Positions 1 through 64,000 of a stretch of 64,000 nucleotides of DNA are shown here, in pieces (the first letter of the stretch is position 1; each line of letters starts with the position of its first letter). Source of the stretch: an uncultured virus (IMG/VR IMGVR_UViG_3300049846_001482) (Duplodnaviria > Heunggongvirae > Uroviricota > Caudoviricetes). The notes beneath the pieces are model-generated. The model was not told where the DNA came from, ran no database searches, and was given only the letters and a program-made list of their open reading frames with translations. The stretch lies in IMG/VR virus record IMGVR_UViG_3300049846_001482; one strand, written 5' to 3'. Made by a program: the position numbers and the translations under genes.

Positions 1-166
1 AACGAGGCTTCCCAAATCACAACATTATGGCTTGGCACCAAACGCCTGTCAAGCGAAATGTATAGGCCGCCATCTTTTTTAACCCAGATTTCTCCCACCT
101 TTGGCTCGAAAAACTCCTCCACTTGCTTGGCTTCTGTGGGGATATTCTGGATGAACTTGTATCTAT

Positions 167-538
167 TCATGTGCCTTCTAACCAATCATTGTCAATGCTG
201 GCTCGTGGGAAAGGCATTGGCGGAGCGCCGATGTTTTCTACTCCACCATTCATTCGTTCTTCGGGAGGAATGATGGTGCCAGTATTGCCGTCGATGTTGT
301 TTCCAATGACCACTGTATTGTATGGTGTGATGCCTTGTTCTGGATTCCTTACCACTATTCCACCATTCACGGTAATGACACCATCGATCAAAATGCGTCC
401 ATCTGCATAGAGTCTGATTGCCGACTGTCCATTAAGGACAGCCACATGTTCGTTTTCAGTCCCCTCATCGACCCTAGTTACTTTGGGGTCAAAAGGTTTG
501 ACTCTTGATTTGCCAGATGTGAAATCACTTCGCTTCAT
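167..538 (-). CDS. hypothetical protein with N-terminal MKRSDF tag
   Basis: 123-aa ORF overlapping the upstream ORF by 4 nt. Confidence 0.7.
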   Translation of the reverse strand: MKRSDFTSGKSRVKPFDPKVTRVDEGTENEHVAVLNGQSAIRLYADGRILIDGVITVNGGIVVRNPEQGITPYNTVVIGNNIDGNTGTIIPPEERMNGGVENIGAPPMPFPRASIDNDWLEGT

Positions 539-864
539 TTTTGCGTCTCAACCTTTACGTGTTTCACGATAGGTCTGTTGGTTTTCTTGTTCAACCATTT
601 AGTGCCGACCTGAATCCAACCATCTTCACTGGAATACTCAACCGTCTTACCCTTCGGTCCACCTGTTCGATACCTCATTCTTCCACGACCCAAGATGCGA
701 ACTTTGGTGAATGAGACTTCTCTTTCAATCACACCTACAGGCCATTTTGCAAAAAACTTGTATTTCTTGATCTTCTCGCCACCAGTTTCAAGAGAAACAT
801 AGTAGGGAGCATAGATCACTAGATGATTCTTTGGGAGGTCTCTCAAAAAGTCATACCTATTCAT
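535..864 (-). CDS. hypothetical protein with N-terminal MNRYDF tag
   Basis: 109-aa ORF directly downstream of a sigma70-like promoter; leader only a few nt or absent. Confidence 0.7.
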   Translation of the reverse strand: MNRYDFLRDLPKNHLVIYAPYYVSLETGGEKIKKYKFFAKWPVGVIEREVSFTKVRILGRGRMRYRTGGPKGKTVEYSSEDGWIQVGTKWLNKKTNRPIVKHVKVETQK

Positions 865-870
865 GGTTAA

Positions 871-899
871 ACTATAGGATTTCGGACATGCAAAGTCAA
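871..899 (-). promoter_or_regulatory. sigma70-like promoter
   Basis: TTGACT-17 nt-TATAGT on minus strand. Confidence 0.65.
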
Positions 900-903
900 G
901 TTA

Positions 904-921
904 TTTTATAAGAAAGTATTA
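904..921 (+). promoter_or_regulatory. putative phage-specific promoter/regulatory motif TTTTATARRAAAGTANTA, copy 1
   Basis: TTTTATAAGAAAGTATTA upstream of phoH; matching copies at 26769 (+) and 56733 (-). Confidence 0.5.
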
Positions 922-956
922 CTATAGAGCCTGGATCGACATAAAGGAGACTTTCT

Positions 957-1961
957 ATGTCCAAGACCTCAAGGCGTAAGTTGACCTTTGACACTAAAGA
1001 CGAAATCACTTTGCTCTTCACAGAAAACAAAGAACACCCAATCTTCGCAGAGATACAAAACAAATTCCATGTAGAACTCAAGTTAAACGCCGTAGGTGTC
1101 CTAGTAGCCAAAGGCGACAAAGAGAACACGCTTGAACTAGAGAACCGCTTCAAACGTCTCGTATCCTCCACTAAACCACCTCTTACCCTAGAGCACATGC
1201 AGTCTGTGCTTGATGACACCGCCCTCGCCGCAACACCAGAAGTCCCCGAACCCGAATGGTCCACCATTGAGTTCAAAAACTACCACGGCAAAATCTCACG
1301 CATCTCGCCCAAGAATGAACACCAGAAGGAGTTCATGGAGCAGATCATTGAGAAGAAGGTTGTCTTTGGCAGTGGAGCAAGCGGCACGGGCAAGACTATG
1401 ATAGCTGTAGTTGTCGCTTTGAAGATGCTTGAAATAGGCAAGATCAAGAAGTTGTTCATAACTCGTCCATACTTGCCGTCAGAAAACTTTGGCTTCCTAC
1501 CAGGTGACATCGATGAAAAGATGTTGCCTTTCTTTTTGCCAATCTACAACATCATTGATGCTTTGATAGGTAGAGAGCGCAGGGAGATGTATCAGAAGAC
1601 TAACAAGATTGAGATTCTACCGGCCGCTTTCGCCAGAGGCATCACCATTGGTGGCTTCCAGCCAGAGATGTGCATTGTCGATGAGTCCGAGAACCTGACC
1701 CACAAGCAGATGTTCTTGATGTTGAGCAGAATCGGCTCTCATCCAAACTCTAAGATCATCTTCTGTGGTGACTCCTACCAGACGGACCTTGGACCAAGGG
1801 ATGCAGATTCTCTAAAGAGGGTTGAGATGATATTGAGGGGTTCTCCCTATGTCGGCTTTACAACCTTCACTAGAGAGGATGTGGTTAGGAGCGTTGAGGT
1901 TCAGGATATGGTAGAGAGGTTTGAAAAGTATGAGGCAGAGCAGAAGAACAAGAAGAGCTAA
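957..1961 (+). CDS. phoH: PhoH-family ATPase
   Basis: Walker A GASGTGKT, ITRP..E..GFLPGD, ARG.T, IVDESEN, LSRIG and GD..QTD motifs; AAGGAG RBS. Confidence 0.93.
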   Translation: MSKTSRRKLTFDTKDEITLLFTENKEHPIFAEIQNKFHVELKLNAVGVLVAKGDKENTLELENRFKRLVSSTKPPLTLEHMQSVLDDTALAATPEVPEPEWSTIEFKNYHGKISRISPKNEHQKEFMEQIIEKKVVFGSGASGTGKTMIAVVVALKMLEIGKIKKLFITRPYLPSENFGFLPGDIDEKMLPFFLPIYNIIDALIGRERREMYQKTNKIEILPAAFARGITIGGFQPEMCIVDESENLTHKQMFLMLSRIGSHPNSKIIFCGDSYQTDLGPRDADSLKRVEMILRGSPYVGFTTFTREDVVRSVEVQDMVERFEKYEAEQKNKKS

Positions 1962-2386
1962 ATCCTATCCCAAGCAATGCTATCTCTCAAGAACTTGGAT
2001 AGGGTATAGTTCTGAATGATGTGTTCTCTTTGTAATATGGATGCATCAACAGGCAAAGGATAGAACATTTGCCCACCACGTACCAGCACATCTAACTTTT
2101 GCCACCTGTCAACATTGCCGCTATTGACTGGGCTCAAGTCTTGTCTAACTTCAACACCTACAAAGCGATTGGATTTGATCTTGTATTCTTCTTCTAACAT
2201 GAGTTTCTGTATACTACCCAAGGAATAGGTGGTGTATAGGTCATCTCCAGCACTCTTAGCCACCCCTTCGATATAGATGGGGTGGCTTTCTTTTGCCTTG
2301 GGCATCCATATTTGCCCAGTCTCAACCCATACCCTGCGTGGGTCTTGGACAGACAGATTGGTATCAGCAAACCTATTTCTATTCAT
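1958..2386 (-). CDS. hypothetical protein with N-terminal MNRNRF tag
   Basis: 142-aa ORF in a tightly packed run. Confidence 0.7.
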   Translation of the reverse strand: MNRNRFADTNLSVQDPRRVWVETGQIWMPKAKESHPIYIEGVAKSAGDDLYTTYSLGSIQKLMLEEEYKIKSNRFVGVEVRQDLSPVNSGNVDRWQKLDVLVRGGQMFYPLPVDASILQREHIIQNYTLSKFLRDSIAWDRI

Positions 2387-3230
2387 GAAGGAACTTCCCC
2401 TCGAACTCCATTTTGAACCTATGCTCTGCCCACATCTGATTGTATTCCACCACAGTCCTGTGGTTTACGTCTGGACTTAGAAATGCGGGTACCCTGTAGC
2501 CTATCTGCTTGGACTCTGGTCTTGATGCTATCCAGCGACCCTCATTGAGAGCCTGTATCTTGGTGGTGAACTTATCGCAGTTGGGACAAAGCAATACCTC
2601 GTCGCAGTTGCTTGTAGTCATCGCAAAGAAAGAGAGACAGGATCCGCATCTTACATGGAACTCCCTTTGGTCCGAGTTCTCCCACAGCTTGACTAGAACA
2701 TTTCCTTCTCCAGTAGCCATTGGAGTGCCGAAGTCAAACGACATAGATGGTCTACCATGAGCCATTGTGGTTTGGAAACCCTGGTAACAGTCATTGGTCA
2801 GCACATCACATTCATCCGTGATACAGACATCAACCCTGACGCCCTTGGTCTCACCAAGACTAGAGGTAGCTAGTATTTGTCCACGATTATCAAACACAAG
2901 GAAGTCACGATAGGTCTGAGCAACGTCTAGTCCAAATGTTTGCACCTGACGTGATATTTGCTGAATGTCTAAACGAGCAGCACGAGACGTTGGTGAGGCT
3001 ATGAGAACACTCTTCTTCATTTCGTAGGCTTGGTGCAGGGCAAACCAGCGAGAGAACGTACTTAGTCCAACTTGACGACCCTTGACCACAACGACAGACT
3101 TACCCATTTCAAGCTGGGTCGCCATATCCCTAAAGTAGATCTGTTGTCCGAATGCTTGCTCGGACAACTTGAGATTCCAACGCTTGGAGTATCCCGACTC
3201 TTTAGCCGAGATGTATTTATACCTGTTCAT
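2379..3230 (-). CDS. terminase large subunit-like (GpA-type) ATPase plus Zn-ribbon; C-terminal nuclease absent
   Basis: KGRQVGLST Walker A, CITDECD Walker B, FGTP motif, SDQR..H.RCGSC/CPNC and EGRWIA; only 283 aa. Confidence 0.75.
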   Translation of the reverse strand: MNRYKYISAKESGYSKRWNLKLSEQAFGQQIYFRDMATQLEMGKSVVVVKGRQVGLSTFSRWFALHQAYEMKKSVLIASPTSRAARLDIQQISRQVQTFGLDVAQTYRDFLVFDNRGQILATSSLGETKGVRVDVCITDECDVLTNDCYQGFQTTMAHGRPSMSFDFGTPMATGEGNVLVKLWENSDQREFHVRCGSCLSFFAMTTSNCDEVLLCPNCDKFTTKIQALNEGRWIASRPESKQIGYRVPAFLSPDVNHRTVVEYNQMWAEHRFKMEFEGKFLHE

Positions 3231-3513
3231 TCAGTTCGGGAAAGAGTTCAGTCAACCTATTGGATTCCCACTCCTTGAGTTTTTCCATCTCTTTTTCTAG
3301 CAGGGCGTCATTTTCAAGAAGAAAGGCAGCAACCAATTGATGGTGCTGCCTTTCTAATTGATCTAAAGATATTGCGTGAAGGGAAATACACTGCCTGACG
3401 ATAGCCTCAACTCTCTTTCCCACTCCCATGTTCCTAGCTGCGTGTCTCAGGTTGATGGCTATAAGTTTTTGTTCGAACTCTTTCAGATAGATTCCATATC
3501 TATCCCTTGGCAT
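3217..3513 (-). CDS. hypothetical protein
   Basis: 98-aa ORF, packed. Confidence 0.6.
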   Translation of the reverse strand: MPRDRYGIYLKEFEQKLIAINLRHAARNMGVGKRVEAIVRQCISLHAISLDQLERQHHQLVAAFLLENDALLEKEMEKLKEWESNRLTELFPELNEQV

Positions 3514-3718
3514 TGTCCCTCACGAAGTTTTCAATGGCCTCAATGTTGTCAATGATCAACTTGGCCTTTGCCACACCCATCGTAAACGGGTACTTATCAT
3601 CGGGTGTTCTTCTTAGCGATATTGTCGGATTGCCCTTGTACTTACCTATCTCAACTAAAGCATGGGGAGTGTTCTCGTCTTCACCCTGCTTGTCAAAATC
3701 AAAATCTCCACCAGACAT
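3500..3718 (-). CDS. small hypothetical protein, possibly PC4-like nucleic-acid binding
   Basis: 72 aa, AGGAG RBS, YKGNPTISL...YPFTMG.AKAKLI pattern. Confidence 0.55.
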   Translation of the reverse strand: MSGGDFDFDKQGEDENTPHALVEIGKYKGNPTISLRRTPDDKYPFTMGVAKAKLIIDNIEAIENFVRDNAKG

Positions 3719-3949
3719 GATTACTCCTTTTTCTTGTATGAGGACCGTATCAGGTGTTCCCTGACCGTGAACTCGCCCATTTTTCCTTTAACCATCCATC
3801 TTGAGTTTCCAAGATCTTTGATCACGACAATTTCTGTTTTTAGATTGGTGTGGACAAAGACATCGCCCACCCTCACTTTATCTGTCATATACATGCACCT
3901 CCTCCATTATACTAAAACTTTATAGAAGATGCAGTGAATATATCACTTT

Positions 3950-4300
3950 TCATCCGACTAATGATATCTGCATAGAGCGTCTTCCATATTGATCTAGGTT
4001 CAAAGACACACTCATAATGGAATACATGTGTCCGCCAGCCATTATTCTGAGTCCAACTGGATTATCTCCCATATCTACCACGGCCCCAGCGGCAGCTTGA
4101 GGGATATCTGCATAAATACGTGGGTTGTAGTTACCATATTCGGCTGGAGCTTGTTCGGGCGGTGATTCGTCCTGTATTGGATACTGCTCCTCGTATGTTG
4201 TTGCAGGCATCTTGGAAAACTCTTGCTTCTCGTTTGATATATCCATCTCAGTTTCAGGCTCAACCTCTTTACGGGGAGCTAGGAAATCGCTTCTCTTCAT
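3950..4300 (-). CDS. hypothetical protein with MKRSDFL tag
   Basis: 116-aa ORF, 4-nt overlap. Confidence 0.7.
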   Translation of the reverse strand: MKRSDFLAPRKEVEPETEMDISNEKQEFSKMPATTYEEQYPIQDESPPEQAPAEYGNYNPRIYADIPQAAAGAVVDMGDNPVGLRIMAGGHMYSIMSVSLNLDQYGRRSMQISLVG

Positions 4301-4590
4301 TTGTCACTCGGAAGAATGGGTCTATGCCAAACGATGGCTTCAGCTTCTATGGTTAGCTTATTGCCTGTCTGCTGCACTTGTGTAAAGTAGTAGTTATTGC
4401 CCTGAAATCTTATCCTGTATTTTTCAAGAGGAAGATGTGGCTCAAGCAAAAGACACTGTTCATCTAGTCCAGAAACAATGTCTTCTGACCACGCTGCCTC
4501 TTCCTCTGTTCTACCCACCAGAGATCTTCTGCGTGGAACCTCAATCGGACCACTCTTCTTGCCCTCAGAGATGAACTTGCTTCTCTTCAT
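4297..4590 (-). CDS. hypothetical protein with MKRSKFI tag
   Basis: 97-aa ORF, 4-nt overlap. Confidence 0.7.
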   Translation of the reverse strand: MKRSKFISEGKKSGPIEVPRRRSLVGRTEEEAAWSEDIVSGLDEQCLLLEPHLPLEKYRIRFQGNNYYFTQVQQTGNKLTIEAEAIVWHRPILPSDK

Positions 4591-5102
4591 GAGTTCTTGT
4601 CCACAAAGGCAGCGCAGATAGCCTGCTCCCTAGTCTCGCCCACATAGGACTTGTCAAGGTACAGGATGTACTTTCCCAACTTGACCTTGAACTTGGGTTT
4701 GTATTTGTCCAGCGTCTCCAACAGTTTCTCGGACATCTTTGGATTTCCAAGGAAGTCTGGTATCTGCTTCTCCTTGCCACCGCTGACCATCGACCACTCA
4801 CCTTTATCGTCTTGCACGTATCTCCAACCCAAAGCCTCACAAGCTTGCTCATTCAGATCCAAGTCGTAAGGATAGGTCTTCTTCTCGTAGTTATTGATGA
4901 TGTCTTCACGGGTGAAGAAGAAGTAGTCGCCATGCAGAAGGTCTTTGACATAGTACCTTGGCTCACCTTCGTAGGGTGAAGTGATGATCTCTATATTGAG
5001 GGGATTGTTGATCTTAGTAACGTTGACACGCCGTATCCATTTCTGGCCTACGGAGATATCAACGCCCATTGCACCCCAGATGTGCTTATACCTTGAGTTC
5101 AT
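4587..5102 (-). CDS. hypothetical protein
   Basis: 171-aa ORF, packed. Confidence 0.7.
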   Translation of the reverse strand: MNSRYKHIWGAMGVDISVGQKWIRRVNVTKINNPLNIEIITSPYEGEPRYYVKDLLHGDYFFFTREDIINNYEKKTYPYDLDLNEQACEALGWRYVQDDKGEWSMVSGGKEKQIPDFLGNPKMSEKLLETLDKYKPKFKVKLGKYILYLDKSYVGETREQAICAAFVDKNS

Positions 5103-5224
5103 CCTTCTTCATATCCTCAAATATCTTTTCGATGACAGCCTTAGATTTAACAAGGTCGTCAACAACCTTTCTGTCTATCTCGCTTATCTGGTTCTGTAGG
5201 AAGGAAGTTCCTGCTGCCCTGACG

Positions 5225-5485
5225 CTAGAACTTTCGCTTCCATTTGGGGAGGTGGTTTCCATGGATCTCATACCTCGCTAGTTGTGAGTTGAACTTGATC
5301 TCATACCGATGCTCTTCCATGAATGGCTTGCCTTCCAGTATATCTACCACGAACTTGTTGAGCCTCAGTTCCTTTACCTTGACTATTAGCCCAGCATCAC
5401 TCTGCAACTTGTCCTCTGGAACAATCTCCCCTATCTGCAGATTGGGCATCTCCATGCTACTGATGGCAAACTCTACTCTTTTCAT
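5225..5485 (-). CDS. hypothetical protein with MKRVEF tag
   Basis: 86-aa ORF, 4-nt overlap. Confidence 0.65.
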   Translation of the reverse strand: MKRVEFAISSMEMPNLQIGEIVPEDKLQSDAGLIVKVKELRLNKFVVDILEGKPFMEEHRYEIKFNSQLARYEIHGNHLPKWKRKF

Positions 5486-6129
5486 TCGAATGGGAAAGAA
5501 GCGAGTTCTTTGGCAGGCATCAACATTTCATCCAGAACCCTTGTTGCAGAACTAGTGGGGGGAACAACGTGATTGTCTTGACCAGCCACAAAGGCATATC
5601 CAGCAGCAGGGGTAGTCTCAGCATATCCGTGGAAATGCTGTTGATTGATGGCCATGTCAAGTCCCATGACATAGGTTCCGCTTACATTAGCCATTGGCAT
5701 AGGAGCCGCTGGACCTGTAGCCTGTGTATTGGCAGTCGTGTAGTTGTTGTAAATCCACGGATTGCCTACGGTGTTTGGAGCTACAAAAGGTTGAGGGTTG
5801 AGGGGTATTGGAGCAGGTCCGATTGGCACATATTGACTGGCTGGAGCCCACATGGTTCTATACTGGAAACCCTTTGTGATCTCTTCGGCTGTCATCTCAA
5901 AAGCCAACAGAACACCAGATATACTTCTGACTCCCCCAACCTCATGAAATGAACATGTCCACTTCTTTAGGATGGGATTAAAGCCCTGAATGAGAATGGC
6001 AAAGTCAATCTCGCCTCGACCATCTTGGAAGTCCATCTTGGTGAGAGATTCCCATATCTGGTTTGAAACGATGGGTGGATCAAGTGTCTTGATTGGCTCC
6101 TTTCCACTCATAAAGTCTTGTCTATTCAT
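5482..6129 (-). CDS. hypothetical protein with MNRQDF tag; likely paralog of 8245..8706
   Basis: Start moved to the MNRQDF ATG; FNP...KW...E[ML]TxEEI motif shared. Confidence 0.7.
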   Translation of the reverse strand: MNRQDFMSGKEPIKTLDPPIVSNQIWESLTKMDFQDGRGEIDFAILIQGFNPILKKWTCSFHEVGGVRSISGVLLAFEMTAEEITKGFQYRTMWAPASQYVPIGPAPIPLNPQPFVAPNTVGNPWIYNNYTTANTQATGPAAPMPMANVSGTYVMGLDMAINQQHFHGYAETTPAAGYAFVAGQDNHVVPPTSSATRVLDEMLMPAKELASFPFE

Positions 6130-6140
6130 ACCTTGTTTCC

Positions 6141-6578
6141 TCAACTACACGGGAATGGATCTTCAAACTCTTCTGGAGCATCTATCTGTGGAACGTTTGC
6201 TTCCTCGACCCACTTACCCTCTAGCCTTATTCTGAATGCTGCTGGATTAGCCTCGATGCGGGGTCTGGTGAAAAGCAAAAACGTCTTATTGTTGCCTTGG
6301 TCCTTCTTTATTTGATCTATGAGGTCTTTCTGAACCAAGTCTCTACACTTGTCTAGATAGGCATACTTGCTCATGCCTTTGGGTATCTTTGATATGTCGA
6401 GCGTAACGGCCTGATAATCGTCAATATCAATCATCAGGTTGCCGTTGTAGGTCGGCGGTTGATTGGGTTGGGTATAACGGTAAACGCCAGGGAGAGCCTT
6501 TATCTTGCTCTCAATGCCGTTTCCGATATGAACCAACTTCTCAAAGAGTTCGTTTATTTCTTCTCTCGTTAAATCCAT
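6141..6578 (-). CDS. hypothetical protein
   Basis: ORF from MDLTREE with GGA-containing RBS-like upstream sequence. Confidence 0.65.
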   Translation of the reverse strand: MDLTREEINELFEKLVHIGNGIESKIKALPGVYRYTQPNQPPTYNGNLMIDIDDYQAVTLDISKIPKGMSKYAYLDKCRDLVQKDLIDQIKKDQGNNKTFLLFTRPRIEANPAAFRIRLEGKWVEEANVPQIDAPEEFEDPFPCS

Positions 6579-6782
6579 TCCACTTCTCTTTGATGAATTC
6601 GGCCACGAAAGCAAGACCCAACACAAACAACCAGCCCAGCGTTAGGACTACGCCCAACGCCAGCAGTATGGCCAAAAAGCCCAAGAACAATATCCATCCC
6701 ATAAGGTTACTCATCCTCCAACGCCCATTTCATTCTTCTTTCCCAGTCTCGTTGTTGTATTTTGTTCTCGTCTTGCTCTAGA

Positions 6783-7337
6783 TTACTTTCGACCTCTTTT
6801 AGAACCTCTTCCACCTCTACGTCCTTCTGCTTCTTTGATTTCTTCTTCGATGCTGACTTTTGATCCGCCTTCGACCTCAGCCAAGATTGTCTTCGCATAT
6901 TCGCCTTCGAATACTATCTCGTATTCGTCTCCTAGATCAAACTCTTTGGACATTGCATCAGCAGCAGCCTGGAGTTTTGCCGAATATCTCTCAGCCTCAT
7001 CCTCTTCAGCCTGCTTAACCCTTGCATCTATCTCAGGAGCGTCAGCCCTACCCTTTCTGCCATAGCCCTTTGCATAGAGTCCGCTACCAGCCTTGTCGCC
7101 ACCCACAGCACGCAAGGCAGCATGACGCTCCATAGCATCTTGCTTTATGATCTCGGCAGCAGCCTCGGATATCTCTTCGCTGGGGTCGAATTCGTCACCA
7201 GGCTTGATCTCATTATCGCTCCACTCCTCAGGTTCCTCGGCGTCTGGGAACTTCTTCTTCCATCGGAGTATTTGTAGGTTCAGAACATCATTCAGATTCC
7301 TGATTACAATGATCTTCTTCTTAGTCTTTTTTGTCAT
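6783..7337 (-). CDS. hypothetical charged protein
   Basis: 184-aa ORF, acidic core with basic ends. Confidence 0.7.
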   Translation of the reverse strand: MTKKTKKKIIVIRNLNDVLNLQILRWKKKFPDAEEPEEWSDNEIKPGDEFDPSEEISEAAAEIIKQDAMERHAALRAVGGDKAGSGLYAKGYGRKGRADAPEIDARVKQAEEDEAERYSAKLQAAADAMSKEFDLGDEYEIVFEGEYAKTILAEVEGGSKVSIEEEIKEAEGRRGGRGSKRGRK

Positions 7338-8232
7338 TGGATACCTGCGGAGGGATGCCTCTTTCGAGTTCGTTTATCTTGAGTTTGTCTTGTTGTTCTT
7401 TGATGAGGTCTGTCACCGGCATCTCTTGATAGGTAATGGGATGCAGCAAATCCTCTTCTGGCTCGAATAATTCCTTGTCGTCTGGAGTGCCTTCTGGAAT
7501 GACATCAATGGGAGGTCTGCGGGCAAAGACACCGGCAGCATCCCTACCAGGAGCGGGCATCTTCAAGGACTCAACATCAACGCCATCCGAGTTGCCATAG
7601 ACATGATCTTGAATCATTTTTGTCTGCTCAATGCTGGCATAGGCAACTACGGTCTTATCTTCCTTTCCGTATTTTATCTCTCTTTCGGCTTGCTCCTCAA
7701 CCGTAAGTCTACGGACTCTGACGTGACGCTTGGCTTGGTTCTTCCTTACCATAGCGCCTTCGGCAGTTTCCTTGCCATCCTTGACCGTAAAGAAACCCTT
7801 CTTTATCTTCTCAACAGGGATGTCTGGATACTTGTTCTTGAAAATGTCGAGATACTTTTCGCTGCGTGGAGGAGTGATGACATTGCGATAGATCCTCTGT
7901 CGCTCACTGGCGATGAACTCGTCCATCTGTTCATTGGTGATGTTGTCAGGGATATCGCCATTAGGACCGTAGAATGATCTCTCTTCATCGGGTTTGACTT
8001 CGTTGGGCGTCCACACACTAGGGTCGTAGGGCTCTTCCTCGCCGTCAGCCATACGCTGAATCTTTGCCTTCTTCTCAGCTTTTTGCTTCTCCAACTTTTC
8101 GAGCGCATCCAATTGCTCAAGCAAAGCCTTGTCGCCAAGACCCTTGATCTCGTCTGTGGTCAACCTACGCCAAGGTTTACCCTTGTACTTCCTATTCAAA
8201 TATTGATCTAGTTCTGCCTGTGTGGAAGACAT
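7321..8232 (-). CDS. hypothetical protein
   Basis: 303-aa ORF, AGAGGA RBS. Confidence 0.8.
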   Translation of the reverse strand: MSSTQAELDQYLNRKYKGKPWRRLTTDEIKGLGDKALLEQLDALEKLEKQKAEKKAKIQRMADGEEEPYDPSVWTPNEVKPDEERSFYGPNGDIPDNITNEQMDEFIASERQRIYRNVITPPRSEKYLDIFKNKYPDIPVEKIKKGFFTVKDGKETAEGAMVRKNQAKRHVRVRRLTVEEQAEREIKYGKEDKTVVAYASIEQTKMIQDHVYGNSDGVDVESLKMPAPGRDAAGVFARRPPIDVIPEGTPDDKELFEPEEDLLHPITYQEMPVTDLIKEQQDKLKINELERGIPPQVSNDKKD

Positions 8233-8244
8233 GCTATTCCTCTT

Positions 8245-8706
8245 TTAAAAATCGAAGTCATTTTCTTTGTCGAATTGTCCCAATGCTGACTTGTTAAGGT
8301 TTCGCCGTGGTCTATCTGGATCTCGATACATCTCTGCCACTTCTTCCTCGCTTGTTTCTTCCCACACCTGTTCTTCGATGTTAGGGGAAGCAAGCATGAC
8401 TTGACTCTCTTCCTCATCCTCATTTCTTATCTGTCGTGTCTCGATATCAAAGTGAAGATGAATTTCTTCTTGGGTCAACTCAAGAGCAACCGACTTGATG
8501 AACTTGGCTTGTTGTTTGACCGACTTGAGGGAAACAATCTTTAGCCCCCACTTGTTTATGAATGGGTTGAAATACATGACCTCAACCGAACAGGTCATCT
8601 TGCCAAAGCCAAAGTCAACGATCCCAGAGTTCCATCTCTGACCCATAACAACCTTAGGCTTGCTGGCCGTGTCTTTCTTTTCAGAGACAAACTCAGCCCT
8701 ATTCAT
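8245..8706 (-). CDS. hypothetical protein with MNRAEF tag
   Basis: ATG overlaps the ppa stop (ATGA); likely paralog of 5482..6129. Confidence 0.7.
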   Translation of the reverse strand: MNRAEFVSEKKDTASKPKVVMGQRWNSGIVDFGFGKMTCSVEVMYFNPFINKWGLKIVSLKSVKQQAKFIKSVALELTQEEIHLHFDIETRQIRNEDEEESQVMLASPNIEEQVWEETSEEEVAEMYRDPDRPRRNLNKSALGQFDKENDFDF

Positions 8707-9260
8707 TTGAACCTCGGACACATGAAGGTGTTCTTTTCGATGTTGTCGATGTAGGAGTTCCTGCCAGCCACAATGATACTCCTAGCCATCTGCGCATCGC
8801 CAGGATCAGAGACCAATACCTCTTTGTTCTCCAAGATCTTGTATTCCTCGAAGAACCGCTTTAGCTCTCTTTGCTGATAGTCCTTGAGGTCGCTGATGTC
8901 GTTGTAGTCACAGAAGGCTGGATCGCCCAAAGGAACACATACAACCTTAGCGTCAGTGAACCCCTGGTCCTTCATCTGTATGACGCCAATGGGCTTGACA
9001 TCCACAATGCAGCCAGGATAGATGATGGTTTGACCAAGCACTACAGCATCAAGAGGGTCGCCGTCGTCGGCATAGGTCTGGGGGAAGAAGCCGTAGTTGA
9101 ATGGATAGCGGCTGGCACCCATCAATACTCTGTCAAGTTTGATGACGCCGTAGTACTTGTCGAGTTCAAACTTGTTCTTGCATCCTATGTTGATCTCAAT
9201 ACAAACAGTACAAACATCGGGGAACTTGTCACCCAACCTAATGTCATGCCAGAGATGCAT
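8703..9260 (-). CDS. ppa: family I inorganic pyrophosphatase
   Basis: KFELDK, LDRVL, YPFNYGFFPQT, DGDPLDA, D.G..DAK, FFEEYK motifs. Confidence 0.96.
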   Translation of the reverse strand: MHLWHDIRLGDKFPDVCTVCIEINIGCKNKFELDKYYGVIKLDRVLMGASRYPFNYGFFPQTYADDGDPLDAVVLGQTIIYPGCIVDVKPIGVIQMKDQGFTDAKVVCVPLGDPAFCDYNDISDLKDYQQRELKRFFEEYKILENKEVLVSDPGDAQMARSIIVAGRNSYIDNIEKNTFMCPRFK

Positions 9261-9261
9261 T

Positions 9262-9489
9262 CTACTCCTCTTCTACAAGTGACTTCAACAAGTTGTCCAC
9301 ACAATGCCTGTCGGACTTCTTGAGGATGATATCACAAATAGTCTTGGTTGTCTCTTTGGTAGCTATCTTCTCACCTCTATTATAGCCAATTTTGTATGCT
9401 ATAAAAAGTGTGGATAGAAAAATAATGGCTACAGCATAGAGTCGCCATTCGTAGATGTCTTTTTTCTTCCAGTCTCTATCTTTAAACAT
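9262..9489 (-). CDS. small membrane protein
   Basis: Single hydrophobic segment. Confidence 0.6.
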   Translation of the reverse strand: MFKDRDWKKKDIYEWRLYAVAIIFLSTLFIAYKIGYNRGEKIATKETTKTICDIILKKSDRHCVDNLLKSLVEEE

Positions 9490-9991
9490 TGGCTACGTCT
9501 CCATTGGGGTCTATGTAGATGATGTTCTTACCCTTCTTTTTGGCATAAGTGACACAATTGCTAGTCCCACCAGGTGAACCATCCCAGACAGCCACAACAA
9601 CGTCGGACCTATCCACCATCCACTTATTCCTGTCCATCATCTTCTTGGGGTCGTAGGGGTCTGGTGAAACGTCTATGACTTCGTTTGCTTCATCACACAT
9701 CTTTTTGAACCTAACCTTTGAAGCCTCTGGCCATATCTTGTCTTGAGATGGGAATGGTTTGGCTATTATCAGTCTTACATGTGGCTGTGCCTTCTTGAAT
9801 TCCAAGACTATCTCTGCAGCCCAAGTGTCAATTCCCAAAGCGCCACCAGAGATGAACTCCTGATAGCCCTGCTCAACCAACTGCCTGATCTGCTTGGCTA
9901 ATGCTGATTTGACATAACGAGCCTTAGGATTGCCCTCGTCATAGCCACCCAACTTGTCGGGTCTATGTCCAGTAAAGCAAACGGATATCAT
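9482..9991 (-). CDS. SLOG family protein (YspA/DUF1273-like)
   Basis: CFTGHRP, FISGGALGID, RNKWMVD, AVWDG..GGT motifs. Confidence 0.9.
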   Translation of the reverse strand: MISVCFTGHRPDKLGGYDEGNPKARYVKSALAKQIRQLVEQGYQEFISGGALGIDTWAAEIVLEFKKAQPHVRLIIAKPFPSQDKIWPEASKVRFKKMCDEANEVIDVSPDPYDPKKMMDRNKWMVDRSDVVVAVWDGSPGGTSNCVTYAKKKGKNIIYIDPNGDVANV

Positions 9992-10485
9992 CGTATGATT
10001 TTCACCAGCTCATTTTCTGGGACAGGCGTATAGTTCCACCACTCTACGCTCAAGTTGATCATCTTATTCTCAAGGTCTATCTTGGGGCTGTTAACGTGGG
10101 TGTGTCCATGCACCACCCACTTGCCAACATCATAACCCTTGAGAGCCTTAGGTCTATGCATTAGAAAGACCTTGTGGTTGCCGAGCCGTAGCGTCCACGT
10201 CTGATAGGTCTCATGAAAACCATGAGCCTTCATCTGTTTGCCGCTGCCGTCATGATTGCCAAGTATCAGTATCTTCTTGCCATTGAGTTGGGATACGTAT
10301 TTGAAGGCTAGTTTGTAGTCCAAACAGACATCGCCCAGATGCCAAACCTCATCATCTGGGCCGACTACTGCGTTCCAATTTTTTATCAGAGCCTCATCCA
10401 TGCTCTTGACATCATCAAAGGGTCTATTGCAATGCTTGATGATGTTAGCATGTCCAAAGTGGCTGTCTGATGTGAAAAACCTCAT
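9988..10485 (-). CDS. calcineurin-like metallophosphoesterase
   Basis: SDSHFGH, HLGD, LGNHD, HGHTH motifs. Confidence 0.92.
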   Translation of the reverse strand: MRFFTSDSHFGHANIIKHCNRPFDDVKSMDEALIKNWNAVVGPDDEVWHLGDVCLDYKLAFKYVSQLNGKKILILGNHDGSGKQMKAHGFHETYQTWTLRLGNHKVFLMHRPKALKGYDVGKWVVHGHTHVNSPKIDLENKMINLSVEWWNYTPVPENELVKIIR

Positions 10486-10691
10486 TAGTCCTTTATCAGC
10501 ATCGTCACTTTCAGCTTGTCTGAACTCAGGGGTATCTTTCTGCCAGCCCTAATAGCGCTAACAATAAATGGGTTCATGGCTGAAACGATCTGCTTATCCT
10601 TCTTCTTTTTAGACTTGACCAAATTGACCAGATCCTTTGAGGGCGAGATGTAGACCTCAAGGTTCTTTGTATTCAACTCAATCGTCTTCAT
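10485..10691 (-). CDS. hypothetical protein
   Basis: ORF from MKTIEL with AGGAGA RBS. Confidence 0.5.
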   Translation of the reverse strand: MKTIELNTKNLEVYISPSKDLVNLVKSKKKKDKQIVSAMNPFIVSAIRAGRKIPLSSDKLKVTMLIKD

Positions 10692-10859
10692 TTCTCTTCT
10701 CCTTCTCGTTTTTGTGTGGCCAGTTTGGGTCTTGCTTCTTGTTCTTGCCGCAACGAACACAAGGGGAGTATGTGGCAACATCCGAGTCCCATGTCTCCTT
10801 CACCTTGTACTTGTGCTTACCCTTTGCTTTGCATAGTGCAGCACCAATGAGGTTGAATA

Positions 10860-11885
10860 TCATTTGCTCTCCCACGGACCATTGTTTGGCCAATTTCTCT
10901 CATTGTTGTATTGATAGCCAAACTTGGTTATGTAGTTGATCCTAGCGTAGCTTTCGTCTTCCCCGAACTGCCTTATGGGTCTGTTTGTGTCAAGGCTAAT
11001 AGGGATGGTGTCAAATTTGGGCTTCTTGCCTTTCTCCAGTTCGACCAACAAGATGGCTGAATCAAGACTGATCTGCCACCGCATGGGGAACAGGAAGTTG
11101 CCCAGACTCCAAGCAACCAGAGTCTTGTCCAAAAACTCTACCTGCTGCAAGACGTGAGGATGAGCGCCCACAATGACATCAACGCCAGCCTCACGCATTA
11201 CATTGGCTGTGTATCTCTGATTTTTGTCAACCCCAAAGTACTCAGATCCCCAGTGAGGCATAGCCACTATGAAGTCAGCCCCCTTGGCTCTGGTCTCTGC
11301 AACCTGCTTCCTTATCCACTGACCCAAACCAACGGAGACACCTGCAGTCTGGCTGCGTGGACCAAACTCTGTGGGACAGGCATTGCAGTAGCCCAAGAAT
11401 GCCACCTTGACACCCTTGATGTCTACAATCGTAGCCTCGTTCTTCTGAGACCTATTGGGGACAATGCCTATATGTTTGATCTTCCTCTTGTCCAACTCTT
11501 CCATTGTCTGCCGCAGGATGTCTGGGCCGTAGTCAAGAGCATGGTTGTTGGCAAGCGAGACCATATCAATGCCAGCATAGGTCAGGGCATCCAAGTGTTT
11601 TGGATTGGCCTTGAAGTAGACTCGCTTCTCACAATACTTGGCTCCGCCAATGCCTGCTGGAGACTCCAGATTGGCAATAGTGTAGTCTGCCGAGGAGAGT
11701 TCTTCTCGAACCCCCTCAAAGACCCACTCACTGCCATTCTTGTCCATCAACTCACCAATGCGGCCGGTGAAGTTGACATCACCTACAAAGGCTAGATTAG
11801 CGGCCTCTAAGGGCGTCCCATGCCCTAGAAAAACGCCTAGCCCAAACATGACCCCACAAAAGAATCCAGCCGACCACTTTGCCAT
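10860..11885 (-). CDS. CapA/PGA_cap family metallophosphoesterase with N-terminal signal/TM
   Basis: GDVN, ANLESP, SLANNHALDYG, PHWGSEY, GAHPHVLQ, WSLGNF motifs. Confidence 0.92.
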   Translation of the reverse strand: MAKWSAGFFCGVMFGLGVFLGHGTPLEAANLAFVGDVNFTGRIGELMDKNGSEWVFEGVREELSSADYTIANLESPAGIGGAKYCEKRVYFKANPKHLDALTYAGIDMVSLANNHALDYGPDILRQTMEELDKRKIKHIGIVPNRSQKNEATIVDIKGVKVAFLGYCNACPTEFGPRSQTAGVSVGLGQWIRKQVAETRAKGADFIVAMPHWGSEYFGVDKNQRYTANVMREAGVDVIVGAHPHVLQQVEFLDKTLVAWSLGNFLFPMRWQISLDSAILLVELEKGKKPKFDTIPISLDTNRPIRQFGEDESYARINYITKFGYQYNNERNWPNNGPWESK

Positions 11886-12255
11886 ACTTTTTCCACCTGT
11901 CAGGATGATTGATCTTCTCGCCAATCTTATGAAGAACCGCTCCTGATGCGGCCACTCCAACAAAGACAATTCCCCTATAGGGGGTGTTTACTACGTTCAT
12001 GGGGTGAAGACGAATGATGTCCTTTTTATCCCCAACCAGACTGTCAACCCACATGTATGAGCCAACCTCTACCATAGGACATTTTTCTGGGTTTTTGGCC
12101 TGCTCCTGCATCTGCTCTTTATCTGTTGAGAAGAATGGAAGCCTTTGCTTGGCAATAACCACATCGAACTCTTCAAGAGCCAGAGGGGGTACTACCGGAG
12201 CCTCTACGACTGGTATGCCATCTTCTTTCTTCTTCTTTGCCTTAAGACTAGACAT
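11797..12255 (-). CDS. hypothetical protein
   Basis: 152-aa ORF with GAGAG RBS; 3' end overlaps the capA-like start. Confidence 0.55.
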   Translation of the reverse strand: MSSLKAKKKKEDGIPVVEAPVVPPLALEEFDVVIAKQRLPFFSTDKEQMQEQAKNPEKCPMVEVGSYMWVDSLVGDKKDIIRLHPMNVVNTPYRGIVFVGVAASGAVLHKIGEKINHPDRWKKYGKVVGWILLWGHVWARRFSRAWDALRGR

Positions 12256-12433
12256 CTCTCACCTCAGTTTAAATTTGGCGGCAGCAAATATAGATCTGCC
12301 GTCTTCGTTTATGACATCGACCATCTCGAACTTTCCTACCATTTGCATAGCTATGAACTCAGCGCCCTTCTGAGTGTCCTTCTTGACCACAGTTGCGGGC
12401 TTCTCATCGCTGATATTCTTGTAAGCTCGGACT

Positions 12434-12946
12434 TCAAACATGATCAGCCTTTGATTCCTGTATGATGCGTAGGGAAACAAATGGAATGGCTATCCAGATG
12501 TCTTTACGCCAGCTATCGTAAGTCTCCCACTTCTCCCAGTAACAACCAATCCAGAGATGGTTTCTACCAAACTCCCACTGGTAAGAGGTCTTGACTGGAT
12601 ATTGAGGTCGTGGCTTGCGTGGAGCAAAACAATCCCTCCCCATACAGCCTTGGGGGAAAAAGTTTTGCTTCTGCTCAAATTGATCGCAGAAGACACGCTT
12701 GCATATGCCTGAATGGGTAGATGTTCTTTGTAAGTACTTACAGAAGTTACAACTAGCATCTATCTCTTGACAGTCCCAGGCTTCTAAAGCCTCGCCCATC
12801 TTCTTACACTTCTTGTGACAATCGAACCTAATGGCAGACCAATAAGAGGATGTCTTGGTTCCCTCTCCATCCTTTATTTCCTGTTTGCAGAAACGGCAAA
12901 GAGCATTGCTCTTATTCTCTGACATTGCTTCACTTAAGTCTTTCAA
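12434..12946 (-). CDS. Cys-rich hypothetical protein
   Basis: Multiple CxxC pairs. Confidence 0.6.
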   Translation of the reverse strand: MKDLSEAMSENKSNALCRFCKQEIKDGEGTKTSSYWSAIRFDCHKKCKKMGEALEAWDCQEIDASCNFCKYLQRTSTHSGICKRVFCDQFEQKQNFFPQGCMGRDCFAPRKPRPQYPVKTSYQWEFGRNHLWIGCYWEKWETYDSWRKDIWIAIPFVSLRIIQESKADHV

Positions 12947-13478
12947 TCTGTAGCGCTATGCTCTCTGGTGTATGACGAGTGGCATTGTTCTTGATGCTAT
13001 CAATATGCTTACACATCATCTTCTTATAGCGATATCTGGCCATCTGGTGTTTGTAGAGAATTCCCCAGCGATGAGGTCTTACGATGAAGTCTATGACATT
13101 CAGGACTGGATTGCTTCTGAACGTCCTCCTCACACCATTGATCTGTTTGGATAACTTGCGTGGCTTGTGAGTAAATTTTGGTCTCTTTTCTACGCTCTGT
13201 AGCGGAATCTTTGTGAGCGCAGCAGCCATTCGCTTTTGTGTCTCTTCACGGGTGTACCACTTAGGGTATTCATCTATCCTAAAGCCAAGCTCTTTCCACA
13301 GAGCTGGGGCAAACCTCTCCTTGTCTTCGTCGGAAAGCTGCTCCCACGATTCTTCTAGCTTGTTGTTAACCCAAGCATCGTACATCCAAGAAGATAATGG
13401 CTTCAATTTTTCAGCTTCTTCTTCGCTTATTTCCATCAATGAACGACCATTCAAGATTGCATCAATCTCTGGCTTCAT
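12930..13478 (-). CDS. hypothetical protein
   Basis: 182-aa ORF, packed. Confidence 0.65.
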   Translation of the reverse strand: MKPEIDAILNGRSLMEISEEEAEKLKPLSSWMYDAWVNNKLEESWEQLSDEDKERFAPALWKELGFRIDEYPKWYTREETQKRMAAALTKIPLQSVEKRPKFTHKPRKLSKQINGVRRTFRSNPVLNVIDFIVRPHRWGILYKHQMARYRYKKMMCKHIDSIKNNATRHTPESIALQIERLK

Positions 13479-13870
13479 AGTAGCGGCAATCCTCCAGTAA
13501 CCTCATCTATTTTCTCGGAAGCATTCGGTCCAACAGCGCAGCACGTTAGGGTAGGCACTCCACCAAACTCTGTTAGCCCATTGTCCCTTATGAGGGCGCA
13601 GTTCAACCCAGCCTCTTTGGCTTTGTTGTAGACATCAAGGAGTTCTTGTTCGGAATTGACGCTAACGCAGATCTTGGTGAAGATACCATCGACCCACTCA
13701 AGTTCTTCGGGGGTGAAGATTATGAATTTTGATCTAGGACCAATCATGTCTCTGGCATCACTCATCTTCTCCATCATGACTTTCATGGAGGCATGAGCGC
13801 CTTGGGCAACCATCTTACCCTTACGCATGTTGAGGTCTTTCCTCATGACGATGACTTGTTTGACGCTCAT
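13475..13870 (-). CDS. pth2: peptidyl-tRNA hydrolase, Pth2 type
   Basis: KQVIVMRKDLNMRKGKMVAQGAHAS, IRDNGLTE, T..AVGP, IDEVTG.L.LL motifs. Confidence 0.95.
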   Translation of the reverse strand: MSVKQVIVMRKDLNMRKGKMVAQGAHASMKVMMEKMSDARDMIGPRSKFIIFTPEELEWVDGIFTKICVSVNSEQELLDVYNKAKEAGLNCALIRDNGLTEFGGVPTLTCCAVGPNASEKIDEVTGGLPLL

Positions 13871-14061
13871 TGCTTCTCCCTCGGACCAACAATGGCAAAG
13901 AAGTTGGCTTCAAAGAACTCTTTGGTGTCCTCGTGGCGTTTGACACCATTGACGTAGAAGGTAACTTTCTCGCCAGATATCTCAACGGTGAAGGGCTCAC
14001 CAGCTTGGCTTGAACCCATCTTCTTTTGAGCCACAACATTAGGGCTCCAGTATTTGTTCAT
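13867..14061 (-). CDS. hypothetical protein
   Basis: 64-aa ORF with 4-nt overlaps on both sides. Confidence 0.55.
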   Translation of the reverse strand: MNKYWSPNVVAQKKMGSSQAGEPFTVEISGEKVTFYVNGVKRHEDTKEFFEANFFAIVGPREKQ

Positions 14062-14261
14062 CGAATCCTCTTGATTTCTGCGATCAGTTCTTCGCTGATA
14101 CGGCAGAATTCTGTTGAGTCAAAGACTTCCCCAGATGCTCTCCAATGAACAGATCCAGCCTGACCTATTGCCATGTAGACGGCTTCCCTCAGCCTTGCGT
14201 CCTCATCGTCTTTGATGAGTCGCTTGGCTGTAGCATTGGAAGCCCACGAGGCTCTATTCAT
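14058..14261 (-). CDS. hypothetical protein with MNRASW tag
   Basis: Internal ATG overlapping the thg1 3' end. Confidence 0.55.
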   Translation of the reverse strand: MNRASWASNATAKRLIKDDEDARLREAVYMAIGQAGSVHWRASGEVFDSTEFCRISEELIAEIKRIR

Positions 14262-15027
14262 ACCCTGGGGTTGGGATGAGATTCTGGAGTTCTTCTTTCT
14301 GCTCAGGGAACTTGAACATCGGGACAGTCTCCCAGCCACCCTCTGCATTGCGTTTGATCAAACGCCCACGCTTGATGTCATCGGGAAGCTTGGCCCAGTT
14401 CTTGTCCTTCTTGTGCAACATCTCGTGCATGTCAGACCTTCCCTTACCCTGCAACTCCTTGTGGGAGTAATTGCTACGAGCAAGCATCTGAATGCTATTA
14501 CGCTCCCAGTCCCTCGTCCGCCAGAGGAAGCAGTTGTAAACCTCTACGGGGTCGGGAATGACAAAGACACGGGAATCGAACATGGCAAAGGGAGCGCCAT
14601 CGTCCCAAGACTTGCTCAGGTCAAAGCCGCTTCCGTAGAAGAGCTTCGTCTGAAAGAAGGACGTAGCCATAGCAGCCGAGATGGAGACCATCTTCTGCAC
14701 GTTGCCACCGAACCAAGACTGCGTATCCACCTTCTCGAAGTCAGTGAGCAGAATGGAGATCTCGTCTGACTGAACATAGGCAAACTGAGCGCCTTGGATG
14801 TTCTGGCAGAGGAACTGAGCAGTACGGTTCATGAGGTCAATGAGCCTCATATCAAAAGGCTTCTCGGCTTTGATCTTCTTGACGAGAGAGTGGAAGGCTC
14901 GACCATCAAGGCGCAGGATGGCGTAAGTGCGACGAGGCAAGACCGTCTGCGTAACGGCCTCATAAGCCTTCATTCTGTCGCCAAGGCTATCCTTGCTTGT
15001 CTTCTTTGTCTTCTTGATCTCTTTCAT
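14254..15027 (-). CDS. thg1: tRNA(His) guanylyltransferase, Thg1-like
   Basis: RMKAYE, RLDGRAFH, YVQSDEISI, FDSRVF, WR..DW.RNS motifs. Confidence 0.95.
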   Translation of the reverse strand: MKEIKKTKKTSKDSLGDRMKAYEAVTQTVLPRRTYAILRLDGRAFHSLVKKIKAEKPFDMRLIDLMNRTAQFLCQNIQGAQFAYVQSDEISILLTDFEKVDTQSWFGGNVQKMVSISAAMATSFFQTKLFYGSGFDLSKSWDDGAPFAMFDSRVFVIPDPVEVYNCFLWRTRDWERNSIQMLARSNYSHKELQGKGRSDMHEMLHKKDKNWAKLPDDIKRGRLIKRNAEGGWETVPMFKFPEQKEELQNLIPTPGYE

Positions 15028-15349
15028 GTCTCATTCTCTCCTGAATGCCTTGTAGCACTGCAAAGAAACTCCTGGTCTTCTCGTAACGATTCTTGAGAAG
15101 GTTATACCTTACAAGGTAGCCTGTCAAGAGAGAAGATGTGGTGATGGCACATAAAGCGTTGTAACCCAAATGCCAGAAGACGTAGATCCACCCAAGCCAA
15201 CCGTGGGCTATTAACCATAGCAAACTTTGATTTGCTTGCCAACTCAGAACAACGGCAAGGAAGCAACCGATCATTCCAAGAAGTGATATAAATGAATTGA
15301 AGACCTGAAAGAATAGGTCTTCTGCAGCGGCTCTTGAATTTTTGTCCAT
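14987..15349 (-). CDS. membrane protein
   Basis: Hydrophobic helices; AVVLSW..N.S..W.I.HG..GWIYV pattern. Confidence 0.6.
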   Translation of the reverse strand: MDKNSRAAAEDLFFQVFNSFISLLGMIGCFLAVVLSWQANQSLLWLIAHGWLGWIYVFWHLGYNALCAITTSSLLTGYLVRYNLLKNRYEKTRSFFAVLQGIQERMRHERDQEDKEDKQG

Positions 15350-15352
15350 CTT

Positions 15353-16333
15353 CTACTCCATGTCTATGGCAAACCTTAGGAGTCTAAAGTACTCCAAGTC
15401 AGGTTCCAAGTCAAGTATTTTTCCATTCGGGCCGATAGGCTCAAAAAGCATACAATGGCACAGCCCTGAGTCACCACAGGACTTGCAGAAAGTGACACTA
15501 TGGACGTAGCCACCTAGCAAAAAGTCTATTCGCTTCATTGGCTGGTAGGGGCTCTATCTCAAAAATTGTTGGAGGAGGCATGGCTCCAACAAACTCAAAT
15601 GCCATTCCATGCTCATCAATGTGACCCTTACAGTTGCCGCCGTTCTCTCTTCCCACTTCCCAGCAAATATGACAATGAGGAATAGTGGGCTCTTGGGGCA
15701 ACTTGCGAGGCTCACTGATAAGCCACTGCCTTCTATTCATCTTCCCTGATCCTTCTTACTTCCATGAACCTACGCATGATGTTGCCATAGTCCATGTTCT
15801 GTCGGATGGGATTGGCCATGTTCCTTGCCAATTCAGTCATTGCAGAATCAGTTTGAGTTGCATGGGTAAGCAACTCTTCTCTTTGGGTATCACTGATAGA
15901 TTTCTTTTCAGCATTCGACTTGGCTGCATACTCCATCAAAGCCTGTATGCGTCTCTCTTTCTCAAGCCTAGCATCTTCCTTTGCCTTACACGGAGCGCAC
16001 AGACCATTGATGTCGCCAGCCAGCTCCCCACATAGCCCGCAATAATTTGGTTCCTCTCTACGACCTTCTAGCCATTTATTGCGGTTCAACTGCCTGCCTC
16101 ATACGTTCATGAGATCTATCCAAGACGTTGTATCTTGTCCGATTGACCTCATTCCATCTAACTGTTGGATTGGCTACCATCTCAAAGGGGGCGACCTCCA
16201 CTCTTTGCCCAGCAATTTCTGGACCGTGGAAGTGAGAAGCGTTGAGAGGGAGATAGTCTCCGCATTCTGGGCAGATCTTGTATCTTTCTTTCCAATCACT
16301 GACCTTGCCAGAAAGCCATTCCCACCGGCGCAT
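15353..16333 (-). CDS. four tandem small tagged ORFs: 15353..15538 MKRIDF, 15498..15740 MNRRQW, 15733..16089 MNRNKW, 16076..16333 MRRWEW; each with a CxxC motif
   Basis: ORF track; shared N-termini followed by CxxC (CKSC, CHIC, CGLC, CPEC). Confidence 0.65.
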
Positions 16334-16863
16334 TAATTGATACCGAGAAGCTTCCTTTCCTCTTTCGTCAGCTTGGCCTTAGCCTCTGCCACCAGCTTCT
16401 CTTTCTCCTGTTTGTTTTTAGTCCTTCTCTCAAACTCTTTTGCCTTACGTTGTGCCACGACATCCTTGTATTTCTTTAGCCCATCCACAACCTCTTGCTC
16501 GAAGTCCTCATAGAGCCAACGGGTTGGAATGCCCCAGTCGAGAAGAAACAACTCCTCTTTGCCATTCTTGTCTATGAACGTGAGAGATTCTTCTGACGGA
16601 TAACTTCCCTTGGATTCAGCATAGATGCCGCTGATGTAGTCTTTGCCAACTTGTCCATACATTGGCTTCTCTTCCTCGTAACTACCAAACCTCCACCAGT
16701 CAAGCTTGGATCCAGCAGCTTCGAAGAAGAACTTGAGGATGTAACCTATTCTTGCCTGCATCCTCTGTTCCAACTCAGCAGCCTCTTCCTGCAACTCCTT
16801 CCACTTGTCAACAATTTCAGTGGATACGGCATCCATCTTTACTATCTCTCTCTTCTTCTTCAT
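16333..16863 (-). CDS. hypothetical protein
   Basis: 176-aa ORF, packed. Confidence 0.7.
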   Translation of the reverse strand: MKKKREIVKMDAVSTEIVDKWKELQEEAAELEQRMQARIGYILKFFFEAAGSKLDWWRFGSYEEEKPMYGQVGKDYISGIYAESKGSYPSEESLTFIDKNGKEELFLLDWGIPTRWLYEDFEQEVVDGLKKYKDVVAQRKAKEFERRTKNKQEKEKLVAEAKAKLTKEERKLLGIN

Positions 16864-17666
16864 TTGATCCTCGGCGTTATGATGTATTCCTTCTTGTCAA
16901 CCCACGACTTCTTTCTGTCGGTGATGCTATATCTGGCATCTAGCGGGGTCAGTCTTGCCCATGAATAGAGTTTGTCTATCTCTGGGCAGATGTCGTAAGA
17001 CAAGACCCACCTACGCCTTTCAATGAGCATATCTGATAAAGCACCATGCTCCTCAACCTTCATATGGACGGGATAGAGGTCTTTGCCTTTGACAAAGTAG
17101 GGTGGATCAAGATAGGTAGCAACCTCAGGCGTCTTAGCCAAGAAGTCCACGCAATCCAAGTTAGAGACTGTTAGCCGACCCCTAAAGAGATGCCTTAGAG
17201 CCTCAAACTCCTTGATGATACGGGCAGCATTGTAGCGGCAATCGACCTTGTATTTGCCCTTCTGCTCATATCCACCAATGGGTCCAGAGGTTTGGATTCC
17301 GCTAAAGGTGGTACGGTTAAAGAAGACCGCATAGTAGGCTCTATCAGCCCTATTGAACAAGGGTGGGTCTTCTCTCATCTCTTTGAATAGCTTAATGGTA
17401 GGCTTCTTCTTTAGATGAAGATAGAAGAGACCTATCTCCTTCTCTTCATCGTCTGCCAACATGGACCAGAAGGCGTACATGTAGGGGTCTTTGTCGTTGG
17501 CATAGAGCTTGATGTTTGGAAAGTCTTTGGCTACCTGTACAAGAACAGAGCCTCCACCGACAAAAGGTTCAGCGAAGGCCCCTGTCTCTTGAATGACTGG
17601 ATATAGCGCCTTGGTTATCGGCTCAAGTAGTTTCGACTTCCCGCCCGGATACCTGAATATTGCCAT
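16860..17666 (-). CDS. DNA adenine methyltransferase (Dam/D12 class)
   Basis: FRYPGGKS, EPFVGGGSV, YLDPPY, WVLSYD motifs. Confidence 0.95.
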   Translation of the reverse strand: MAIFRYPGGKSKLLEPITKALYPVIQETGAFAEPFVGGGSVLVQVAKDFPNIKLYANDKDPYMYAFWSMLADDEEKEIGLFYLHLKKKPTIKLFKEMREDPPLFNRADRAYYAVFFNRTTFSGIQTSGPIGGYEQKGKYKVDCRYNAARIIKEFEALRHLFRGRLTVSNLDCVDFLAKTPEVATYLDPPYFVKGKDLYPVHMKVEEHGALSDMLIERRRWVLSYDICPEIDKLYSWARLTPLDARYSITDRKKSWVDKKEYIITPRIK

Positions 17667-17979
17667 CTTTGAGTTTTTCCAAGATTTGTTTGGTTGGCGG
17701 AATGGTTCCTATGATCCTACTGTTCTCAGCGTCAAAAAACCACCTATCCGAAGTCCCAGCCTGATCAATGAGTTCTTCAACCGAGAACGTCTGATACTCA
17801 TCGTCATTGACGGGATAGGGATAGTCCGACATCAGGATGACATGGAAGGTGCCTATGTCAGAGTCCTGTATGCCTTTACTTGCGGCAAGACCCAAAAGCC
17901 TCTGCTCATCACTGGGATGAATGAGCCCTCTTGGGTCTTGCTCAGTGACCTCAACCTTACCCTTGAAGTTCTTAGGCAT
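17623..17979 (-). CDS. hypothetical protein
   Basis: ORF from MPKNFK. Confidence 0.55.
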   Translation of the reverse strand: MPKNFKGKVEVTEQDPRGLIHPSDEQRLLGLAASKGIQDSDIGTFHVILMSDYPYPVNDDEYQTFSVEELIDQAGTSDRWFFDAENSRIIGTIPPTKQILEKLKDGNIQVSGREVETT

Positions 17980-18268
17980 CGACCTTGACGCCAACCTGGG
18001 CACGAGTGACCTTGATGCCGCTGAGGTTGGTTGCATTGGTCTCAACAACCTGATTGACCTTCTGCAGCATGGTGGCGTAGGTGTTCAACTGCTCAATGGT
18101 CTGGTTCTCGACCTTGTTGAAGTTGAAAGCCCACTTGTCGCCGCTTCTGCGGGCCTCAACTACGTCCTTGACCCACTCTAGATCCTGGTTCTTGGTGACG
18201 TAGCAATAGCTGAACGTGTAGCCCATGTAACCCTTTCCTTCCGTGATTTGCATGCTTACGCTGTCCAT
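17972..18268 (-). CDS. hypothetical protein
   Basis: 98 aa, GGAGG RBS. Confidence 0.65.
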   Translation of the reverse strand: MDSVSMQITEGKGYMGYTFSYCYVTKNQDLEWVKDVVEARRSGDKWAFNFNKVENQTIEQLNTYATMLQKVNQVVETNATNLSGIKVTRAQVGVKVDA

Positions 18269-18287
18269 TGTCTTTCCTCCGTTTGCT

Positions 18288-18791
18288 TTAGTTTGTTTCG
18301 GTGAATTTCAAAACCCACATGATAAAGCCGTCATTCGACTTTATCTTCTTGCCCAGCTTCTTGTCGATGAAGCTGTCTGTCTCTGGTCGATATGCCACAC
18401 TCACGGCTGCTTGAATGTATGAGCTGGCATCGGTGATGAGTTGCTTGTGATTCCTTAGTGTTTCACGAAACTCCTCTCGCAGCAAAGCTCGTGGGTTGAT
18501 ACCCATTGCGTTCTTGCGAGTGGGAGCATTGGCAATGTCGGTGTTGTATTTGTCGTAGTTGGTGACTCGGCGGAACTCATTGATCAGCTCATAGGCTGCA
18601 TTGTTGTAGCTCCAAGCCTCAATGTCTGGTCTCTTTAGTTCCTTGGCTACCGTGGCCATGTCGATGTAGTTCTTGACGGTTAGCGAGACGCTTTCAAAAC
18701 TCTGAGCCTTGAGTCTGCGATATTCCTCCCAGCTACCCTCGGCGTGAAGTGAGCCAGCAATCAACAGAATTGCAATAAGATACTTGATCAT
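18288..18791 (-). CDS. secreted hypothetical protein
   Basis: MIKYLIAILLIAGSLHA signal-peptide-like N-terminus, AGGAG RBS. Confidence 0.7.
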   Translation of the reverse strand: MIKYLIAILLIAGSLHAEGSWEEYRRLKAQSFESVSLTVKNYIDMATVAKELKRPDIEAWSYNNAAYELINEFRRVTNYDKYNTDIANAPTRKNAMGINPRALLREEFRETLRNHKQLITDASSYIQAAVSVAYRPETDSFIDKKLGKKIKSNDGFIMWVLKFTETN

Positions 18792-18801
18792 TTTACTCCT
18801 T

Positions 18802-19113
18802 TTATTCGCAGTCGTGTTCTGCGATAGTTTTCCACTGGAGTTTGTCTGAAACCTCATCCTGCTCTTCAGTGGGATCTTTGACTTCTACTAACTCTACCTT
18901 CTCTGCCTTAGCTAACACCAACGAATTCTTGATTGCCACCGTATTCTCTTGGACATACTCAAGATACTCTTTTTCGTCATTGAATAATTGAACTGGAATG
19001 CTGACATTCAACTCACCATCGGCAACCTTTACTTTGACGGTGATGGACTTCGGAAAGTCAATGACTTCAAAGGGTGGCAAAACCTTAGTGGCTAGAATGA
19101 CCTGTCTGCTCAT
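18802..19113 (-). CDS. hypothetical protein
   Basis: 103-aa ORF. Confidence 0.6.
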   Translation of the reverse strand: MSRQVILATKVLPPFEVIDFPKSITVKVKVADGELNVSIPVQLFNDEKEYLEYVQENTVAIKNSLVLAKAEKVELVEVKDPTEEQDEVSDKLQWKTIAEHDCE

Positions 19114-19385
19114 TTAAGTGTCTCCGGTACGGCTACGGATGCGTCCTGTTTGCCAAACTCATTTAGATATCGCCAACCGCCAACATCTTTGTGGAACAAA
19201 CCCTCGTGAATCCCATCTGAGTAACAGACCTCAACGGCCAACTGCTCCCCATAAACGTTTATGAGACGATGCTCCATTGCTGCAACACAGGCTTTCTCAT
19301 AGGTCTCAATGACGCCATCCAAAGACCCCATCCATCCTGCATCACCAGCGCCAAAGACATGGAACCCTTTTTTAAACCCTGACAT
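19110..19385 (-). CDS. hypothetical protein
   Basis: 91-aa ORF. Confidence 0.6.
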   Translation of the reverse strand: MSGFKKGFHVFGAGDAGWMGSLDGVIETYEKACVAAMEHRLINVYGEQLAVEVCYSDGIHEGLFHKDVGGWRYLNEFGKQDASVAVPETLK

Positions 19386-19406
19386 GTTACACCAGCAGAA
19401 AAAAGT

Positions 19407-19608
19407 AATGGCGGGAAGGGTGCCGAAGCAGAAATGCGACGGTTTGATAAGGGTTGAATCTTAAGGTTTGATTCTGAGGTTTCAACTTTGAAAGGATAAA
19501 AGTTAAGTTTTTAACTCATTATCTTTTTCGAAGCCAATAGTTAAGATCGGAGCTCCCGAAGGAGCGACCGTACCGCCTCAAATCAACCCCGACACCCTCC
19601 CACCATAT
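19407..19608 (-). ncRNA. candidate structured ncRNA downstream of the DIP1984-like gene
   Basis: ~17-bp closing stem with G-U pairs that form only on the minus strand; internal GCUCC-UUCG-GGAGC hairpin; ~7-nt periodic AU-rich loop. Confidence 0.7.
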
Positions 19609-19641
19609 TCAGACGGCCGAGACCGCCTGAACTCGTGACGC

Positions 19642-20109
19642 TCAATCAGGAATGGAGACCTTGGTCATCTGATTGAGATAGGTGATCTTGTCCTGCAACT
19701 CTTCGAGACGGTCCTCAGCTTCTTGGACCATCTTCTCGATTGAGGACTGGTCGTAGGAGACCACCCAGTTTCTAGTCTTGTTGGGCTGATTGTAGCCGCC
19801 GCTGTATTCCTCAGCACCTTCTCTGGTGTTGACGGCTCGGAGATAGGAGATGCGGGACTTCAGCTCTGCCATCTCATAGATGAGGGGGAAGACACCAGCA
19901 TCAGCATTGCCTTTAGCAATAGCCGCCTTGACGGCTGCAATGCGAGCTGACTTATCGGTGTATTCTTTGAGGAGTTCCTTCACGTCGAAATGCTGCTTGG
20001 TGCCTTCAACGTGGGAATTGTGGCTTGCAATGAGGTTGGCGACATGGGCCAGGCGGCCAGCCAACTTGTTCTTGAGGTTCAACGCCTTGCTGATAGACAC
20101 TTCTGACAT
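19642..20109 (-). CDS. DIP1984/DUF6847-like helical protein
   Basis: ISKAL.LKNKL, N...EG, K.AI...N and LQ.KI...N.MT pattern resembles the DIP1984 family; GGAGG RBS. Confidence 0.7.
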   Translation of the reverse strand: MSEVSISKALNLKNKLAGRLAHVANLIASHNSHVEGTKQHFDVKELLKEYTDKSARIAAVKAAIAKGNADAGVFPLIYEMAELKSRISYLRAVNTREGAEEYSGGYNQPNKTRNWVVSYDQSSIEKMVQEAEDRLEELQDKITYLNQMTKVSIPD

Positions 20110-20138
20110 ACATCCTCCACAGGTTTATTTGACAACCT

Positions 20139-20167
20139 ATTATAGTAAAAAGTGGAGGTTCTTCCAA
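20139..20167 (-). promoter_or_regulatory. sigma70-like promoter for the DIP1984-like gene
   Basis: TTGGAA-17 nt-TATAAT. Confidence 0.6.
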
Positions 20168-20169
20168 AT

Positions 20170-20718
20170 TTATGTTCCAGGATCGAAAGATCTTCCTGGA
20201 GTCATGTGGATACGCTTCTTCATCTTCTCCATTTTCTTAATAACACTTTTCTCTCTAGCTAGTGATAGTAATGTCTCAACTCTGGTGCAGGGCTCAAAGT
20301 AAGTCCAGAAGTCTGAAAGTGATATTTTGTTTAGGTCGTAGAAAACTTGCACATTTGACCAGCCATCATCCTTTACGTCAAGTATCTGGACAGGTTGACC
20401 CGTAGCCTTCTTCTTCCAGTAAGCCTTGGCATGAATGGCATGCTTTGAGAAAGTATATCTTTTCTCAAAATGCTCTACCTTAGATTTGAACCATCCTCTT
20501 GGTTTATCGTAGCGATAATAGCCACGAGAAGTATCCATTAGGTTTGTGTAATAAACCCATCCATCATTGACACCACAGACAAAGACATTGATCAACATGT
20601 CGTTGAGCGAATTTCTTTTGTCTTCAACTGTGCAGAACCATATCTGTCCACGGTGAACCATGACTACCTCGTATGCCTTAGGAAGACAAAGTACAGGTCC
20701 AAGTTGTTCTTGCTCCAA
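20170..20718 (-). CDS. hypothetical protein
   Basis: 182-aa ORF; start uncertain. Confidence 0.6.
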   Translation of the reverse strand: MEQEQLGPVLCLPKAYEVVMVHRGQIWFCTVEDKRNSLNDMLINVFVCGVNDGWVYYTNLMDTSRGYYRYDKPRGWFKSKVEHFEKRYTFSKHAIHAKAYWKKKATGQPVQILDVKDDGWSNVQVFYDLNKISLSDFWTYFEPCTRVETLLSLAREKSVIKKMEKMKKRIHMTPGRSFDPGT

Positions 20719-21085
20719 TTGCTGTATTGTTGGTTCTGCAAGTTCTGGAGGCGGTAGTTGTCTTTGGTTGTGTCAATGCTGATGATGACGTAATTATTAG
20801 GCGTTCTTGTATAGTCAAAGTTTGGAGCCAGTTTGTCTTGCAGCTCGTCGCCAACTCTATATTGATTCATATGAACCTCAAAACCACGATTGCAATGCCG
20901 ATCATCATGGAAAGTAAGATAGTAACCATCAAAAGTTTATCTGAGAACCCGTGCCAGTCTTTCTCTCTCCACTTCTCCACCATCATCTCGGCTTGAACCC
21001 ACAAGATGATGGCACAGAGGACTTCCATGCCTAAGAAAATTAGGCTAAACGCCACTTTCCATATCACTCCGAAGATCAGATCCAT
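20664..21085 (-). CDS. two small ORFs (20664..20870; 20867..21085, membrane protein)
   Basis: ORF track, 4-nt overlap, hydrophobic helices in the second. Confidence 0.55.
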
Positions 21086-21704
21086 CTATGCCCCTAATTT
21101 TGTTTGGCACCCAAGTCTTAGACCAGTGTTCAGTGGTGCGAACATGGTTCTTCCTGACGAACTTGGCGCAAAGATTTTTGTAGTCGTCCACGGAGAACTC
21201 AGAAACAGCCCTGATGACGTACCCTTCCATTTCCCCGCCGTAAGCCGACTGCCAAGGAACCTTGTAGTCTCTACTTAATACGCCCCTATAAAGGATGGGG
21301 ACATATTTAAGCCCAAGCCTCTCACACCACTCCAGGGTCTCATCCACCGACAGGAAGACATTCCTATCCTTGTCGATGACATTGAAGACGTAGAAGAAGT
21401 CGTCTAGGTTGTCGTAGAAGATGCTGTGCTTGGCGTAGACGTTCTCGCCGCAGATCTGGATATGGGCTGGGATGAGGTGTTTGATGGAGCCCCACTTGCC
21501 CTTGACCACACTCTGCCAGGGGTAGGCATCGCCATTCTCTGACCTTGCATGCAACTTATGGGAGTGCAAAGAGGTATTCTCGCCGTCTAACTTCTCAGTT
21601 ATGACGACCTCTTTGCCCCATAGGGAGTCCATTGTCTCGATCCTGCGGTCATCGTTCTGCAGGTTGGGAGAGTCTGGAGTATGCATGGTCTTCGGGTATT
21701 TCAT
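21045..21704 (-). CDS. RNA ligase family nucleotidyltransferase
   Basis: KYPKT.H, TEKLDGEN (motif I), ICGEN, FYVF, EGYVIR, AKFVR motifs. Confidence 0.9.
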   Translation of the reverse strand: MKYPKTMHTPDSPNLQNDDRRIETMDSLWGKEVVITEKLDGENTSLHSHKLHARSENGDAYPWQSVVKGKWGSIKHLIPAHIQICGENVYAKHSIFYDNLDDFFYVFNVIDKDRNVFLSVDETLEWCERLGLKYVPILYRGVLSRDYKVPWQSAYGGEMEGYVIRAVSEFSVDDYKNLCAKFVRKNHVRTTEHWSKTWVPNKIRGIDGSDLRSDMESGV

Positions 21705-21932
21705 CTAGTCCTCAGGGCTATCGTCGTATTCACCAGCACCAGCCTTGTCCTGCATATCTTCCCATCCCAGCATCCCCAAGTCAACAAAAAGTTGCATTTT
21801 AGGGAAGGGTTTATTGGATTTGAAGTCATGATACTCAAAAGCCTTGACATGCTTCAACATCTCTGTCTTCAGCTTTGAGTCTGGTTGGGCTTCCACATCA
21901 CGGATTAGTTTTTCGTGTCCCGTCATTTCCAA
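21705..21932 (-). CDS. hypothetical protein
   Basis: YHDFKS...PK..L...G.YD pattern; packed. Confidence 0.6.
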   Translation of the reverse strand: MEMTGHEKLIRDVEAQPDSKLKTEMLKHVKAFEYHDFKSNKPFPKMQLFVDLGMLGWEDMQDKAGAGEYDDSPED

Positions 21933-22050
21933 TGAACCTCGATCTCAATTGGTCCCCACCACAGACCCAAAGTGGTTCCATTGCGGAGAGAATCTATTCT
22001 ATATGGCACGAATCGCAGCCATATCTTTCTTACCTTGAAGGTGAAGTAGG

Positions 22051-22773
22051 TCATTCTTCATCCTCCTCGTCGTTGGCGTCTTTGCCCAAAAAGACCACCC
22101 GCACTGCATGAATGTCCTCGGACTCGGTTGGCTTATCTTTTCTCGTCCAGCCCTGTATGATCTTGGGTGCAGCATAGACATTGTAGCCACCATCACCTTC
22201 GCCACTTTGAGAGACAGCGCCGTGAGGTAAGGTGCCGCCTAAAGACAGGGCAAGATCCCAGAGCGTTGGAGGTAGCGTTAGTCCGCCACAAGCATGGTAA
22301 AACTTCTCCCCTGGCTCTTTATCCTCCTCAGGATCATAATGCATCCTCTCCAACTCTTCATTCATCCCATCGGCTTCTTTGTCGTCACGATAGAACTTCT
22401 TGTCGAAGATGCTCATCTGACCTGAATCAACCCCTACGCTTCCAATCTTCTTCCAGTTAGGCTCATTGTAGTTTCTGTCGTCATTTCTGGAAGAACCGTA
22501 TTCATGGAAGGCCAACAGTTCACCCACACGCTCATCGCCCCTTGTGAACCAGCTATCGTATTTCTTATGACGAATGAAGGCATGCCATTTGCCCTTGGCG
22601 ACCTCGACATCTATGCCATCTTTCATTTTGGCATAGCAGGGGTCGGAGATGTGTAGGGTGCCGCTCTCCACACTGAAAGAGCCGATGTAGATGAGTGCGC
22701 CCCCAGGGAACATCTCTCTCTGGTCTCTGCTTATCTTGGCAGGTTTCTCGACTACCTCCGCCTTCTTAGACAT
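22051..22773 (-). CDS. DUF4241-like protein
   Basis: SG.L.ISDPCY, GVDSGQ..IFD, SG.GDG.Y motifs. Confidence 0.7.
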   Translation of the reverse strand: MSKKAEVVEKPAKISRDQREMFPGGALIYIGSFSVESGTLHISDPCYAKMKDGIDVEVAKGKWHAFIRHKKYDSWFTRGDERVGELLAFHEYGSSRNDDRNYNEPNWKKIGSVGVDSGQMSIFDKKFYRDDKEADGMNEELERMHYDPEEDKEPGEKFYHACGGLTLPPTLWDLALSLGGTLPHGAVSQSGEGDGGYNVYAAPKIIQGWTRKDKPTESEDIHAVRVVFLGKDANDEEDEE

Positions 22774-23215
22774 TGGTCTTCTCCATTCTCTTCTCAAGGT
22801 GATCAGCCAGACGAATGGCATAACCGCCGATGTTATTCATGGAGCCACGCTTCTTATCCTTGTACTCGTCAATGTACTGTTGCCGCTTCTCTGGGTCGGT
22901 TATGAACTTCAAGGCATCTTCGTGGGTTTGCCTTTCGCCCACGGAACCAACCAAAGTGCTACGCAGAGTCTCGATGAGGACCGCAACCTTATCGCCACGG
23001 TAGAGCTTCACCGATTCTTCCATCGACTTCCCGAACTGGCTCTTGAAGAACTCGTCACCACCACCGAACATCAGGATGGGCATCTCGAACTTGCCGCCGA
23101 TCTCCTCCAGGCCGTACTGTCCTTCGCCCATGAGCAGGCAAGCCACACAAGCAGCCTCCTTGTCGTCAGTCTTGATGGTGTAGGAGTCACTTGGATTGAT
23201 GATGTTGAATAGCAT
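22766..23215 (-). CDS. hypothetical protein
   Basis: IINPSD.YT...SMNNIG pattern; GAGGG RBS. Confidence 0.7.
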   Translation of the reverse strand: MLFNIINPSDSYTIKTDDKEAACVACLLMGEGQYGLEEIGGKFEMPILMFGGGDEFFKSQFGKSMEESVKLYRGDKVAVLIETLRSTLVGSVGERQTHEDALKFITDPEKRQQYIDEYKDKKRGSMNNIGGYAIRLADHLEKRMEKTNV

Positions 23216-23216
23216 G

Positions 23217-23621
23217 TCAGCCCTCTGGAGGAAGTTGTGAGACAAACCCCTTACCCTTAGGAGTCAGGTAAATCAGTTCTCTTTCAGTGTGGTTAAACGT
23301 GAGGAACTTCAGTTGCAGGTATTTCTCTTTGATCAAGAACTGGATGAAGTGGTGTTCGTAATCAAAGAGTATCTTGAGAGCGGCCACAGTTGAAACATAT
23401 CCATCTGGAAACGCTATCTGCAATGCGCCAGAGTTTGGATTCCTGTAGTTCTCGTCGCATTTACTCCAGTAGTCAATAGACCTGAGTGTTCTTGCCACAC
23501 GCCAGTTCTTCATGGATGGGTGGACCTCACACCTGTCTGCAGACAAAACCTGCTTGTCTTCATGAGACAAGTGCCATCCATTCTCTTCGTGTTGGTTCCA
23601 ACAGTAGAGACATATCTTCAT
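23217..23621 (-). CDS. hypothetical protein
   Basis: ORF from MKICLYC. Confidence 0.6.
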   Translation of the reverse strand: MKICLYCWNQHEENGWHLSHEDKQVLSADRCEVHPSMKNWRVARTLRSIDYWSKCDENYRNPNSGALQIAFPDGYVSTVAALKILFDYEHHFIQFLIKEKYLQLKFLTFNHTERELIYLTPKGKGFVSQLPPEG

Positions 23622-23623
23622 GG

Positions 23624-23974
23624 CTACCACTCCAGATAAACGCCCTGCACCCACTTCCAGATCTTGTCCGTTCTGACGCTGTAGCCAAGAGCCTTAAAGT
23701 AGGAGGAGTTCTTAACGATGAAGTCAGCATCACTACCATCGTAGTATCTTTTATGTCCTCCATGACTTTTAGCTGCGTATTGAACTCCACCCAAGATGCT
23801 GTCAACCCTCTTTTTGAAGGTCTCCTCAGCATGTACTTTTGCGTTCTCTCTGGCTTGGTTGGCATTGAAGTGCTTGTTGTCTGCCAAGAGCACGTCTTTG
23901 TCCAGAACAATACCGTCCTGAACAATCTCTTTGCTCTCAAGAGGTTTCCCATCGATGAAAGCAGCCCTCTTCAT
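23624..23974 (-). CDS. hypothetical protein with MKRAAF tag
   Basis: 116 aa, overlaps the mnmA stop by 4 nt. Confidence 0.65.
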   Translation of the reverse strand: MKRAAFIDGKPLESKEIVQDGIVLDKDVLLADNKHFNANQARENAKVHAEETFKKRVDSILGGVQYAAKSHGGHKRYYDGSDADFIVKNSSYFKALGYSVRTDKIWKWVQGVYLEW

Positions 23975-25044
23975 ATGATCTGTCCTCCACCAAAACAGAC
24001 GTTGTTGCCTACGTCATAGAAGACCGCAGCCTGACCAGGGGAAATAGCCCTCTGGGGCTCCATGAACCGCACCAGAACCCCCTTATTCGTCACCTGGAGG
24101 GTCGCCAGGGCTGCTTTAGCCTGATGACGTATCTGGACTAGGGCCGAACCCTCGTAGGGCGTTCCAGACACCCAGTTGACGTTCTCAACCTCACAGCGGT
24201 CTGCATAGAGGTCAGCATCATCACCCAGAACCACCGTGTTAGATTCTTTGTCAATTCTGAGGACGTACTTGGGGTCTCCACCAGAGATGCCCAATCCACG
24301 CCTCTGTCCCACAGTATAGAATGCAATGCCATTGTGCTCGCCAATGACATGCCCCATCTTGTCCACCATAGGTCCAGGCTTCTTGACTTCCTTATCCAGA
24401 AGCTCAAGCACCTCTCGGTAGTCGCCATTGGGCACAAAGCAGATGTTCATGCTCTCTGGCTTGCGGGCATTCCTCAGACCAAACTCTTCGGCCTGCTGAC
24501 GGACCTGCTCCTTGCTGATGGCATTGCCAAGAGGAAAGAGCAGCTTCGACAACTGGCTCTGGTTAAGTCGATAGAGGAAGTAGGTCTGATCCTTCTCGGT
24601 GAACAGGGCTCGGCTCAGACGGAACTTGCCGTCCTTCTCGTCAATACGGGCATAGTGACCCGTAGCCAACTTGTCCATCTCAAGAGAGGTGGCAGTCTTC
24701 ATTAGCAGGTCAAACTTCAACCTGTCGTTACAAGCCACACAGGGGTTGGGTGTGCGTCCGTTCTGGTACTCCTCAAGGAAGTAGTCAACGACTATCTTCC
24801 TGAAAGCATCCTCGTAGTTGAACACGTAGTAGGGGAAGCCGATCTTGGAGGCTACCTGACGGGCATCCATCATATCGACAGAGCCGCAGCAAGCCTTGGT
24901 GTTGACATCACAATCCTGACCGGCCAGGAGTTTGTCCTGCCAGACCTTGAGGGTGACGCCGGTGACATCGTGGCCCTGCTTGTGAAGCAGAGCGGCGGTC
25001 ACAGAAGAATCAATGCCTCCCGACATTGCTACTAGAACCTTCAT
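23971..25044 (-). CDS. mnmA: tRNA 2-thiouridine(34) synthase
   Basis: AMSGGIDSS, GRTPNPCVACN, ATGHYAR, KDQTYFL, ES.NICF, YTVGQRRG, SPGQAAVFY motifs. Confidence 0.97.
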   Translation of the reverse strand: MKVLVAMSGGIDSSVTAALLHKQGHDVTGVTLKVWQDKLLAGQDCDVNTKACCGSVDMMDARQVASKIGFPYYVFNYEDAFRKIVVDYFLEEYQNGRTPNPCVACNDRLKFDLLMKTATSLEMDKLATGHYARIDEKDGKFRLSRALFTEKDQTYFLYRLNQSQLSKLLFPLGNAISKEQVRQQAEEFGLRNARKPESMNICFVPNGDYREVLELLDKEVKKPGPMVDKMGHVIGEHNGIAFYTVGQRRGLGISGGDPKYVLRIDKESNTVVLGDDADLYADRCEVENVNWVSGTPYEGSALVQIRHQAKAALATLQVTNKGVLVRFMEPQRAISPGQAAVFYDVGNNVCFGGGQII

Positions 25045-25197
25045 TTCTTTTCATCTCCAAACGGTATGCCGTTTATCTTGGCAAACCTCTTTAATTGATT
25101 GTAGTACCTTCCACTCTTTTTGCCTGCTCGGCCGTCTCTGTTATGATGCCTTCGCTGAGGCTCATTTATCGGATCTATAGCCACGAGCTTTATCTTC

Positions 25198-25944
25198 TTA
25201 TTCTTTGCCGACATACTTTCCCCAGTCCCAAGCCTTTGTCATGTACTCGGCAAAGTCTTTGGCGATGGTGTTGAGGTTTGGATTAGCTTCGTAGATGTCG
25301 TGCAGTCTTTCGGCCCCCTCAGCCATTTTGCTGAAGGTCTCAAAGCTCGTTCCAGCCAGAGCTATCTCTTCGGGCTTCATGGTCTCACGGATGTAGCGGA
25401 CGTACATCATGATCATGAAGTGGCTGAGATGGGACAACTTGCCAATGAAGATGTCGTGGTCCGCAAAACCTATCTGATGGGTCTCAAAGCCCAGGTCTCG
25501 CCAGAACTGAGCAATGGGCTCTGGGCAAGATGGAACCCCAGGCTGTCCACCCAAGATTAGACACTTGCGATGCCAATGCAAAATGTTCCAATCCTTAGCC
25601 AGTGGACCCACCATTGGATGGGTTGAACCAAAGAAGAGTGAGCGATTGCCAGACTGCTCTATGATGCTATGCATGGAAATGGCAGCATCCTTGACGCTGC
25701 CTATCTCGGTGATGTAGACGTTGCGTGGAGCCAAGTCGGCTATCTGCTGGACAAGATCCCTGATCGTTAAGATGGGCGTGGCAATGATGACGAGATTGGG
25801 AGCCTCTGGTGTCCCGTCCTCAATGCGTATTGTGTCGTTCTTGTCAAAGACGACGATGTTTCCAGTATAGAAATGGAAGATTCGGTCATGGAGAAGTTTC
25901 CCCATGACCCCCATGCCCACGATGTAGACCCTAGAGAACTTCAT
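25198..25944 (-). CDS. prephenate/arogenate dehydrogenase-like protein (TyrA family)
   Basis: IVGMGVMG Rossmann motif, IATPI, EIGSVK, STHPMVGP, HD....LSHL.H. Confidence 0.8.
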   Translation of the reverse strand: MKFSRVYIVGMGVMGKLLHDRIFHFYTGNIVVFDKNDTIRIEDGTPEAPNLVIIATPILTIRDLVQQIADLAPRNVYITEIGSVKDAAISMHSIIEQSGNRSLFFGSTHPMVGPLAKDWNILHWHRKCLILGGQPGVPSCPEPIAQFWRDLGFETHQIGFADHDIFIGKLSHLSHFMIMMYVRYIRETMKPEEIALAGTSFETFSKMAEGAERLHDIYEANPNLNTIAKDFAEYMTKAWDWGKYVGKE

Positions 25945-26713
25945 TCTTCTTCCACTCCTTGCGGTAGATGGTGGCGACTTCCTTGATGTCTTCCAACTTA
26001 CCTTGGATTTCCAACATCTTGGCAGCGATCTTCTGCTTCCTGTCTTCGGACAGCAGGTAAGGCATGGCATCTTGTATTGTAACCTTAGCCTCTTTGTCCA
26101 CCATGATCTCAGCGCAATGCTTGACACGCTCTTCCATTGAGGGCAGGTGCTTCATGAGCCTCTGCTCACGCTCTTTGGCGCTCTCCCACCACAGATAGTA
26201 GAAGGTGTCGTTGTTGGTGAAGTTGAAGCCAAAGCCATCCAGCGATGGGACTCCAGTCAGATCATCGTTCAGCAAAACCTTATCCCAGTCCTTCTTGCGC
26301 TGCGCCCACTCCTTGCTTGAAATGCCCTCTTCTCTGTCGGTGTTGTCCCAGTAGCCATAGGGCTTTACTTTCTTGTTCTCCGACCATATCTTCTCCATGT
26401 CCCTTTCGCCGTAGAAGATGGTCAGGATTTTATTCTTGAGCGGAAAAATCGCTATCTCGGATTGGGGAGTGAAGTATCCCTTCTTCACGAGATCTCTCAG
26501 ATAGTCGTCGAAGAAGGAACTGATGGAATCCGTTTCTGTGGAGAGTCCCAATGTGCGATTGTCATATTCAAAGGTTGAAACCCTGATGTTCATGGTATCA
26601 ATCCTTTTCTGCATCTTAGCCTTAAACTCAGGCTGGATGCTCTTCAAGAACTTGAGAAGGGCTGTCATGCTCATGGCTGGCAGACAGGTTCCGTTGTAGA
26701 TTTTGGTGGACAT
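25931..26713 (-). CDS. hypothetical phage protein
   Basis: 260 aa, MSTKIYNG start, YWDNTD..EG.S..EW..R..DW motif, AGGAG RBS. Confidence 0.8.
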   Translation of the reverse strand: MSTKIYNGTCLPAMSMTALLKFLKSIQPEFKAKMQKRIDTMNIRVSTFEYDNRTLGLSTETDSISSFFDDYLRDLVKKGYFTPQSEIAIFPLKNKILTIFYGERDMEKIWSENKKVKPYGYWDNTDREEGISSKEWAQRKKDWDKVLLNDDLTGVPSLDGFGFNFTNNDTFYYLWWESAKEREQRLMKHLPSMEERVKHCAEIMVDKEAKVTIQDAMPYLLSEDRKQKIAAKMLEIQGKLEDIKEVATIYRKEWKKNEVL

Positions 26714-26737
26714 GACAACTCCTATTGGGTTTGTATC

Positions 26738-26765
26738 ATTTTAGCAAAACGCAAATACTTGTCAA
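26738..26765 (-). promoter_or_regulatory. sigma70-like promoter
   Basis: TTGACA-16 nt (ending TGC)-TAAAAT. Confidence 0.65.
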
Positions 26766-26768
26766 GGG

Positions 26769-26786
26769 TTTTATAAAAAAGTAGTA
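26769..26786 (+). promoter_or_regulatory. putative phage-specific motif, copy 2
   Basis: TTTTATAAAAAAGTAGTA ending 5 nt before the ATG at 26792. Confidence 0.5.
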
Positions 26787-26791
26787 GTTAT

Positions 26792-27178
26792 ATGAGGAAA
26801 CACGAGAACAAGACATTCGGCTACCTAAAGGCTTTATTGCCTCAGGTCACAATTGACAGGGAGTTCCCGGTACACGAGCCTATTTACCACGATGGGAAAT
26901 TGGTCAAACACTTCATTTTGATTGACTTTCGCTTCGTCTTGAATGGGCAGGAGTTCTTTGTCGAGTTTCAGGGTACCCAGCACTACAAGGCTGTCCGCAA
27001 GTTCGGCGGCAAGAAGGCTCTAGAGATACAGAAGATCAGAGATTCATGGCTTAGGGGCTACTGCAAGGGCAGAGGCATCACCCTTATTGAGTTGGATGGA
27101 CGAGTTCTGAGGCACAAGAAGATTAAAGTCTACCTGGAATCCGTCCTCCCTCCCGTGAAGCAACAGGTAGTTTCTTGA
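26792..27178 (+). CDS. PD-(D/E)XK / Vsr-DUF559-like endonuclease
   Basis: IDF....FVEFQG.QHY...FGG...Q..RD....YC...GI.LIE pattern. Confidence 0.75.
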   Translation: MRKHENKTFGYLKALLPQVTIDREFPVHEPIYHDGKLVKHFILIDFRFVLNGQEFFVEFQGTQHYKAVRKFGGKKALEIQKIRDSWLRGYCKGRGITLIELDGRVLRHKKIKVYLESVLPPVKQQVVS

Positions 27179-27577
27179 TTGCTCGTAGTAGCCATCTGCC
27201 CACCTCCAAGATTCCCTAATTTTAAGCCTTCTATCTTCTGGGAAAGCATTGAAGCATGAGTGGCAGCACATTTGATTGTCGTGATAAATCATAGTGCCTA
27301 TGCAGTGAGCAGACTTACAGTTGTAGCAGATCTGCTTTTCAGCCCAAATGCCATCGAAGCCAAACAACGCCTTCATAGGCCTATAAGAGCATCGTTGAAC
27401 TTTGACGATGCTCTTTTTTTCATAGCACTTGTTACAGATGCCATAGCCAATCGTGAGCGCCCCTGTGCCACGATGCTTATGCCTAAGAAAAGCCCAGATG
27501 CAACACCAAGGAATGTTGCTCTGTCGTCCAAAGCGGACATGGTAGATGAGTTCAGACAGCTTCTTCAGCAGATTCAC
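27044..27577 (-). CDS. Cys-rich hypothetical protein
   Basis: CxxC pairs; 3' end overlaps the convergent gene. Confidence 0.55.
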   Translation of the reverse strand: MNLLKKLSELIYHVRFGRQSNIPWCCIWAFLRHKHRGTGALTIGYGICNKCYEKKSIVKVQRCSYRPMKALFGFDGIWAEKQICYNCKSAHCIGTMIYHDNQMCCHSCFNAFPEDRRLKIRESWRWADGYYEQSRNYLLLHGREDGFQVDFNLLVPQNSSIQLNKGDASALAVAPKP

Positions 27578-27852
27578 TTCTTACCCTTTATGATGTCGGC
27601 TACTTGCTGATGCCACTCGATGGCTTCATTACCCGTGGGGAGAAGAGTACATTCAACAACCACCATCATGCAGTCATCTTCGGCATCACCATCCAACTCA
27701 AGGAAATGGAATGATGCGTTCTTCTTGTAGGGCAAAGCCCGCTTTAGCTTCCCCTCAACCACATCCCAATCGACATCGCCATATTCAGCATCGGGATAGA
27801 CAAAGAACAGTCTGGCATGCGTCATTCCATTGATCTTAGTCATCTTCCTCAT
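27574..27852 (-). CDS. hypothetical protein
   Basis: 92 aa, packed. Confidence 0.6.
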   Translation of the reverse strand: MRKMTKINGMTHARLFFVYPDAEYGDVDWDVVEGKLKRALPYKKNASFHFLELDGDAEDDCMMVVVECTLLPTGNEAIEWHQQVADIIKGKK

Positions 27853-28504
27853 CTCCCATTGGGGCCACGATGTCTGGGTTCTCTTGGAACAACTCGTTCT
27901 TCTTGAGAGCTTCCCTTAGGATTTCAAGAACCTCATCATCCGTTTCGGCAACAGTGGCAACCTCATAGACACACTCCTGCATTTCACCAACATGCACTAT
28001 CCCATCCAACTTAATGCCATGCATGTATCGTTGCATACGGGAATAGTTCCTGCTTCCGTCATCCCAGAATCTCTCCTTGTCCCAGCCCTGTTTGGGGATG
28101 AAGATGACGATGATGAGCCTAGTTTTCTCTGGGAAGCCCATCATCTTGTTTTGTTCTGGACCCCACTCAGGCATTTCTTCAAAGAAATTAGTGTCTTTAG
28201 CCCAGTAGTACAGTACCTTTGAGTTTGGCTCTGTGGATTTTGCTGGAAGCGGAGCCTTCTTCATATCTTCGATTTCTTTACAGAAACCCTTCTCGTTTAT
28301 TTCCAAGATCTTCTCGGCAAGCTCCTTTCCGATACCCTTGATGCTCGTAAGGCTATTTTCCTTGACATGTTTCTCAAGGTCTGTATTCATTGCAATGTCA
28401 GCCGCCTTTCTTACAGCGCTGACCTTGAAATGATTTGCCTTACGAGCCTTCAAGGCATCGGCCCATTCAGAGAAAGCCTTTCCAACCTTCACCGAGAGGG
28501 TCAT
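27836..28504 (-). CDS. protein with N-terminal PolX/Pol-beta 8-kDa helix-hairpin-helix domain
   Basis: N.FKVSAVRKAA...L.SIKGIGKELAEKI.EI...G motif; no polymerase palm follows. Confidence 0.7.
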   Translation of the reverse strand: MTLSVKVGKAFSEWADALKARKANHFKVSAVRKAADIAMNTDLEKHVKENSLTSIKGIGKELAEKILEINEKGFCKEIEDMKKAPLPAKSTEPNSKVLYYWAKDTNFFEEMPEWGPEQNKMMGFPEKTRLIIVIFIPKQGWDKERFWDDGSRNYSRMQRYMHGIKLDGIVHVGEMQECVYEVATVAETDDEVLEILREALKKNELFQENPDIVAPMGDEEDD

Positions 28505-28505
28505 C

Positions 28506-29600
28506 TCAGTTCTCCGTCTTGACGAGGTATTCGGGGCTACGCTGCTTGATGAAGAGACGGCCACGCTCACGAGACTGCGTTCCATCCTCCTTGGTCTTCA
28601 CCCACTCGACAATCTGCTCGGTGACGGGCTTGATGACGATACCCTCACGCAGAACGTCTGGGTTGATGAGAGACTTGCCGTTGGAAGCCTCCTGAACGGT
28701 CTTACCATTCAGCCAGTCACGCAGTTTGCCCCTGAAGATGGTGGGAGCAAACTCCACACGCTCTTCACCGAACAAGGCGTTCACCATCTCATCCACCGGC
28801 AGAGGATGTCCGTTGACTTCCAGTTCAAAGCTGAAAACCTTGTGGTCCTTCAGCTTGTAGTGGTTGCCCTGAATGCCAGGACCAGCCAGTTCTCCACGTA
28901 GGGTCACGGACTTGCCGTGGAACTTCTGCTTGTAGAGGTTGGTGATCACCGTGTCGAGCTGGAGGCTATTCACAGCCTTAATGAAGGTGTGAACGTCCTC
29001 TGAGCCTTCAATGGGGGTGACGGTGTGATGATGTTGGTTGACTCGGACCACACCGACCTGATCGATGGAGATGCCAAAGTTGGTGCCTTCGACCTTCTCG
29101 GAGATCCAGACTTCCTGATCCATCAGCATCTCGATGATGGCAGGGAAGCGGTCAGCGCCCTCGATGTCGTAGTGACCAACGAAAGCCGCCAAAGGTGTCA
29201 GGTTGGCTCCCTTTCCAGCAAACAGGATGGGTGGCTCGTACTTGGTGACACCCAGGGCTTCGGTCAGGTTGGCTGGCAGTTCAGTGACACCCAAGAACTC
29301 CTTGATCTTGCCAGCCTTGGCCACAAAGCCCTGGCTGTATTCGCCACGCAGCTTGGCTGACTTCACACGAGTCCGATCCTTGCCAGACAGGTAGTTCCTG
29401 ATCTGGAAGAACTCAATGAGAGGGTCAGGCAGGATGGAGTCAATGGGGAAGTAAACCACTTCCTCGCCAACCTGATATTCACCCTTTCCAACTGCGAACT
29501 GGAAGAGCAAGCCTTCAACGCTTGCAAGATCCAGTCGGTCAGCGTTGGAATGCGGCCAGACCTTTGAGATGTTCTTCTTTTCGACAGCGAAGAAAGCCAC
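28506..29600 (-). CDS. RNA ligase, DRB0094-like family (N-terminal OB-like domain)
   Basis: H.NADRL, VVYFPIDS.LP, KLRGEYSQG, LGV.KYEP, SEKVEGTN, LRGE..GPGIQGN, REGIV; GTG start inferred. Confidence 0.9.
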   Translation of the reverse strand: MAFFAVEKKNISKVWPHSNADRLDLASVEGLLFQFAVGKGEYQVGEEVVYFPIDSILPDPLIEFFQIRNYLSGKDRTRVKSAKLRGEYSQGFVAKAGKIKEFLGVTELPANLTEALGVTKYEPPILFAGKGANLTPLAAFVGHYDIEGADRFPAIIEMLMDQEVWISEKVEGTNFGISIDQVGVVRVNQHHHTVTPIEGSEDVHTFIKAVNSLQLDTVITNLYKQKFHGKSVTLRGELAGPGIQGNHYKLKDHKVFSFELEVNGHPLPVDEMVNALFGEERVEFAPTIFRGKLRDWLNGKTVQEASNGKSLINPDVLREGIVIKPVTEQIVEWVKTKEDGTQSRERGRLFIKQRSPEYLVKTEN

Positions 29601-29601
29601 G

Positions 29602-30039
29602 TTAGCTCTCCTTTCCAATGCGGTTTGCTTCAAACCACTCATCTAGGGTGTAGAAATCAGGGAAGTTCTCTTGCATTTCCCTCTTGCCGTAATCGGAGCG
29701 GTAGTAGAGGTCGCTGTAGTAGAACTCCTCACCAAGAAAGACCAGTGAATGCGGAGGGGTGGCAGGCTTCTCCCTGAAGAGAGCCACCATCTGTTCATCC
29801 AGTTCACCAGTCACCCCAGGCTTACGAGCCTTGCGAGACTTTTCTGCCAGAGCGTCGTACTTCTTACGCCACTCGGCGTCAGCCAGAGTATGGGCATCCC
29901 ACTGCTCACGCAGCTTTAGAAATGCCTCAAGGAAGTCATTCTCCAACTTCTCCTTGGACTCATACTCCACAGGGTACACGTAATCGCAAGAGCCACAAGG
30001 CTCGGATCCTGGAGGAGACCAAAAGATGATGCAACGCAT
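29602..30039 (-). CDS. hypothetical protein
   Basis: 145 aa; PVEYES...TLDEWF pattern. Confidence 0.65.
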   Translation of the reverse strand: MRCIIFWSPPGSEPCGSCDYVYPVEYESKEKLENDFLEAFLKLREQWDAHTLADAEWRKKYDALAEKSRKARKPGVTGELDEQMVALFREKPATPPHSLVFLGEEFYYSDLYYRSDYGKREMQENFPDFYTLDEWFEANRIGKES

Positions 30040-30048
30040 GACTTACCC

Positions 30049-30858
30049 CTACGTGACGATGATGATCTTCTTGATGAGGACTTGAGAAGCCTCTTTCAAG
30101 CAGTACTCTGGCTGCATGAACCCAGTGTAGTAAACCGAGTCGTATTCCTTCGGGAACGGCAACCCCGACTGGTTGGCATTCTGGCATTTCCCAATCAGCA
30201 CGTCCAGTTCAAAGATGTAGCCGTAGATGCTCTTCTTGGCTGAATACGACCAAGACCTCTTGGTGCCGGTCTTTGAGAGTCCCTTGCCGTTGAAGCCCAT
30301 CGCCTTGTTGAAAGGTCCAACATACAACCCTCTGCCCAAAGCGCCATTGGAAGAGACTCTGAAGCCATTCAAGAGGATGTTGCCAACAGCAGAGGCAACC
30401 GTGCCATGGTAGAGCGTCTTGATGCTTGTGTCGGTGCCGTCTTGCCGCAGGTAGAACTCTTCGAGCTTCTTGTAGAACTCCTCTTCCTTGGGAGGATTCC
30501 CAACCAAGATCTCATTACCCACCTGACGCAGACGGCAAAGGCGGTCATGGATATCAGTCAAGCCAAGGTATTGGAGGGGCGGTGCCGATTTGAGAAGCGA
30601 CCTGAGGCTTTGCTTCTGAGCATCTTCGATGGTCCTTAGGAACTCTTGACGACTGACAGCCACGCCATCCAAAGAACACTTCCTGACGTTGGCCAGATTG
30701 CATGGCGTAGAGCCATAGACGTAGAGACCGCCCACCTTCTTTTTGAAGGAGGCAGCATCATCATCCTCAACTTCAGTGATCACCTTCTCATAGTCTGAGC
30801 GGCGAGTCTTGAAATTGTAGCGTGAAGCATGATGAGAGACGCTGGCCTTGAACTTCAT
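30049..30858 (-). CDS. PARP-like (H-Y-E) ADP-ribosyltransferase domain protein
   Basis: LYHGT, IL.NGF, G.LGRGLY, F..DVLIG and PEYCL motifs. Confidence 0.75.
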   Translation of the reverse strand: MKFKASVSHHASRYNFKTRRSDYEKVITEVEDDDAASFKKKVGGLYVYGSTPCNLANVRKCSLDGVAVSRQEFLRTIEDAQKQSLRSLLKSAPPLQYLGLTDIHDRLCRLRQVGNEILVGNPPKEEEFYKKLEEFYLRQDGTDTSIKTLYHGTVASAVGNILLNGFRVSSNGALGRGLYVGPFNKAMGFNGKGLSKTGTKRSWSYSAKKSIYGYIFELDVLIGKCQNANQSGLPFPKEYDSVYYTGFMQPEYCLKEASQVLIKKIIIVT

Positions 30859-30861
30859 GAC

Positions 30862-31164
30862 TTACCTGAAGAGCGAGACGATCCTCTGCCACAGAGTCTT
30901 CTTGATGGGCTCATAGCGAAGGTGGTTGCCTTCGACCACGCTCACATAGCCTTCCATGATATTCTGCCGATAGACTTCCCGCAGGAACTCACCGACATCC
31001 TTCTGGCGAATGTCGTGCTTGGGAAAAGACTTGCGAAGCTGGTTCTTGAACTCCAGCGATGTGAAGGGCTTGTTGGTCGCAAGGAAGGCTATCAAAGCCC
31101 CCTTTGCCTCATCCAGCCACTTGACCTTGGGGTAGCACATGTCTTGCTCCATGAAAAAGGGCAT
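30862..31164 (-). CDS. hypothetical protein
   Basis: 100-aa ORF downstream of a TTGACA-17-TACACT promoter-like site. Confidence 0.6.
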   Translation of the reverse strand: MPFFMEQDMCYPKVKWLDEAKGALIAFLATNKPFTSLEFKNQLRKSFPKHDIRQKDVGEFLREVYRQNIMEGYVSVVEGNHLRYEPIKKTLWQRIVSLFR

Positions 31165-31222
31165 CCTTTTCAGATGCCCTCAGTGTAAGTATAATTTGTT
31201 AGGGTGTCAAGCCTATTTTTGC

Positions 31223-31702
31223 CTATCTTATTCCATTGTAGTCTGTATAGGGGTTTGCATATTGAGTTGTCCGACTTCTTTCTTCTGCCATTATTTTTTC
31301 AATTTCAGCCCCTATCTCCTTTTCCTTTCTTTCAATATATTCCTTCGCCATATTGAGCGTGGCGCTGGTTAGGAGACTCACAATCTCGGTGATTTTTTTC
31401 GTTTTCTCGTCTTTGTAAAACTCAATCAGCATCATCATCTGGTCTTGAGTCAGGGCTTGCTCATAATGACGCATGATCATGGTATGAATTTCGCCACCCT
31501 CAACACTGTCAGTGAAGGCGTCTTTGATGACTTTTTCAAACCTTACAACAAGCTCCTCTCTGATCTTCTTCTCGACCAAAATCTGTCTCATAGCCACAGT
31601 ATGTCTTTCTATGGCTTCTTGTATGTTCTTATAGAGACCCATCAACTCTATGAGCTCTTTGACGTACTTCTTTTTGTCTGAGATATATTCATATCTATTC
31701 AT
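31223..31702 (-). CDS. DUF2059-like protein with MNRYEY tag
   Basis: Y...LT.D....LIEFY pattern. Confidence 0.6.
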   Translation of the reverse strand: MNRYEYISDKKKYVKELIELMGLYKNIQEAIERHTVAMRQILVEKKIREELVVRFEKVIKDAFTDSVEGGEIHTMIMRHYEQALTQDQMMMLIEFYKDEKTKKITEIVSLLTSATLNMAKEYIERKEKEIGAEIEKIMAEERSRTTQYANPYTDYNGIR

Positions 31703-31990
31703 CTATGCCTCATGCCCAGTCAATTCCTTGATAGCAACACTCATTGCCTCAAGGTTTGTTTGGTTAGCAGAGAACATCTCCTGCATCTCCTTTTGGCTGA
31801 TCTCCATCAATTCGCCGTTGAAGAAATAAGGAAAGTTGATGTCGCTCTTGATAGCCATCTTTTCCCCAGTCTCTTCATTGTAGAGGATCACATAACCATA
31901 GGGGTTGTCCACGTCCCACGTTCTAAAGGTGTGGAGTATTTGATAGGCTTTCAAGTAACCCCTTTTGGGTGTTCTAGTCTGATTAAACAT
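31703..31990 (-). CDS. hypothetical protein
   Basis: 95 aa, packed. Confidence 0.6.
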   Translation of the reverse strand: MFNQTRTPKRGYLKAYQILHTFRTWDVDNPYGYVILYNEETGEKMAIKSDINFPYFFNGELMEISQKEMQEMFSANQTNLEAMSVAIKELTGHEA

Positions 31991-32786
31991 CTGCCTCTAT
32001 CTCCTTCCTTAGATTGGCATAAAGAGTCTCTGGATTGTTCTCACTGAGACCGCTCATCTGCCCATCATTGATCTCAACCAAGACCCAGCCGCCATCTCTC
32101 TTCTCTGCCACATCGAGGACAAAGAAGTTTACGTGATCTGCGACCAGTTCTGCAACCTTCTTGGCAAACTCCAGACCATCTGGATGGATGTCTTTAGGGA
32201 GGTTGTCAGCCATCGTCCAGTAGTAGCCATAGGACAAGAGTTGCTTCTTGTAGAAGAAACAGCGCCACTCGTTGGTGAACGGAAGCCCATTGAGACCAAT
32301 CTCATAGGTGACTAGTGGGGTATAGCGGCGATAGATGATACCCTGCTCATTGATGAGAGCATCCTCTCTAAGCGATATGGCGGTCAGGATGGCCGTTCTC
32401 TTGTTCTCGGCAAACATCTTGTCCTTCCAATATGCCTTTCGGCTATTGGTTCTGCCCTTGACCACAAACTGAGTGCCGTCATCGGGAAGATGCTCTGAGT
32501 CGAACCACGTCTCAAAGGTATAGGGAGCCACGATGTCGTAGTAGTCAAAGTTGGCGATCCACTTATGCTGCTTATAGCTATTGATGAGCCTTGAGTTCTT
32601 GATGGCTAGGTCTTCCTCAAGTTCCTTGTAGTAAGGAAGGCATGAATAGCGACCAATCACCAGACGGTTATCTGGGACGGCATTGCGCAGCTTCGTAGCC
32701 TCGAAGTATTTGGATAGAACTGGATACTCCGTGTGGTTCTCGCTGTCGGCTCTGAATAAGACTATCGGATTCGTCTCTTTGGCCAT
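31983..32786 (-). CDS. ATP-grasp protein, R2K-like clade
   Basis: FVVKG...SRK..W, EWRCFF, FFVLDVA, W.LVEINDGQMSG motifs. Confidence 0.85.
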   Translation of the reverse strand: MAKETNPIVLFRADSENHTEYPVLSKYFEATKLRNAVPDNRLVIGRYSCLPYYKELEEDLAIKNSRLINSYKQHKWIANFDYYDIVAPYTFETWFDSEHLPDDGTQFVVKGRTNSRKAYWKDKMFAENKRTAILTAISLREDALINEQGIIYRRYTPLVTYEIGLNGLPFTNEWRCFFYKKQLLSYGYYWTMADNLPKDIHPDGLEFAKKVAELVADHVNFFVLDVAEKRDGGWVLVEINDGQMSGLSENNPETLYANLRKEIEADV

Positions 32787-33253
32787 TTGTAGATACAGAG
32801 AAAGGGTCTAAAGAAGATCATGTTGTGCTGATATTTGTATTTATTCATTTCTCGTTCTGCAGAACTCTGGAAGGTAGCGCACCACCACTCCTGTACGGCT
32901 CCCACAAAGCCATCTGGTAGGAAATGCTTGAAGGGGTGCTTTCCCCAGACGAAGAATGATACTAAGTGACGCTTTCTAAGTAAAGGCAAATAGAACTTTG
33001 GAGGAACCCTTTTTATGTGTGGGTTTTTCGGGTCGAATGGGGTGCCTCCAATTGGCATAAACCACACAGAGGAGCAATAGAAGTTAGAGTGATGAAAGCT
33101 CTTCTTCTCCACTGGGTAGAGCATATACCTTAGGATGTCGTATGGAATGAATAGAAAGGGTGTTAGGGATTGGAATATCTCAATATAGTATCCCCATGTC
33201 AGTCCTGCTCCATTTGATTTTTTGATTTTTACAGAGATCATTTGTTGTCCCAC
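32762..33253 (-). CDS. hypothetical protein
   Basis: 163-aa ORF. Confidence 0.5.
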   Translation of the reverse strand: MGQQMISVKIKKSNGAGLTWGYYIEIFQSLTPFLFIPYDILRYMLYPVEKKSFHHSNFYCSSVWFMPIGGTPFDPKNPHIKRVPPKFYLPLLRKRHLVSFFVWGKHPFKHFLPDGFVGAVQEWWCATFQSSAEREMNKYKYQHNMIFFRPFLCIYKWPKRRIR

Positions 33254-33627
33254 CTTTTGTCGCCCTTGACCAAATCCACAGCCATCCTATGCTGCTCTTC
33301 TGCCTGAGCATAGGTTGAGCATCGGTAGGTCTCCATATCCCTTGTGCCACCAAAAATCATGGTCTCAAAGAGAATTGGGCTTTTACCCCAACCATGATTG
33401 ACGACAAGGAAGACGGTTGAGATCTCTACGTCACCAATGGTGGTTAATTCAACCGTCCTTTTTGCCTTGTCTTCCAAGATCATGGGGCCTTGACCGTCCA
33501 ATGCTGGAACAACTCTTCTACCAACAAGATCATAGAAAAGATGACCTTGTGGGATGTCTTTTGGTAATTGATCTGGCTCGTCATCTCTCTTGGGTACAAA
33601 GCCAGATGCAAAGTGGCGTCTATTCAT
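33238..33627 (-). CDS. conserved phage-type hypothetical protein with MNRRHF tag
   Basis: ISTVFL..NH....P.LFETMIFGG...R.ST...A..QH pattern. Confidence 0.7.
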   Translation of the reverse strand: MNRRHFASGFVPKRDDEPDQLPKDIPQGHLFYDLVGRRVVPALDGQGPMILEDKAKRTVELTTIGDVEISTVFLVVNHGWGKSPILFETMIFGGTRDMETYRCSTYAQAEEQHRMAVDLVKGDKRWDNK

Positions 33628-34199
33628 GTTCGGTTACGTGAGATATCCTGATGCTATGACCCATTGGATCTGGATAGTCAAAATCAAGGTCACGGACAGA
33701 CTTCACCCTCTTGACATGCATCTGCCGCCCTTTGCCCTTGTATTCTATTCCCAAACCCTTGACGCCCTTGACGGTCTTGCCCTTGATGAAGTTCATGGCC
33801 TTCATCCAAGCGTCTGAGGAATCCTTCGCATCAACCTCAACAAAGCTGGTGGCAGGGTAGTTCAACTCCAGGTCAACCTTGAATTTTTTCTTCTTAGCGC
33901 CCATGTCTTCCTCAGTTGTTAGGGATGCCCTTTGGAGGCTTGCCATTGATGATGTCTTCTGGCTTTGGTATGACCATTGCTTTGCGTGGCTCAGGCCAAG
34001 AGGCAATACGAGCCGTTTCTACCTCTACCCGTGGTCGGATGTAAGCCAGCACCTCGTCGTATTTCCTGACGATATCGAAATCGTCCTTTTCCTCAGCCAT
34101 CTTCCTCATAGCCAGCATCTCTGGGGCAAAGAGGAAGACCAACTGTTCGTCAGACATGGTATCGGCTCGGTTTTTCAATGGATCAACAAAACTGTCCAT
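33620..34199 (-). CDS. two small ORFs (33620..33904, 33912..34199)
   Basis: ORF track, packed. Confidence 0.55.
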
Positions 34200-36763
34200 T
34201 ACAGCCTCGGATCGAAGGTTTTCTCACGCTTCTCTTCAACGACCATCTCAGCGCACAGGTCAAGGTATTTGACATTGCTATCGCTGATGGCGTTGTAGGG
34301 AATCTCCAGCATAGCCTTGCCAATCTCAAACTCCTTGATGGATGTCTTGAGTTTGTTCCTGATGCTCTTGTCCTCAAGCATCTTGGTGAACTTAGGCTCA
34401 ATTTGGTAATCGTAGCCATAGATGATGGTGAGGTAGTTTGGATTCCTGACCTTCATGTATGGAGCAACGCCAGGGATGTAAACTTTGGCGGCTGGCTTGA
34501 CAACCACTCCCTCAACGTTGTTGCTGACCTGCTCGGCAAACCAAGCCTTAGCCTCAACAAGTCCAGCGTCGGTTGTCTCGCAAACAACAAAATCGTCATT
34601 TGAGACAGCAGAGAAGACTTCCTCGTTGCTTGCGTCAAAGTAGGTCTGCTCGACACCCTCAAAGGTAACGGTCTTGAGGAGAGCAAATGGCCTGAACTCC
34701 AACTCCCCTTCGTTGCCGTAGATCTCCATCTGCTTGTTGTAGATGGAAATTGCAGCCTTCTGCTCTTCCAAAGATAGCCATTTGAAGCCATCAAAGGCGG
34801 ACATGAGCCTGTAGGTAGCTTCGCCCATGCTGTCCATGAGGTCTTTCTTCTTTTGGCTATTCTTGAGGCTCTTGTAGCCAGATGCATCAAACTTCTCCTG
34901 CATCTTAGACAGGGATGACTCAAAGCCAGTCTTCTCCAGCAACTCGGCTTCAGTGGATAGCCCAACGCCAGTCGTCTTGAAGTGTGAGTCAATGAGTCCC
35001 TTACCCAGCGCAGACCAAGGCATTAGCTCACCATCAATGATGATTAGCTTCTTGTCGTCTTTGAAGCCCCTACCCATCCAGACTTCACGCATCTTCTTGT
35101 AAAGAGGGGTGAGGTCCAAGTGCTTGATGACAAAGCCATTACGGGACACCATGTAGGACTCTTCGATGTCGTGTGGGAAGAGATACATGTTGGCACGACT
35201 TCCCATATACTTCTTCTGGAGGATGACCCTTTCTACCTTGGATCCCCTAAAGTACTCAAAAGCCTCACGCATGTCTTCCAGCGTCCTCTCCTTGAGGTTC
35301 TTGTCGCATGGAGACATGGTTCCAGAGATGAAGTTGATCTTGTTTCGAGCAAACTTGACAACATCCATCTTGTCATCAAAATCCAGAGACTCGAACAAGC
35401 CCTGTTTCTTGATGATCTTGAAGTTGGCAATGTCCCCTTCGGCAGCACCCTTTGGAACGGAGCTGGGAACCCACTTAAAGCTGATGGTTCGGTTGTGGGA
35501 GTTGAAGAAGACCCCAGTCAACCTGTTTCCGTAGGCGCAGCCAGTATCGAGGAACACTTTGTTGCCGACAGTTGTAGCCTCAGCAACAGCAATGTGCCCA
35601 AAGAAGTGGTAGGGGTCACGCCTATTGGATTCATCAAAGACATAGTGAATGCTCTTCTTGATGCCCTCAATGAAGGCTTCGTCAGAGTCGTATTCCCTAC
35701 GCCAGCCATAGGAGCAGTTACCCTGATCCTTGGTGGAGCGATGATCCATCTTGCCAATGCGATTGTTGGCACAAGGGGCATGGGTGACAACAAAGTGATC
35801 GTGCAACAGGAAGTAAGAGCTGTTCTTCATGATCTCCATGAACTTGCTCTTGGCGCTCTCTGTCATCTGCCCGAAGGAGTCGAAGAACTTAGCCCTCAGT
35901 TCATCAGCAGCCTTGTCGTTGTGGTTGTTGGTGATGAAGCGAATCAGGGAGTGGTCGTGGTTTCCAATGACCGTCCTGATACGAGCCCTATTGGCGTGAA
36001 TGAACTCGATGAGGTCGTTGATCTGCGGACCTTTGTCAGCCAAATCGCCAGCAAGAACAATAAGGGTGTCGTCATTGCCCTTGATGATGCCAGCCTCAAT
36101 GGAAAAGCCAGCAGCAATCAGCAAGTCCTCAAATTCCTTGAGGCAAGCATGGATGTCGCCAACAATGAAGTAGCGACTGAACGGCGGCAGGACAGAAAGA
36201 GCCATCGTATCGTAAGTGGCATCCCTGTCCAAAACCAGTTCTGCGTCCTTCGACTTGATCTTGTGGAAGAACTCAAAGTCCCTGCGGCGAATCTCTCCCA
36301 GCGTCTCCTGCTTGAAACGCTTGAGATGCTGACCAATGAGCCAAGCATGCTTGGGGTCCGTGTACTTGAAGTACTCGTCCCTGTCGGCATAGTCAAAGCA
36401 GAAGCCCGTGAGGCGGTAATTGGCTTCTTTGGTCAGATCAATGAAACGCTGCCTAGACTTCTCACCAATGAAGGTGGCGTCCAGAATGACGAAATCGGCG
36501 GAAACGGGCCAAGTGGTGACGGCTTGGAACTTGGCCTCCATCAACTTAAAGGCTCCCTCAGAAGCATAGTTCATGAGGTCGTCTGCCTTATCCAAGTTCT
36601 TTCCAATGATCTCCCTGCGGTATTCGTCTGAACTCAAGATCTGAATATTGGCATTGGGGACCATGCTCTTGAGGGCAGGCACAAGCTTCTCACGGATGAA
36701 ATGGCTTTTGCCACACCCGCTTGGACCAACCATCATGATGACTGACTTCAATGGAACGTTCAT
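34199..36763 (-). CDS. pnkp: polynucleotide kinase-phosphatase-ligase (bacterial Pnkp type)
   Basis: P-loop GPSGCGKS; metallophosphatase GDIH/GD..DKG/GNHD; ligase KYMGSR, DGELMPW, EGVVVKP, KVRNP.YL.IIYG; ends DPRL. Confidence 0.95.
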   Translation of the reverse strand: MNVPLKSVIMMVGPSGCGKSHFIREKLVPALKSMVPNANIQILSSDEYRREIIGKNLDKADDLMNYASEGAFKLMEAKFQAVTTWPVSADFVILDATFIGEKSRQRFIDLTKEANYRLTGFCFDYADRDEYFKYTDPKHAWLIGQHLKRFKQETLGEIRRRDFEFFHKIKSKDAELVLDRDATYDTMALSVLPPFSRYFIVGDIHACLKEFEDLLIAAGFSIEAGIIKGNDDTLIVLAGDLADKGPQINDLIEFIHANRARIRTVIGNHDHSLIRFITNNHNDKAADELRAKFFDSFGQMTESAKSKFMEIMKNSSYFLLHDHFVVTHAPCANNRIGKMDHRSTKDQGNCSYGWRREYDSDEAFIEGIKKSIHYVFDESNRRDPYHFFGHIAVAEATTVGNKVFLDTGCAYGNRLTGVFFNSHNRTISFKWVPSSVPKGAAEGDIANFKIIKKQGLFESLDFDDKMDVVKFARNKINFISGTMSPCDKNLKERTLEDMREAFEYFRGSKVERVILQKKYMGSRANMYLFPHDIEESYMVSRNGFVIKHLDLTPLYKKMREVWMGRGFKDDKKLIIIDGELMPWSALGKGLIDSHFKTTGVGLSTEAELLEKTGFESSLSKMQEKFDASGYKSLKNSQKKKDLMDSMGEATYRLMSAFDGFKWLSLEEQKAAISIYNKQMEIYGNEGELEFRPFALLKTVTFEGVEQTYFDASNEEVFSAVSNDDFVVCETTDAGLVEAKAWFAEQVSNNVEGVVVKPAAKVYIPGVAPYMKVRNPNYLTIIYGYDYQIEPKFTKMLEDKSIRNKLKTSIKEFEIGKAMLEIPYNAISDSNVKYLDLCAEMVVEEKREKTFDPRL

Positions 36764-37239
36764 TCTTCATCCCCTTCATTCGGATCTTTGCCGCTCTCAA
36801 TATAATCCACTGCCTTTTTGTAGTCTTCAAAGTTCATGAAGAAGTTGCCTACTGGCAAAATCCCAAAAAGACAGAGAAGGACAGACAGTGGCCATATATC
36901 TGTAAAAGCTATCCGTATCACGAAAGTCCAGAAGACTGAATTCATGAGGATAGTCGAGAATAGAAATGGCCAGAAAACCTCTTCTTTGGTCTTGTAGGGA
37001 AACTCAGGGTAAGTGCCTTTATTTAGCAACTTCTTTCCCGAACCAGTCTTTGTGTAGATGACTTGTTGTTTTCTGATGGTTTCGTGTTTGCCGTCTTTGG
37101 TCACGACCATGTAGAGAGCGCCAAACGGATTGGCTTCACTACCCATGACGGTAGCCTCAATGAGCTCTGGACCCAGAAGCCACGGACCCTTATCCTCAAA
37201 GGCTTGCCAAGATTTTCTGTACCAGACCTTGTTTGTCAT
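36760..37239 (-). CDS. membrane protein
   Basis: Two C-terminal hydrophobic helices; 4-nt overlaps. Confidence 0.65.
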   Translation of the reverse strand: MTNKVWYRKSWQAFEDKGPWLLGPELIEATVMGSEANPFGALYMVVTKDGKHETIRKQQVIYTKTGSGKKLLNKGTYPEFPYKTKEEVFWPFLFSTILMNSVFWTFVIRIAFTDIWPLSVLLCLFGILPVGNFFMNFEDYKKAVDYIESGKDPNEGDEE

Positions 37240-37592
37240 CTCAAACTCTCCCAGACCTCTTTAAGAGAACCAACGTGATGCCATGTTGCTTTGTTGTCTA
37301 TGACTTCCACCCTGTCAAACTTCTCGCCATCGTAGGTCTCAAAGGCATAGTCAAAGCCTGCCCCATTGAAGTTCTCAAGGCTTTTCCAAAGAAACTCGGC
37401 CGAGTTGGTTATTGACGGACCCGTGTTTTCTTTGATCTCTGTTGCTATGGCAACCCTTCGCCGCTTGTAGATGTATATCTCAAGCAAACAAACAGACTGG
37501 AATCTGTTGTAGGGGTTGTTCCAGATGTGCTGTCCTCGCCATGCTAGGTGAGGCTCAGACGGCGTGTTTTTTATGAAGTCTGCCCTTTGCAT
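37236..37592 (-). CDS. hypothetical protein with MQRADF tag
   Basis: ATE...N.G.SITNSAE pattern. Confidence 0.65.
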   Translation of the reverse strand: MQRADFIKNTPSEPHLAWRGQHIWNNPYNRFQSVCLLEIYIYKRRRVAIATEIKENTGPSITNSAEFLWKSLENFNGAGFDYAFETYDGEKFDRVEVIDNKATWHHVGSLKEVWESLR

Positions 37593-37688
37593 TCTTCGGC
37601 TTCCTTTTCTTCATCGCTGGCTTACCCGCCTTCTTCATGAAAGCTGGTAAAAAGACTGGCATGCAATACGGGAACATCATAGTCATTT

Positions 37689-38930
37689 CTACTCCAAGAC
37701 AGCGCCAATGCTGCAGCTATGCCCATTGACGTTATCGCCAATTTCGATGATACGAGCAGACCTCTCGCCTTTAACTTCATTGATCCAAGCCTCAAACTCA
37801 GCCTTGGTCATCTCAAAGTGATGGTCATCATGACGCATCTCTTCGTCATCAAAGAAGTAGAACTGGTTAAAGTCCTTGTTTGGAGTCGTGATGATGACCT
37901 TCTTGCACCAACGACTGGAGAGCATTTGCTTGACAAGGCTGGTTGCCTCATCCTTCTCCATATGCTCAATGACTTCTGAGAGGATGATGTCATGCTCTTG
38001 CCTAAGATCCAGCAAGCTCGTAGTCGTAAGGAGATGTTCTGGTTTTTCAGCCATCTCACGAGCAAACCTACGCTTGACAGTCTCGATCATCTCAGGGTCT
38101 TTGTCAATGGCGATGTAAACGAATTCACCCATTTTGGGTAGAAAACGCTTGACAAAGTTGCCCTCACCGCAACCGAAGTCTACAACAATCTTGTCAAAAG
38201 CCAGTTCTTTCTCCACAGCCGCAATACGCTGTTGAGAAGCGAAGCCAAACTGGAACTTGATGTCCTCAAAGGAGTTCTGTTCAAGCGACTTGACGTGCTG
38301 TTTGAAAACAGAGATATCCCTCAAGACATTGACCTTGAAGACATACTTGACGAAGAAGGGAGCCTTGATCGTGGCAAGGTAACTGAGATACTTATTGATC
38401 TCAGCATCGTCCAGCCTGCGATTCTTCAAGACATTGAACATGGCAAAGAGCTGGACAAAGGAGAAAAGCGTCTTGAAGCTCTCTTTGGTCGAGAAGGTGA
38501 CACTAAAGTTGTTGGGGCAAACCTCAGTGAAATCAATCTTGACGTTGGTGAAGTATTTTTGGAAGATCTCCAAATACTTCTTCTTTACCAGCATCATGTT
38601 GACGAAGATGGAGTTCTCAAAGCCCTCAACGTCATCGCTGTTATCCTTCTTGATGACATGGGCAAAGAACTCGTTGATGGAGTCTAGGACAAACTCGGCA
38701 GCGTTGTGCTGGCTGGGATTGACATAGCTCCACTCTTCATCCTTGAACTTCTTGTAGGAGATCTCGTGTTCGTGGTCCTTGAAGTAGCAGTTGAAAACAG
38801 AGTCATTGTTGGAGTAGTAACCGAACAGCCGACCCTGCTTCAAGGAACGCACAATCATCCCCGACTCAGGGTTCTTCCTGATGATGAAGGACAACTTTGG
38901 GTTGTTTGACCTTACCTGCAAGAAAGCCAT
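37689..38930 (-). CDS. hen1: Hen1 3'-terminal RNA 2'-O-methyltransferase
   Basis: N-terminal LSF..RKNP region; DFGCGEG, EVIEH, ITTPN.DFN, RH.DH.FE motifs; near pnkp. Confidence 0.92.
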   Translation of the reverse strand: MAFLQVRSNNPKLSFIIRKNPESGMIVRSLKQGRLFGYYSNNDSVFNCYFKDHEHEISYKKFKDEEWSYVNPSQHNAAEFVLDSINEFFAHVIKKDNSDDVEGFENSIFVNMMLVKKKYLEIFQKYFTNVKIDFTEVCPNNFSVTFSTKESFKTLFSFVQLFAMFNVLKNRRLDDAEINKYLSYLATIKAPFFVKYVFKVNVLRDISVFKQHVKSLEQNSFEDIKFQFGFASQQRIAAVEKELAFDKIVVDFGCGEGNFVKRFLPKMGEFVYIAIDKDPEMIETVKRRFAREMAEKPEHLLTTTSLLDLRQEHDIILSEVIEHMEKDEATSLVKQMLSSRWCKKVIITTPNKDFNQFYFFDDEEMRHDDHHFEMTKAEFEAWINEVKGERSARIIEIGDNVNGHSCSIGAVLE

Positions 38931-39508
38931 TACTTTACCTTTTTGGTAGAGACATTGATCGAGACATCTGCGCTGCCGTTTTCATCGTCCAGTTGCTTGT
39001 TGGCAACTTGTCTAGCTAGATAGTCGTCAGAAGCCTTGACCACCACATCATAGGTCTTCCAGACGTATTTGACAACAGGTTCCTTTCGCTTGATCTTCAC
39101 TTGCCACTTGACAAGCGGGGCACGAGGATCCACCAATTCCCAGTATTCGACACAGCCCTGCATAAGAATAGACGAGCGATCATGCCTGTAGCAGTCGTCC
39201 CAAGCCGCCATGTCTTTGGCGTTCACGAAGTCGTAGACAGCAGGAGGATAGTCGCCATGCTTCTTCATGTAGTCCTCGTATTCAAAGCATTGCGTCCTCT
39301 GCTGCCACACTTTGCCTTTGAGGTCTTGGGTTGGGCAGGGCGTTGGCTCAACCATTGCCGTGGACGTAATTGAAACAGATCCAGCAATTGGGGGAGCGGG
39401 TGGAGGCGTAACATCCTTGAGAGCGGACTTAAGAGCCATTCCACCCTTGACGAACATGAGGGCCAATGCAAATCCAGTAAGCCCAGCGAGAACTTCTCTT
39501 TGTGTCAC
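38930..39508 (-). CDS. membrane-anchored hypothetical protein
   Basis: N-terminal TM followed by a Pro-rich linker. Confidence 0.65.
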   Translation of the reverse strand: MTQREVLAGLTGFALALMFVKGGMALKSALKDVTPPPAPPIAGSVSITSTAMVEPTPCPTQDLKGKVWQQRTQCFEYEDYMKKHGDYPPAVYDFVNAKDMAAWDDCYRHDRSSILMQGCVEYWELVDPRAPLVKWQVKIKRKEPVVKYVWKTYDVVVKASDDYLARQVANKQLDDENGSADVSINVSTKKVK

Positions 39509-40290
39509 TTTTCACCCCTAAAGATAGGCTTGCCTGTGAGTCTCATCTCCAGACGCTCAGATTGCTTGGCGATGATGATGATGTCTTCAACCAACTCAAA
39601 GTTCTGCATCTGGTGAGCTACGGCTGATGCTGCTCCCAGACTCAATGAGGCTTTGGCTAGGTACTTGAGCAGAAGAGTTTTCTTTTGCTTTTCGGTTAGC
39701 TTCTTTTTGGCTGGCATGACTCTTCCTCCAGTAATAAAGTATTCGTTTAGCTAGGCGATCCCTTAGAAACTTCCACCTCTGGCTGCTCATCTGGTGGTAA
39801 CGACAGGGGCTACCACCCATTGCTCCATCAGAACACTGATAGACATCGTTGTAGCAGTCGCATTTCTCTCGGATAAGATACTTGGCTTCTGCTTTGGCGG
39901 CCTGCTTGATGCTGAACCATCTTCTGCCACCACCCCAATAAACCTTGATCTTATCTGTTCTGCTTTCCTTTCTGATAGGCTCTCTTAACTTTCTCTCCGA
40001 GTGAGAAAGCGCCTCCTTATGCAGAAGCCTTTTAGCCTTGGTCAGAAATTTAGTGCGCTTCATTGGTTATCCCAACGCCTTACCTTTCTATGCATCTGCC
40101 TAAGCATATGCCAAGCAGATCCGGCGTCACCTGCCTGAGCAGCAGCCATAGCCATCTCTATATGACCATTCAGGACTGCTCTCATGTATTTGTCGTGATC
40201 ATCGCTGAGGGTTTGCCCAGCAGGGACATCCATTCCAACCCAAGGATGCTCAACGCTGTAGTCTATTTCGCTCATCATCTTCTCCGTCAT
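39505..40290 (-). CDS. three small ORFs (39505..39717; 39596..40063 with MKRTKF tag; 40060..40290)
   Basis: ORF track; packed, with a long overlap between the first two. Confidence 0.55.
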
Positions 40291-40805
40291 TTGGTAGGTA
40301 TCCTAAGGCCCATTTTCTGCATAGCCAAGATAGCCTCAGCGTTTCCTTTGGCATCATTGACAGGGTTGTGGTCGTGAGTGGTCTTCCTCAGATGCTTCCA
40401 ACCAGCAAAAGAGTCCTTCTGCATGCCGCAGTAGAGGTCTCCAATGCGTCTTCCAGAGAAACCACAGGGATTCTGACCCAGATAGCGATGGAAGTAATAA
40501 TTGAGCCACTGCCAGTCATAGGCGATGTTGTCTGACAGGATGACTGGGCGACCTACGCTGTTTAGATTGATCCAAGCATTGAGCTGGATGAATACCTCAG
40601 CGGGGTCATTGAAGGCCTCGTGCTGTTCTCTGGTGAATCCAGAAACAGCCAAAGCTTCTGGAATCCAGAGGTTTGAGATGGGCTTGGTCTGTCCATAGAA
40701 GGTCGTCTCCAACTTCTCGTCAACCTTGACAATGCCAAAGCAGACCATCGAGTAGAGATGGGGAACGGGACCATCAGATTCACAATCAAGAACAAACCAG
40801 CTCAT
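40287..40805 (-). CDS. DEDDh 3'-5' exonuclease
   Basis: VLDCESDGP, SDNIAYDW, HNPVNDA motifs. Confidence 0.88.
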   Translation of the reverse strand: MSWFVLDCESDGPVPHLYSMVCFGIVKVDEKLETTFYGQTKPISNLWIPEALAVSGFTREQHEAFNDPAEVFIQLNAWINLNSVGRPVILSDNIAYDWQWLNYYFHRYLGQNPCGFSGRRIGDLYCGMQKDSFAGWKHLRKTTHDHNPVNDAKGNAEAILAMQKMGLRIPTK

Positions 40806-41296
40806 GGCAACTTGCCTTCCTGCAGATTGCGGAGAATGCTTTGGATGTCGGGTGGTGTTTCTCTTTGGAGCCCTAGCTCAGACAGCGGCCTGAAGGGGTA
40901 GGCTTTAGAGAAGGTATAGATGACACCATCCTTGAATAGACCGTATGGCGTCTCGAAGTACTTCCCGTAGTCCTCAGAGTCGTCGATATGTAGATCGAGG
41001 TCGTGAAGCTTGGCATACTCGCCCTTACTCCTATCCCAGATAGTCTTATCATCGATCCACGGGTTGTTTTCATCGGCCCATCTAACGCCTATGTTGTTCT
41101 TGACGGCGTTCTCCACGATAGAGAAGAAGTGGGTATAAGATATGTCGTGCTGCTTGAGTAAGGCTTCTACCTTCCCAAACTTTGGTCCAGTCAAGATGTG
41201 AACCTCATGGCCAGCCTTCACCAACCCTTTGGATAGGGCGGAGAAGACGAGAGGTTTGGCATCAATGACGCCATGTATGTCGAGTCCGATTTTCAT
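40802..41296 (-). CDS. HAD-superfamily protein
   Basis: KIGLDIHGVID, HILTG, K...A, LHIDDS motifs. Confidence 0.75.
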   Translation of the reverse strand: MKIGLDIHGVIDAKPLVFSALSKGLVKAGHEVHILTGPKFGKVEALLKQHDISYTHFFSIVENAVKNNIGVRWADENNPWIDDKTIWDRSKGEYAKLHDLDLHIDDSEDYGKYFETPYGLFKDGVIYTFSKAYPFRPLSELGLQRETPPDIQSILRNLQEGKLP

Positions 41297-41314
41297 GGTT
41301 TTCTCCCTTTGACC

Positions 41315-41343
41315 AGTATGACATTTTGGAAAAGGGTTGTCAA
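41315..41343 (-). promoter_or_regulatory. sigma70-like promoter
   Basis: TTGACA-17 nt-CATACT. Confidence 0.65.
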
Positions 41344-41349
41344 GAAATA

Positions 41350-41381
41350 AAAAGACCGCCAGTTGCCCAGCGGTCTCTTTA
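41350..41381 (-). terminator. intrinsic terminator after the TerD-domain gene
   Basis: AGACCGC/GCGGTCT hairpin followed by TTTTATTT on the minus strand. Confidence 0.65.
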
Positions 41382-41402
41382 CCACCCACTCCCACACGTA
41401 AC

Positions 41403-43541
41403 TTAGAGCATTGTCAGGATTTCAGGCAGCGAATTGAGGGTGTATTCAAGATCGTAAACCTTGTCTGCCTTGGTCTTGTCAGTGACCAACTTGCCACGAC
41501 CCTCGGCATGAAGCTTGAACAGGTCGTAGAGAGTGGGCTTGTTGAGGTCCACGATGCCCTTGACGATGGTCGCAAGGCTCTTCTTGTTGCCTTCAACCGT
41601 GCGACCCCAGCCCATAGCGCCCATCTTGTTGTTGAGGGTCAGGTCAAGCCAGATCAACTCCCTCGTCTTGAGGTCGAACATCATGGGAACAGCAGTCGTG
41701 GCGACAGCAGTCAGGTCGAACTTGTGTTCAACCGTCTTGGGGTCATAGATCTCGCCAGACTTGAGATCGTTCCTCAGCATGACGCCAGCAAAGCACTCCT
41801 TCATCGTGTCGAAGGTCTGGTCCGTGAAGGCGTGGATGTTGACAGCGACATAGCGAATGCCATTATTGAGAGCCTTCTCGATGTCGATGTCGATGAACTC
41901 ACTGGCACCCCTGGGAGCGTCCGTGATGTCGCCGCTGTGAGCGCTCATGGAGCCCTCGCCACCACCCCAACGGAGATTGGTCCAGCTTACATGACCAGCG
42001 TCAGAGAAATTCTCATCGAGGAAGAAGACCGACAGATCGATGTCGATGCGATTGCCATAGTAGGAGTCGGTCTGAGCCTTCATGCCGTCCTTGACACCAT
42101 TCTTCCACCAGGTGAAGAGACGGACCACCTTCTTGTCGCCAGGGATTGCCACACGGGAACCACGGGCGATGGTCTTGAAGGAGTTGCTGGCGCTGCGGAG
42201 AGCAAAGGGCACGTTGATACCCTTCAAGGTCTCGTCAATGTAGACCTTGCCCAGCGAAGGCAGCTCACCAAAGCGGTTGATGAGAGCCTTGCCAGCGATC
42301 TTGACGATCTTGCCGCAGATGGCCTTGTCCAGAGGCTTGAGGTCATTCTTGATGACCTGAACCTTGGCCAGATTGCCCTTCGGGAAGAACATGCGGGTGT
42401 CAGCCTGCTCGGTACGGTTCTGGAAGTGGCTGTGGATGTTCAAGAGGACCGGCGTGGAGACCTTGCTCACGACCTTCTTGAAGACCTCGATGACGCCATC
42501 CTTCTGACGAGCATTGCGGACGAGCGCATCCAGCCTACGAGCCAAGTCCGTAGGACGCTCAGACAGAGCCCTGGCGCACTGGACGTACTTGCCCTCGGCG
42601 TACAGCTTCTCGATGTTGGTGTAGAAGGTCTCGATGGTGTTGCCGCTGCGGAGCTGCTTGAAAGCCGCAAAGACCTTAGGGAAGCGGGTCTTGAACTCGC
42701 CAGGGTGCAGCCTCTCAGCCACACGCACCCACTTGTTGCGGTGCTTGACCATGTTGGGAGCCAGATGGGTCATGCCCTCAAGGATGTTGAGGATCATCTT
42801 GCGCTGACCACGGGACAGCTTCGTGAACTTGGTGTTGTCTGCCAAGCTGACATCGCCATCCGACAAAGCCGTGATGAATCGCAGCACATCCGTTGGGGTA
42901 TTGAACAGACCCTCAAGCGTCAAGATGTTCTTGTCGGCATAGAGCATTCCAGCCACGAAAGCCAATATCTCCTTGTTGGAGATGTTGGTGGGCTTGAAGT
43001 TCTTCTTGTTGGTAGCGTAGTAGTCCTTGATGTAGTTGCGGTGGGTCTCGGACAGGGCAATGCTGGAGTGGATAAGGTCATCGATAGCCTTATCGTAGTC
43101 GCCCTTCTCGGCAAGACCGATGAGCTTGAGCTTGTGGTTGCCGATGAGGGCAGAACGCTCTGCCTTCTCATAGTTAGGCAACCAGCTCTCGCCAAAGACC
43201 ACGCTGATATAGTGGAAGATGGCGTTGAGGTAGAGTTCTGCATCCGAAGCGTTCATGACCTGGGTCGGGAAGTTCGGATACATAGGCTTGTGCGTGACAT
43301 GAGCTCCCTTCATCCTCTTGAGGACAGGGACGATCTCGTTGTAAAGCTCGTGCAACTCCGTCTCACTCATCAGGACGAGCCTGTTGATGAGCTTGCGTGA
43401 GAAGGTAAAGCCCAAGTCCTCGATGTTCTTCAACATCGTGGCGACATAGGTCTTGTGGTTGCGACCCGTCTTAGCCCCAAAATCAGAAACATCGATCTTG
43501 GAAGACAGTTCGAGCAGACAGGAGATCTTCTTGGAGTTCAT
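41403..43541 (-). CDS. large helical protein with C-terminal TerD-like domain
   Basis: 712 aa; KPMYPNFP.QVM, TPTDVLR, ERLHPGE in the N-terminal part; IDIDLS...HSGDIT.AP.GASEFIDID TerD signature. Confidence 0.8.
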   Translation of the reverse strand: MNSKKISCLLELSSKIDVSDFGAKTGRNHKTYVATMLKNIEDLGFTFSRKLINRLVLMSETELHELYNEIVPVLKRMKGAHVTHKPMYPNFPTQVMNASDAELYLNAIFHYISVVFGESWLPNYEKAERSALIGNHKLKLIGLAEKGDYDKAIDDLIHSSIALSETHRNYIKDYYATNKKNFKPTNISNKEILAFVAGMLYADKNILTLEGLFNTPTDVLRFITALSDGDVSLADNTKFTKLSRGQRKMILNILEGMTHLAPNMVKHRNKWVRVAERLHPGEFKTRFPKVFAAFKQLRSGNTIETFYTNIEKLYAEGKYVQCARALSERPTDLARRLDALVRNARQKDGVIEVFKKVVSKVSTPVLLNIHSHFQNRTEQADTRMFFPKGNLAKVQVIKNDLKPLDKAICGKIVKIAGKALINRFGELPSLGKVYIDETLKGINVPFALRSASNSFKTIARGSRVAIPGDKKVVRLFTWWKNGVKDGMKAQTDSYYGNRIDIDLSVFFLDENFSDAGHVSWTNLRWGGGEGSMSAHSGDITDAPRGASEFIDIDIEKALNNGIRYVAVNIHAFTDQTFDTMKECFAGVMLRNDLKSGEIYDPKTVEHKFDLTAVATTAVPMMFDLKTRELIWLDLTLNNKMGAMGWGRTVEGNKKSLATIVKGIVDLNKPTLYDLFKLHAEGRGKLVTDKTKADKVYDLEYTLNSLPEILTML

Positions 43542-43560
43542 GCTACACCTTAGAAAAAGT

Positions 43561-43794
43561 TTTAAGGAGAGCGGGCACTCTAGTTTCGGGTAAAGGCCTC
43601 CCCTTGCGGGTCGGCCTTTTAATGTGTAGAAGGAAGAACGCCCATAGCCTTAAAGTTTTTGAGGAGATTGCTCAGTCTAGTTTCATCCAATATGATTAGA
43701 AGGAAGACCGAACATAGCCTCAAGTTCTGGAGAGATCTGGGAGTCTAGTTTCTCGTATGATTAGAATTAGAAGGAAGACCCTCAATAGCCCCAG
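43561..43794 (-). ncRNA. array of three covarying RNA hairpin units in the 5' leader of the TerD-domain gene
   Basis: Units 43727-43794, 43659-43723 and 43561-43654 share GGCUA...CUUCCUUCUA...GAAACUAGA...UCU with compensatory stems. Confidence 0.8.
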
Positions 43795-43801
43795 TTCGAT
43801 T

Positions 43802-43830
43802 AGTATAGCAAAAGCCAGTTAGAGTGTCAA
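43802..43830 (-). promoter_or_regulatory. sigma70-like promoter driving the RNA array and TerD-domain gene
   Basis: TTGACA-17 nt (ending TGC)-TATACT; the -35 contains the upstream TGA stop. Confidence 0.8.
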
Positions 43831-44255
43831 GCTTTTTTTTCGAATTTCTTTTTCAGTTCTTCGAATTTTGCTCTATCTTGCTCTTCCCGATACCTTGCTT
43901 GGGCTTGGGCGCTTTCCTCTTCTCGCTTCTTGATGGCAGCGGCTTGGGCCTCGCTTACCTTCCTGACATCCTCCACCAACTCTTCAATGCTGGCAGAAAG
44001 GAAGCGTTCAGGGGAAAACTTGAGGGTTTCGGTGTAGTCCTCATAGTAGCCCCGACAGCCCACGCTTGTCTCCAGATCCAGCACAATGCCCTCGGTGGCA
44101 TCAATGCGGATTCGGTCGATATCAAAGCCATCGACCATATGGGAGTAGCCCAGAGGAATCCTCTTGCACTTGTCGATCAGAATTTCAGCCTTGTTCGAGA
44201 TGGTTTCATACATCTGCAGGAAGGCTGCATATTCGGTGGCTGAGAACTTAGACAT
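43827..44255 (-). CDS. hypothetical protein
   Basis: ORF from MSKFSA with GGAG RBS. Confidence 0.65.
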   Translation of the reverse strand: MSKFSATEYAAFLQMYETISNKAEILIDKCKRIPLGYSHMVDGFDIDRIRIDATEGIVLDLETSVGCRGYYEDYTETLKFSPERFLSASIEELVEDVRKVSEAQAAAIKKREEESAQAQARYREEQDRAKFEELKKKFEKKA

Positions 44256-44256
44256 C

Positions 44257-44865
44257 TTACTCTCCACGCAAAAGGTTGATCTGGCTGCGAAGCATATGCT
44301 CGATGTTGCTGTATGCCTGCAACTGGTCAGGGTGGGTCTTACGAGCCTTCTTGAGCATAGGCAGGAAATACTGCTCCACTTCGGCGCAGTACTTCTGCTG
44401 CTTCTCTTTGGAGAAGACACCCACCATTGAGTTGATGTTGTGGATGCGATCAGCGCCCTTGACGATGCTGGCAGAAGGGCTCATAGCCATACGGTCAAAG
44501 TAGACCTCGTATGACTTACCGTTCTTGTTGAGCAGTTCGCATTCATCAGCGATGTCGTGTCCGAACTCGCTGGCCAAGAAAACCATCGTGACGGTGGAAT
44601 AGTCTTCCAGTAGGTCGTGGAGAAGTGCCAGTGTTATGACTCGCTCTTCGTCCCTGACATCCTTGAGCGTTGAGACATAGAGAGCTATCTCAATCTGATG
44701 CTGGAATTCAGGGGTCATCTTATCACGGCGAAGACCAGCGTGATGACGAGCCGCAAAATGGAAAGCCTTCAAGGCCGTGTTGTATTTACGGCCCAGAAGG
44801 TAGTAGTGGAGAGCGATCTTCAGCTTTCCAAACCTTTCCATGATTTTGGCTTGTTTGGCTTCCAT
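44257..44865 (-). CDS. HD-domain hydrolase, RelA/SpoT small alarmone hydrolase (Mesh1/SAH)-like
   Basis: A..HH.G.RR...P...H, ALLHDLLED, VK.ADR.HN motifs. Confidence 0.85.
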   Translation of the reverse strand: MEAKQAKIMERFGKLKIALHYYLLGRKYNTALKAFHFAARHHAGLRRDKMTPEFQHQIEIALYVSTLKDVRDEERVITLALLHDLLEDYSTVTMVFLASEFGHDIADECELLNKNGKSYEVYFDRMAMSPSASIVKGADRIHNINSMVGVFSKEKQQKYCAEVEQYFLPMLKKARKTHPDQLQAYSNIEHMLRSQINLLRGE

Positions 44866-44867
44866 GA

Positions 44868-45311
44868 CTATCTCCCCTGGTCCTGGTTCTTCTTGAAAGG
44901 CTTTCCGTTGAACCTTGTTCTGGGTGAAATTTTGCCCAGCGTCAGGTCTTTCCAGTAGTTAGCCCGATTCCAAGCTTTGTCTTCTACGGAACCACGAACC
45001 ACCACCCCATGCCAGCCACTCTTGTCGTTGGAGCCATAGAGGCGGCAGGGGACAGCCAGTTTGAGTTTGACCTCAAAGAGCTGCGTGGTCTTCTTGGTGC
45101 TGCAACAGTCCGTGTTGGAGAAGAGCAACGTCTCAATCAGCTCTCCATCGGAGCCCGTTGCGTCAAGATGCCAACGCTCACAGAACTGGATGGTCAGGAA
45201 CTCCGCATCCTTGTTGATGGGAGAAACAAAGACAGTCGGAGGCCGTGAGAATTTGGGCTTCTCATAGCCTTTGCTGGAAAGGTAAAAGACTTTGGCATCT
45301 AGAACGAGCAT
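44868..45311 (-). CDS. hypothetical protein
   Basis: GGAGG RBS, downstream of a promoter. Confidence 0.65.
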   Translation of the reverse strand: MLVLDAKVFYLSSKGYEKPKFSRPPTVFVSPINKDAEFLTIQFCERWHLDATGSDGELIETLLFSNTDCCSTKKTTQLFEVKLKLAVPCRLYGSNDKSGWHGVVVRGSVEDKAWNRANYWKDLTLGKISPRTRFNGKPFKKNQDQGR

Positions 45312-45334
45312 GACTTCCTCCGATTCAATGCCAA

Positions 45335-45363
45335 AGTATAACAATTTCGGAGGGGCTTGTCAA
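45335..45363 (-). promoter_or_regulatory. sigma70-like promoter
   Basis: TTGACA-17 nt-TATACT; contains the upstream TGA stop. Confidence 0.75.
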
Positions 45364-45857
45364 TAGTCTTTTTGGAGCCTTTTTTCGGCAAATTCCCTGA
45401 TGGCTTCAGCGTCCCAGCCATTGTCCCGACTGCTATTGCATCGCTCACAAGCCAGCCTCATATTGTGCATGTCAGTCAGCTTGCCACCGTGGCTAATCTT
45501 GATGATATGGTCAATCGTGACCTTATCGTGGGTTCGCTCCTTGACATCACGCAATGTCCTATTGCACTTGTAGCAATGCAATTCCCCGTCCCTTTTGAGA
45601 CAGAGGTTTATGAACTTCTGACGGACACGGTGGTAATGAGAAGGAATGTGTCCTTCTTCGTAGGGGGCTTGAAGGATGTCAACATACTTCTTGATCAGAA
45701 GAACAAGAGCGGCTTGAGAGTCAATGGGTGGGTCATCCATCAAGACATTCTGAAACCGCCGCAGGGTCTTTTCTTCCCTTTTCCAGCGGGCGATGTCGTC
45801 CTGGCTTGTTGGAATCTGATAGGACGGAGCAACGAAGGAACCCTTGACGGTTGGCAT
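45360..45857 (-). CDS. HNH endonuclease
   Basis: CYKC...TIDHII..S.GG.....N...AC.RCN motif. Confidence 0.88.
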   Translation of the reverse strand: MPTVKGSFVAPSYQIPTSQDDIARWKREEKTLRRFQNVLMDDPPIDSQAALVLLIKKYVDILQAPYEEGHIPSHYHRVRQKFINLCLKRDGELHCYKCNRTLRDVKERTHDKVTIDHIIKISHGGKLTDMHNMRLACERCNSSRDNGWDAEAIREFAEKRLQKDY

Positions 45858-45859
45858 GA

Positions 45860-46546
45860 TTACGACCAGTGGGTATAAATCATGGGTCTTAGTTCGTCAA
45901 CAAAAGAGGCAACATCCTTGACAATTCCCGTGTAAAGTAATAGGGCATGTATTGAGACAGGAATTGAGGGTCGCCAGTTGTTCTTGAGGTCTTCAACGAG
46001 AGCCTTGTCGGTCTCATCATCTTCAAGCAGATGGTGAAATACAAAGGAATCCAACCTTCCTTCCTTGTATTTCTTCGAACCACCATCCAAAGGCTTCCCT
46101 CTGAATCGCACCAAATAGCCCTCGTAGGGGTAAATGCCAGACCTGAGGCTCTTTGGCTGTTGCACCTTGGATCTGCTATCTGTGCCAGCCTCGTAGTAGT
46201 CTATCAGATCGTCGTACCGACTCCATGTGCCGGTATGAGGGAACGGCTGGAAGAGGATGACTGGTCCAGATTCGGGATGATAGATGATGTTTGAGTTGAC
46301 ATCTTGTGGAGACTTTTCAAATGTCTTTAACTGGATTTTAGAGATCAAAGAATCAAGTCTTTCTTTCTTGGCAGCTTTCATTATGAGTTTGAGGTTATCT
46401 TTATCCTCAACCCACTTAATCAAGTCCTTTAGGTTTAGGTCGTCACCCCAACCATCATCAAACATCTTGCTGGTGAAGCGAGGATCCTTCTCTCGCTTCC
46501 AGTCAGTGATGCCGTAGCCGATGGATTTGTGTATCCTAATCCCCAT
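45860..46546 (-). CDS. hypothetical protein
   Basis: ORF from MGIRIH; packed. Confidence 0.7.
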   Translation of the reverse strand: MGIRIHKSIGYGITDWKREKDPRFTSKMFDDGWGDDLNLKDLIKWVEDKDNLKLIMKAAKKERLDSLISKIQLKTFEKSPQDVNSNIIYHPESGPVILFQPFPHTGTWSRYDDLIDYYEAGTDSRSKVQQPKSLRSGIYPYEGYLVRFRGKPLDGGSKKYKEGRLDSFVFHHLLEDDETDKALVEDLKNNWRPSIPVSIHALLLYTGIVKDVASFVDELRPMIYTHWS

Positions 46547-46745
46547 TTTCTGCCTCGTACCATTGAACCCTGAGCCTATTGTCTCGGCTCCACAGTTTCC
46601 AGTGACCACCCCACAGATAGCACCACGTCAGCCCAAACCTTCCGATTTGGAGCTCGTACATAGTAGCGCCCTTTAGAACGCCCATCCATACCCCAAAGGG
46701 TCGGGCTGTGATGTAGTACTTGCCGACTGTGATGCCCGTCTTCAT
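46536..46745 (-). CDS. hypothetical protein
   Basis: 69 aa; overlaps the nadE stop by 4 nt. Confidence 0.5.
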   Translation of the reverse strand: MKTGITVGKYYITARPFGVWMGVLKGATMYELQIGRFGLTWCYLWGGHWKLWSRDNRLRVQWYEAENGD

Positions 46746-48472
46746 GCCAGAACGTTAGCGGGAGAATGCTTCTGGACAATGGGGAGCCTTCGCCCAGCGC
46801 CCCAAGCCTTCTGGTGGACTCTGATGGTAGGAGCAGCCTGACGACGCTTGAACTCTGCCCTGTCCACCATGCGATGGATCTTGGCGAAGTCCTTGAAGCC
46901 AGCCTTCTCCACCGTCTCCTTGCACTTGGCAAGGATCTTGGGGTCGATCTCCGTTCCCTCAATGTAAGGGATGAGAATGGCATCCAAGACAGGGTAGGGC
47001 GGCAGCGAGTCCGAGTCCTTCTGCCCCTCATAGAGTTCAGCCGAGGGCTCCTTGTCGATGATGGCGTTGGGGATGACCTCTCGCCACTTGGCATCGTTGA
47101 TGTAGCGGCAGAGTTCCCAGACCTCAGTCTTATAGAGGTCGCTGATGGGAGCCAGACCGCCGTTCATGTCGCCATAGATGGTGCAGTAGCCCACGGCACA
47201 CTCGCTCTTGTTGCCAGTGGTAAGCGGAAGGTATTCTGGGTTCTCATTGGTGAAAGCCATGAGAATCATGCCCCTGATTCGAGCCTGCAGGTTCTCTTTG
47301 GTCAGGCTCTTCTGCGACTTTCCGAAAGCTGCATCAAAGCCTTCCATGAGGGTGTCAAATCCTTCCCTGATGGGATATTCATAGAGTTTGACGCCAAGGT
47401 TCTCGCAAAGCTTCTGCGAATCCGTGACGCTTCCCTTTGAAGAGATTGCCGAAGGCATCGTGATGGCAATGACGTTCTCGCTTCCCACCGCTTCCACGGC
47501 CAGGGCCAGAACCAGAGCCGAATCAATGCCACCACTCGAAGCAATGGCAACCTTCTTGAAGCCACACTTCCTCACATAGTCCCTGATGCCAAGGACAATC
47601 TGGCGGAAGTAGAAAGCAGCCTCAGGGCGCTTCCGCTTAGCTTCATTTTCGCTCTTCAAAGCGATGTTTCCGCCAGAGTAGTGAGGGTCAAAGAGACCGC
47701 CATTTTCATCGTCCCACCAGATCGCCTTGGTCTCTTCGGTGAACGAGTCCATGACTACTTTACCATGACCATCGGGATTGACGGCAAAGCTGGTGCCATC
47801 AAACACAATGTCGTCGTTTCCGCCGACTTGGTTGACGTAGAGGATGGGAACCCCATGCTCCTTCGAGATGGCAGCGAACTTCTCCAGCCGATATTCGGGC
47901 TTGCCGACATTGGAAGGCGAAGCATTGACGCTGACGATTAGCTCGGCTCCCGCCTTGACAGTTTCCTCTACGGGATTGACGGGATAGAGGAACTTGTTGG
48001 TGATCGCCTTGTCATTCCACATGTCTTCGCAGATAAGCAAGCCAACCACGGTTTCGCCAATCTGGAAGGTGCAGGTTTCCTTCCCAGGCTCAAAGTGGCG
48101 GCTCTCATCGAAGATGTTGTAGGTGGGGAGCAGTCGCTTCTTGTAGGTTCGAGCAATCTCGCCATTACCCAGAAGCGAAGCGCAGTTGAAGAAGGGCTTG
48201 CCGACACCATCGTTTTCCATGATGTGTCCAACGATGACAGCAGCCTTCATGTGGTAGGTAAGAAGAGCCAGTCGTCCGAGGTATTCCATCTGCTCTTTGC
48301 AGAACCCAGCCCTCTCCACAAGGTCCAAAGGAGGATAGCCAGTCAGCGACAGCTCAGAGAAAACAATGAGGTCGTAGTAAGCCCCATTCTTCTCCATGAC
48401 TTCCTTGATCTTGAGGTAGTTACCCTCAAGGTCTCCAACGATGTAGTTGAGCTGAGCTGCTAGAATCTTCAT
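46742..48472 (-). CDS. nadE: glutamine-dependent NAD+ synthetase
   Basis: Nitrilase domain (FSEL..TGYPP, YKK..LP.Y..FDE.R.F, ICED.W) plus synthetase domain (SGGIDS, ENLQARIRG, TTGNKSE..VGY.T.YGD, PSAEL...Q.D). Confidence 0.96.
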   Translation of the reverse strand: MKILAAQLNYIVGDLEGNYLKIKEVMEKNGAYYDLIVFSELSLTGYPPLDLVERAGFCKEQMEYLGRLALLTYHMKAAVIVGHIMENDGVGKPFFNCASLLGNGEIARTYKKRLLPTYNIFDESRHFEPGKETCTFQIGETVVGLLICEDMWNDKAITNKFLYPVNPVEETVKAGAELIVSVNASPSNVGKPEYRLEKFAAISKEHGVPILYVNQVGGNDDIVFDGTSFAVNPDGHGKVVMDSFTEETKAIWWDDENGGLFDPHYSGGNIALKSENEAKRKRPEAAFYFRQIVLGIRDYVRKCGFKKVAIASSGGIDSALVLALAVEAVGSENVIAITMPSAISSKGSVTDSQKLCENLGVKLYEYPIREGFDTLMEGFDAAFGKSQKSLTKENLQARIRGMILMAFTNENPEYLPLTTGNKSECAVGYCTIYGDMNGGLAPISDLYKTEVWELCRYINDAKWREVIPNAIIDKEPSAELYEGQKDSDSLPPYPVLDAILIPYIEGTEIDPKILAKCKETVEKAGFKDFAKIHRMVDRAEFKRRQAAPTIRVHQKAWGAGRRLPIVQKHSPANVLA

Positions 48473-48546
48473 GGTTTCTCCTTTTGTTCTCGACTTTCTA
48501 ACCAGGAACCCAAACTAGTTGGGTTCAAGGTAAGACAGTGGAGACC

Positions 48547-49125
48547 TTATCGGGCATCGCCCTTGCTAAACACGTCCAGCGTCTTGTCCTTGCGTGTCTC
48601 GAAGGCGTTGGCCGTCTCATCGCTGGTCACGGGCTCGTAATCAGACCACTTGAAGTCAGCCGAGGGCTTGCCCACGAAACTGGCCAGCATGGAGGTGGGG
48701 AACTGCTTGACGTAGGACTTGTAGGCACGAGCCTTGTCGATCATGTCGGTCTGCGTAGCCTTGAAGTCATTGCGCCCGCTTTCGATGACCTGCTGCACCT
48801 GCTTATAGAGCGAAGCATCGAAGTTGGGGTTGGACTCCTGGATCCAGTTCATCAGCGGGTTCTTGCCCTTGTAGCGGCCTTCCATGAGACCCAGGTAGAC
48901 CTTCTGCATGTCGCCAGAGTACTGCGAAGGCACCTGAGCCACTTCCTTGACGCTCTTCCAGAAGTTGTCGTATTGCGACTTGGAGACATCCTTCGAGGCC
49001 TGGAGCGTGGTCTCGTAGCGGACGCAGGTGTTGTTCGTGGTGACGAGCATGATGCCGAAGATGAGGGCGAAGACCAAGCCCAGAGCACCGGCGACACCGA
49101 GGACGATCAGGACTGTGCGGTTCAT
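48547..49125 (-). CDS. membrane-anchored protein, LemA-like
   Basis: N-terminal TM; C-terminal YKSYVKQFP.SMLA resembles LemA; AAGGAG RBS. Confidence 0.65.
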   Translation of the reverse strand: MNRTVLIVLGVAGALGLVFALIFGIMLVTTNNTCVRYETTLQASKDVSKSQYDNFWKSVKEVAQVPSQYSGDMQKVYLGLMEGRYKGKNPLMNWIQESNPNFDASLYKQVQQVIESGRNDFKATQTDMIDKARAYKSYVKQFPTSMLASFVGKPSADFKWSDYEPVTSDETANAFETRKDKTLDVFSKGDAR

Positions 49126-49146
49126 GTCTTACTCCTTACGTTGGGG

Positions 49147-50283
49147 TTAAAAATTACGGCGGTAGCCACCGTAATCACTTCCTTGGCTCTCAAAGTCCAC
49201 CAGATTGACCAGCACCGAAATGGCGATGGCTAGGAAGATGGAGATACCAAGAAGCCAGTAGAATTCATTATCCGTCAGGATGATGGCTTGGTCAAGGTAC
49301 TTGTATTCCTTCATGGACTTGCGGAAGAAGTGCTTCTCCACGTTCTCGCCAATCGTCTTGATGATGGCGGGACGGTCCAGTTTGCCCACTTGCAAGATAC
49401 TGTCACGCATCTTGACCCTGAACATATCACTCTTGGCCCAAGCCAGCGTGTTGGTCCAGCGAATCATGCCATCAGGGTTAGTATCGATGAACACGATGAT
49501 GTCGTTCTTCTTGCCACCCAGCCAATGCTCCTTGACGGCGTAGAAGTATTCCTCCGACAGAGCAGGCGTGAAGAGGATGATGATATTGCACTGCTTCTTA
49601 GGACCGATGGCGGCATTGAGAGCAGTCAGATCCTTGTTCCACTGAGCCAACTCAGGGATGGAGACATTCCCGATGGGAAGAGCCCTATCAAGGATGGTGT
49701 CGTAGTCAGAGATGGCAGTGGGATAGGTCGGCAAGAAACTCTTGTAGCGTTCCTTGAAGCCCTGCTGACGAATGATAGTAGCCGAGTTGCCCTTGACATA
49801 GTTGACGTAGTTGCTCATGTGCATGTTGGGATCACCAGGCTTGAACTGCGTCCACCGGGGCGGCTCCTGCAGACCTTGGCGGTCAATGGTGGCGACACGG
49901 AAATCATCGCTGCCCATGCCCCAGGTGTAGAACACATTCCAGTCCACATCGAACTTATGCTCGTAGCAGGTCGAGCAGTGGCGAGTCGTCCAGCAGTGGC
50001 GAGAAGAGCCCGAACCAGAGCAATGCTCAGTTTCCCAGCAAGGAGGGCACTCGTAGCTATGGCGGCAATGAACCTCTTCACGCTTCTTGTCGGTGACGTG
50101 GCCGTTGATGACCTGCGTATCCGACTGCTTACCAGCCGAACAGCCAAAAACGGTGATGGTCATGACCAGCATGATGCCACCCACCTGAAAGGCGAGTTCC
50201 TTGACAGTCACACGCTTCCTGAAAAACAGGAAGTTCAGCAGCGAAATCAGGATGGCTGGGGCAACGATGTAGAGAAACAGCAT
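49147..50283 (-). CDS. membrane protein with Cys/His-rich region and possible TPM-like domain
   Basis: Two N-terminal TMs, C.HSY.C...C.TCYEH, W.GGKKND..V, C-terminal TM; GGAGG RBS. Confidence 0.75.
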   Translation of the reverse strand: MLFLYIVAPAILISLLNFLFFRKRVTVKELAFQVGGIMLVMTITVFGCSAGKQSDTQVINGHVTDKKREEVHCRHSYECPPCWETEHCSGSGSSRHCWTTRHCSTCYEHKFDVDWNVFYTWGMGSDDFRVATIDRQGLQEPPRWTQFKPGDPNMHMSNYVNYVKGNSATIIRQQGFKERYKSFLPTYPTAISDYDTILDRALPIGNVSIPELAQWNKDLTALNAAIGPKKQCNIIILFTPALSEEYFYAVKEHWLGGKKNDIIVFIDTNPDGMIRWTNTLAWAKSDMFRVKMRDSILQVGKLDRPAIIKTIGENVEKHFFRKSMKEYKYLDQAIILTDNEFYWLLGISIFLAIAISVLVNLVDFESQGSDYGGYRRNF

Positions 50284-50304
50284 ATCTTCCTCCGAGTTGA
50301 CACC

Positions 50305-50333
50305 ACTCTAACATAGTAAGTATTACTTGTCAA
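50305..50333 (-). promoter_or_regulatory. sigma70-like promoter
   Basis: TTGACA-17 nt-TAGAGT. Confidence 0.6.
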
Positions 50334-50342
50334 TAGTTGGTG

Positions 50343-50912
50343 TCAGCCCCTACTAAACCTTGCAAAAGCGTCATTTTCCATCCAGCCCCAGACAAAGAAT
50401 GGGTCAATCTCTGTGCCAATTTCTTTGTCAGGTTCTTGGTTGACCCAAACCGAGCCATTCCATTGGGCTGTGGTGACATAGGCTCCCCAATGCAGGATGG
50501 TCTTGGGTCCAATGGGATTCCCACTGTTGGTCTTGAGTTTGGGTGGCTGAGTCTTCCAACCTTGACGTTCAGCCAGCTCTCCCCGCCATTGGATGTACTG
50601 TTGAACAAGGTCGTTGCTCATGTCCTTTGAATGGGTTCTCTCAAACCGTTTGAAGGCAAGCGTTCTGTCAGCTCCGTTGGGAAACATGACAGTGACCAAC
50701 ATCTTTTGTTCCTCGTTGACCACGAGCGTATAAAAGCGACCATCCACATTGACCAGAAAGACCGATTTACCACCCTCCTCTTGACGAATGCGTGTGTAGT
50801 CGGTGTTGATGGCTTTAAGCAGATGATCAACTGATGTCTTTGAACGAAGGAAAAGACCAACTCGTTCCGCCGTCCGCTCAATGAAATGGTTATTGATCTG
50901 CGTGACCAACAT
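50343..50912 (-). CDS. hypothetical protein, possible RelE/DUF4258-like N-terminal domain
   Basis: INNHFIER..ER...LVV......LVTV pattern; GGAGG RBS. Confidence 0.5.
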   Translation of the reverse strand: MLVTQINNHFIERTAERVGLFLRSKTSVDHLLKAINTDYTRIRQEEGGKSVFLVNVDGRFYTLVVNEEQKMLVTVMFPNGADRTLAFKRFERTHSKDMSNDLVQQYIQWRGELAERQGWKTQPPKLKTNSGNPIGPKTILHWGAYVTTAQWNGSVWVNQEPDKEIGTEIDPFFVWGWMENDAFARFSRG

Positions 50913-50913
50913 A

Positions 50914-51465
50914 TCAGTCTCCTCCCCCACCGTCACCACCACCATCTCCACCACCGCTGTCACCACCAGAATCGCCACCCGAATCACCACCAGAGTCGCT
51001 TCCGCTATCAGAACCAGCATCGGCATCAGCGCTCTCGGCGGCGGCTTCGGCTTCAACCTCAGCCTCAGACATGGGTTCAGCATTTTCCGTGTTTTCCTCA
51101 ATCTCCATTTCTTGCTCTTCTTCCACAACCTGCTCATCCTTAGGCTCAGAACCCTTGGACCAAGATCCCGCAGGAGGCATCGTCTTCCCGTAAGAGGCAT
51201 AGGAAGAGGAGGAGCCCATATCGAAGTCGTAGAGCCACCAGATGTCATTGTCATCGGCATAGGCATAGTGACCTTGCCACTTGCCATCAGCCTGCTTGGT
51301 TGGCTTGAGCTTTACAACCTGCTCAACCTTCTTGGTGGCATGCTTGAAATGCTTATGTTCGTGAGATCTGTGAGCTATGGCAAAAAGCATCAAACCCAAG
51401 AGGGCTGCGAAGAAAAGCCCAAAGAATAAACCGTCTTCAGCCTGTCCTTTTTGATTAAACATCAC
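50914..51465 (-). CDS. membrane protein with acidic/Gly-rich (DSGG)n tail
   Basis: N-terminal TM; imperfect 12-nt tandem repeats at ~50925-51010. Confidence 0.7.
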   Translation of the reverse strand: MMFNQKGQAEDGLFFGLFFAALLGLMLFAIAHRSHEHKHFKHATKKVEQVVKLKPTKQADGKWQGHYAYADDNDIWWLYDFDMGSSSSYASYGKTMPPAGSWSKGSEPKDEQVVEEEQEMEIEENTENAEPMSEAEVEAEAAAESADADAGSDSGSDSGGDSGGDSGGDSGGGDGGGDGGGGD

Positions 51466-51471
51466 TTTCTC

Positions 51472-51672
51472 CTATAGCTTGATGCCAGCATCTTTAGCGG
51501 CATAGTAAAGGTTTGCATGTCCGCATGGGCAAGTGTCCATGCCGTCATCATCACAGCCATCTTCATGAGAGTGGGCTATTTTGGTCCTCGAAAGGACTTC
51601 CCCAAGCTTCTTGATGGCAGGATGTTTTGCCAACTGCTCAGGGGTTAGGGACTTGATCTCGGCGTCAGTCAT
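51472..51672 (-). CDS. small hypothetical protein
   Basis: ORF from MTDAE overlapping the pncB end. Confidence 0.5.
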   Translation of the reverse strand: MTDAEIKSLTPEQLAKHPAIKKLGEVLSRTKIAHSHEDGCDDDGMDTCPCGHANLYYAAKDAGIKL

Positions 51673-52849
51673 GGATTTGGAAGACCTTCTTGAGATAGGC
51701 AAGGAAGACATCATCGTTGCACATCGTCTTGCCACGGGCTTCGCTGATCTTGGCGACAGGGCTTCCATTACATTCCGTCATCTTCATGACGATTTGCAGG
51801 GCTTCGTCACCGAAGTCATTGGTGAGCGACGTGCCGATGCCGAAGAGAGCATTCATCTTGGGCGTCTGCTTCTTGAGTTCGATGGCACTGTCGATGGTCA
51901 GACCATCCGAGAAGATGATGGTCTTGGTCTTGGGGTCGATGCCCAACTTCTCGTAGTGAGCCACCATGCGGTTGTAGACATCAATGGGATCACCCGAATC
52001 CTGACGGATGCCATCGTAGAGCTTGGCGAAGTAGAGGTTGAAGTCACGCAGGAAGGCATCAAAGCCAAGCGTGTCAGCCAGAGCAATGCCCAGCGATCCA
52101 GGATATTCGTCCTGCCAACGCTGGAGGGCGACCTTCTGGAAGTCCTGCAGCCGAACCAAGGCCTGATGAGCCATGAACCACTCGTGGGCATGGGTTCCCT
52201 TGCAGGGGATGTTGTACTTGCGGGCAAAGTAGACGTTGCTGGTGCCGATGAGGTTGGCAGGGACATGCTCTTTGAGCAGACCGATGACCCGATCCTGATG
52301 CTCGAAGTAGCGGCGACGACGAGTGCCGAATTCCATGATCTTGACGAGTTCACTGTTGAGGACCGAAGCCCTCTGTAGGTTGCCGATCTTGGTCATCAGG
52401 CGCTGCACCGCAACACCAGTCTCGGCATCCAGTTGTTCCTTAGTCTTGCCGTTGGTGAAGTAGATCTCGTTGACGATGGCGAGAATGGGGACTTCGGCAA
52501 GAATGGTGTTGAGCCATGTGCCATGAACATCCACTTGGAGGTCGCCATTCTTGTCGATGTAGATGTCGATGCGGTTGGCGTCATTCCGATAGATGAAGAG
52601 GTAGTTGAGGAAGTCCTCTTTGAAGAGTCCGAGCGACTTCAGATAGCTCAACTCGTCAAACTGAAAAGTCAGCTTGCGGAAGGCTTCGATCTCCGACTTG
52701 ATGAACTCAAGATAGGGGCGGAAATCAATCCCCTTATTGCGGCACTTGAATTCGTATTTCACCCCAGCCGTAGGCTGCTGATGAAAGACGGCCTGCATCA
52801 TGGTGAGTTTGTAGAGATCGGTGTCGAGCAGCGATTTGATGATTGCCAT
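51665..52849 (-). CDS. pncB: nicotinate phosphoribosyltransferase
   Basis: SLLDTDLYKLTM, EFGTRRR, GTSNV, GT.AHEW, GIRQDSGDP, IFSDGL, FGIGT.LTND, KMTECNG.PVAKIS (E. coli PncB-like). Confidence 0.95.
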   Translation of the reverse strand: MAIIKSLLDTDLYKLTMMQAVFHQQPTAGVKYEFKCRNKGIDFRPYLEFIKSEIEAFRKLTFQFDELSYLKSLGLFKEDFLNYLFIYRNDANRIDIYIDKNGDLQVDVHGTWLNTILAEVPILAIVNEIYFTNGKTKEQLDAETGVAVQRLMTKIGNLQRASVLNSELVKIMEFGTRRRRYFEHQDRVIGLLKEHVPANLIGTSNVYFARKYNIPCKGTHAHEWFMAHQALVRLQDFQKVALQRWQDEYPGSLGIALADTLGFDAFLRDFNLYFAKLYDGIRQDSGDPIDVYNRMVAHYEKLGIDPKTKTIIFSDGLTIDSAIELKKQTPKMNALFGIGTSLTNDFGDEALQIVMKMTECNGSPVAKISEARGKTMCNDDVFLAYLKKVFQIHD

Positions 52850-52852
52850 GAC

Positions 52853-53320
52853 TTATCCTCGATTCTTAAAGAGATAGCGCCAAACAAGTTGAGCGCCAAA
52901 GACCGTCAGAAGCCAAGCCCGTCCAAAGAACGACTTCTTCTTGAAGTGAAGCTCATAGATGAGGTCGTAGCCCATCCGAGCAAACCACTCCTTATTCCGG
53001 TCCTCTTCGTTCATTGCATGGATGACGATTGTTTCTTCGGGGATAACACCGTGGGGTTCGAATTCAATCCCCCATGCAGTCGAAACCAACATTCGATTGA
53101 GGCACCTCTCATCGTAGACGCTTACTGCCTCAAAAGGATGGTCCGAACCACAACCGCAGTCCTCTTCGTGAGCCAACTTCACCTTCATCTTGTGCTGCTT
53201 CAAGAAGGGTGTAGTCAAGAAACCTTGTTCATCCAGTCTTAACTGCTTCTTCTCAAACCACTTCTCACATGGCTTGGAGCTGAACTTGACGATGGTTCCC
53301 TTGGGGACGATGATCTTCAC
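52853..53320 (-). CDS. hypothetical protein
   Basis: 155 aa, AGGAG RBS. Confidence 0.6.
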   Translation of the reverse strand: MKIIVPKGTIVKFSSKPCEKWFEKKQLRLDEQGFLTTPFLKQHKMKVKLAHEEDCGCGSDHPFEAVSVYDERCLNRMLVSTAWGIEFEPHGVIPEETIVIHAMNEEDRNKEWFARMGYDLIYELHFKKKSFFGRAWLLTVFGAQLVWRYLFKNRG

Positions 53321-53328
53321 GACTTCTC

Positions 53329-53601
53329 CTAAAGTTTGCTCATCAGGGCAGCAATGGCCATCCTGTCAATGCCGCTCAGTTCTACGAGTTTAGGAGAACC
53401 AACCTCTCTGATCATGTTGAGAACTTGCCTCGTCACCCATTTCTCACAAGCAGCCTGCGCCAGTTCGATGGTCTCGTAGTCATTATTGTCGGACCACGCT
53501 AGATTCTTCTCCACCCAGTGCCATTTCTTCCTACCCTGACTCTCAACCTCAAAGGTAAAGAGTCCGCAGATGAGTTGGCGTTTCTTCCACTTGAGAGCCA
53601 T
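53329..53601 (-). CDS. hypothetical protein
   Basis: 90 aa, GGAGG RBS. Confidence 0.6.
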   Translation of the reverse strand: MALKWKKRQLICGLFTFEVESQGRKKWHWVEKNLAWSDNNDYETIELAQAACEKWVTRQVLNMIREVGSPKLVELSGIDRMAIAALMSKL

Positions 53602-53817
53602 GACTAATCCTCCTCCTTCTTCATCCGTTGACGGACGATGCGCCGAGCAGTGCGATGCTCTTTCTTGACACCCTCGGAGCGGGCCTTTTTGGAACGCCGA
53701 TTGCGGTAGGACTCAGCAGGATACTTGTCATGCCCAGGGCAGCAAGACCCCAAGAACTTGAGTTGCTTGATTTCCCTCTTCATCGTAGCTCCAAAGTATC
53801 ACTTTCCTAGTTGCTTG

Positions 53818-54174
53818 TCAAGCCCTGTGTTCTCTGGTATTTGCCACTTCGGCCAGAGCGTCTATGGCAATGTGAGGTCCGAGAATCCTCTTGCCTTCGT
53901 AGAGAAAGGTCTCTCGGACCTCGTGTTCCATTGCCTGTAGGACTGCCAAGAAGGCTGTCTTGACCACTTCGCCCTTGACCATGTAAGGGGAGATGTAGAA
54001 CTTCCTCCCCTTTTGCAGCTCCATTTCTTGGGTGTAGATGTCCCTGTCCATGAAGCTGACCTGAAGCAGCCAGCCCCTATCAGAGATGGGTTCAAGAAGG
54101 AACTTCCAGTCCTTGAACTCGATCTTGCTGATGATCTCAGCGACTTGCTCTTTGGTCATGGCTGGCTGGTTCAT
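53818..54174 (-). CDS. conserved phage-type hypothetical protein
   Basis: Q.GRK.YIS.Y....EVVKTAF.A...A.EHEVRE.F.Y...R..GPH pattern; GAGG RBS. Confidence 0.7.
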   Translation of the reverse strand: MNQPAMTKEQVAEIISKIEFKDWKFLLEPISDRGWLLQVSFMDRDIYTQEMELQKGRKFYISPYMVKGEVVKTAFLAVLQAMEHEVRETFLYEGKRILGPHIAIDALAEVANTREHRA

Positions 54175-54178
54175 GGCA

Positions 54179-54829
54179 TCACCTCACCAAGATGATGTCG
54201 TCAGCATTGGCGACGATCTTGATGCCCACAGCTTCCATGTCCTTGATGGCAGCAGCCGTGGTCTCGGCGGTGATGCCTCGGCAAGCCGCCAGATTGATGA
54301 TGACATCAAAGCCAGCCTTGCGGAGTTGCAGAGCCGTGGTCTTCACGCAGTAGTCGGTGGCCAGCCCGCCCACGATGACCGTGTTGACGTACTTGCCCTT
54401 CAAGAACTCGATGACGCCGGTGCTGCGCTTGTCAGCGAGGTCGTGGTAGCAAGCCCCATAGGGGTGGCTGTCGGCTTCGATGCCCTTGTAGGCCACGAAG
54501 TCGTAGTCCAGCGGAGCAGGCAGGCCGGGCAGGAAGGCGAAGCCCTGCGTTCCCACTTCGCAGTGACGGTTCCAACGGATGTCCACGTTGGCGGTCCCCA
54601 CAGGGCTGAACTGGGGATGCGCCTCGTCAGCGATCCAGTCACCCTTGGGGTTGTGGGCGTCCTTGCTGGCCACACGAAGATGGGCCTTGGTGGCTTGCTT
54701 GTTCAGTTGGAAGACGATGTTGTGTCCGTCTTCCACGGGCAGCTCGTTGGGGCAGAGAGGAGTGAAACCCTGCTGCGGGTCCACATCGAAGCTTGCGGTG
54801 TCCTTGCTCACTACATATACCTTTTCCAT
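54179..54829 (-). CDS. pncA: nicotinamidase (isochorismatase family)
   Basis: DVD.Q.GF, D.H, W..HC..GT.G, YKG, GGLATDYCV catalytic motifs. Confidence 0.93.
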   Translation of the reverse strand: MEKVYVVSKDTASFDVDPQQGFTPLCPNELPVEDGHNIVFQLNKQATKAHLRVASKDAHNPKGDWIADEAHPQFSPVGTANVDIRWNRHCEVGTQGFAFLPGLPAPLDYDFVAYKGIEADSHPYGACYHDLADKRSTGVIEFLKGKYVNTVIVGGLATDYCVKTTALQLRKAGFDVIINLAACRGITAETTAAAIKDMEAVGIKIVANADDIILVR

Positions 54830-54831
54830 GA

Positions 54832-55812
54832 CTATTCTCCTTTGTTATTCTGCGCCCTCAGTAGGTGCGCTTTGAGTAGGGTGTAGAGAACCCTGTGTTC
54901 TGGAACGAAGATCTCTTCGTCCAGTCTTTCAATGTCGAACCATTTCAGTTCGGCAATATCGTCGGCGGCTTTCGGCTCACCAACGAAGTCGTAGATGGCA
55001 TAGAGCGAAGTCATGATGCCGTCTTGTTCGTTTCGATAGCGCCAGTCGTCGATCTTGGCGCTTCCGCAGTAGATGGGTTCTCCCAGACCACGCAGACCCG
55101 TCTCTTCTGCAGCCTCACGCTGAACAGCCACTTCCTTTGAGGCATCCTGATTGATGTCCACGAAGCCACCAATGAAACGCCACTTGCCATCGGGGTCGTT
55201 CTCCTTACGGGCAAGCAAAAGGCGATATGTGGGCTTGTCGATGATGGCTGCATCAACGGTAGTGTAGCTGGTGGGGAAGCGGTCAAAGCAGCAGGCAATC
55301 CAAGCCTCACGGACCTCTTCCGAGTCAAAGGCATCTCCGCTCTCATCGCTGAAAAGAGCCTCGATCATCTTGCGGATATCCGACCCCGACACGGTGCGAC
55401 GGGCTTCCAGCGAGACGGTGGGAAAAACACCCTTGTAATAGGGGATGAACCCATCACGGCTTCCATAGAGCGTGACAGGGCCGTTGGGGTAGGCTTTGCG
55501 GATTTTCTCGTCAAGGGTCTTCGACCAGAGGACATGGTGGTTCACGTCCTTGATCTCAAGGATCTTCATGATGGGGTCGCCAGGAACGCCTTTGAAGGCA
55601 TTCATGATCATCTTCTTACGGGCTTTGAACGGGAGGGGGTTGTAGCGGCTTGCTTTGATGGGCGAAGTGCCTAAAAAAACCAAAACCTTTTCATGACGCT
55701 CAAAAACGTCATTGAAAAGGTCAATGTGGCCTTCGGTAAGTTTTGGGACTTGGAATCGCCCGACGATGACGCCAATGCCAGGCTGCTTGAGTTGCTTGAA
55801 TGCGTTGCTCAT
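54832..55812 (-). CDS. bifunctional NMN/NaMN adenylyltransferase - Nudix (ADP-ribose pyrophosphatase-like), NadM-Nudix type
   Basis: GVIVGRFQ...TEGH, NPL.F..R..M, SGS.IR; Nudix box GGFVD....E.A..RE..EETG; A.DD. Confidence 0.92.
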   Translation of the reverse strand: MSNAFKQLKQPGIGVIVGRFQVPKLTEGHIDLFNDVFERHEKVLVFLGTSPIKASRYNPLPFKARKKMIMNAFKGVPGDPIMKILEIKDVNHHVLWSKTLDEKIRKAYPNGPVTLYGSRDGFIPYYKGVFPTVSLEARRTVSGSDIRKMIEALFSDESGDAFDSEEVREAWIACCFDRFPTSYTTVDAAIIDKPTYRLLLARKENDPDGKWRFIGGFVDINQDASKEVAVQREAAEETGLRGLGEPIYCGSAKIDDWRYRNEQDGIMTSLYAIYDFVGEPKAADDIAELKWFDIERLDEEIFVPEHRVLYTLLKAHLLRAQNNKGE

Positions 55813-55874
55813 TGCTCTACTCCTTTTTCTACTGCCCTAGTGGGTCAGTTTTGTGAGAGCCGATATTCAGTTGT

Positions 55875-56231
55875 TTATCTTGGATTGATTATACCAATTT
55901 CTGGAGCGTTGTCAAGAACTATTTTTGGTAATTCCTTGGTCATGTCCCAATCGAAAAAAACGTTGCATTTTAAGCAAACTTTATCCAATTGACATTCTAT
56001 GTGTTCGGCGTCCTCTAAGAAATCGTTGGATTCGATTCCATAGAGCCACCCGTGTTCACGACAGACCCTCTCTACTTCTTCGTCACAACGAGGACAGTGC
56101 CAGAGGTTGTAGTAACGAATGTGGTCTTCTCTGGCGGCAGCATGATGTCCACCACGCCTACTGGACGCCTCTTTGATGTCGTCAGTTCTATCAGGGAGTT
56201 TTTCGCTTGAAACGAATTTGGTTCTTTTCAT
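55875..56231 (-). CDS. hypothetical protein with MKRTKF tag and CxxC motifs
   Basis: 118 aa; CPRC and CLKC. Confidence 0.65.
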   Translation of the reverse strand: MKRTKFVSSEKLPDRTDDIKEASSRRGGHHAAAREDHIRYYNLWHCPRCDEEVERVCREHGWLYGIESNDFLEDAEHIECQLDKVCLKCNVFFDWDMTKELPKIVLDNAPEIGIINPR

Positions 56232-56380
56232 TGACGGTCCCTATCTTTCCCCTTGGGGTGGCCGGTCCTGGAGGTCTATGTACTCTAGCGGCCAGGTATG
56301 AAGGAGCGGCTAGGGTCTGGATTGCCCAGGTCTATATTAGCAGCCGCAGGGTTTCTTTGGATCAAACATTTTAGACTCCT

Positions 56381-56728
56381 TTATTTGAGGGATTTTAGAA
56401 TAGCAATGAGCCTTTCTGAGCCTTCGTTCTTATTGACAAAATAGACACCCTCATGCTTGGGTGTGTAGTCTTTGGAACTGAAAACGATGACATGCTTTTT
56501 CTTCAATATCTTGTTGGACTTTATCTTCTCAACAAATTCCTCTCCACCAAAGTCGCCCATGTCTAGATCGGTGATAATGCAAAACATGGAGTTTTGTGTC
56601 AAGACATGGAGGGCTTCCTTGCCGTTTAAAGCCTCAAATATGGCTACGTCAGGGAAGACACTTTTGATTCGAGAACTGAGCATTCTCCTTATGGTAGGAG
56701 AATCATCAGTGATAAGAAAGCCCCTCAT
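56381..56728 (-). CDS. single-domain response regulator (CheY-like receiver)
   Basis: LITDDS, EA.NG.EAL, IITDLDM (phospho-Asp), VIVFSS, conserved Lys. Confidence 0.88.
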   Translation of the reverse strand: MRGFLITDDSPTIRRMLSSRIKSVFPDVAIFEALNGKEALHVLTQNSMFCIITDLDMGDFGGEEFVEKIKSNKILKKKHVIVFSSKDYTPKHEGVYFVNKNEGSERLIAILKSLK

Positions 56729-56732
56729 AACA

Positions 56733-56750
56733 TATTACTTTTCTATAAAA
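56733..56750 (-). promoter_or_regulatory. putative phage-specific motif, copy 3
   Basis: TTTTATAGAAAAGTAATA ending 4 nt before the receiver ATG. Confidence 0.5.
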
Positions 56751-56751
56751 T

Positions 56752-57435
56752 CTACTCAGCTATCTTTACCCTGACCTTCTTCTTTATTACACGGCATACA
56801 CGCCAAAACAGTTTCCCGTTGGCGTAGACTATTCTTTCAGAGGGAATAGACTCCAAGAGCGTAACATCAACGTTTTCAACCTCTTTTTGCTTCCACTCAC
56901 ATTTGGTGTCAAACTTCTCCTGCACTTCATAGACAGGACCAGTGTCATTAAAGCGATCAAATGGGTATTTGTAGGCTATCGGCATATCGCCCGTAACACC
57001 CCTCTTGGGGTCTACCCAATTAGGGTTGATTCCAAACGTCTTCAAGGTATCATCATATCCAGGTATGCCAAACATGCTCTTAGAGGCGTCAATCCACTGC
57101 CCCTTGTCCCAAATGAACCATCGCCACTCCCATCCCTTCCACTTAATCTCTAGGTCGCTCATTCTACGCCTGATCAAAACAGCATTCTTGATGCTGGGGT
57201 GAGCAGCAAAGATGACTATCTTATCCTTATCTGCGGCCACTGGAGCTGCCGCATCATAAAGAGCGGAGAATTTCTTGTTAAGATGTAGATCTCCATCAAG
57301 TCTATCGACCAACATGTGTTTGTCGCTCATCTTACTCACAAGCCAATAGGACTTCTCATATTTGTCCTGTGCAAAGGACAGAGAAGCCAAGAAAATAAGA
57401 TACAATAGCAGGTAAATGTTTTTCACATCCCACAC
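56752..57435 (-). CDS. secreted hypothetical protein
   Basis: Signal-peptide-like IYLLLYLIFLASLSFA. Confidence 0.65.
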   Translation of the reverse strand: MWDVKNIYLLLYLIFLASLSFAQDKYEKSYWLVSKMSDKHMLVDRLDGDLHLNKKFSALYDAAAPVAADKDKIVIFAAHPSIKNAVLIRRRMSDLEIKWKGWEWRWFIWDKGQWIDASKSMFGIPGYDDTLKTFGINPNWVDPKRGVTGDMPIAYKYPFDRFNDTGPVYEVQEKFDTKCEWKQKEVENVDVTLLESIPSERIVYANGKLFWRVCRVIKKKVRVKIAE

Positions 57436-57873
57436 CCTCCAACTGACCCACAGCCACCATAGCTGGGACGTGGTTGAGCATCTGAACGCAGAGTAAGCCT
57501 TTCCCTCTGTTCCATGATCTTCTCAAGATTCTTCTGAGCAGCAGCCAACTTATGCCGAGCCTTTTCCTTCTCAATAGCCTCGGCCTTCGCCTTCTTTGCA
57601 GCCTCAATCTTGGCCTTGGCCTCTTTTTCGGCCTCGACCTGCATATGCGGCTTGTCAGTTAGGTATCGAAAGCGGTCTACCATTTCAGCCCTCGTGGATA
57701 TGACATTCACGCATGGCATCTCGAAGCCGTTGCCCTGCGTTCTGATCAGTGTCGCAGAGATGGGGCAGCACTTTGGCTCCGTCCTGCTCAAGCAAGTCGG
57801 CTACCTCTCTCAGACTCCTGACGAGGACATCGACTTTCTTTTGTGGTGTCTTCTGTAATTGTTCGTAGGTCAT
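57423..57873 (-). CDS. two small ORFs (57423..57683, 57685..57873)
   Basis: ORF track, packed. Confidence 0.5.
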
Positions 57874-58682
57874 GATTTCACCAGATCAATCTCGACGTTG
57901 GCTTCCCAGTCAGCGGTCAGTATGCCATCGGAGTGGAAGATGAGCTCATAGATGCCATCAATGACATCCTTTGGCTCAAGCACCGAGTACTTGATGCCGA
58001 CATTCATGCCCTTGAAGTCAAGAATGGAAGTCCTGTAGTCAAAGAACGAAGAACGGCAGACAGGGCAACCACCCTCACCCACCTTCTTGTAGTTCTTGAG
58101 AAGAAAGGCTTCGATGGCGACAGGGTTCAAGTCCCCATGCTCTTGTCGGAAGCAGACATTGGAGACACCCAGTTTACGGGCATGAGCCAAATAGGTCTTC
58201 ATGTCGGCAACAGACATGTCCTTGATGACGCAGTTGAACGTCAGCTTCTTTCCGAGACTCTTGGCATAGAGTTCAAGCATGGGAGTGTCGGGAATGTTCT
58301 GGGTTTTGAAGATCTTGTAGTTTTCTTCGGTGAGCCAGTGATGACGGCTAATGTTTACGTGATCAACAGAACGGTTGACCGCCTCAAGGCACTTGTAGAG
58401 TTTGACGCCGTTGGTGGTAAGGACGACCTTCTTGTATTTCTTTCTGCGTGACTGCAAGAGGTCCAGTGTGTCGAGAAGGAGGGGGCTGAGGGTTGGTTCG
58501 CCCCCAGTGATGGAGACTTGATAGAAGCATTGAGGCAGCGTGTCGAGGATGTATTCCAACTTCTCAAGCCATTTGCTATCGGTAGGCTTCTGGTACCAAA
58601 AGCAAAAATCGCACTTCGCTTGGCAGGGGCCAGGAAGCACGATTGAGAGGTTGGGGTTTTCGTAGAACAGCTCGCTCTTCAT
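57870..58682 (-). CDS. radical SAM protein
   Basis: CQAKCDFC (CxxxCxxC), [19 protein letters not shown] motifs. Confidence 0.92.
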
Positions 58683-58695
58683 CGCTGCCTAAAAG

Positions 58696-58772
58696 TGGTG
58701 GTGACGGAGGGAATCGAACCCCCGACCTGCGGTTTAGGAAACCGTCGCTCTATCCAACTGAGCTACGCCACC
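58696..58772 (-). tRNA. tRNA-Arg(CCU)
   Basis: Cloverleaf, anticodon loop UUCCUAA, encoded CCA. Confidence 0.93.
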
Positions 58773-58782
58773 GTAAGTATTA

Positions 58783-59130
58783 CTAGTCCATCTTACCTTT
58801 ATATCCCAGCGTGTCAAGCATTTCTTTTTGCTCTTTTCTCTCGTTGAGGATATTGGCAATGACCTTGATGGTGACTGAGACTGGACCCTGTTTGTCATGG
58901 GGAGCCATCAAACCACAGTTCTCCCATGTCAAATAGTCTTTCACGTCAACATGGAGCATCTGCGCCATGGCTTTGGGGGTCAATCCAAACCGCTTGCGAT
59001 GAGCCTTCAATTCAGCTCCAGTCATGACCTCTCTGGGTGTCTCATCAGGAGGAAAGATGCGAGTCCACACATTGTCGATGAACCAGATCCTTGTATGCCA
59101 ATCCAACCACTGGAGAGCCTTGGTCAACAT
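58783..59130 (-). CDS. XRE-type HTH protein
   Basis: [16 protein letters not shown]...MA..L.V....Y..WE motif. Confidence 0.75.
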
Positions 59131-59131
59131 C

Positions 59132-59323
59132 TCACACCTTCACTGAGGTTAGGGGAACTTTGTCAAGATCATGCTCTAGTTCATCGGCAGCGGCAATGCA
59201 GTCGTTGGCAACACAAGAGCCATCGCAGTCCGCTTCATCATAGTGAATCATCCCGTCTGGATAATTGTCTCTGATGTATTCTGCAGCTACTTTTAGCATG
59301 TAGATGGCTCTATGTCTGTCCAC
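59132..59323 (-). CDS. hypothetical protein
   Basis: 63 aa; YDEA.CDG.C...DC pattern. Confidence 0.55.
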   Translation of the reverse strand: MDRHRAIYMLKVAAEYIRDNYPDGMIHYDEADCDGSCVANDCIAAADELEHDLDKVPLTSVKV

Positions 59324-59336
59324 ACTGCCTCTAAAT

Positions 59337-59413
59337 TGGTGTCACCGGAGGGATTCGAACCCCCTACCTCCTAGTTCGTAGCCAGGCGCTCTATCCAAAT
59401 GAGCTACGGTGAC
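59337..59413 (-). tRNA. tRNA-Arg(ACG)
   Basis: Cloverleaf, loop CUACGAA, encoded CCA. Confidence 0.95.
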
Positions 59414-59685
59414 GTTAAGTTTTCCTCTGAAACCAACTCTCTTATGAATCGCTCAGTCATCCAAACGAGCTTGTTTTGTCTCTTTGATTGCCTTCTCTCT
59501 TGCTGAGTCCATTCAACCCACGACTTCCTGTAGAGTGGACTGGAGGGCGCTGAGCTATAGCCAATCTTTGGCTTATACATGTAGACAGCATAGACATCAC
59601 TTACCTTCTCGTCCCGCTTCACAATCATGATGCGGTGGCCGTCTTTTTGCCTCAGCCTCTTGCCTAAGATAGAGTCGGGTATCAT
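59404..59685 (-). CDS. hypothetical protein
   Basis: 93-aa ORF between tRNAs. Confidence 0.5.
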   Translation of the reverse strand: MIPDSILGKRLRQKDGHRIMIVKRDEKVSDVYAVYMYKPKIGYSSAPSSPLYRKSWVEWTQQERRQSKRQNKLVWMTERFIRELVSEENLTSP

Positions 59686-59698
59686 GCTAACCTATAAG

Positions 59699-59775
59699 TG
59701 GCGTTGCCAGAAGGACTCGAACCTTCGACCTGCAGGATCGGAACCTGCTGCTCTGATCCACTGAGCTATGGCAAC
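59699..59775 (-). tRNA. tRNA-Arg(CCG)
   Basis: Cloverleaf, loop UUCCGAU, encoded CCA. Confidence 0.93.
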
Positions 59776-59776
59776 A

Positions 59777-60250
59777 TTACGAGTTCTGGTTGGGGTTCTT
59801 GAAGGTCAAGATCTTCTTATGCTTCAAGACAGCCACACAGTCGTCAGACACGAAAAACTCGCCGTTTGGAAAGATCTCCTTGTATTGCAGGAAATCTGGA
59901 ATGGACGACATCTTCTCGTAGAGTTGCGCCATGGTCATGTCTGGTCTGTTGTAGCGGCTGCGGAACCTCAGAAGAGCATGGGAGGTAATCGCAAACCCAA
60001 ACTTGACCAGATTCTCCTGATAAGCCCTCTCCCTGGCCACCTTGACCGCATCTCGCTCAGGGTCAACGTAGGGCTGGTGCTTATTGTTCTGGTGCCAGTT
60101 GAAGATGAACTGTTTGATCATCCCAATGTCTTTTTTCAACTTGATTATCAAAGACCTGTCGTGTCTCTTCTTGGCTTCACGGCACTTGGCGATTGTTTCT
60201 TTCAGTTCTCGGTGTAGATCTGGCAGTTGCAAGTGTCGATAGGGATTCAT
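59777..60250 (-). CDS. hypothetical protein (C-terminal ITSHALLRF..R, RelE-like pattern)
   Basis: 157 aa, GGAG RBS; TTGACA-17-CATAAT promoter at 60278-60306. Confidence 0.6.
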   Translation of the reverse strand: MNPYRHLQLPDLHRELKETIAKCREAKKRHDRSLIIKLKKDIGMIKQFIFNWHQNNKHQPYVDPERDAVKVARERAYQENLVKFGFAITSHALLRFRSRYNRPDMTMAQLYEKMSSIPDFLQYKEIFPNGEFFVSDDCVAVLKHKKILTFKNPNQNS

Positions 60251-60308
60251 CGTGATCTCCAGAGAAAGAATCAGCGAATTATGCCAGTGTAGGTGTTACT
60301 TGTCAAGT

Positions 60309-60500
60309 CTAGTCTGCCTTGTTGTAGGTGAACTCAAGGACTTTCTTATCCTTGCCGTTCCTCTTGGTGTCCTTTATCAAGACCTTTTCTACCGTCAGGA
60401 CATTCCCCAGATTTGAGGTAAGTTGGAGACGCCGTTTCTTAGACTTCACGAACTTGGCTATGTCGGCCGCCCAAGCCTCTGGAAAACGAAGGTCACTCAT
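60309..60500 (-). CDS. hypothetical protein
   Basis: 63 aa, AAGGAG RBS. Confidence 0.55.
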   Translation of the reverse strand: MSDLRFPEAWAADIAKFVKSKKRRLQLTSNLGNVLTVEKVLIKDTKRNGKDKKVLEFTYNKAD

Positions 60501-60516
60501 GACTTGATCTCCTTAG

Positions 60517-60592
60517 TGGTGGAGCTTAGGGGAATCGAACCCCTGACCTTTTCAGTGCGAGTGAAACGCTCTCCCGACTGAGCTAAAGCCCC
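60517..60592 (-). tRNA. tRNA-Ala(CGC)
   Basis: GGGGCUU/AAGCUCC acceptor with G3:U70, loop CUCGCAC, CCA. Confidence 0.95.
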
Positions 60593-60597
60593 AAAAC

Positions 60598-60673
60598 TGG
60601 TGGACAGAGAGGGAGTTGAACCCCCGACACCCTCCTCTTCAGGGAGGTGCTCTACCAACTGAGCTATCTGTCC
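60598..60673 (-). tRNA. tRNA-Phe(GAA)
   Basis: Cloverleaf, loop CUGAAGA, CCA. Confidence 0.93.
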
Positions 60674-60677
60674 AAAA

Positions 60678-60753
60678 TGGTGGAACGGGTGGGGATCGAA
60701 CCCACGACCCAGCGATTAAGAGTCGCTTGCTCTACCAACTGAGCTACCGTTCC
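60678..60753 (-). tRNA. tRNA-Lys(CUU)
   Basis: Cloverleaf, loop CUCUUAA, CCA. Confidence 0.95.
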
Positions 60754-60758
60754 GTATC

Positions 60759-60867
60759 CTCTGGCGGAGGGTCATTCGTGTTGATCGCAGAAGGCTCTAA
60801 TCTCGCCGCTACAGCAGCATAACATACGCCCTCCGTGCCCCAGTATGTCCAGGCGACCTCGCCAGAG
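60759..60867 (-). ncRNA. candidate ~110-nt structured RNA within the tRNA cluster
   Basis: CUCUGGCG/CGCCAGAG terminal stem continued by GGUC/GACC; no credible ORF. Confidence 0.45.
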
Positions 60868-60878
60868 TTTTTATCCTC

Positions 60879-61109
60879 TCAAAGTTTAATAGGTTCTATC
60901 TTGGCTAGCTTTTCAGCCTTTTTTCTCTCTATGCCAAGAAAGTATATGTTGGTTTCTGCCACCATTGCTTTCAAGACTCTGACTCCTAAGTTATGGGGGT
61001 CAGTTGATCCAACTCTGACAAGGCTATTGTTGTCCTCATCAACAGCATGGGTATATCCGAGCCATTCCTTTATTACGAGAGGTTGTTTTTTGCTAGTCTT
61101 GCCTGCCAT
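60879..61109 (-). CDS. hypothetical protein
   Basis: ORF from MAGKTS with GAGG RBS. Confidence 0.55.
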   Translation of the reverse strand: MAGKTSKKQPLVIKEWLGYTHAVDEDNNSLVRVGSTDPHNLGVRVLKAMVAETNIYFLGIERKKAEKLAKIEPIKL

Positions 61110-61123
61110 ACAAACCTCTAAAG

Positions 61124-61199
61124 TGGTGCCACGGGAGGGAATCGAACCCCCGACACTTCGCTCTTCAGGCGAATGCTCTACCAACTGAGCTACCGTGGC
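61124..61199 (-). tRNA. tRNA-Phe(GAA), second copy
   Basis: Cloverleaf, loop CUGAAGA, CCA. Confidence 0.95.
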
Positions 61200-61200
61200 G

Positions 61201-61428
61201 TTATTTCACTAGCTTTACCAAGCCCTGATCTAGAAGTTCTAGGGCTATCTCTTTCGTGAAGTGGAAGGTGGCTCCAGCCTTAGCCATTTTCCGTCCACTC
61301 TGTCCAAGATACTGCGACATGGCTTCTGCGTCTGGATAAAGTATCTTTACCTTGACGCTATCCTTGACCCTGCATCTCTTGGTGAGGAAGTTTGGGTCAA
61401 CCATGAAGTTCAAATCGAGCTTTTTCAC
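61201..61428 (-). CDS. hypothetical protein
   Basis: GTG start with AGGAG RBS. Confidence 0.55.
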   Translation of the reverse strand: MKKLDLNFMVDPNFLTKRCRVKDSVKVKILYPDAEAMSQYLGQSGRKMAKAGATFHFTKEIALELLDQGLVKLVK

Positions 61429-61453
61429 TATTGCTCCTACACTTGATTGTCGG

Positions 61454-61579
61454 TGGTGAGCCGGGTGGGGATCGAACCCACGACCCACGGATTAAAACTT
61501 TTCAAGGACTGAGGAATCGAACCCCATCATCTTACCCTTTGTCCCTGGTCCGTTGCTCTACCAACTGAGCTACCGGCTC
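61454..61579 (-). tRNA. tRNA-Lys(UUU) interrupted by a 50-nt insertion (61498..61547) between C32 and U33
   Basis: Removing 61498..61547 yields a canonical 76-nt tRNA (ACGGA-CUUUUAA-UCCGU anticodon arm, CCA). Confidence 0.88.
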
Positions 61580-61649
61580 ATCACCAAAAATCAAGCTTCA
61601 AAGATACGGTTGCATTTTATACCTTTAAGCGGTATTTTTTGCAACCCCT

Positions 61650-61692
61650 AAAAACACGAAACCCACTCCATCTTACAGAGTGGGTAGTTTCT
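61650..61692 (-). terminator. intrinsic terminator-like hairpin
   Basis: ACCCACUC/GAGUGGGU stem followed by UUCGUGUUUUU. Confidence 0.6.
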
Positions 61693-62064
61693 TGTCAAAC
61701 GAAATCGCCGCCACTCTTATGAGACGTTAGTAAACCTCTTGGCGAATTTTCGGAATGACTGGTACATTGGATCCTCTTTGTTAGTTTGGTAGAACTTTTG
61801 CTGGCTCTACGCCTCGGTGGACGAACTCGCCAAGGGACGATACCCTAGATGACTGTTTTGGCATTGGCCGCTGGGTGGGACTCGAACCCACGATCACCCC
61901 TAGACGGGGCTGCTTTAGCCACTGAGCTACCTGCGTCCTAGCCTCTGTCACCGCAAACTTGTCGGCGGTCCCATGCCGTTGGGATTACTCTGGCTACCCT
62001 GCTCAAACCGGGGAAAGTCCTCTTGGATTTCTCCAAGCCCCTAATCCAGACCGCTATCTTCTAT
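61650..62064 (-). ncRNA. candidate ~400-nt structured ncRNA containing a degenerate tRNA-like domain (~61865..61936)
   Basis: ORF-free, bounded by a promoter and a terminator; several hairpins plus an 11-bp long-range stem. Confidence 0.6.
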
Positions 62065-62070
62065 AGACGT

Positions 62071-62098
62071 ATTGTAGCAGAAATTAGTTCCTTGTCAA
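62071..62098 (-). promoter_or_regulatory. sigma70-like promoter
   Basis: TTGACA-16 nt (ending TGC)-TACAAT; contains the upstream TGA stop. Confidence 0.7.
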
Positions 62099-63232
62099 GA
62101 ACTTTTTTCGTTTAATTTTAATTTCTCGAACATTGCCTTTGCTACTTCCTTTGAATAAGCATGCCTTTTTCTGATTATGTCCATCGCCTCTCTCTCGCTC
62201 AATGGATTACCGTTGCTATCGTACATTTTCTGGGTATCAAGTCCGTATTTCTTCAACTCGGCCTCATCATAGTCAAAGGCTTGGACCTTTTTGCCATTGA
62301 GCCATTGATCTCTCTTCAAAACACATCTCCTCTTTCTACCTCTTCTGGCATCGGCATTTCCTCAAACCCTTCTGGACAATGCTCTCCGCTCCAGATAAAA
62401 ACCGTTCCTACGGGTATTGGGTTTTTAGGCTCTATCTGAGTCACCTTTCTGATCAACCTATAGCCTTTTTCTTGCCAATCTAAAAGCGTTCTAATATCTC
62501 TCGGATAGAAGTTAGCTATCTTTCCATGCTTCTCAAAATGAGCATGCCAATCTATCCTGAATCTTTTGTTTTTGAGCCAGTCTATTCTATTCATGACTTA
62601 GGCTTCAGTTTGGGTGTCTTTTCGATGGGCTCTTGGGCATCTTCCCAAGACACACTCCACCCTTCCCCGACAACCTTTCCACTCTCTACTACTTTGACTT
62701 CGCCCTCAGCTATCTGCTTGAGGACTTCCATGTAGCGTGGATCTTCAGGCGTGATCTCTTCCCAGTACTTTTTAGGCACTGTGGCTGGGTCATATTGCCT
62801 ACCTTCGATCCAGTCTTTTCTTTTCATAGTGGAGGAAACCTATCGAAATGTTCAGTCATGACTCTCCAGCCATTCGGAACCATGCCACCTGACCAGAAGG
62901 CCACATATCCTGGCGGGATGAGGTCGTCATCCGTGGATGTTCTTTGAATAAGAACAAATCCATATTGATTTATCTGTTGGGTGACATTGTGAGCATGAAC
63001 AGAGACCCAATCAACAATTTCCCTTGGGGCTCCATTCAACCAATCACTTCTTTTCATGGAACTCTGGGAGAAACTGTTGGATATTTATCTGTACTGTCTC
63101 GGTCCAAACAATGGGATTGCCGTCTTTGTCAAACCCAGTTGGCTTCATGTCGCCACTGAACTTTGTCTCTATGTTGATCTCTGGAACTCTCTGAGTCCAG
63201 TGATCTCCCCGCACCCATTGTGACCTATTCAT
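62095..63232 (-). CDS. five tandem small tagged ORFs: 62095..62319 MKRDQW, 62316..62594 MNRIDW, 62591..62827 MKRKDW, 62824..63057 MKRSDW, 63044..63232 MNRSQW
   Basis: ORF track; overlapping starts and stops; shared N-termini. Confidence 0.7.
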
Positions 63233-63369
63233 CGTGGTCTATCCTCCCCCATCCGTCAGGTATCGGCTTATCTTCTGGCCAATATCGGGCAAAGTCTCTC
63301 TTTCATGTCCTGACGATAAGGATGTAGCCAAGGGCTTTTGGTCCTGGCTCCCAATACTTTCAGCTCAGC

Positions 63370-64000
63370 TTAGTTTTTGGTTTTCCCTGCAACCAGTCGT
63401 AGCGTCTCATCGTTGATCCTCTTGAGAGCCTTAGCAAAGTATTTGCTATCTTGCTCAATGCCGATGAACTTTCTGTTGGTCCTGACAGCCGCTACACCAG
63501 TGCTGCCTGAACCCATTGTGTTGTCTAGAACCGTGTCACCTTCGTTGGTGTAGGTCTTGATAAGGTATTCACACAGTTCAACTGGCTTCTGCGTTGGGTG
63601 GAACTTCTCAGGGTTGTCGTTGTTGATGACGGGGAACCTGAGGACCGAAGATGGATACCTTTCGGTAGAGCCACCACCAGAGACACCCAACTTGGTCTGT
63701 CCGTAGTTGTTACCATCGCTGGTGTTCTTGACGAACTTGTGGACGGGTGGATGTCCAGTCGTCTTCTGTGGGTGGTAGGTTGGTGTCTTTCGGTAAAAGA
63801 CCAGAAGATGCTCATGCTTGCGTAGTGGCATCTTCTTTGCATTCAGAAAACCAGTGCTTTTGTTCTTCTCCCAGATCCAATCGTAACGAAACTCTTTTGG
63901 ATTGCTGGAGACCATGATGCTTGCAAATGGCTGAGCTGCAAAAAGAACGATAGCGGCAGATGGTTTGCAGACTCTCGTGTAGGCAGACCAAAGAGCCACA
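63370..64000 (-). CDS. site-specific DNA methyltransferase (N4-C/N6-A, beta class), 5' part outside the window
   Basis: WIWEK, HE..LVF, HPTQKPVEL, VLD.TMGSGSTG, R.FIGIE motifs. Confidence 0.93.
   Translation of the reverse strand, partial: VALWSAYTRVCKPSAAIVLFAAQPFASIMVSSNPKEFRYDWIWEKNKSTGFLNAKKMPLRKHEHLLVFYRKTPTYHPQKTTGHPPVHKFVKNTSDGNNYGQTKLGVSGGGSTERYPSSVLRFPVINNDNPEKFHPTQKPVELCEYLIKTYTNEGDTVLDNTMGSGSTGVAAVRTNRKFIGIEQDSKYFAKALKRINDETLRLVAGKTKN

Follow-up and report, generated by a model that had tools for sequence, protein, structure and literature searches.

Bacterial microcompartment encapsulation peptides and encapsulin cargo-loading peptides are portable terminal peptides, with a single shell or scaffold protein as their reader; they are longer amphipathic helices, or lie at the C-terminus. 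Tat export signals share the consensus S/T-R-R-x-F-L-K. For the internal proteins of the T-even phages, a published review describes a highly diverse set in which the capsid targeting sequence (CTS) alone is conserved, and reports that this CTS is able to bring foreign proteins into the head (PMC3012670).

Here we describe an N-terminal motif in a 64-kb stretch of DNA from an uncultured virus (64,000 nucleotides, IMGVR_UViG_3300049846_001482; hereafter the window), which is part of a 195,487-bp contig and to which our counts refer. The motif, Met-Lys/Asn-Arg-x-x-aromatic (the "tag"), opens about one quarter of the genes in the window. We consider it probable that it is a clade-specific, portable N-terminal motif, most likely a common docking or address label. 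All 25 coordinates listed in an initial annotation are minus-strand ORF starts with the N-termini claimed for them; 23 of these ORFs start with ATG and two, at 16089 and 62319, with TTG. Tagged starts also lie at 170 (MNRYKF) and 6898 (MRRQSW), the second being doubtful because its ORF overlaps a 184-aa gene at 6783-7337 by 116 nt. The features are:

3-170, minus strand: tagged ORF MNRYKF, open at the window edge; absent from the initial list
167-538, minus strand: tagged ORF MKRSDF, 123 aa; ATGA overlap
535-864, minus strand: tagged ORF MNRYDF, 109 aa
1958-2386, minus strand: tagged ORF MNRNRF, 142 aa, after a split terminase-like ATPase; 8-nt overlap ATGAATAG
2379-3230, minus strand: tagged ORF MNRYKY, 283 aa, confined to the ATPase domain of a gpA-type terminase (PF05876, phrog_675)
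3950-4300, minus strand: tagged ORF MKRSDF, 116 aa
4297-4590, minus strand: tagged ORF MKRSKF, 97 aa
5225-5485, minus strand: tagged ORF MKRVEF, 86 aa
5482-6129, minus strand: tagged ORF MNRQDF, 215 aa, paralogue of 8706
6707-6898, minus strand: doubtful tagged ORF MRRQSW, 63 aa; overlaps the gene at 6783-7337
8245-8706, minus strand: tagged ORF MNRAEF, 153 aa
14058-14261, minus strand: tagged ORF MNRASW, 67 aa; start overlaps the TAG stop of a Thg1-like gene
15353-15538, minus strand: tagged ORF MKRIDF, 61 aa, CxxC
15498-15740, minus strand: tagged ORF MNRRQW, 80 aa
15733-16089, minus strand: tagged ORF NRNKW with TTG start, 118 aa, CxxC
16076-16333, minus strand: tagged ORF MRRWEW, 85 aa, CxxC
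23624-23974, minus strand: tagged ORF MKRAAF, 116 aa
31223-31702, minus strand: tagged ORF MNRYEY, 159 aa
33238-33627, minus strand: tagged ORF MNRRHF, 129 aa, from a family widespread among phages (homologue alignment)
37236-37592, minus strand: tagged ORF MQRADF, 118 aa
39596-40063, minus strand: tagged ORF MKRTKF, 155 aa; orthologue P0158
55875-56231, minus strand: tagged ORF MKRTKF, 118 aa, Cys-rich
62095-62319, minus strand: tagged ORF KRDQW with TTG start, 74 aa, member 1 of a five-gene W-type array
62316-62594, minus strand: tagged ORF MNRIDW, 92 aa
62591-62827, minus strand: tagged ORF MKRKDW, 78 aa
62824-63057, minus strand: tagged ORF MKRSDW, 77 aa
63044-63232, minus strand: tagged ORF MNRSQW, 62 aa
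63360-63410, minus strand: mini-ORF of 16 codons, MRRYDWLQGKPK, bearing the extended tag in full

A six-frame count of the literal motif M[KNQR]R..[FWY] gave 27 matches on the minus strand and one on the plus strand. Twenty-five of the minus-strand matches are starts of ORFs of at least 55 aa; the other two are the mini-ORF at 63410, probably the leftover of a decayed tagged gene, and a seven-codon out-of-frame chance match at 55694. As a control we used 160 distinct phage and metagenome loci (1,676,930 bases), counting ORFs of at least 60 aa: the window held 23 tagged ORFs among 226, versus 15 among 5,466 in the controls (Fisher odds ratio 41, p=1.8e-23), and no control locus held more than one. 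The DNA pattern ATGAANAGRNNNNNNTKB matches the window 18 times, always on the minus strand, and matches 100 dinucleotide-preserving shuffles 0.8 +/- 0.8 times (maximum 4); in five complete records from distant relatives (1.29 Mb) there are 20 matches, both strands summed. Beyond residue 8 we found no internal enrichment, with a stricter motif occurring once in 17,642 residues versus 1.6 expected. The comparison proposed in the initial annotation, of N-termini with internal positions and other phages, thereby places the window's enrichment at N-termini. Its remark that ATGA overlaps favour K/N at position 2, and not R3 with an aromatic residue at 6, also holds: the overlap contributes to the preference for K/N there, but does not explain R3, the aromatic residue at 6, or the biases at positions 5 and 7-10.

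The consensus reads M-[K/N]-R-x-[D/E/K/Q]-[F/W/Y]-[L/I/V]-S-G-[K/R]. Position 5 is D/E/K/Q and position 7 L/I/V/M/F in 22/27 tagged ORFs each; position 8 is S in 10/27, position 9 is G in 11/27, and position 10 is K/R in 13/27. Positions 5 and 7-10 played no part in defining the tagged set, their biases have p values from 2e-5 to 1e-9, and the same biases, sought in untagged genes, were absent. Codon 6 is TTY in 15, TGG in 10 and TAY in two of the 27, with TTR, TGY and TCN absent; Arg3 is written with both AGR and CGN codons. Codon 6 tracks amino-acid class exactly, which supports a peptide label over a nucleotide signal; as judged from the sequence, the tag is kept by selection at the protein level.

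ORF 33627 (33238-33627) belongs to a family with 5,195 homologues at E<=1e-3, and the tag is absent in 141 of the 150 best of these. In typical homologues residues 2-6 align with query residues 29-32; the tag and about 18 more residues form a clade-specific N-terminal extension. Among the same 150, the five closest relatives retain the tag (P0005 at 76% identity; P0006, P0007, P0009 and P0018 at 41-52%), with swaps between F and Y at position 6. In the AF2 model of the ORF 33627 protein (mean pLDDT 89, residues 1-10 only 58) the tag is predicted to be an exposed tip. Two further orthologues at about 50% identity retain the tag core; P0158, the orthologue of ORF 39596-40063 (50% identity), keeps R3, F6, L7, T8 and K9 and has L at position 2. 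The protein database's own gene calls start at the tag for P0001, P0004 and P0157, and a search of 5.8 billion proteins returned no homologue of ORF 5482-6129. The initial annotation had raised the possibility that homologues elsewhere lack the extension, and those of ORF 33627 outside the clade do lack the tag; this, together with its presence in orthologues at 41-76% identity, supports a portable peptide label. Of the "portable peptide address label" first put forward, the portable and the peptide-level parts are thus supported, by the homologue and orthologue pattern and by the class of codon 6, and these comparisons favour such a label over both a signal in the nucleotides and common descent.

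All-against-all BLAST of the 27 bodies, with the first 10 residues removed, related only two pairs at E<=0.01: 6129/8706 (E=8e-6) and 62594/63057 (E=2e-3). The description of the bodies as mostly unrelated is accordingly sound at the BLAST level, and with two pairs only we rejected, at that level, a single paralogous family. The bodies range from 55 to 283 aa and include Cys-rich, acidic and helical types. Tagged proteins have a median length of 109 aa versus 172 aa for untagged ones and a GRAVY of -0.64 versus -0.41; their charge and pI show no shared trend. A Pfam match was found for 1/24 tagged proteins, the terminase-like ATPase, versus 27/69 untagged, in keeping with the earlier observation that no recognisable metabolic or repair enzyme is tagged. 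Two DNA methylases are untagged, and so are PhoH and every tRNA-repair and NAD enzyme in the window, which argues against a general label for delivery to a DNA compartment. The tagged genes form tandem small-ORF arrays (62095-63232, 15353-16333, 3950-6129 and 3-864), with W-type tags concentrated in two of the arrays and tags of the F type found elsewhere; this clustering by locus indicates that part of the spread of the tag was local duplication.

The one tagged ORF with a family assignment of this kind, ORF 2379-3230, contains a gpA-type ATPase domain (Pfam PF05876, 1.8e-8; phrog_675, 5.8e-21) and lacks the nuclease domain, its chain stopping after 283 aa at the closing motif of the ATPase part. 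Full-length gpA-type relatives have uninterrupted open frames of 606-720 codons. The orthologues P0002 and P0003 terminate where ORF 2379-3230 does, and P0002 also shares its start. ORF 1958-2386, which gave no family match and a poor AF2 single-sequence model, may be a degenerate nuclease part; this downstream half of the split gene gained the tag precisely at the split. Residues 4-18 of ORF 2379-3230 align with a motif that full-length gpA-type terminases conserve at their N-termini, and its tag is in part that family's own. The ATPase identity proposed for this example stands, while its value as evidence for the tag is weaker.

A translation-level signal, in which the opening 6-10 codons or their nascent peptide tune re-initiation and early elongation at coupled starts, and on which genes born or remodelled in the phage lineage converge, is in our estimate unlikely. 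It would fit the register fixed to the start codon, the NTGA at 24/27 tagged starts, and the overlap of 4, 8 or 14 nt with the upstream stop at 18/27 starts, as well as ATGAATAG, which is the upstream stop in four cases and gives stops in both other frames. The A/T-rich third positions of codons 2-3 (AT3 of 0.65 in tagged versus 0.49 in untagged genes), the use of AAT for Asn2 in 11/13 tagged ORFs versus a 37% baseline, and the gain of the tag exactly at the terminase split also speak for it. However, codon 6 stays aromatic through three codon families, position 7 stays aliphatic, and we know of no initiation or coupling signal that predicts this pair. NTGA occurs without the tag in 35/72 untagged genes, three tagged genes lack a nearby upstream gene, and P0158 keeps R3, F6 and L7 despite its Leu at position 2. 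The AGR codons at Arg3 (AGA 16, AGG 6, CGN 5 in the 27 ORFs) are just a general start-proximal habit, since AGR also makes up 24/30 of the Arg codons that untagged genes have at codons 2-10. We regard as improbable a relic of common descent, in which one or a few old, hugely diverged paralogous families kept their N-terminus best. The two related body pairs, the tandem arrays and the segregation of W-type and F-type tags are what it would lead one to expect, but no other pair of bodies is similar at E<=0.01, the body of ORF 33627 sits in a 5,195-member family otherwise without the tag, and the tag is also found on a terminase-type ATPase and on bodies as diverse in length and type as those above. 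Keeping the tag alone through such divergence would still require strong selection.

There is a slim chance that the tag is an N-terminal degron for the timed destruction of small accessory proteins, either read by an AAA+ protease adaptor or cut after residue 5 to expose F/W/Y for ClpS/ClpAP. Recognition of the ClpS type needs an aromatic, then an aliphatic residue, then a flexible stretch; the fixed position relative to the N-terminus, the aromatic-aliphatic order, the low pLDDT (58) of residues 1-10 in the one good model, and the small, hydrophilic character of tagged proteins (109 aa, GRAVY -0.64) would all suit it. Yet the strong ClpS residues are F, W, Y and L, of which Leu is the commonest, and Leu stands at position 6 in 0/27. 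With the aromatic residue at position 6, use of ClpS would require the cut after residue 5, and neither a protease nor a site for such processing is known to us; the window contained no component of Clp or Lon, and the acidic residue just before the aromatic one is left unaccounted for. Least probable by far is that the tag directs export by Tat or mimics the n-region of a Tat signal. From residue 3 onward the Tat register fits (R3, polar 5, F6, L7), and the tag pattern also matches a genuine Tat-like signal in one control locus (L031), so the resemblance noted initially is real as to register and fails as to Tat membership. R3-R4 occurs in only 2/27 tagged ORFs and R2-R3 in two more, leaving a single Arg in 23/27, and no 12-mer with a Kyte-Doolittle mean above 1.6 was found in residues 6-45 of any of the 27, just as the initial annotation had it (usually a single Arg, no hydrophobic h-region). 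Residues 8-30 are instead rich in K, E and P, and Trp, which is atypical at the aromatic position of Tat signals, occupies position 6 in 10/27. On the scarcity of R3-R4 and the missing hydrophobic stretch we rejected a Tat export signal.

Under the preferred reading of a docking or address label, a single factor, encoded by the phage or its host, would read the free N-terminus in fixed register (Arg 3, aromatic 6, aliphatic 7) and so bring to one place or fate no fewer than 26 accessory proteins that are mostly small and otherwise unrelated. We infer a single reader of the tag and its destination; a search of the window for a candidate reader protein identified none. The destination we favour, tentatively and by analogy with the T4 CTS, is the procapsid, into which tagged proteins would be loaded for co-injection. 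That they dock instead on a hub for replication or transcription, or on a host hub, is a rather doubtful second possibility, and timed proteolysis would be a surprise. The T4 prohead protease cleaves by the rule [L/I]-x-E; this motif follows the tag within the first 16 residues in only 2/27 ORFs, and a T4-type cleavage site after the tag was rejected on that count. No scaffold, portal or prohead protease gene was found in the window, and no shell gene was seen there. More broadly, it is distinctly possible, if short of probable, that a large (about 200-360 kb) uncultured phage clade uses a proteome-sorting code, in which a dedicated receptor reads M-[K/N]-R-x-x-aromatic-aliphatic and delivers dozens of proteins to one destination. 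Fast-evolving small proteins would then be sent to the procapsid interior, as a co-injected anti-defence cocktail, or to a phage-built compartment.

If one factor does read the tag, a ten-residue handle would sort about one quarter of the phage's proteins, and the sorted set could be found in metagenomic phages from sequence alone. The tag would help to identify its reader, and could serve to load or steer foreign proteins in such phages. Candidate host-takeover or anti-defence proteins can be read off directly from the tagged set, and T4-style address peptides would prove more widespread and more varied than the one textbook example suggests.

Set beside the known systems, the tag resembles the Tat n-region in having a basic residue, Arg, an aromatic residue three positions on, and Leu, often followed by Lys or Ser, in the register of short Tat signals; unlike the carriers of Tat signals, the tagged proteins are small, hydrophilic and of cytoplasmic type. 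With microcompartment and encapsulin cargo peptides it shares being short, terminal and portable between unrelated proteins. It probably differs from the T-even CTS in sequence, and it has far more carriers, 27 in 64 kb. Like the CTS, however, it is short, lies at the extreme N-terminus in a register fixed to Met1, and is borne by diverse small proteins that are encoded in variable arrays.

All 25 starts that the initial annotation credited with an N-terminal M[KNQR]Rxx[FWY] tag proved to be minus-strand ORF starts with the N-terminal peptides listed, two of them (16089 and 62319) using a TTG start codon. We found an additional tagged start at 170 and a doubtful one at 6898. Literal matches to the motif on the minus strand number 27, of which 25 head ORFs of at least 55 aa, while the other two are a remnant at 63410 and an out-of-frame chance match at 55694; the plus strand holds one literal match. 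Searched in its DNA form, the motif occurs 18 times, on the minus strand only, compared with 0.8 ± 0.8 matches in shuffled sequences. The annotation had proposed counting the motif against other phages and against internal positions, and both counts favor a real N-terminal signal. The tag heads 23 of 226 window ORFs versus 15 of 5,466 ORFs in 1.68 Mb of control sequence, drawn from 160 other loci of phage or metagenome origin (odds ratio 41, p = 1.8e-23), with at most one tagged ORF per control locus. Inside proteins, the motif shows no enrichment (1 observed, 1.6 expected). Moreover, database gene calls for three tagged genes independently start at the tag.

Codon usage suggests that the signal acts mostly as a peptide. 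Codon 6 of the tag is TTY (15), TGG (10) or TAY (2), with neighboring Leu, Cys and Ser codons absent, and Arg3 is encoded by AGA (16), AGG (6) or CGN (5). Strong bias is also seen at positions not used in choosing the set, with polar or charged residues at position 5, aliphatic residues at 7, Ser at 8, Gly at 9 and Lys/Arg at 10, and the motif is therefore about 10 residues long. A nucleotide layer is also present. NTGA occurs at the start of 24/27 tagged versus 35/72 untagged genes, and 18/27 tagged starts overlap the upstream stop by 4, 8 or 14 nt. Asn2 is AAT in 11 of 13 cases, giving ATGAATAG, which contains stops in both other frames and four times serves as the upstream stop. The null model raised in the annotation, in which start overlaps favor K/N at position 2, explains part of that preference but only part; an orthologue, P0158, has Leu at position 2 and keeps the remaining core. 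Because AGR also makes up 24 of the 30 Arg codons at codon positions 2-10 in untagged genes, we attribute the AGR preference at Arg3 to a tendency that this phage shows near starts in general, and rejected tag-specific AGR codon gating.

The bodies behind the tag are, as annotated, mostly unrelated: with the first ten residues removed, BLAST detects similarity only within the pairs 6129/8706 and 62594/63057, which speaks against one obvious paralogous family. PHROGs named a family for 4 of 27 carriers and Pfam for 1 of 24 scanned; at a loose threshold, PHROGs gave no match for ORFs 2386, 864 and 538. Weak matches of ORFs 16089 and 16333 to phrog_2522 ("major head protein") cover short stretches only, probably coiled-coil, and we gave them no weight as evidence for a capsid connection.

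The clearest test of portability is ORF 33627; for the phage family of its body, 5,195 members could be detected. Residues 2-6 of a typical match align to residues 29-32 of the query, and the tag is missing from 141 of the best 150 of these 5,195 matches, bearing out the expectation that homologues elsewhere lack the extension. The five closest relatives (41-76% identity) retain the tag together with the segment after it, and at position 6 Phe and Tyr replace one another. Four other pattern matches among the best 150 comprise one with a doubtful start (P0016) and three in which the pattern arises from an aromatic pair of the body itself (P0119, P0122 and P0133). An AF2 model of the ORF 33627 protein (mean pLDDT 89) assigns a pLDDT of 58 to residues 1-10 and 87-95 to residues 11-30, which lie packed against the body, so that the tag is predicted to form an exposed tip. 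The model matched no solved structure, and a fold search returned only uncharacterized viral proteins. For ORF 40063, the orthologue P0158 (50% identity) retains R3, F6, L7, T8 and K9. Searches with the homologues P0005, P0009 and P0018 against IMG/VR, metagenomes, GTDB genomes and INPHARED recovered only untagged family members or nothing.

The terminase-like ATPase named in the annotation as a carrier (ORF 3230) does bear the tag, and its orthologue at 51% identity starts alike (16/18 of the first residues identical). However, full-length gpA-type terminases have a conserved motif at the N-terminus, to which residues 4-18 align, and this confounds the example. In each of the three known copies, the split follows the ATPase domain; two orthologues end at the same motif as the 283-aa ATPase ORF here, and the tag of the next ORF, 2386, begins exactly at the split. 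This second ORF (142 aa) may encode a truncated nuclease part; on visual inspection, Ala replaces the Asp of the G-V-D motif found in full-length relatives. Its single-sequence AF2 model (pLDDT 35) gave no usable fold. Querying IMG/VR with the terminase-like protein, either singly or in aligned form, yielded nothing above 24-34% identity. The split gpA-type gene (1958-3230, minus strand) is unlikely to encode a functional one-chain terminase.

The window lies within a 195,487-bp contig and covers about a third of the genome of this large uncultured phage, with almost all of its genes on the minus strand. We found no close relative in the GenBank phage collection, no match to an exact 40-mer in IMG/VR and none to an exact 47-mer in JGI metagenomes. 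Recognizable genes include two DNA methylases and PhoH, together with the following features.

Selected features of the window
34199-36763: Pnkp-type kinase/phosphatase/ligase, tRNA-repair module
37689-38930: Hen1, tRNA-repair module
28506-29642, 21045-21704, 14254-15027, 13475-13870, 23971-25044: two RNA ligases, Thg1-like guanylyltransferase, PTH2 peptidyl-tRNA hydrolase and MnmA-like thiouridylase, tRNA repair/maintenance
46742-55812: NAPRTase, NadE (glutamine-dependent NAD synthase), NUDIX-domain protein (326 aa) and isochorismatase-family protein (possible nicotinamidase), NAD salvage/synthesis module
31983-32786, 10860-11969, 9482-9991: R2K-clade ATP-grasp, PGA_cap (CapA-like) protein and YpsA SLOG protein
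41403-43541, minus strand: 712-aa protein, phrog_33734 (E=3e-96)
58696-61936, minus strand: nine tRNA genes
63360-63410, minus strand: 16-codon mini-ORF headed by a perfect extended W-type tag, then 137 nt of gene-free sequence

The mini-ORF resembles what would remain of a decayed gene from the adjoining five-gene array. The R2K-clade ATP-grasp belongs to a predicted protein/peptide ligase family, and it, the PGA_cap protein and the YpsA SLOG protein are possible protein- or nucleotide-modifying accessories. The set of tRNA repair and maintenance genes is unusually full. The nine tRNAs are Arg(CCT), Arg(ACG), Arg(CCG), Arg(TCT), Phe(GAA) (two copies), Lys(CTT), Ala(CGC) and Lys(TTT); the last (~61454-61579), whose anticodon loop carries a 50-nt intron, was detected by Rfam but required intron mode in ARAGORN. 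Lys, Arg and Phe, which are the three best conserved residues of the tag, account for eight of the nine. The overlap may be coincidental; alternatively, since tRNA-repair genes lie close by, it may have to do with anticodon nucleases of the host.

IMG/VR phage contigs of 64-461 kb encode homologues of the 712-aa protein at 34-43% identity. We looked for the tag in these relatives both locally and over whole records and found none; we therefore rejected the tag as a general property of the phage group. Across five complete genomes of distant relatives, 1.29 Mb together, the DNA pattern matches 20 times.

Overall, the sequences are most consistent with a short N-terminal docking or address peptide. 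One common putative factor would read the tag in register with the free N-terminus, and many small accessory proteins of this clade would have acquired or retained it. The main rival to such a label is a role in translation, suggested by the fixed register and translational coupling of tagged starts, which would leave the conservation of aromatic and aliphatic classes unexplained. As alternatives to the procapsid loading considered below, the tag may dock proteins on another hub or mark them for timed proteolysis. A nuclear-import-type label is less likely, since the DNA methylases are untagged. The annotation noted a likeness to a Tat n-region, but with a usually single Arg and no h-region, and Tat export is rejected: only 2/27 carriers have a twin arginine in the Tat register, and 0/27 have a hydrophobic core. 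Our searches of the open-access literature found no description of a tag of this kind.

Unlike a T4-type capsid targeting sequence, the tag is followed by an [L/I]-x-E site in only 2/27 carriers, and we excluded a processed targeting sequence in the strict sense. T4 internal proteins are described as having only a capsid targeting sequence in common (PMC3012670). Because the architecture of the carriers (exposed tip, diverse small bodies, genes in variable tandem arrays) matches that description, we tentatively rank procapsid loading first among destinations for the tagged proteins, though with a rather low probability in itself.

Follow-up and report, generated by a model that had tools for sequence, protein, structure and literature searches.

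Proteins that read short RNA words at a fixed spacing are known from cis-acting leaders upstream of regulated genes, where they function in attenuation, e.g., HutP, which reads UAG every 7 nt, and TRAP, which reads GAG or UAG every 5 to 6 nt; both are oligomeric. In type III systems of the ToxI/ToxN kind, tandem direct repeats of about 34 to 36 nt are located upstream of the endoribonuclease toxin gene, and GOLLD and ROOL are large structured RNAs of phages and bacteria that often lie beside tRNA genes. A protein with non-coding RNA partners within an RNA-repair operon has been described for Salmonella, where the rsr-yrlBA-rtcBA operon under RtcR encodes Ro60 (Rsr) with the Y RNAs YrlA and YrlB; bacterial Y RNAs of the YrlA type carry the motif GNCGAAN0-1G near the 5' end (PMC4201824). 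In the window, i.e., the whole 64,000-nt stretch of DNA from an uncultured virus of the Caudoviricetes that was analyzed here, a DIP1984-like gene is followed by a structured RNA, and the recurrence of this gene-RNA pair points to an undescribed RNA-protein partnership. Our main reading, to which we assign a probability of roughly 55%, is that gene and RNA are one transcription unit for a module of two parts, RNA and protein, with a role in RNA damage or in the maintenance of tRNAs.

All elements of the unit are located on the minus strand. A sigma-70-like promoter (TTGGAA-17 nt-TATAAT; positions 20139 to 20167), which agrees with the consensus at 10 of 12 positions and is one of three promoter-like sites between 19200 and 20400 (shuffle mean, 1.0), lies upstream of the gene for a 155-aa helical protein (19642 to 20109, stop codon included), which is preceded by a GGAGGA ribosome-binding site. 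The gene is followed by a post-stop hairpin of 11 bp (19607 to 19632) with no U-run behind it and then by an ORF-free non-coding RNA of about 205 nt (19399 to 19606, closing stem and terminal U-run included), whose transcript likely ends at a run of six U residues (U6; 19399 to 19404); the ATG of the next gene (19385) lies past this run. The promoter, the helical protein, the small hairpin (then placed at about 19609 to 19630), and the ORF-free element had all been named in an earlier note on this DNA, and each of them was recovered. In contigs of four DNA runs that were compared with the window (few variant positions; depth of about 3), two stem positions of the post-stop hairpin vary, C19616->U resulting in a G-U pair and U19622->C in a C-G pair, and both variants in these low-depth contigs preserve pairing on the minus strand only; a look for RNA sequencing runs that contain this DNA gave none. 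A blastn search for close relatives of the window RNA gave no match among cultured or deposited phages; the relatives obtained by tblastn were two huge, unannotated, uncultured phages, and distant loci came from a metagenome scan (six) and a genome-contig scan (two). Protein relatives of 49 to 87% identity exist, and their DNA was left out of the RNA comparisons.

The label of a DIP1984-like protein, proposed from the sequence, held in its substance: the matches to the family profiles are full-length and the predicted fold is that of 3kdq, but the scores stay below the curated cut-offs, with 32.4 bits (cut-off, 70; E 8.8e-8; residues 7 to 147 on profile positions 3 to 145 of 149) for NCBIfam DIP1984_fam NF038048 and a sub-threshold 25.5 bits (cut-off, 27; E 1.4e-5) for Pfam DUF6847 PF20935. 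The top Foldseek match of the AlphaFold2 model (mean pLDDT, 97.2) is 3kdq_A (E 8.1e-5; probability, 1.00; TM, 0.66; next match, E 0.16), the crystal structure of a DIP1984-family protein of Corynebacterium diphtheriae, solved in 2009 with its function unassigned. The identity of the 155-aa protein to 3kdq is 19%, a profile of 56 relatives matches the same entry over its full length among the PDB sequences (E 2.8e-4), and DIP1984/DUF6847 proteins share both its size (about 150 aa) and the succession of its helices and short strands, so that the DIP1984-like label is supported by the predicted fold. The Pfam model also matches in Deinococcus radiodurans. The family comprises 1,854 cluster representatives at E values of up to 0.001, some of its members are named "septicolysin" in plasmid records, and 343 of the 355 plasmid records that carry it are from Acinetobacter; the one plasmid region that was inspected also contains a BrnA antitoxin gene. 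In the literature searched, DIP1984 and DUF6847 are named only in a paper on plasmid epidemiology, with no function on record for the family, and no mention of an 8.7-kb plasmid was found in PMC11472050. PHROGs gave no match to the protein or to two neighbors, and PADLOC gave none to the protein.

With a median pI of 6.75 and a pI above 8 in only 5 of 56 proteins, the family is near neutral, a charge that is unusual for an RNA binder without excluding such a role. In the self-association model, the protein forms a symmetric two-fold interface with an ipSAE of 0.66 (best control, 0.04); among proteins of solved structure, 20 of 30 pairs and 1 of 23 single chains attained that mark. Contact agreement between the runs was at least 94%, and the partner pLDDT was at least 87. 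Since entry 3kdq has four chains, this result may reflect memory of that structure. Because the modeled interface is a closed two-fold one, a polymer with one subunit per heptad is not predicted, and the TRAP-like oligomer with one site per subunit that the earlier note had envisaged gives way to a modeled dimer interface with no ring.

In the computed fold of the downstream RNA, the closing stem P1 joins the 5' strand AUGGUGGGAGGGUGUCGGGGU (19586 to 19606) to a 3' strand (19408 to 19429) with a bulged U19417. Its 21 bp include five G-U or U-G pairs, which would be A-C mismatches on the plus strand, in accordance with the earlier observation that the wobbles of this stem form on the minus strand only. 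P2 consists of GGCGGU (19577-19572) and ACCGUC (19438 to 19443), and its 5' strand together with the hairpin P3 (CGG/GCUCC-UUCG-GGAGC/CCG) spans 19548 to 19577. The inner stem had previously been drawn as GCG..ACGGU/ACCGUCGC; a stem is present here, and that register is an alternative with the same 3' strand. A further possible pairing, GAGG...CCUC, which would join one heptad to the 5' part of the RNA, was noticed by eye in the window, L007, L008, and L002. The predicted C-UUCG-G tetraloop hairpin corresponds to the core of P3 (GCUCC-UUCG-GGAGC, 19565-19552), in which the pair G19565-C19552 is replaced with U-A in one related contig (depth, 3). The minimum free energy (MFE) of the window RNA is -96.8 kcal/mol (z -6.86), a stability attained by none of 200 shuffles, compared with a z of -3.19 for the plus-strand fold of the same region; 28 nt of the heptad array described below are paired in this MFE structure. 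No Rfam family matched the window RNA (19300 to 19750, searched up to E 10). A plain intrinsic terminator was considered and rejected: a stem and a U-run are present, yet the stem contains 156 nt with conserved phased motifs, and because of this 156-nt "loop" a simple terminator scan did not call the closing stem with its U6 run.

The array (19445 to 19521, minus strand) consists of 11 U-N-A motifs, mostly Y-U-N-A-A, located 6 to 8 nt apart, with spacings between motif starts of 8, 7, 8, 7, 7, 6, 7, 7, and 7 nt, which bears out the roughly ten U(U/C/G)A motifs every 6 to 8 nt of the earlier note. A chain of 11 units was matched in none of 300 local shuffles, and the period-7 autocorrelation was matched by 1 of 2,000 dinucleotide shuffles, each of which was given its best period from 5 to 8. 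In a related contig, CUAAAAC replaces the UUGAAAC of the window, so that the Y and N positions differ and the U and AA are preserved. Across the family, the arrays comprise 8 to 11 motifs of the U-N-A (Y-U-N-A-A) type about 7 nt apart. A search for this periodicity downstream of homologous genes, as proposed in the earlier note, gave 7 as the best of the periods 6 to 9 in 41 of 49 non-redundant regions, and the pairing of gene and RNA is therefore not due to chance. The downstream periodicity score exceeded that of the upstream regions (P of 1.5e-5) and that of the coding sequences (P of 7.6e-8; Mann-Whitney). A strict U-N-A chain of at least seven units was present in only 19 of the 49 loci, other lineages having other cores, and a super-period of 14 nt, as might be expected for a dimer, is not a general feature, since lag 14 is stronger than lag 7 in just 15 of the 49 loci, among them the window.

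The same-strand order of gene and RNA recurs in phage, metagenome, and bacterial loci. With matches counted at E values of up to 1, covariance model R1, which was built from nine phage RNAs, gave 21 matches, 20 of them downstream of a homologous gene on its strand, and model R2, which was built without the window, gave 21 matches that all lie just downstream of a homologous gene on the gene's strand. The single R2 match in the 64 kb is the element itself (19401-19608, minus strand, full model length, 23.9 bits, E 0.02), and the model also detects L063, L060, and L064, three loci from bacteria (E 1.2e-7 to 8.5e-6). Over 172,751 bases of bacterial context, model R3 had three matches only, all between a DIP1984-like gene and the next gene. 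Conserved structure and stem covariation downstream of homologs, the search for which had likewise been suggested, were found for the closing stem in two alignments. In alignment A4, 96.4% of the cells pair, and covariation amounts to 0.216 compared with 0.146 in shuffled alignments (0 of 500 reach the observed value) and at most 0.047 in slid controls; alignment A7, which leans toward structure because it was fitted to the model, has two-sided changes in 18 of 22 closing-stem pairs (0 of 500 shuffles). These comparisons show that the RNA is real, is read from the minus strand, and is kept beside the protein gene.

Searches with nhmmer and the window RNA detected two sequences downstream of the gene, L007 (E 7.5e-4) and L002 (E 0.025), whose heptad arrays align with that of the window, and an iterated nhmmer profile did not grow past its four seed RNAs. 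Since the covariance models reach only 21 of the 49 sources and the profile stayed at four, the status of all downstream RNAs as one family rests on architecture and periodicity. Folding energy has no strand preference across the family (z below -2 in 22/49 sense and 25/49 antisense sequences). At least 10 MFE pairs enclose the array in 43 of 49 loci, a count that is uninformative because flank-shuffled controls performed equally well (44/49), and of 46 loci for which the energy of the flank-flank duplex was tested, only 18 had a z below -2, three more having been skipped for short flanks.

The genomic context places the pair in the vicinity of RNA repair, which was absent from the earlier sequence-only reading: RtcR, sigma-54 promoters, RtcB, RtcA, and Ro60-like genes are associated with bacterial copies, and an island of tRNA and repair genes is present in the window. 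This link of the gene-RNA pair to Rtc and RNA repair is new here and was examined in one phylum, the Verrucomicrobiota. Among 16 loci of Verrucomicrobiota genomes, RtcR is encoded within 6 kb of the pair in 7, one or more of RtcR, RtcB, RtcA, Ro60/TROVE, and RlaP are found near the pair in 9, and no repair gene was seen within 6 kb in 7; a sigma-54 promoter (TGGCACG-N4-TTGCT) is located 20 to 300 nt upstream of the gene in 6 of the 16. In bacterial RNA-repair operons of the sigma-54/RtcR type, the pair is the first unit, before rtcB or rtcA and in some cases after a Ro60-like gene. The window pair sits in an island with two RNA ligases, Pnkp/Hen1, Thg1, PTH2, and an MnmA-like gene, and same-strand tRNA genes lie within 1.5 kb at 10 of 25 viral loci. 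Within the same distance, the neighbors of phage copies are mostly unknown proteins, together with a release-factor gene (one case), NAPRTase, and ligase-like BRCT domains; a consistent repair gene was not found in this range.

Of the two-component RNP suggested in the earlier note, the conserved gene-RNA unit has been borne out (21/21 R2 matches; period 7 in 41/49 regions), and binding between protein and RNA is what we infer from it. In such a particle, the closing stem would present the motif array as a loop, and several copies of the protein would bind along it, with about one binding surface per heptad. The conserved residues K8, K13, and N14 near the N terminus and Q139 and N146 near the C terminus are a candidate RNA-binding surface because they are not among the modeled interface residues. 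The particle would act when RNA, above all tRNA, is damaged or under repair, possibly as a scaffold or chaperone like Ro60 with Y RNA or as a holder of broken RNA ends, and a phage would benefit by keeping its own and the host's tRNAs working against ribonuclease defenses of the host.

Analogy leads to a more specific but very doubtful proposal, according to which each heptad of the array may imitate the 7-nt anticodon loop and the heptads may serve as a protein-held decoy or sentinel for anticodon nucleases. Positions 32 to 38 of the anticodon loop correspond to Y-U-N-A-A-R-N, in which the U-N-R core is the U-turn. The heptad units presumably resemble the anticodon loops of Leu(UAA/CAA/CAG) and Phe(GAA) tRNAs, and a closing CUCUUUU box, which is seen in relatives and absent from the window RNA, presumably resembles the loop of Lys(UUU); the units CCUCA, GUAA, or UG of some lineages fit this idea more poorly. 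If it were true, the phage RNA would soak up ribotoxins of the host, and cleavage of a bacterial decoy would result in cyclic-phosphate ends that are resealed by RtcB or fed to the RtcR sensor.

The RNA might instead act alone or with a different partner, e.g., a Ro60-like protein, an RNA ligase, or a ribonuclease that it titrates, the helical protein being merely co-expressed. Such a role would suit L082, L072, and L044, the only loci with a Ro60/TROVE-like gene in the same unit, where Y RNAs are located in Salmonella (PMC4201824); in addition, the DIP1984-like protein is not basic, and U-N-A units are short enough for many kinds of factors. We nevertheless regard it as unlikely, given that the DIP1984-like gene is the sole constant neighbor of the RNA, whereas Ro60-like genes occur in only these three examined loci, on the same strand within 4 kb, and the scan of 77 window ORFs showed no TROVE or Ro60 domain. 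The window RNA lacks the Y RNA motif GNCGAAN0-1G, which elsewhere sits at inconsistent positions in 12 of the 49 downstream regions.

We consider it quite unlikely that the element acts in cis, as the 3' untranslated region of the protein's mRNA, where it would be a stabilizer and terminator or an autofeedback site in place of a free RNA. The closing stem followed by a U-run looks terminator-like, and the RNA has no suitably placed promoter of its own, since the only match between the gene and the RNA 5' end (19485-19458, 9/12) lies inside the heptad array. Several bacterial copies are trailed by a separate strong terminator hairpin, which has been counted in favor of this explanation as well. 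A conserved insert that is about 160 nt long and contains phased motifs and covarying stems is, however, more than a terminator needs, the RNA is kept in some phages despite an intervening ORF of about 62 codons, and the post-stop hairpin would be suitable as a site of processing or protection.

The RNA-antitoxin-like module that the earlier note had also offered would be a type III-like toxin-antitoxin or abortive-infection pair whose protein is neutralized by the RNA. A repeat-bearing RNA does adjoin a small protein gene, and the family is common on small Acinetobacter plasmids, one region with BrnA included, but the gene order is reversed relative to ToxIN, the 7-nt repeats are imperfect and follow the gene, and the protein has neither a nuclease-like fold nor a PADLOC match; since the module is moreover phage-borne and, in bacteria, under RtcR control, we consider this highly improbable. 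An element at the DNA level, such as replication-origin iterons or an array of protein-binding sites between the arms of an inverted repeat, is extremely improbable, because its phased AT-rich short repeats with inverted-repeat flanks and the about equal folding of both strands of the Acinetobacter plasmid copy (z -2.6 and -2.4) are set against five closing-stem G-U pairs that would mismatch on the other strand, the stronger minus-strand fold of the window (z -6.86 vs -3.19), covarying stems, and strong model matches that all lie on the gene's strand.

Under the two-part module that we prefer, a large family that has had a structure since 2009 and no function would probably have an RNA partner and act in the RtcR/RtcB RNA-repair response of bacteria and, in large phages, in the upkeep of tRNAs. 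RNA-repair operons would gain a second kind of non-coding RNA besides Y RNAs, phage biology one more component in the contest over tRNA cleavage, and RNA recognition a proposed simple code with a three-base core every seven bases.

Compared with ToxIN, the locus has in common a repeat RNA beside a small protein gene that is also found on plasmids and phages, and it differs in repeat length (6 to 8 nt here), gene order, and protein fold. With GOLLD and ROOL it shares the setting of tRNA arrays and RNA-repair genes in large phages, but the window RNA is much smaller, has no Rfam match, and is always paired with one protein gene. The likeness to HutP and TRAP lies in a three-base core that recurs in single-stranded RNA at short, constant intervals, with the same period of 7 as for HutP, and such phased triplets were found in the window and in 41 of the 49 loci. 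In contrast to those systems, the RNA comes after its partner gene, has a closing stem, and has no leader position, the modeled dimer interface forms no ring, and the protein fold appears unrelated because no HutP or TRAP chain is among the Foldseek matches. Like Ro60 with its Y RNAs, the pair comes with a non-coding RNA whose two ends form a long stem, is phage-borne as well, and in bacteria has its RNA between a small RNA-associated gene and rtcB, past a divergent rtcR and a sigma-54 promoter, as in Salmonella (PMC4201824). Rfam Y RNA models gave only tRNA or chance-level matches in the window and 11 bacterial loci, ARAGORN called no tRNA within the window element, and tRNA-like T and D arms are absent from the window RNA, a T-loop-like word being present in only 2 of 49 regions (L010, where it lies within a called tRNA gene, and L007). 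What sets the locus apart from Ro60 and Y RNA is the constant partner, which is here a helical protein of 150 aa and not a TROVE ring.

All elements of the module, i.e., promoter, gene, hairpin, and ORF-free stretch, lie on the minus strand of the window, and the observation made in the earlier note was correct in all parts. A sigma-70-like promoter (TTGGAA-17-TATAAT, 20167-20139) precedes a 155-codon ORF (20109-19642) with a GGAGGA ribosome-binding site ahead of it. An 11-bp hairpin (19632-19607) sits directly 3' of the stop codon, and the ORF-free stretch is closed by a U6 run (19404-19399), 14 nt short of the ATG of the following gene at 19385. Folding of 19645-19395 as RNA gave -96.8 kcal/mol versus -65.6 ± 4.5 kcal/mol for 200 dinucleotide shuffles, none of which was equally stable (z -6.86); the plus strand of the same stretch reached a z of -3.19. 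The predicted minus-strand structure has three layers, namely, an outer closing stem of 21 pairs with one bulged U (19606-19586 with 19429-19408), an inner stem GGCGGU/ACCGUC (19577-19572 with 19443-19438), and a hairpin GCUCC-UUCG-GGAGC (19565-19552). Five pairs of the closing stem are G-U or U-G, which turn into A-C mismatches if read from the other strand.

Between the UUCG hairpin and ACCGUC, the AU-rich stretch carries U-N-A motifs with spacings of 8, 7, 8, 7, 7, 6, 7, 7, and 7 nt, in agreement with the recurrence every 6 to 8 nt described in the earlier note. The longest chain comprises 11 units (19521 to 19445) and was matched by 0 of 300 local shuffles, and the period-7 autocorrelation was equalled by 1 of 2000 dinucleotide shuffles, even though each shuffle could be scored at whichever period between 5 and 8 suited it best. 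Short alternative pairings (19583-19575 with 19480-19451) also seem possible between two heptads (UCAACCC and CCUCA) and the sequence immediately within the closing stem (GGGUUGA and UGAGG). The word pair GAGG...CCUC is repeated in four related phage RNAs (the window and loci L007, L008, and L002), too few for covariation, and may represent a pseudoknot or a switch.

Loci with the homologous gene were gathered from 43 viral, 6 metagenome, 2 genome-contig, and 17 Verrucomicrobiota places, the last from 15 of 401 sampled genomes; 49 downstream regions including the window remained once loci with duplicate downstream sequences and two truncated ones had been removed. Conserved structure downstream of homologs, on which the earlier note had let its proposal depend, was found both as a period of 7, the best of periods 6 to 9 in 41 of the 49 regions, and as a covarying closing stem. 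The downstream periodicity score exceeded those of upstream (p 1.5e-5) and coding (p 7.6e-8) controls, and the periodic array typically lies 80 to 130 nt past the stop codon. The motif core varies with lineage, being UCAA, UUAA, or UGAA in most regions and GUAA, CCUCA, or others elsewhere, and among nine related phage RNAs the U-C-A-A columns of the alignment are invariant and are separated by variable spacers. In one phage lineage (L024, L025, L029, L037, and L043; about 1937-2125), an ORF of ~62 codons with two CxxC pairs lies between gene and RNA, and the RNA behind it is intact.

With the window RNA as a query, nhmmer found L007 (E 7.5e-4) and L002 (E 0.025), both downstream of the gene; the heptad arrays of these two loci and of L008 align with that of the window. 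A sequence profile of the RNA did not grow beyond its seeds. The first covariance model, R1, built from the nine phage RNAs, picked up three bacterial loci and a second group of phages. The window sequence was again left out when the model was rebuilt as R2, whose sole match within the 64 kb covers 19401-19608 (minus strand) at full model length (23.9 bits, E 0.02 in 218,824 bases). R2 produced 21 matches at E up to 1, every one of them downstream of a homologous gene and on the strand of that gene. Its successor R3, run on 172,751 bases of bacterial context, gave three matches, all immediately 3' of the gene; the models reach 21 of the 49 sources. Folding-energy tests across the whole family were uninformative or without strand preference. 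On the MAFFT alignment A4, 96.4% of the closing-stem cells pair and the covariation score is 0.216 versus 0.146 for 500 shuffles, none of which attained the observed value, with slid controls at 0.047 or below, and on the model-fitted alignment A7, which leans towards structure, 18 of 22 pairs changed on both sides. Judged from these alignments, the closing stem covaries. Related contigs from other samples provide three pieces of weak evidence, each at a depth of ~3, with a change of G19565-C19552 to U-A, two post-stop hairpin changes that preserve base pairs in the minus-strand reading alone, and a change of the heptad UUGAAAC to CUAAAAC.

The encoded protein had been called DIP1984-like and helical. 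Profile matches to DUF6847 (Pfam, 25.5 bits) and DIP1984_fam (NCBIfam, 32.4 bits, E 8.8e-8) are full length but below the curated cutoffs of 27 and 70, respectively. Searching 1.84 billion representatives with a profile gave 1854 relatives with E values of 0.001 or lower, and all 150 relatives listed are 142 to 172 aa long. The AlphaFold2 model (pLDDT 97.2, alignment of 56 relatives) comprises four helices and four short strands, and its sole clear Foldseek match is 3kdq (E 8.1e-5, TM 0.66), the crystal structure of DIP1984, whose function is unknown; the family profile matches 3kdq at the sequence level as well. Because of the subcutoff profile matches and both matches to 3kdq, the protein is regarded as a divergent member of this fold family. 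When four copies were modelled together, the ipSAE was 0.66 versus 0.04 for the best control. In the calibration, this mark was attained by 20 of 30 proteins whose solved structures are pairs and by 1 of 23 whose solved structures are single chains; contact agreement between runs was at least 94%, and the partner pLDDT at least 87. The modelled interface involves identical residues on both copies (20-35, 43-97, and 113-119) and is therefore that of a two-fold dimer. Since entry 3kdq contains four chains, the passing score may reflect memory of that entry.

The genomic context of the window matches a bacterial RNA-repair setting. Of its 93 ORFs, 77 were scanned (15 other plus-strand ORFs and the module gene were excluded), revealing PTH2 (13478-13870), Thg1 (14257-15027), two RNA ligases (21048-21704 and 28509-29642), an MnmA-like tRNA thiolase (23974-25044), Pnkp (34202-36763), and Hen1 (37692-38930), in addition to eight tRNA genes at 58.7-61.9 kb. 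Pnkp/Hen1 is a bacterial RNA repair-and-protect system, and the phage-encoded pair (34202-38930, minus strand) is complete, with kinase, phosphatase, and ligase domains in Pnkp. An Rfam tRNA call over 123 nt (61457-61579, minus strand; 56.6 bits, full model) is absent from the ARAGORN list and may contain an insertion of ~50 nt or an intron. A row of NAD genes (46745-55812, minus strand) encodes an NAD synthase-CN hydrolase fusion, an NAPRTase, and a NUDIX protein, and in the viral locus L038 an NAPRTase is likewise next to the module. Same-strand tRNA genes occur within 1.5 kb in 10 of 25 viral loci, and the remaining immediate phage neighbors are mostly unknown proteins. Directly upstream of the module in L002, a 127-kb viral contig, lies a class-I peptide chain release factor gene (PCRF plus RF-1; 67-1140).

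For 16 of the 17 Verrucomicrobiota places, ORFs in both flanks (up to 6 kb each) were compared with Pfam. RtcR was present within 6 kb in seven loci (L069, L070, L076, L079, L081, L082, and L083), and nine loci have at least one of RtcR, RtcB, RtcA, Ro60/TROVE, or RlaP. A typical gene order is that of L081, where a divergent rtcR is followed by the DIP1984-like gene, its RNA, and rtcB, and in L082 a Ro60-like gene lies ahead of the DIP1984-like gene. The sigma-54 promoter sequence TGGCACG-N4-TTGCT was found 20 to 300 nt 5' of the gene in six loci. In L070 (5686-6441, genome G132), beside a divergent rtcR, a tRNA gene is located between the sigma-54 promoter and the DIP1984-like gene, and because of this position the tRNA may be the first transcribed product of an RtcR-controlled operon; in L053, ARAGORN calls it tRNA-Asn. 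RtcR reportedly responds to tRNA fragments with cyclic phosphate ends (PMC7790460, PMC10159003). Chromosomal blocks in L071 and L072 (38 kb apart, both in G388) and L074 (G101) consist of an array of 7 to 13 tRNA hits, a sigma-70-family gene, and then the DIP1984-like gene plus RNA; those of L071 and L072 add an HNH gene and one unknown gene, and that of L072 also contains TROVE and RtcB-like genes. The blocks resemble islands of tRNA and repair genes that are mobile or stem from prophages.

Overall, the account with the best support is a two-part RNA-protein module that would act in the control of RNA damage or the maintenance of tRNA, and the analysis shows the RNA, its conservation beside the gene, its periodicity, and the repair context. 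The RNA would present phased U-N-A sites in an array closed by a stem, and we infer binding of the protein to this array, its stoichiometry, and its role. The conserved polar residues K8, K13, N14, Q139, and N146 are absent from the modelled interface list and can be proposed, by inference only, as a candidate RNA-binding face; the near-neutral family (median pI 6.75, pI above 8 in 5 of 56) does not favor a general nucleic-acid binder. Four rival accounts would make the element a DNA element, half of a type III-like toxin-antitoxin pair, a 3' UTR acting in cis, or an RNA whose partner is not this protein. DIP1984 family genes are common on small Acinetobacter plasmids (355 plasmid records, "septicolysin" in some), e.g., on an 8731-bp plasmid of Acinetobacter baumannii, where 322 nt without an annotated gene (L085, 3463-3785) follow a "DIP1984 family protein" gene. 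The covariance models did not match these 322 nt, in which a perfect closing stem of 11 bp and AU-rich phased units are present and the fold z is about -2.5 on both strands.

Rfam 15 holds no family for the window RNA, and nothing related was found in the literature searched under "DIP1984" or "DUF6847"; an earlier account of the protein in Rtc operons is possible. The new point about the gene-RNA pair is its Rtc/RNA-repair context. The Rfam search of the Verrucomicrobiota loci found no Y RNA, and Y RNAs are described at the equivalent position in the Salmonella rsr-yrlBA-rtcBA operon (PMC4201824). Identity with Y RNA/Ro60 or with HutP/TRAP was rejected, as the module fails the defining tests of each. 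It resembles Y RNA and Ro60 in operon position and end-to-end stem, and HutP and TRAP in its phased triplets, and each of these likenesses extends to no further respect.

Follow-up and report, generated by a model that had tools for sequence, protein, structure and literature searches.

We identified three tandem hairpin units on the minus strand of the window, i.e. the whole 64,000-nt stretch of phage DNA that was analysed, followed by the gene of a 712-aa protein. We consider it fairly probable that these units are uncatalogued RNAs of ~65-95 nt, which are obligate genomic partners of a ~700-aa solenoid/TerD protein and most likely form a ribonucleoprotein (RNP) of the Ro60/Y-RNA type together with it. 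For this RNP, we infer protein-RNA binding, processing of the RNAs and a cellular role.

The structure of the units is far beyond chance. As described in the earlier note, all three share one architecture, consisting of a 7-bp outer stem, a CUAU/RMUYU internal loop, a covarying inner stem of 9-10 bp and a loop opening with UCCUUCUA. The outer stems read CUGGGG/CUCCAG in unit 1, UUGAGG/CCUCAA in unit 2 and UUUAAGG/CCUUAAA in unit 3, the inner stems differ in sequence among the units with the pairing kept, and pairwise identity amounts to 66-81%. The sequence statements made before, including the G-U pairs that favour RNA on the minus strand, all hold, and the extra hairpin of the third unit was found to be G+C-rich. 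Of the loop borders that had been regarded as invariant, UCCUUCUA is kept across the family, while GAAACU is local to this phage and is reduced family-wide to a conserved U before the closing AG (consensus of 55 units). The family-wide internal loop is made up of CUAU opposite the five nucleotides (G/A)(C/A)U(U/C)U. Across the 55 units, pairing is present in 96.0% of the cells, compared to 43.5-49.8% if the partner is slid, double changes occur at 13 of the 16 base pairs, and covariation scores 0.83, versus 0.13-0.15 with slid partners. In the window, the unit region has a minimum free energy of -79.8 kcal/mol (z -3.7), which was reached by none of 200 shuffles. Units 1 and 2 were part of the seed of the covariance model R1; unit 3 was outside the seed, and its match is therefore independent. 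R1 also matched weakly within the 712-aa gene (43094-43071, 15 bits, E 0.047), which we take as chance, since only the outer stem and CUAU are covered.

Table 1 Features of the hairpin-unit locus and its protein gene in the window.
Feature	Position	Strand	Score or basis
Sigma-70-type promoter TTGACA-17-TATACT, extended -10 TG	43802..43830	(-)	11/12 consensus matches
RNA unit 1, 70 nt; CUAU/GAUCU internal loop, 9-bp stem, loop UCCUUCUA...GAAACU	43726..43795	(-)	57.2 bits, E 4.5e-15
RNA unit 2, 67 nt; architecture as unit 1	43658..43724	(-)	61.0 bits, E 3.2e-16
RNA unit 3, 94 nt; architecture as unit 1, plus G+C-rich hairpin in the variable loop	43561..43654	(-)	55.5 bits, E 1.5e-14
ACUUUUUCU tract right behind unit 3, then RBS AAGGUG	43546..43560	(-)	read from sequence
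712-aa protein P0001	41403..43541	(-)	helical solenoid N-terminal, TerD C-terminal
Intrinsic terminator, stem AGACCGC/GCGGUCU, 10-nt loop, then UUUUAUUU	about 41345..41376	(-)	by eye

The co-occurrence of the RNA and the gene is strict. Counting hits at E ≤ 0.01, R1 gave 156 hits in 83 of the 86 homolog-bearing loci that were fetched, all 156 of them on the strand of the gene; the search near homologs, which had been proposed as a check, thus places units beside the gene in these 83 loci, and the motif is not absent there. Units were also present in cultured phages with distant homologs of 24-38% identity (MT835874, XacN1, Weasels2, LpeD, WXIN and RcXuper), and all nine R1 hits in four whole genomes (4.3-8.7 Mb) adjoin the gene. 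Among 121 Paenibacillaceae genomes, 30 have the RNA, 31 have the protein and 90 have neither. All 30 RNA-positive genomes are protein-positive, and the 31st protein-positive genome contains only a gene fragment with an in-frame TGA and is devoid of the RNA. In a reverse test, 80 IMG/VR loci were collected by the RNA motif alone; the protein is encoded at a distance of up to 3.5 kb in 62 of them, each time on the same strand (62/62). Homologs without a detectable unit in the DNA searched were L010 (whole genome included), L030 and SCTP-2. The 53 ORFs that flank the gene in 18 bacterial loci included no conserved neighbour, and UCCUUCUA and the internal loop are invariant across hosts of many phyla, as judged by record titles.

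The units are placed as independent genes. Of the 83 loci, 12 have units exclusively downstream of the gene and 2 have them on both sides (14 loci with downstream units), and in three large phage records the distance between unit and gene is 10, 22 and 31 kb. Gene-distant units are often located inside tRNA arrays, 1-8 nt from the adjacent tRNAs. From the units which are downstream or 10-31 kb off in tRNA arrays, we conclude that the family consists of discrete small RNAs rather than just of leader elements.

A purely cis-acting element would explain part of the pattern. According to this explanation, the hairpins serve as operators or attenuators in their own transcript, the protein or a hairpin with its U-tract controls the gene, and there is no function in trans. 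Indeed, most units in the 83 loci are found directly 5' of the gene, a T-rich tail follows 40 of 129 units in related loci compared to 5.2% of random positions (unit 3 of the window being one of the units with such a tail), and in Paenibacillus the proximal unit overlaps the RBS, with its 3' strand CCUGGAG located 7-8 nt before the AUG. However, besides the downstream and distant units, there are stand-alone copies in Brevibacillus and Saccharibacillus, located 1-1.8 kb upstream of the gene and each equipped with a separate promoter and U-tail; in Brevibacillus, genes on the opposite strand lie between the upstream unit and the protein gene. Furthermore, arrays reach up to six units. We thus regard an exclusive cis function as unlikely, but gene-proximal units may be involved in autoregulation in addition.

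The order of elements in the window would also fit an inhibitor RNA similar to type III toxin-antitoxin systems, in which tandem repeats neutralise a harmful protein and a leaky terminator sets the ratio of both. ToxIN-type loci consist of a promoter, tandem RNA repeats, a terminator and a toxin gene. The window shows promoter, tandem units, terminator-like tract and protein gene in the same order. The promoter had already been claimed, and TTGACA-17-TATACT is indeed present on the minus strand (43830 to 43802); its -10 element ends 6 nt before unit 1, so that transcription is predicted to start at ~43795. The ACUUUUUCU tract is a possible candidate for a leaky terminator, and the RBS AAGGUG lies 4 nt before the ATG of the 712-aa ORF. 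As stated before, this gene follows the units and is closed by a terminator (hairpin and T-run), which was overlooked by the automated terminator scan because the scan takes loops of 3-8 nt only and the loop comprises 10 nt. In contrast to ToxIN, however, the repeats are diverged and covarying and not near-identical, the large protein has no match to a nuclease family, single units are common, and units are also located behind the gene or in remote tRNA arrays. An antitoxin-like function is accordingly improbable.

An equally improbable explanation is that the units are tRNA-like decoys or processing elements, e.g. baits for nucleases or substrates of tRNA processing, which act without the protein and are linked to its gene by a shared pathway. 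The units are in register inside tRNA arrays. Moreover, 17 of 319 distinct units contain a T-arm-like stem-loop, compared to 0.1 in shuffles, and the locus lies in an RNA-repair/tRNA island of the phage, with the window encoding two RNA ligases, a Pnkp-like protein, a tRNA-His guanylyltransferase (Thg1-like), QueC and 9 tRNAs. Against this stands the near one-to-one co-occurrence of RNA and protein in bacterial chromosomes, whose neighbours are otherwise unrelated, as well as the invariance of UCCUUCUA and the internal loop across phyla, which is expected of one co-evolving protein partner. A tandem riboswitch or another ligand-sensing leader, which the earlier note had considered, would be in line with the tandem 5'-leader layout and the conserved unpaired nucleotides but is very improbable given the simplicity of the element (one hairpin, two short conserved loops), the units found behind the gene or within tRNA arrays, and no match in Rfam. 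The suggestion that the loop inserts act as guides found no support either, since the longest antisense matches of the three variable loops elsewhere in the window comprise 9-10 nt, which is no more than random 20-mers reach (9.8 on average, 13 at most).

We then return to the RNP as the preferred explanation, for which the protein is informative. P0001 consists of a solenoid (residues ~1-460), a TerD β-sandwich (~468-659) and terminal helices. The assignment as a TerD-domain gene is correct with regard to the fold, as the β-sandwich superposes on 3ibz with a Z score of 15.2 (rmsd 3.3, 159 aligned residues) and on 2kxt, 2qng, 2qz7 and 9a6r_B with Z scores of 12.7-14.7, Foldseek reports TerD at E 6.7e-6, and the acidic DxD ... 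GD ... E..D motifs align with those of TerD. It does not hold for the Pfam profile of P0001 itself, for which Pfam gave no match at E ≤ 0.1, TerD (PF02342) and RING domains included; the Pfam TerD profile weakly matches 4 of 36 family members (best E 0.0054). TerD proteins are single-domain proteins of ~190 aa encoded in ter operons. In P0001, the domain is instead found at the C-terminal side of a much longer protein (712 aa) that has a partner RNA.

The N-terminal domain may be related to Ro60 in its fold. When it was compared with 48,161 PDB chains by VIA-align, the top two hits were Ro60 proteins, namely that of phage phiLo, with 236 residues aligned at Z 8.9 and rmsd 3.8, and Rsr of D. 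radiodurans, with 241 residues aligned at Z 8.8, whereas the next unrelated chains had Z scores of at most 6.6 with ~100 aligned residues. P0001 residues 148-447 superpose on the Ro60 rings, and the whole model reaches Z scores of 8.9 and 8.3 against Ro60 proteins. Foldseek ranked 9nep_A 19th for the whole model (probability 0.98) but listed nothing at E ≤ 0.001 for the N-terminal domain alone, with no Ro60 in the top 50, so that the two methods differ on the TROVE-like ring that had been proposed. At the sequence level, no relation to Ro60 emerged: Pfam TROVE (PF05731) matched neither P0001 nor any of the 36 members, hhalign of the family against an alignment of 22 Ro60 sequences gave probabilities of 0.4% and 0.3% (with shallow alignments, Neff 3.2 and 2.4, which may miss a distant kinship), PDB sequence searches with P0001 and with its profile revealed no link to Ro60, the best 150 matches listed in a profile search over 1.84 billion proteins were clear family members only, and no TROVE neighbour of the protein was named in the ESM Atlas. 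The kinship with Ro60 would thus rest on the modelled fold, and Z scores of ~9 can arise between unrelated helical repeats. PADLOC found no match to a defence system, apart from one row at chance level for P0039.

A sister family is NF041916, the MXAN_6230/SCO0854 RING family (Actinomycetota, Myxococcota), which P0001 matches in its helical and TerD-like parts (E 2.6e-125). Its score of 419.6 bits does not reach the curated cut-off (600 bits), nor do those of P0039 (455.2) and P0052 (515.5), and the best stretch (residues 302-690) spans only profile positions 385-761 of 842. NF041916 is also a structural neighbour in the ESM Atlas (TM 0.85 over 454 residues), where its cluster is labelled Prok-RING_4; unlike this cluster, P0001 has no Pfam RING domain. 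The family of P0001 as a whole is large, with 2,974 clusters at 50% identity, many large phages among its carriers and 559 matching stretches in a one-genome-per-species collection of bacteria and archaea. Its members are named "TerD family protein", "cytoplasmic protein" or "stress response protein SCP2" in the source records.

Ro60/Y RNA is the model case of a protein, bacterial or phage-borne, that is accompanied by modular small RNAs of its own. YrlA is encoded on the strand of the Ro60 gene at a distance of up to 4 kb and has a GNCGAAN0-1G motif near its 5' end, which overlaps the Rsr-binding site (PMC4201824). The pair also occurs in phages bearing RNA-repair genes (PMC7824862). Like YrlA (RF02553) and Yrn1, the units described here are small RNAs (~65-130 nt) with the 5' and 3' ends paired in a conserved stem and with a variable module. 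They also resemble Y RNAs in that they frequently occur as multiple copies next to the protein gene, in the orientation of this gene, and in a tRNA-like module in some members: the loop inserts of L015 and L055, whose best Rfam family is YrlA (29.6 and 20.6 bits, far below the gathering score of 69), contain T, acceptor-like and D stem-loops, and the 17 of 319 units mentioned above have a T-arm alone, whereas the three units of the window are devoid of the tRNA-like module. The helical domain of the protein superposes best on Ro60 rings in the VIA-align comparison, and a putatively metal-binding C-terminal domain is located behind the solenoid, as in Ro60. The differences concern both partners. 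The GNCGAAN0-1G motif is absent from the three window units and from the 55-unit consensus, the YrlA model did not match the window region at E ≤ 10, and the conserved core GGCUAU ... CUUCCUUCUA ... RMUYUCC is unrelated to YrlA. The gene adjoining the units on the same strand has no Pfam TROVE match, and compared to Ro60 the protein has TerD in place of the C-terminal vWA/MIDAS domain and ~147 additional N-terminal residues. The idea of a dedicated RNP with a Ro60/Y-RNA logic is partly supported; it is favoured by co-occurrence, discrete RNAs, Ro60 rings as the best structural match and YrlA-type inserts, while the TROVE profiles were negative. Brevibacillus borstelensis holds both a canonical Ro60 (P0334) and a locus of the family (L064).

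The predicted small RNAs constitute a widespread family that is uncatalogued. Rfam 15 detected only tRNAs in the whole window at the gathering threshold and a single lncRNA match at chance level in the unit region at E ≤ 10, and in 18 related loci no family matched the unit core at E ≤ 1. The statement that the motif is not a named family is therefore right for Rfam 15. At the DNA level, the locus had no counterpart in a phage database, and in the freely accessible full-text literature that was searched, neither the RNA nor an RNA partner of the protein family is described.

For the RNP, the following mechanism can be proposed. The strong phage promoter would initiate at the first base of unit 1, and the mRNA would begin with the three units. 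Many transcripts would probably end at the U-tract behind unit 3, which would result in an excess of RNA over protein, and the units would then be trimmed apart. Logan assembled contigs of a related locus (L014:2150-2750, four runs) had a length of 5-8 kb and a flat depth over the gene and its flanks without starts or ends, and are uninformative on transcription and processing. The platform for protein binding may be formed by UCCUUCUA, the GG/CC end of the outer stem, the CUAU/RMUYU loop and its closing pairs (C-G and U-A), and the freely evolving loop may represent a modular appendage, which in some relatives is an extra hairpin or a mimic of a tRNA T-arm or T+D-arm. Since the locus is found among RNA ligases, a Pnkp-like enzyme, a Thg1-like enzyme and tRNA genes, the RNP probably takes part in RNA surveillance or repair during infection.

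A further-reaching proposal, which we put forward tentatively, is that a second RNP lineage of the Y-RNA type exists, unrelated in sequence, in which a solenoid/TerD protein and modular RNAs are deployed by phages to survey or rescue RNAs attacked by host defences. The small RNAs would be made like tRNAs from tRNA arrays and sometimes bear mimics of a tRNA T- or D-arm, and the RNP would be deployed beside RNA ligases, Pnkp and phage tRNAs. Because the pyrimidine-rich UCCUUCUA can pair with purine tracts of the AGGAGG type, it could, as a speculation, address Shine-Dalgarno-like sequences. After Ro60/Y RNA, this would be a second pair of a protein and modular small RNAs, with another RNA core and another protein architecture, and a large family would obtain RNA binding as a candidate function. 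The units also add a non-tRNA gene type that is new to phage tRNA arrays. TerD domains have so far been associated with tellurite and phage resistance, and would be tied to RNA biology. The pair lends itself to testing, as the RNA has a clear, covarying structure and co-occurrence follows a simple rule, and its carriers include tractable hosts and phages, namely Priestia megaterium, Paenibacillus, Brevibacillus, Rhodococcus phage Weasels2 and Lactobacillus phage LpeD.

The earlier note had described a strong promoter, three minus-strand units of one architecture, the gene of a 712-aa protein (P0001) and a terminator, which proved correct on reading the sequence and with R1, a covariance model of the unit. 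Across the 64-kb window, R1 found just the three units, including unit 3, which lies outside its seed (55.5 bits, E 1.5e-14). The -10 element ends 6 nt before 43795, the first base of unit 1. All three units have an outer stem of 6-7 bp, an internal loop in which CUAU faces five nucleotides (GAUCU, AAUCU, GCUCU), a 9-bp stem that differs in sequence from unit to unit, and a terminal loop starting with UCCUUCUA. The 271-nt unit region folds with an MFE of -79.8 kcal/mol (z -3.7), which none of 200 shuffles equaled. Unit 3 leads into ACUUUUUCU and a ribosome-binding site, after which the P0001 gene starts with ATG. A mini-hairpin within this gene (GAUAAGGCUAU..CCUUAUC; R1 15 bits, E 0.047), which fits R1 in the outer stem and CUAU only, is probably a chance match.

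Features of the window and of related loci (L numbers: fetched loci of homologs or of RNA-motif matches).
Sequence	Feature	Position	Strand	Remarks
Window	promoter-like site	43830->43802	minus	TTGACA-17-TATACT, TG before -10; 11/12 matches
Window	unit 1	43795-43726	minus	
Window	unit 2	43724-43658	minus	
Window	unit 3	43654-43561	minus	extra G+C-rich hairpin within loop
Window	712-aa ORF (P0001)	41403-43541	minus	
Window	mini-hairpin	43071-43094	minus	
Window	hairpin + T-run at ORF end	~41376-41345	minus	
Window	tRNA-His guanylyltransferase (Thg1-like)	14254-15027		
Window	RNA ligase	21045-21704		
Window	QueC	23971-25044		
Window	RNA ligase	28506-29642		
Window	phosphatase/kinase/ligase-like (Pnkp-like) protein	34199-36763		854 aa
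Window	tRNA-methyltransferase-like gene	37689-38930		
Window	HD phosphohydrolase	44257-44865		
Window	NAD-salvage genes			NAD synthetase, NAMPT
Window	nine tRNA matches	58.7-61.9 kb		
Window	long tRNA match	61457-61579	minus	one of the nine
L115	tRNA array	3306-5820		unit-tRNAGly-unit; tRNAPro-unit-tRNAGlu-unit
L116	tRNA array	3496-3647		unit-unit-tRNAGly
L118	tRNA array	2857-3528		tRNAPro-unit-tRNAPro
L124	tRNA array with unit	1132-1492		
L012	GOLLD RNA	1265-1698		
L055	group II intron	1620-1938 and 2501-3952 (intron and gene match)		
L024	conserved box	2090-2140		

For comparison, we collected loci of P0001 homologs, six from IMG/VR and the best 80 of 559 matching stretches in a one-genome-per-species collection, across which TCCTTCTA recurs next to the gene and on its strand. 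The flanks of these occurrences were paired by script, resulting in an alignment of 55 units (A2), two of them from the window, whose seed required at least 8/9 and at least 6/7 pairs. In A2, 96.0% of 879 cells are paired, compared to 43.5-49.8% with the 3' partner slid by 1-3 columns; the percentage is inflated because the seed was selected on pairing, which leaves the variety of pair types unaffected. Two-sided changes occur in 13 of the 16 pairs, so that the covarying inner stems of the earlier note hold, and the covariation score is 0.83 versus 0.13-0.15 with partners slid and 0.19 after shuffling. No variation is seen in GGC.A closing the outer stem, in U plus UCCUUCU opening the loop, in the closing-AG A or in one C of the 3' outer strand; conservation reaches at least 90% at the C that precedes the loop, at the U and G flanking the closing-AG A, and at UC of the 3' internal loop and strand. 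The invariant loop boundaries proposed earlier thus stand in part: every window unit has the loop start, but GAAACU is conserved in this phage only. The unit RNA is a real, widespread element, and the data show a conserved, covarying hairpin RNA family. It matches no named one, as had been suspected: Rfam 15 returned only tRNAs for the whole window at gathering thresholds, no match to the window's units at E<=10 and, across 18 related loci searched at E<=1, no family matching the unit core. No earlier description was found in Rfam 15 or in the searched full-text literature, which leaves out most subscription journals.

The covariance-model search near homologs gave 156 matches at E<=0.01, all on the plus strand, i.e. 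the gene's strand, in 83 of the 86 loci. Of the other three (L010, L030, L067), only L067 yielded a partial match with filters off. In whole-genome searches of five carriers, R1 found nine units, every one adjacent to the gene; the L010 genome (G001) had none. Among 121 evenly sampled genomes from the family of genome G003, Paenibacillaceae, the RNA is present in 30 and the protein in 31, with neither in 90; all 30 RNA-positive genomes are among the 31, the 31st encoding only a C-terminal fragment with an internal TGA. In the rows compared, the RNA clusters of this family lie about 40-150 nt upstream of the gene. Cultured-phage homologs at 24-38% identity also have units on the gene's strand: four upstream of the gene in MT835874 (best 46.3 bits), three upstream in Xanthomonas phage XacN1 (40.3, 32.2 and 26.4 bits), three downstream in Rhodococcus phage Weasels2 (24.0, 15.8 and 15.3 bits) and two upstream in Lactobacillus phage LpeD, with weak R1 matches in Mycobacterium phage WXIN and Rhodobacter phage RcXuper and no unit found by R1 in Salicola phage SCTP-2. 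The consensus of distant phages is shifted to GGCCAC or CUUACUUCUA, a drift that co-evolution with the protein would be expected to produce.

The reverse search, with nothing but the RNA motif (GGCTAT-N7-CTTCCTTCTA) as query against IMG/VR, returned at least 133 stretches, and 80 loci with flanks were examined. A homolog is encoded within 3.5 kb in 62 of these, on the motif's strand in 62/62. Among the other 18 loci, eight contain strong R1 units (E<=1e-7; L110, L111, L115, L116, L118, L124, L131, L154) and three weak matches (L117, L120, L147), while the seven without R1 matches are probably chance pattern matches. The protein is encoded farther off on the same record for L115 (~10 kb), L118 (~22 kb) and L110 (~31 kb), two of these records being rated 100% complete, and L111 lies on the same contig as L167, which has the gene; for L116 and L124, fragments rated 27% and 19% complete, the protein was not found. 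Taken together, these results show that the RNA family is found near-exclusively together with a single protein family, encoded on the same strand. A natural 'RNA-less' case is L010 (Bacillus toyonensis), where the gene sits within a tight same-strand row (DUF2935, YkuD transpeptidase, then anthrone oxygenase-like, DoxX, MarR, P450).

Units are located only downstream of the gene in 12 of 83 loci and on both sides in 2. In three Brevibacillus loci (L028, L037, L038), one unit lies ~1.8 kb upstream, past two opposite-strand genes, with a -35/-10 pair positioned for a start at its first base and a U-run past its last; a similar copy is found ~1 kb upstream in Saccharibacillus (L052). Of 129 units defined by script, 40 have at least five T in the next 8 nt (5.2% at random positions), and 10 are preceded, 3-11 nt upstream, by a promoter-like pair (1.8% at random). 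The most telling case is that of units away from the gene: they frequently form part of phage tRNA arrays, sharing strand and register with the tRNAs, with 1-2 nt from an encoded CCA end to the next unit and 6-8 nt from a unit to the next tRNA. The units are thus discrete small-RNA genes, both stand-alone and within tRNA arrays, where they might be released by the tRNA-processing machinery. Since tRNA scanners miss them, 'gaps' in phage tRNA arrays may hold unit RNA.

P0001 matched neither Pfam nor PDB sequences. It is a member of PHROG 33734, whose annotation is function-less, and its relatives go by the names 'TerD family protein', 'cytoplasmic protein' or 'stress response protein SCP2'; against NF041916 (MXAN_6230/SCO0854 RING family) of NCBIfam it reached 419.6 bits, below the cut-off of 600. 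A profile of the N-terminal domain retrieved 2,974 cluster representatives at E<=0.001. In the AlphaFold2 model (pLDDT 81), the N-terminal part is helical and the C-terminal part beta-rich. The TerD domain named in the earlier note is borne out by fold: the modeled C-terminal part has a TerD fold (VIA-align Z 15.2, rmsd 3.3, 159 aligned; Foldseek to 3ibz, E 6.7e-6), and the acidic motifs line up with TerD. The whole model also aligned with D. radiodurans Rsr, the bacterial Ro60 (Z 8.9, 307 aligned), and with a 'Trove domain' entry (Z 8.3). When the N-terminal domain was folded separately (pLDDT 82) and compared with 48,161 PDB representatives, the two top matches were Thermus phage phiLo Ro60 (Z 8.9, rmsd 3.8, 236 aligned; model 148-447 on chain 25-332) and Rsr (Z 8.8, 241 aligned), with Xenopus Ro tenth (Z 5.9, 286 aligned) and unrelated repeats at Z<=6.6 over ~100 residues. 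These matches speak for the TROVE-like ring suggested earlier. Against it, Foldseek with this domain alone yielded no match at E<=0.001 and listed no Ro60 protein among its top 50, and profile-profile comparison with a 22-sequence canonical Ro60 alignment gave probabilities of 0.4% and 0.3%, so that we name the domain Ro60-ring-like in shape rather than filing it as TROVE. Fold comparison of the models suggests a Ro60-ring-like solenoid for the helical part. Three relatives of 1,066-1,075 aa (P0136, P0223, P0228) carry ~400 N-terminal residues of ankyrin repeats, in place of which the sister family NF041916 has a RING domain, suggesting that the core recruits protein partners.

We propose that the TerD-family protein would bind the conserved core of the unit, that the window's three units would be cut out of the leader, with the U-tract past unit 3 fixing the RNA-over-protein ratio, and that the resulting RNP might serve RNA surveillance or repair. 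Autoregulation by the units, the alternative offered earlier, fits poorly as a sole role with the downstream and tRNA-array units, but gene-proximal units may additionally autoregulate; in Paenibacillus, the 3' strand CCUGGAG of the last unit lies 7-8 nt before the AUG.

For two loop inserts, in the downstream unit of L015 (29.6 bits, E 1.4e-4 for that stretch) and in L055 (20.6 bits, E 0.036), the best of 4,227 Rfam families was YrlA, the tRNA-like bacterial Y RNA. Both contain a T-arm (GGUUCRAGUCC), then a hairpin, then a D-arm, which is the order given for the YrlA module in PMC4201824. T-arm mimics, defined as a G-C-closed 5-bp stem around a UUCRANY loop at most 70 nt after the motif, occur in 17 of 319 distinct regex-defined units versus 0.1 in shuffled loops, with at least ten different stem sequences; the 17 are not independent events, since several come from related phages. 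According to a passage of a review of jumbo phages (PMC7824862), a TROVE protein serves in some of them as the RNP platform for RNA repair, its partner being tRNA-like; that passage mentions neither the TerD-family protein nor the units. In its workings, the TerD-family RNP would resemble the Ro60/Y-RNA system, to which it does not belong. Brevibacillus borstelensis encodes a canonical TROVE Ro60 (P0334) as well as the TerD-family gene with its RNA (L064), so one system does not preclude the other.

In 18 bacterial loci the neighbors vary from genome to genome, and gene and RNA therefore form a self-contained module. In the window, by contrast, the locus has RNA-repair, tRNA and NAD genes around it, which at 14254-37592 and 44257-52849 make up a phage island. 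Annotated nucleotidyltransferases adjoin the gene in XacN1 and RcXuper, and tRNAs in Weasels2. One tRNA match of the window spans 123 nt, compared to 70-74 nt for the other eight, and may contain an intron or a long insert. On a Saprospiraceae MAG contig (L012), two units and the TerD-family gene are preceded, at a distance of ~470 nt, by a full-length GOLLD RNA (171.6 bits; gathering score 150). In an Acetivibrio MAG (L055), a group II intron (domains 1-4, 154.5 bits) precedes the gene, whose match is shorter than at other loci. Finally, a strongly conserved box, GTCGTAATACTTTCRCCCTGTTCGC ... ATGNGATGAT, is found ~90 nt upstream of the first unit in Paenibacillus (L024, L062, L064, L009, L065 and 10 more; alignment A4), which could represent a promoter/operator on which a specific regulator acts, or else an additional RNA element.
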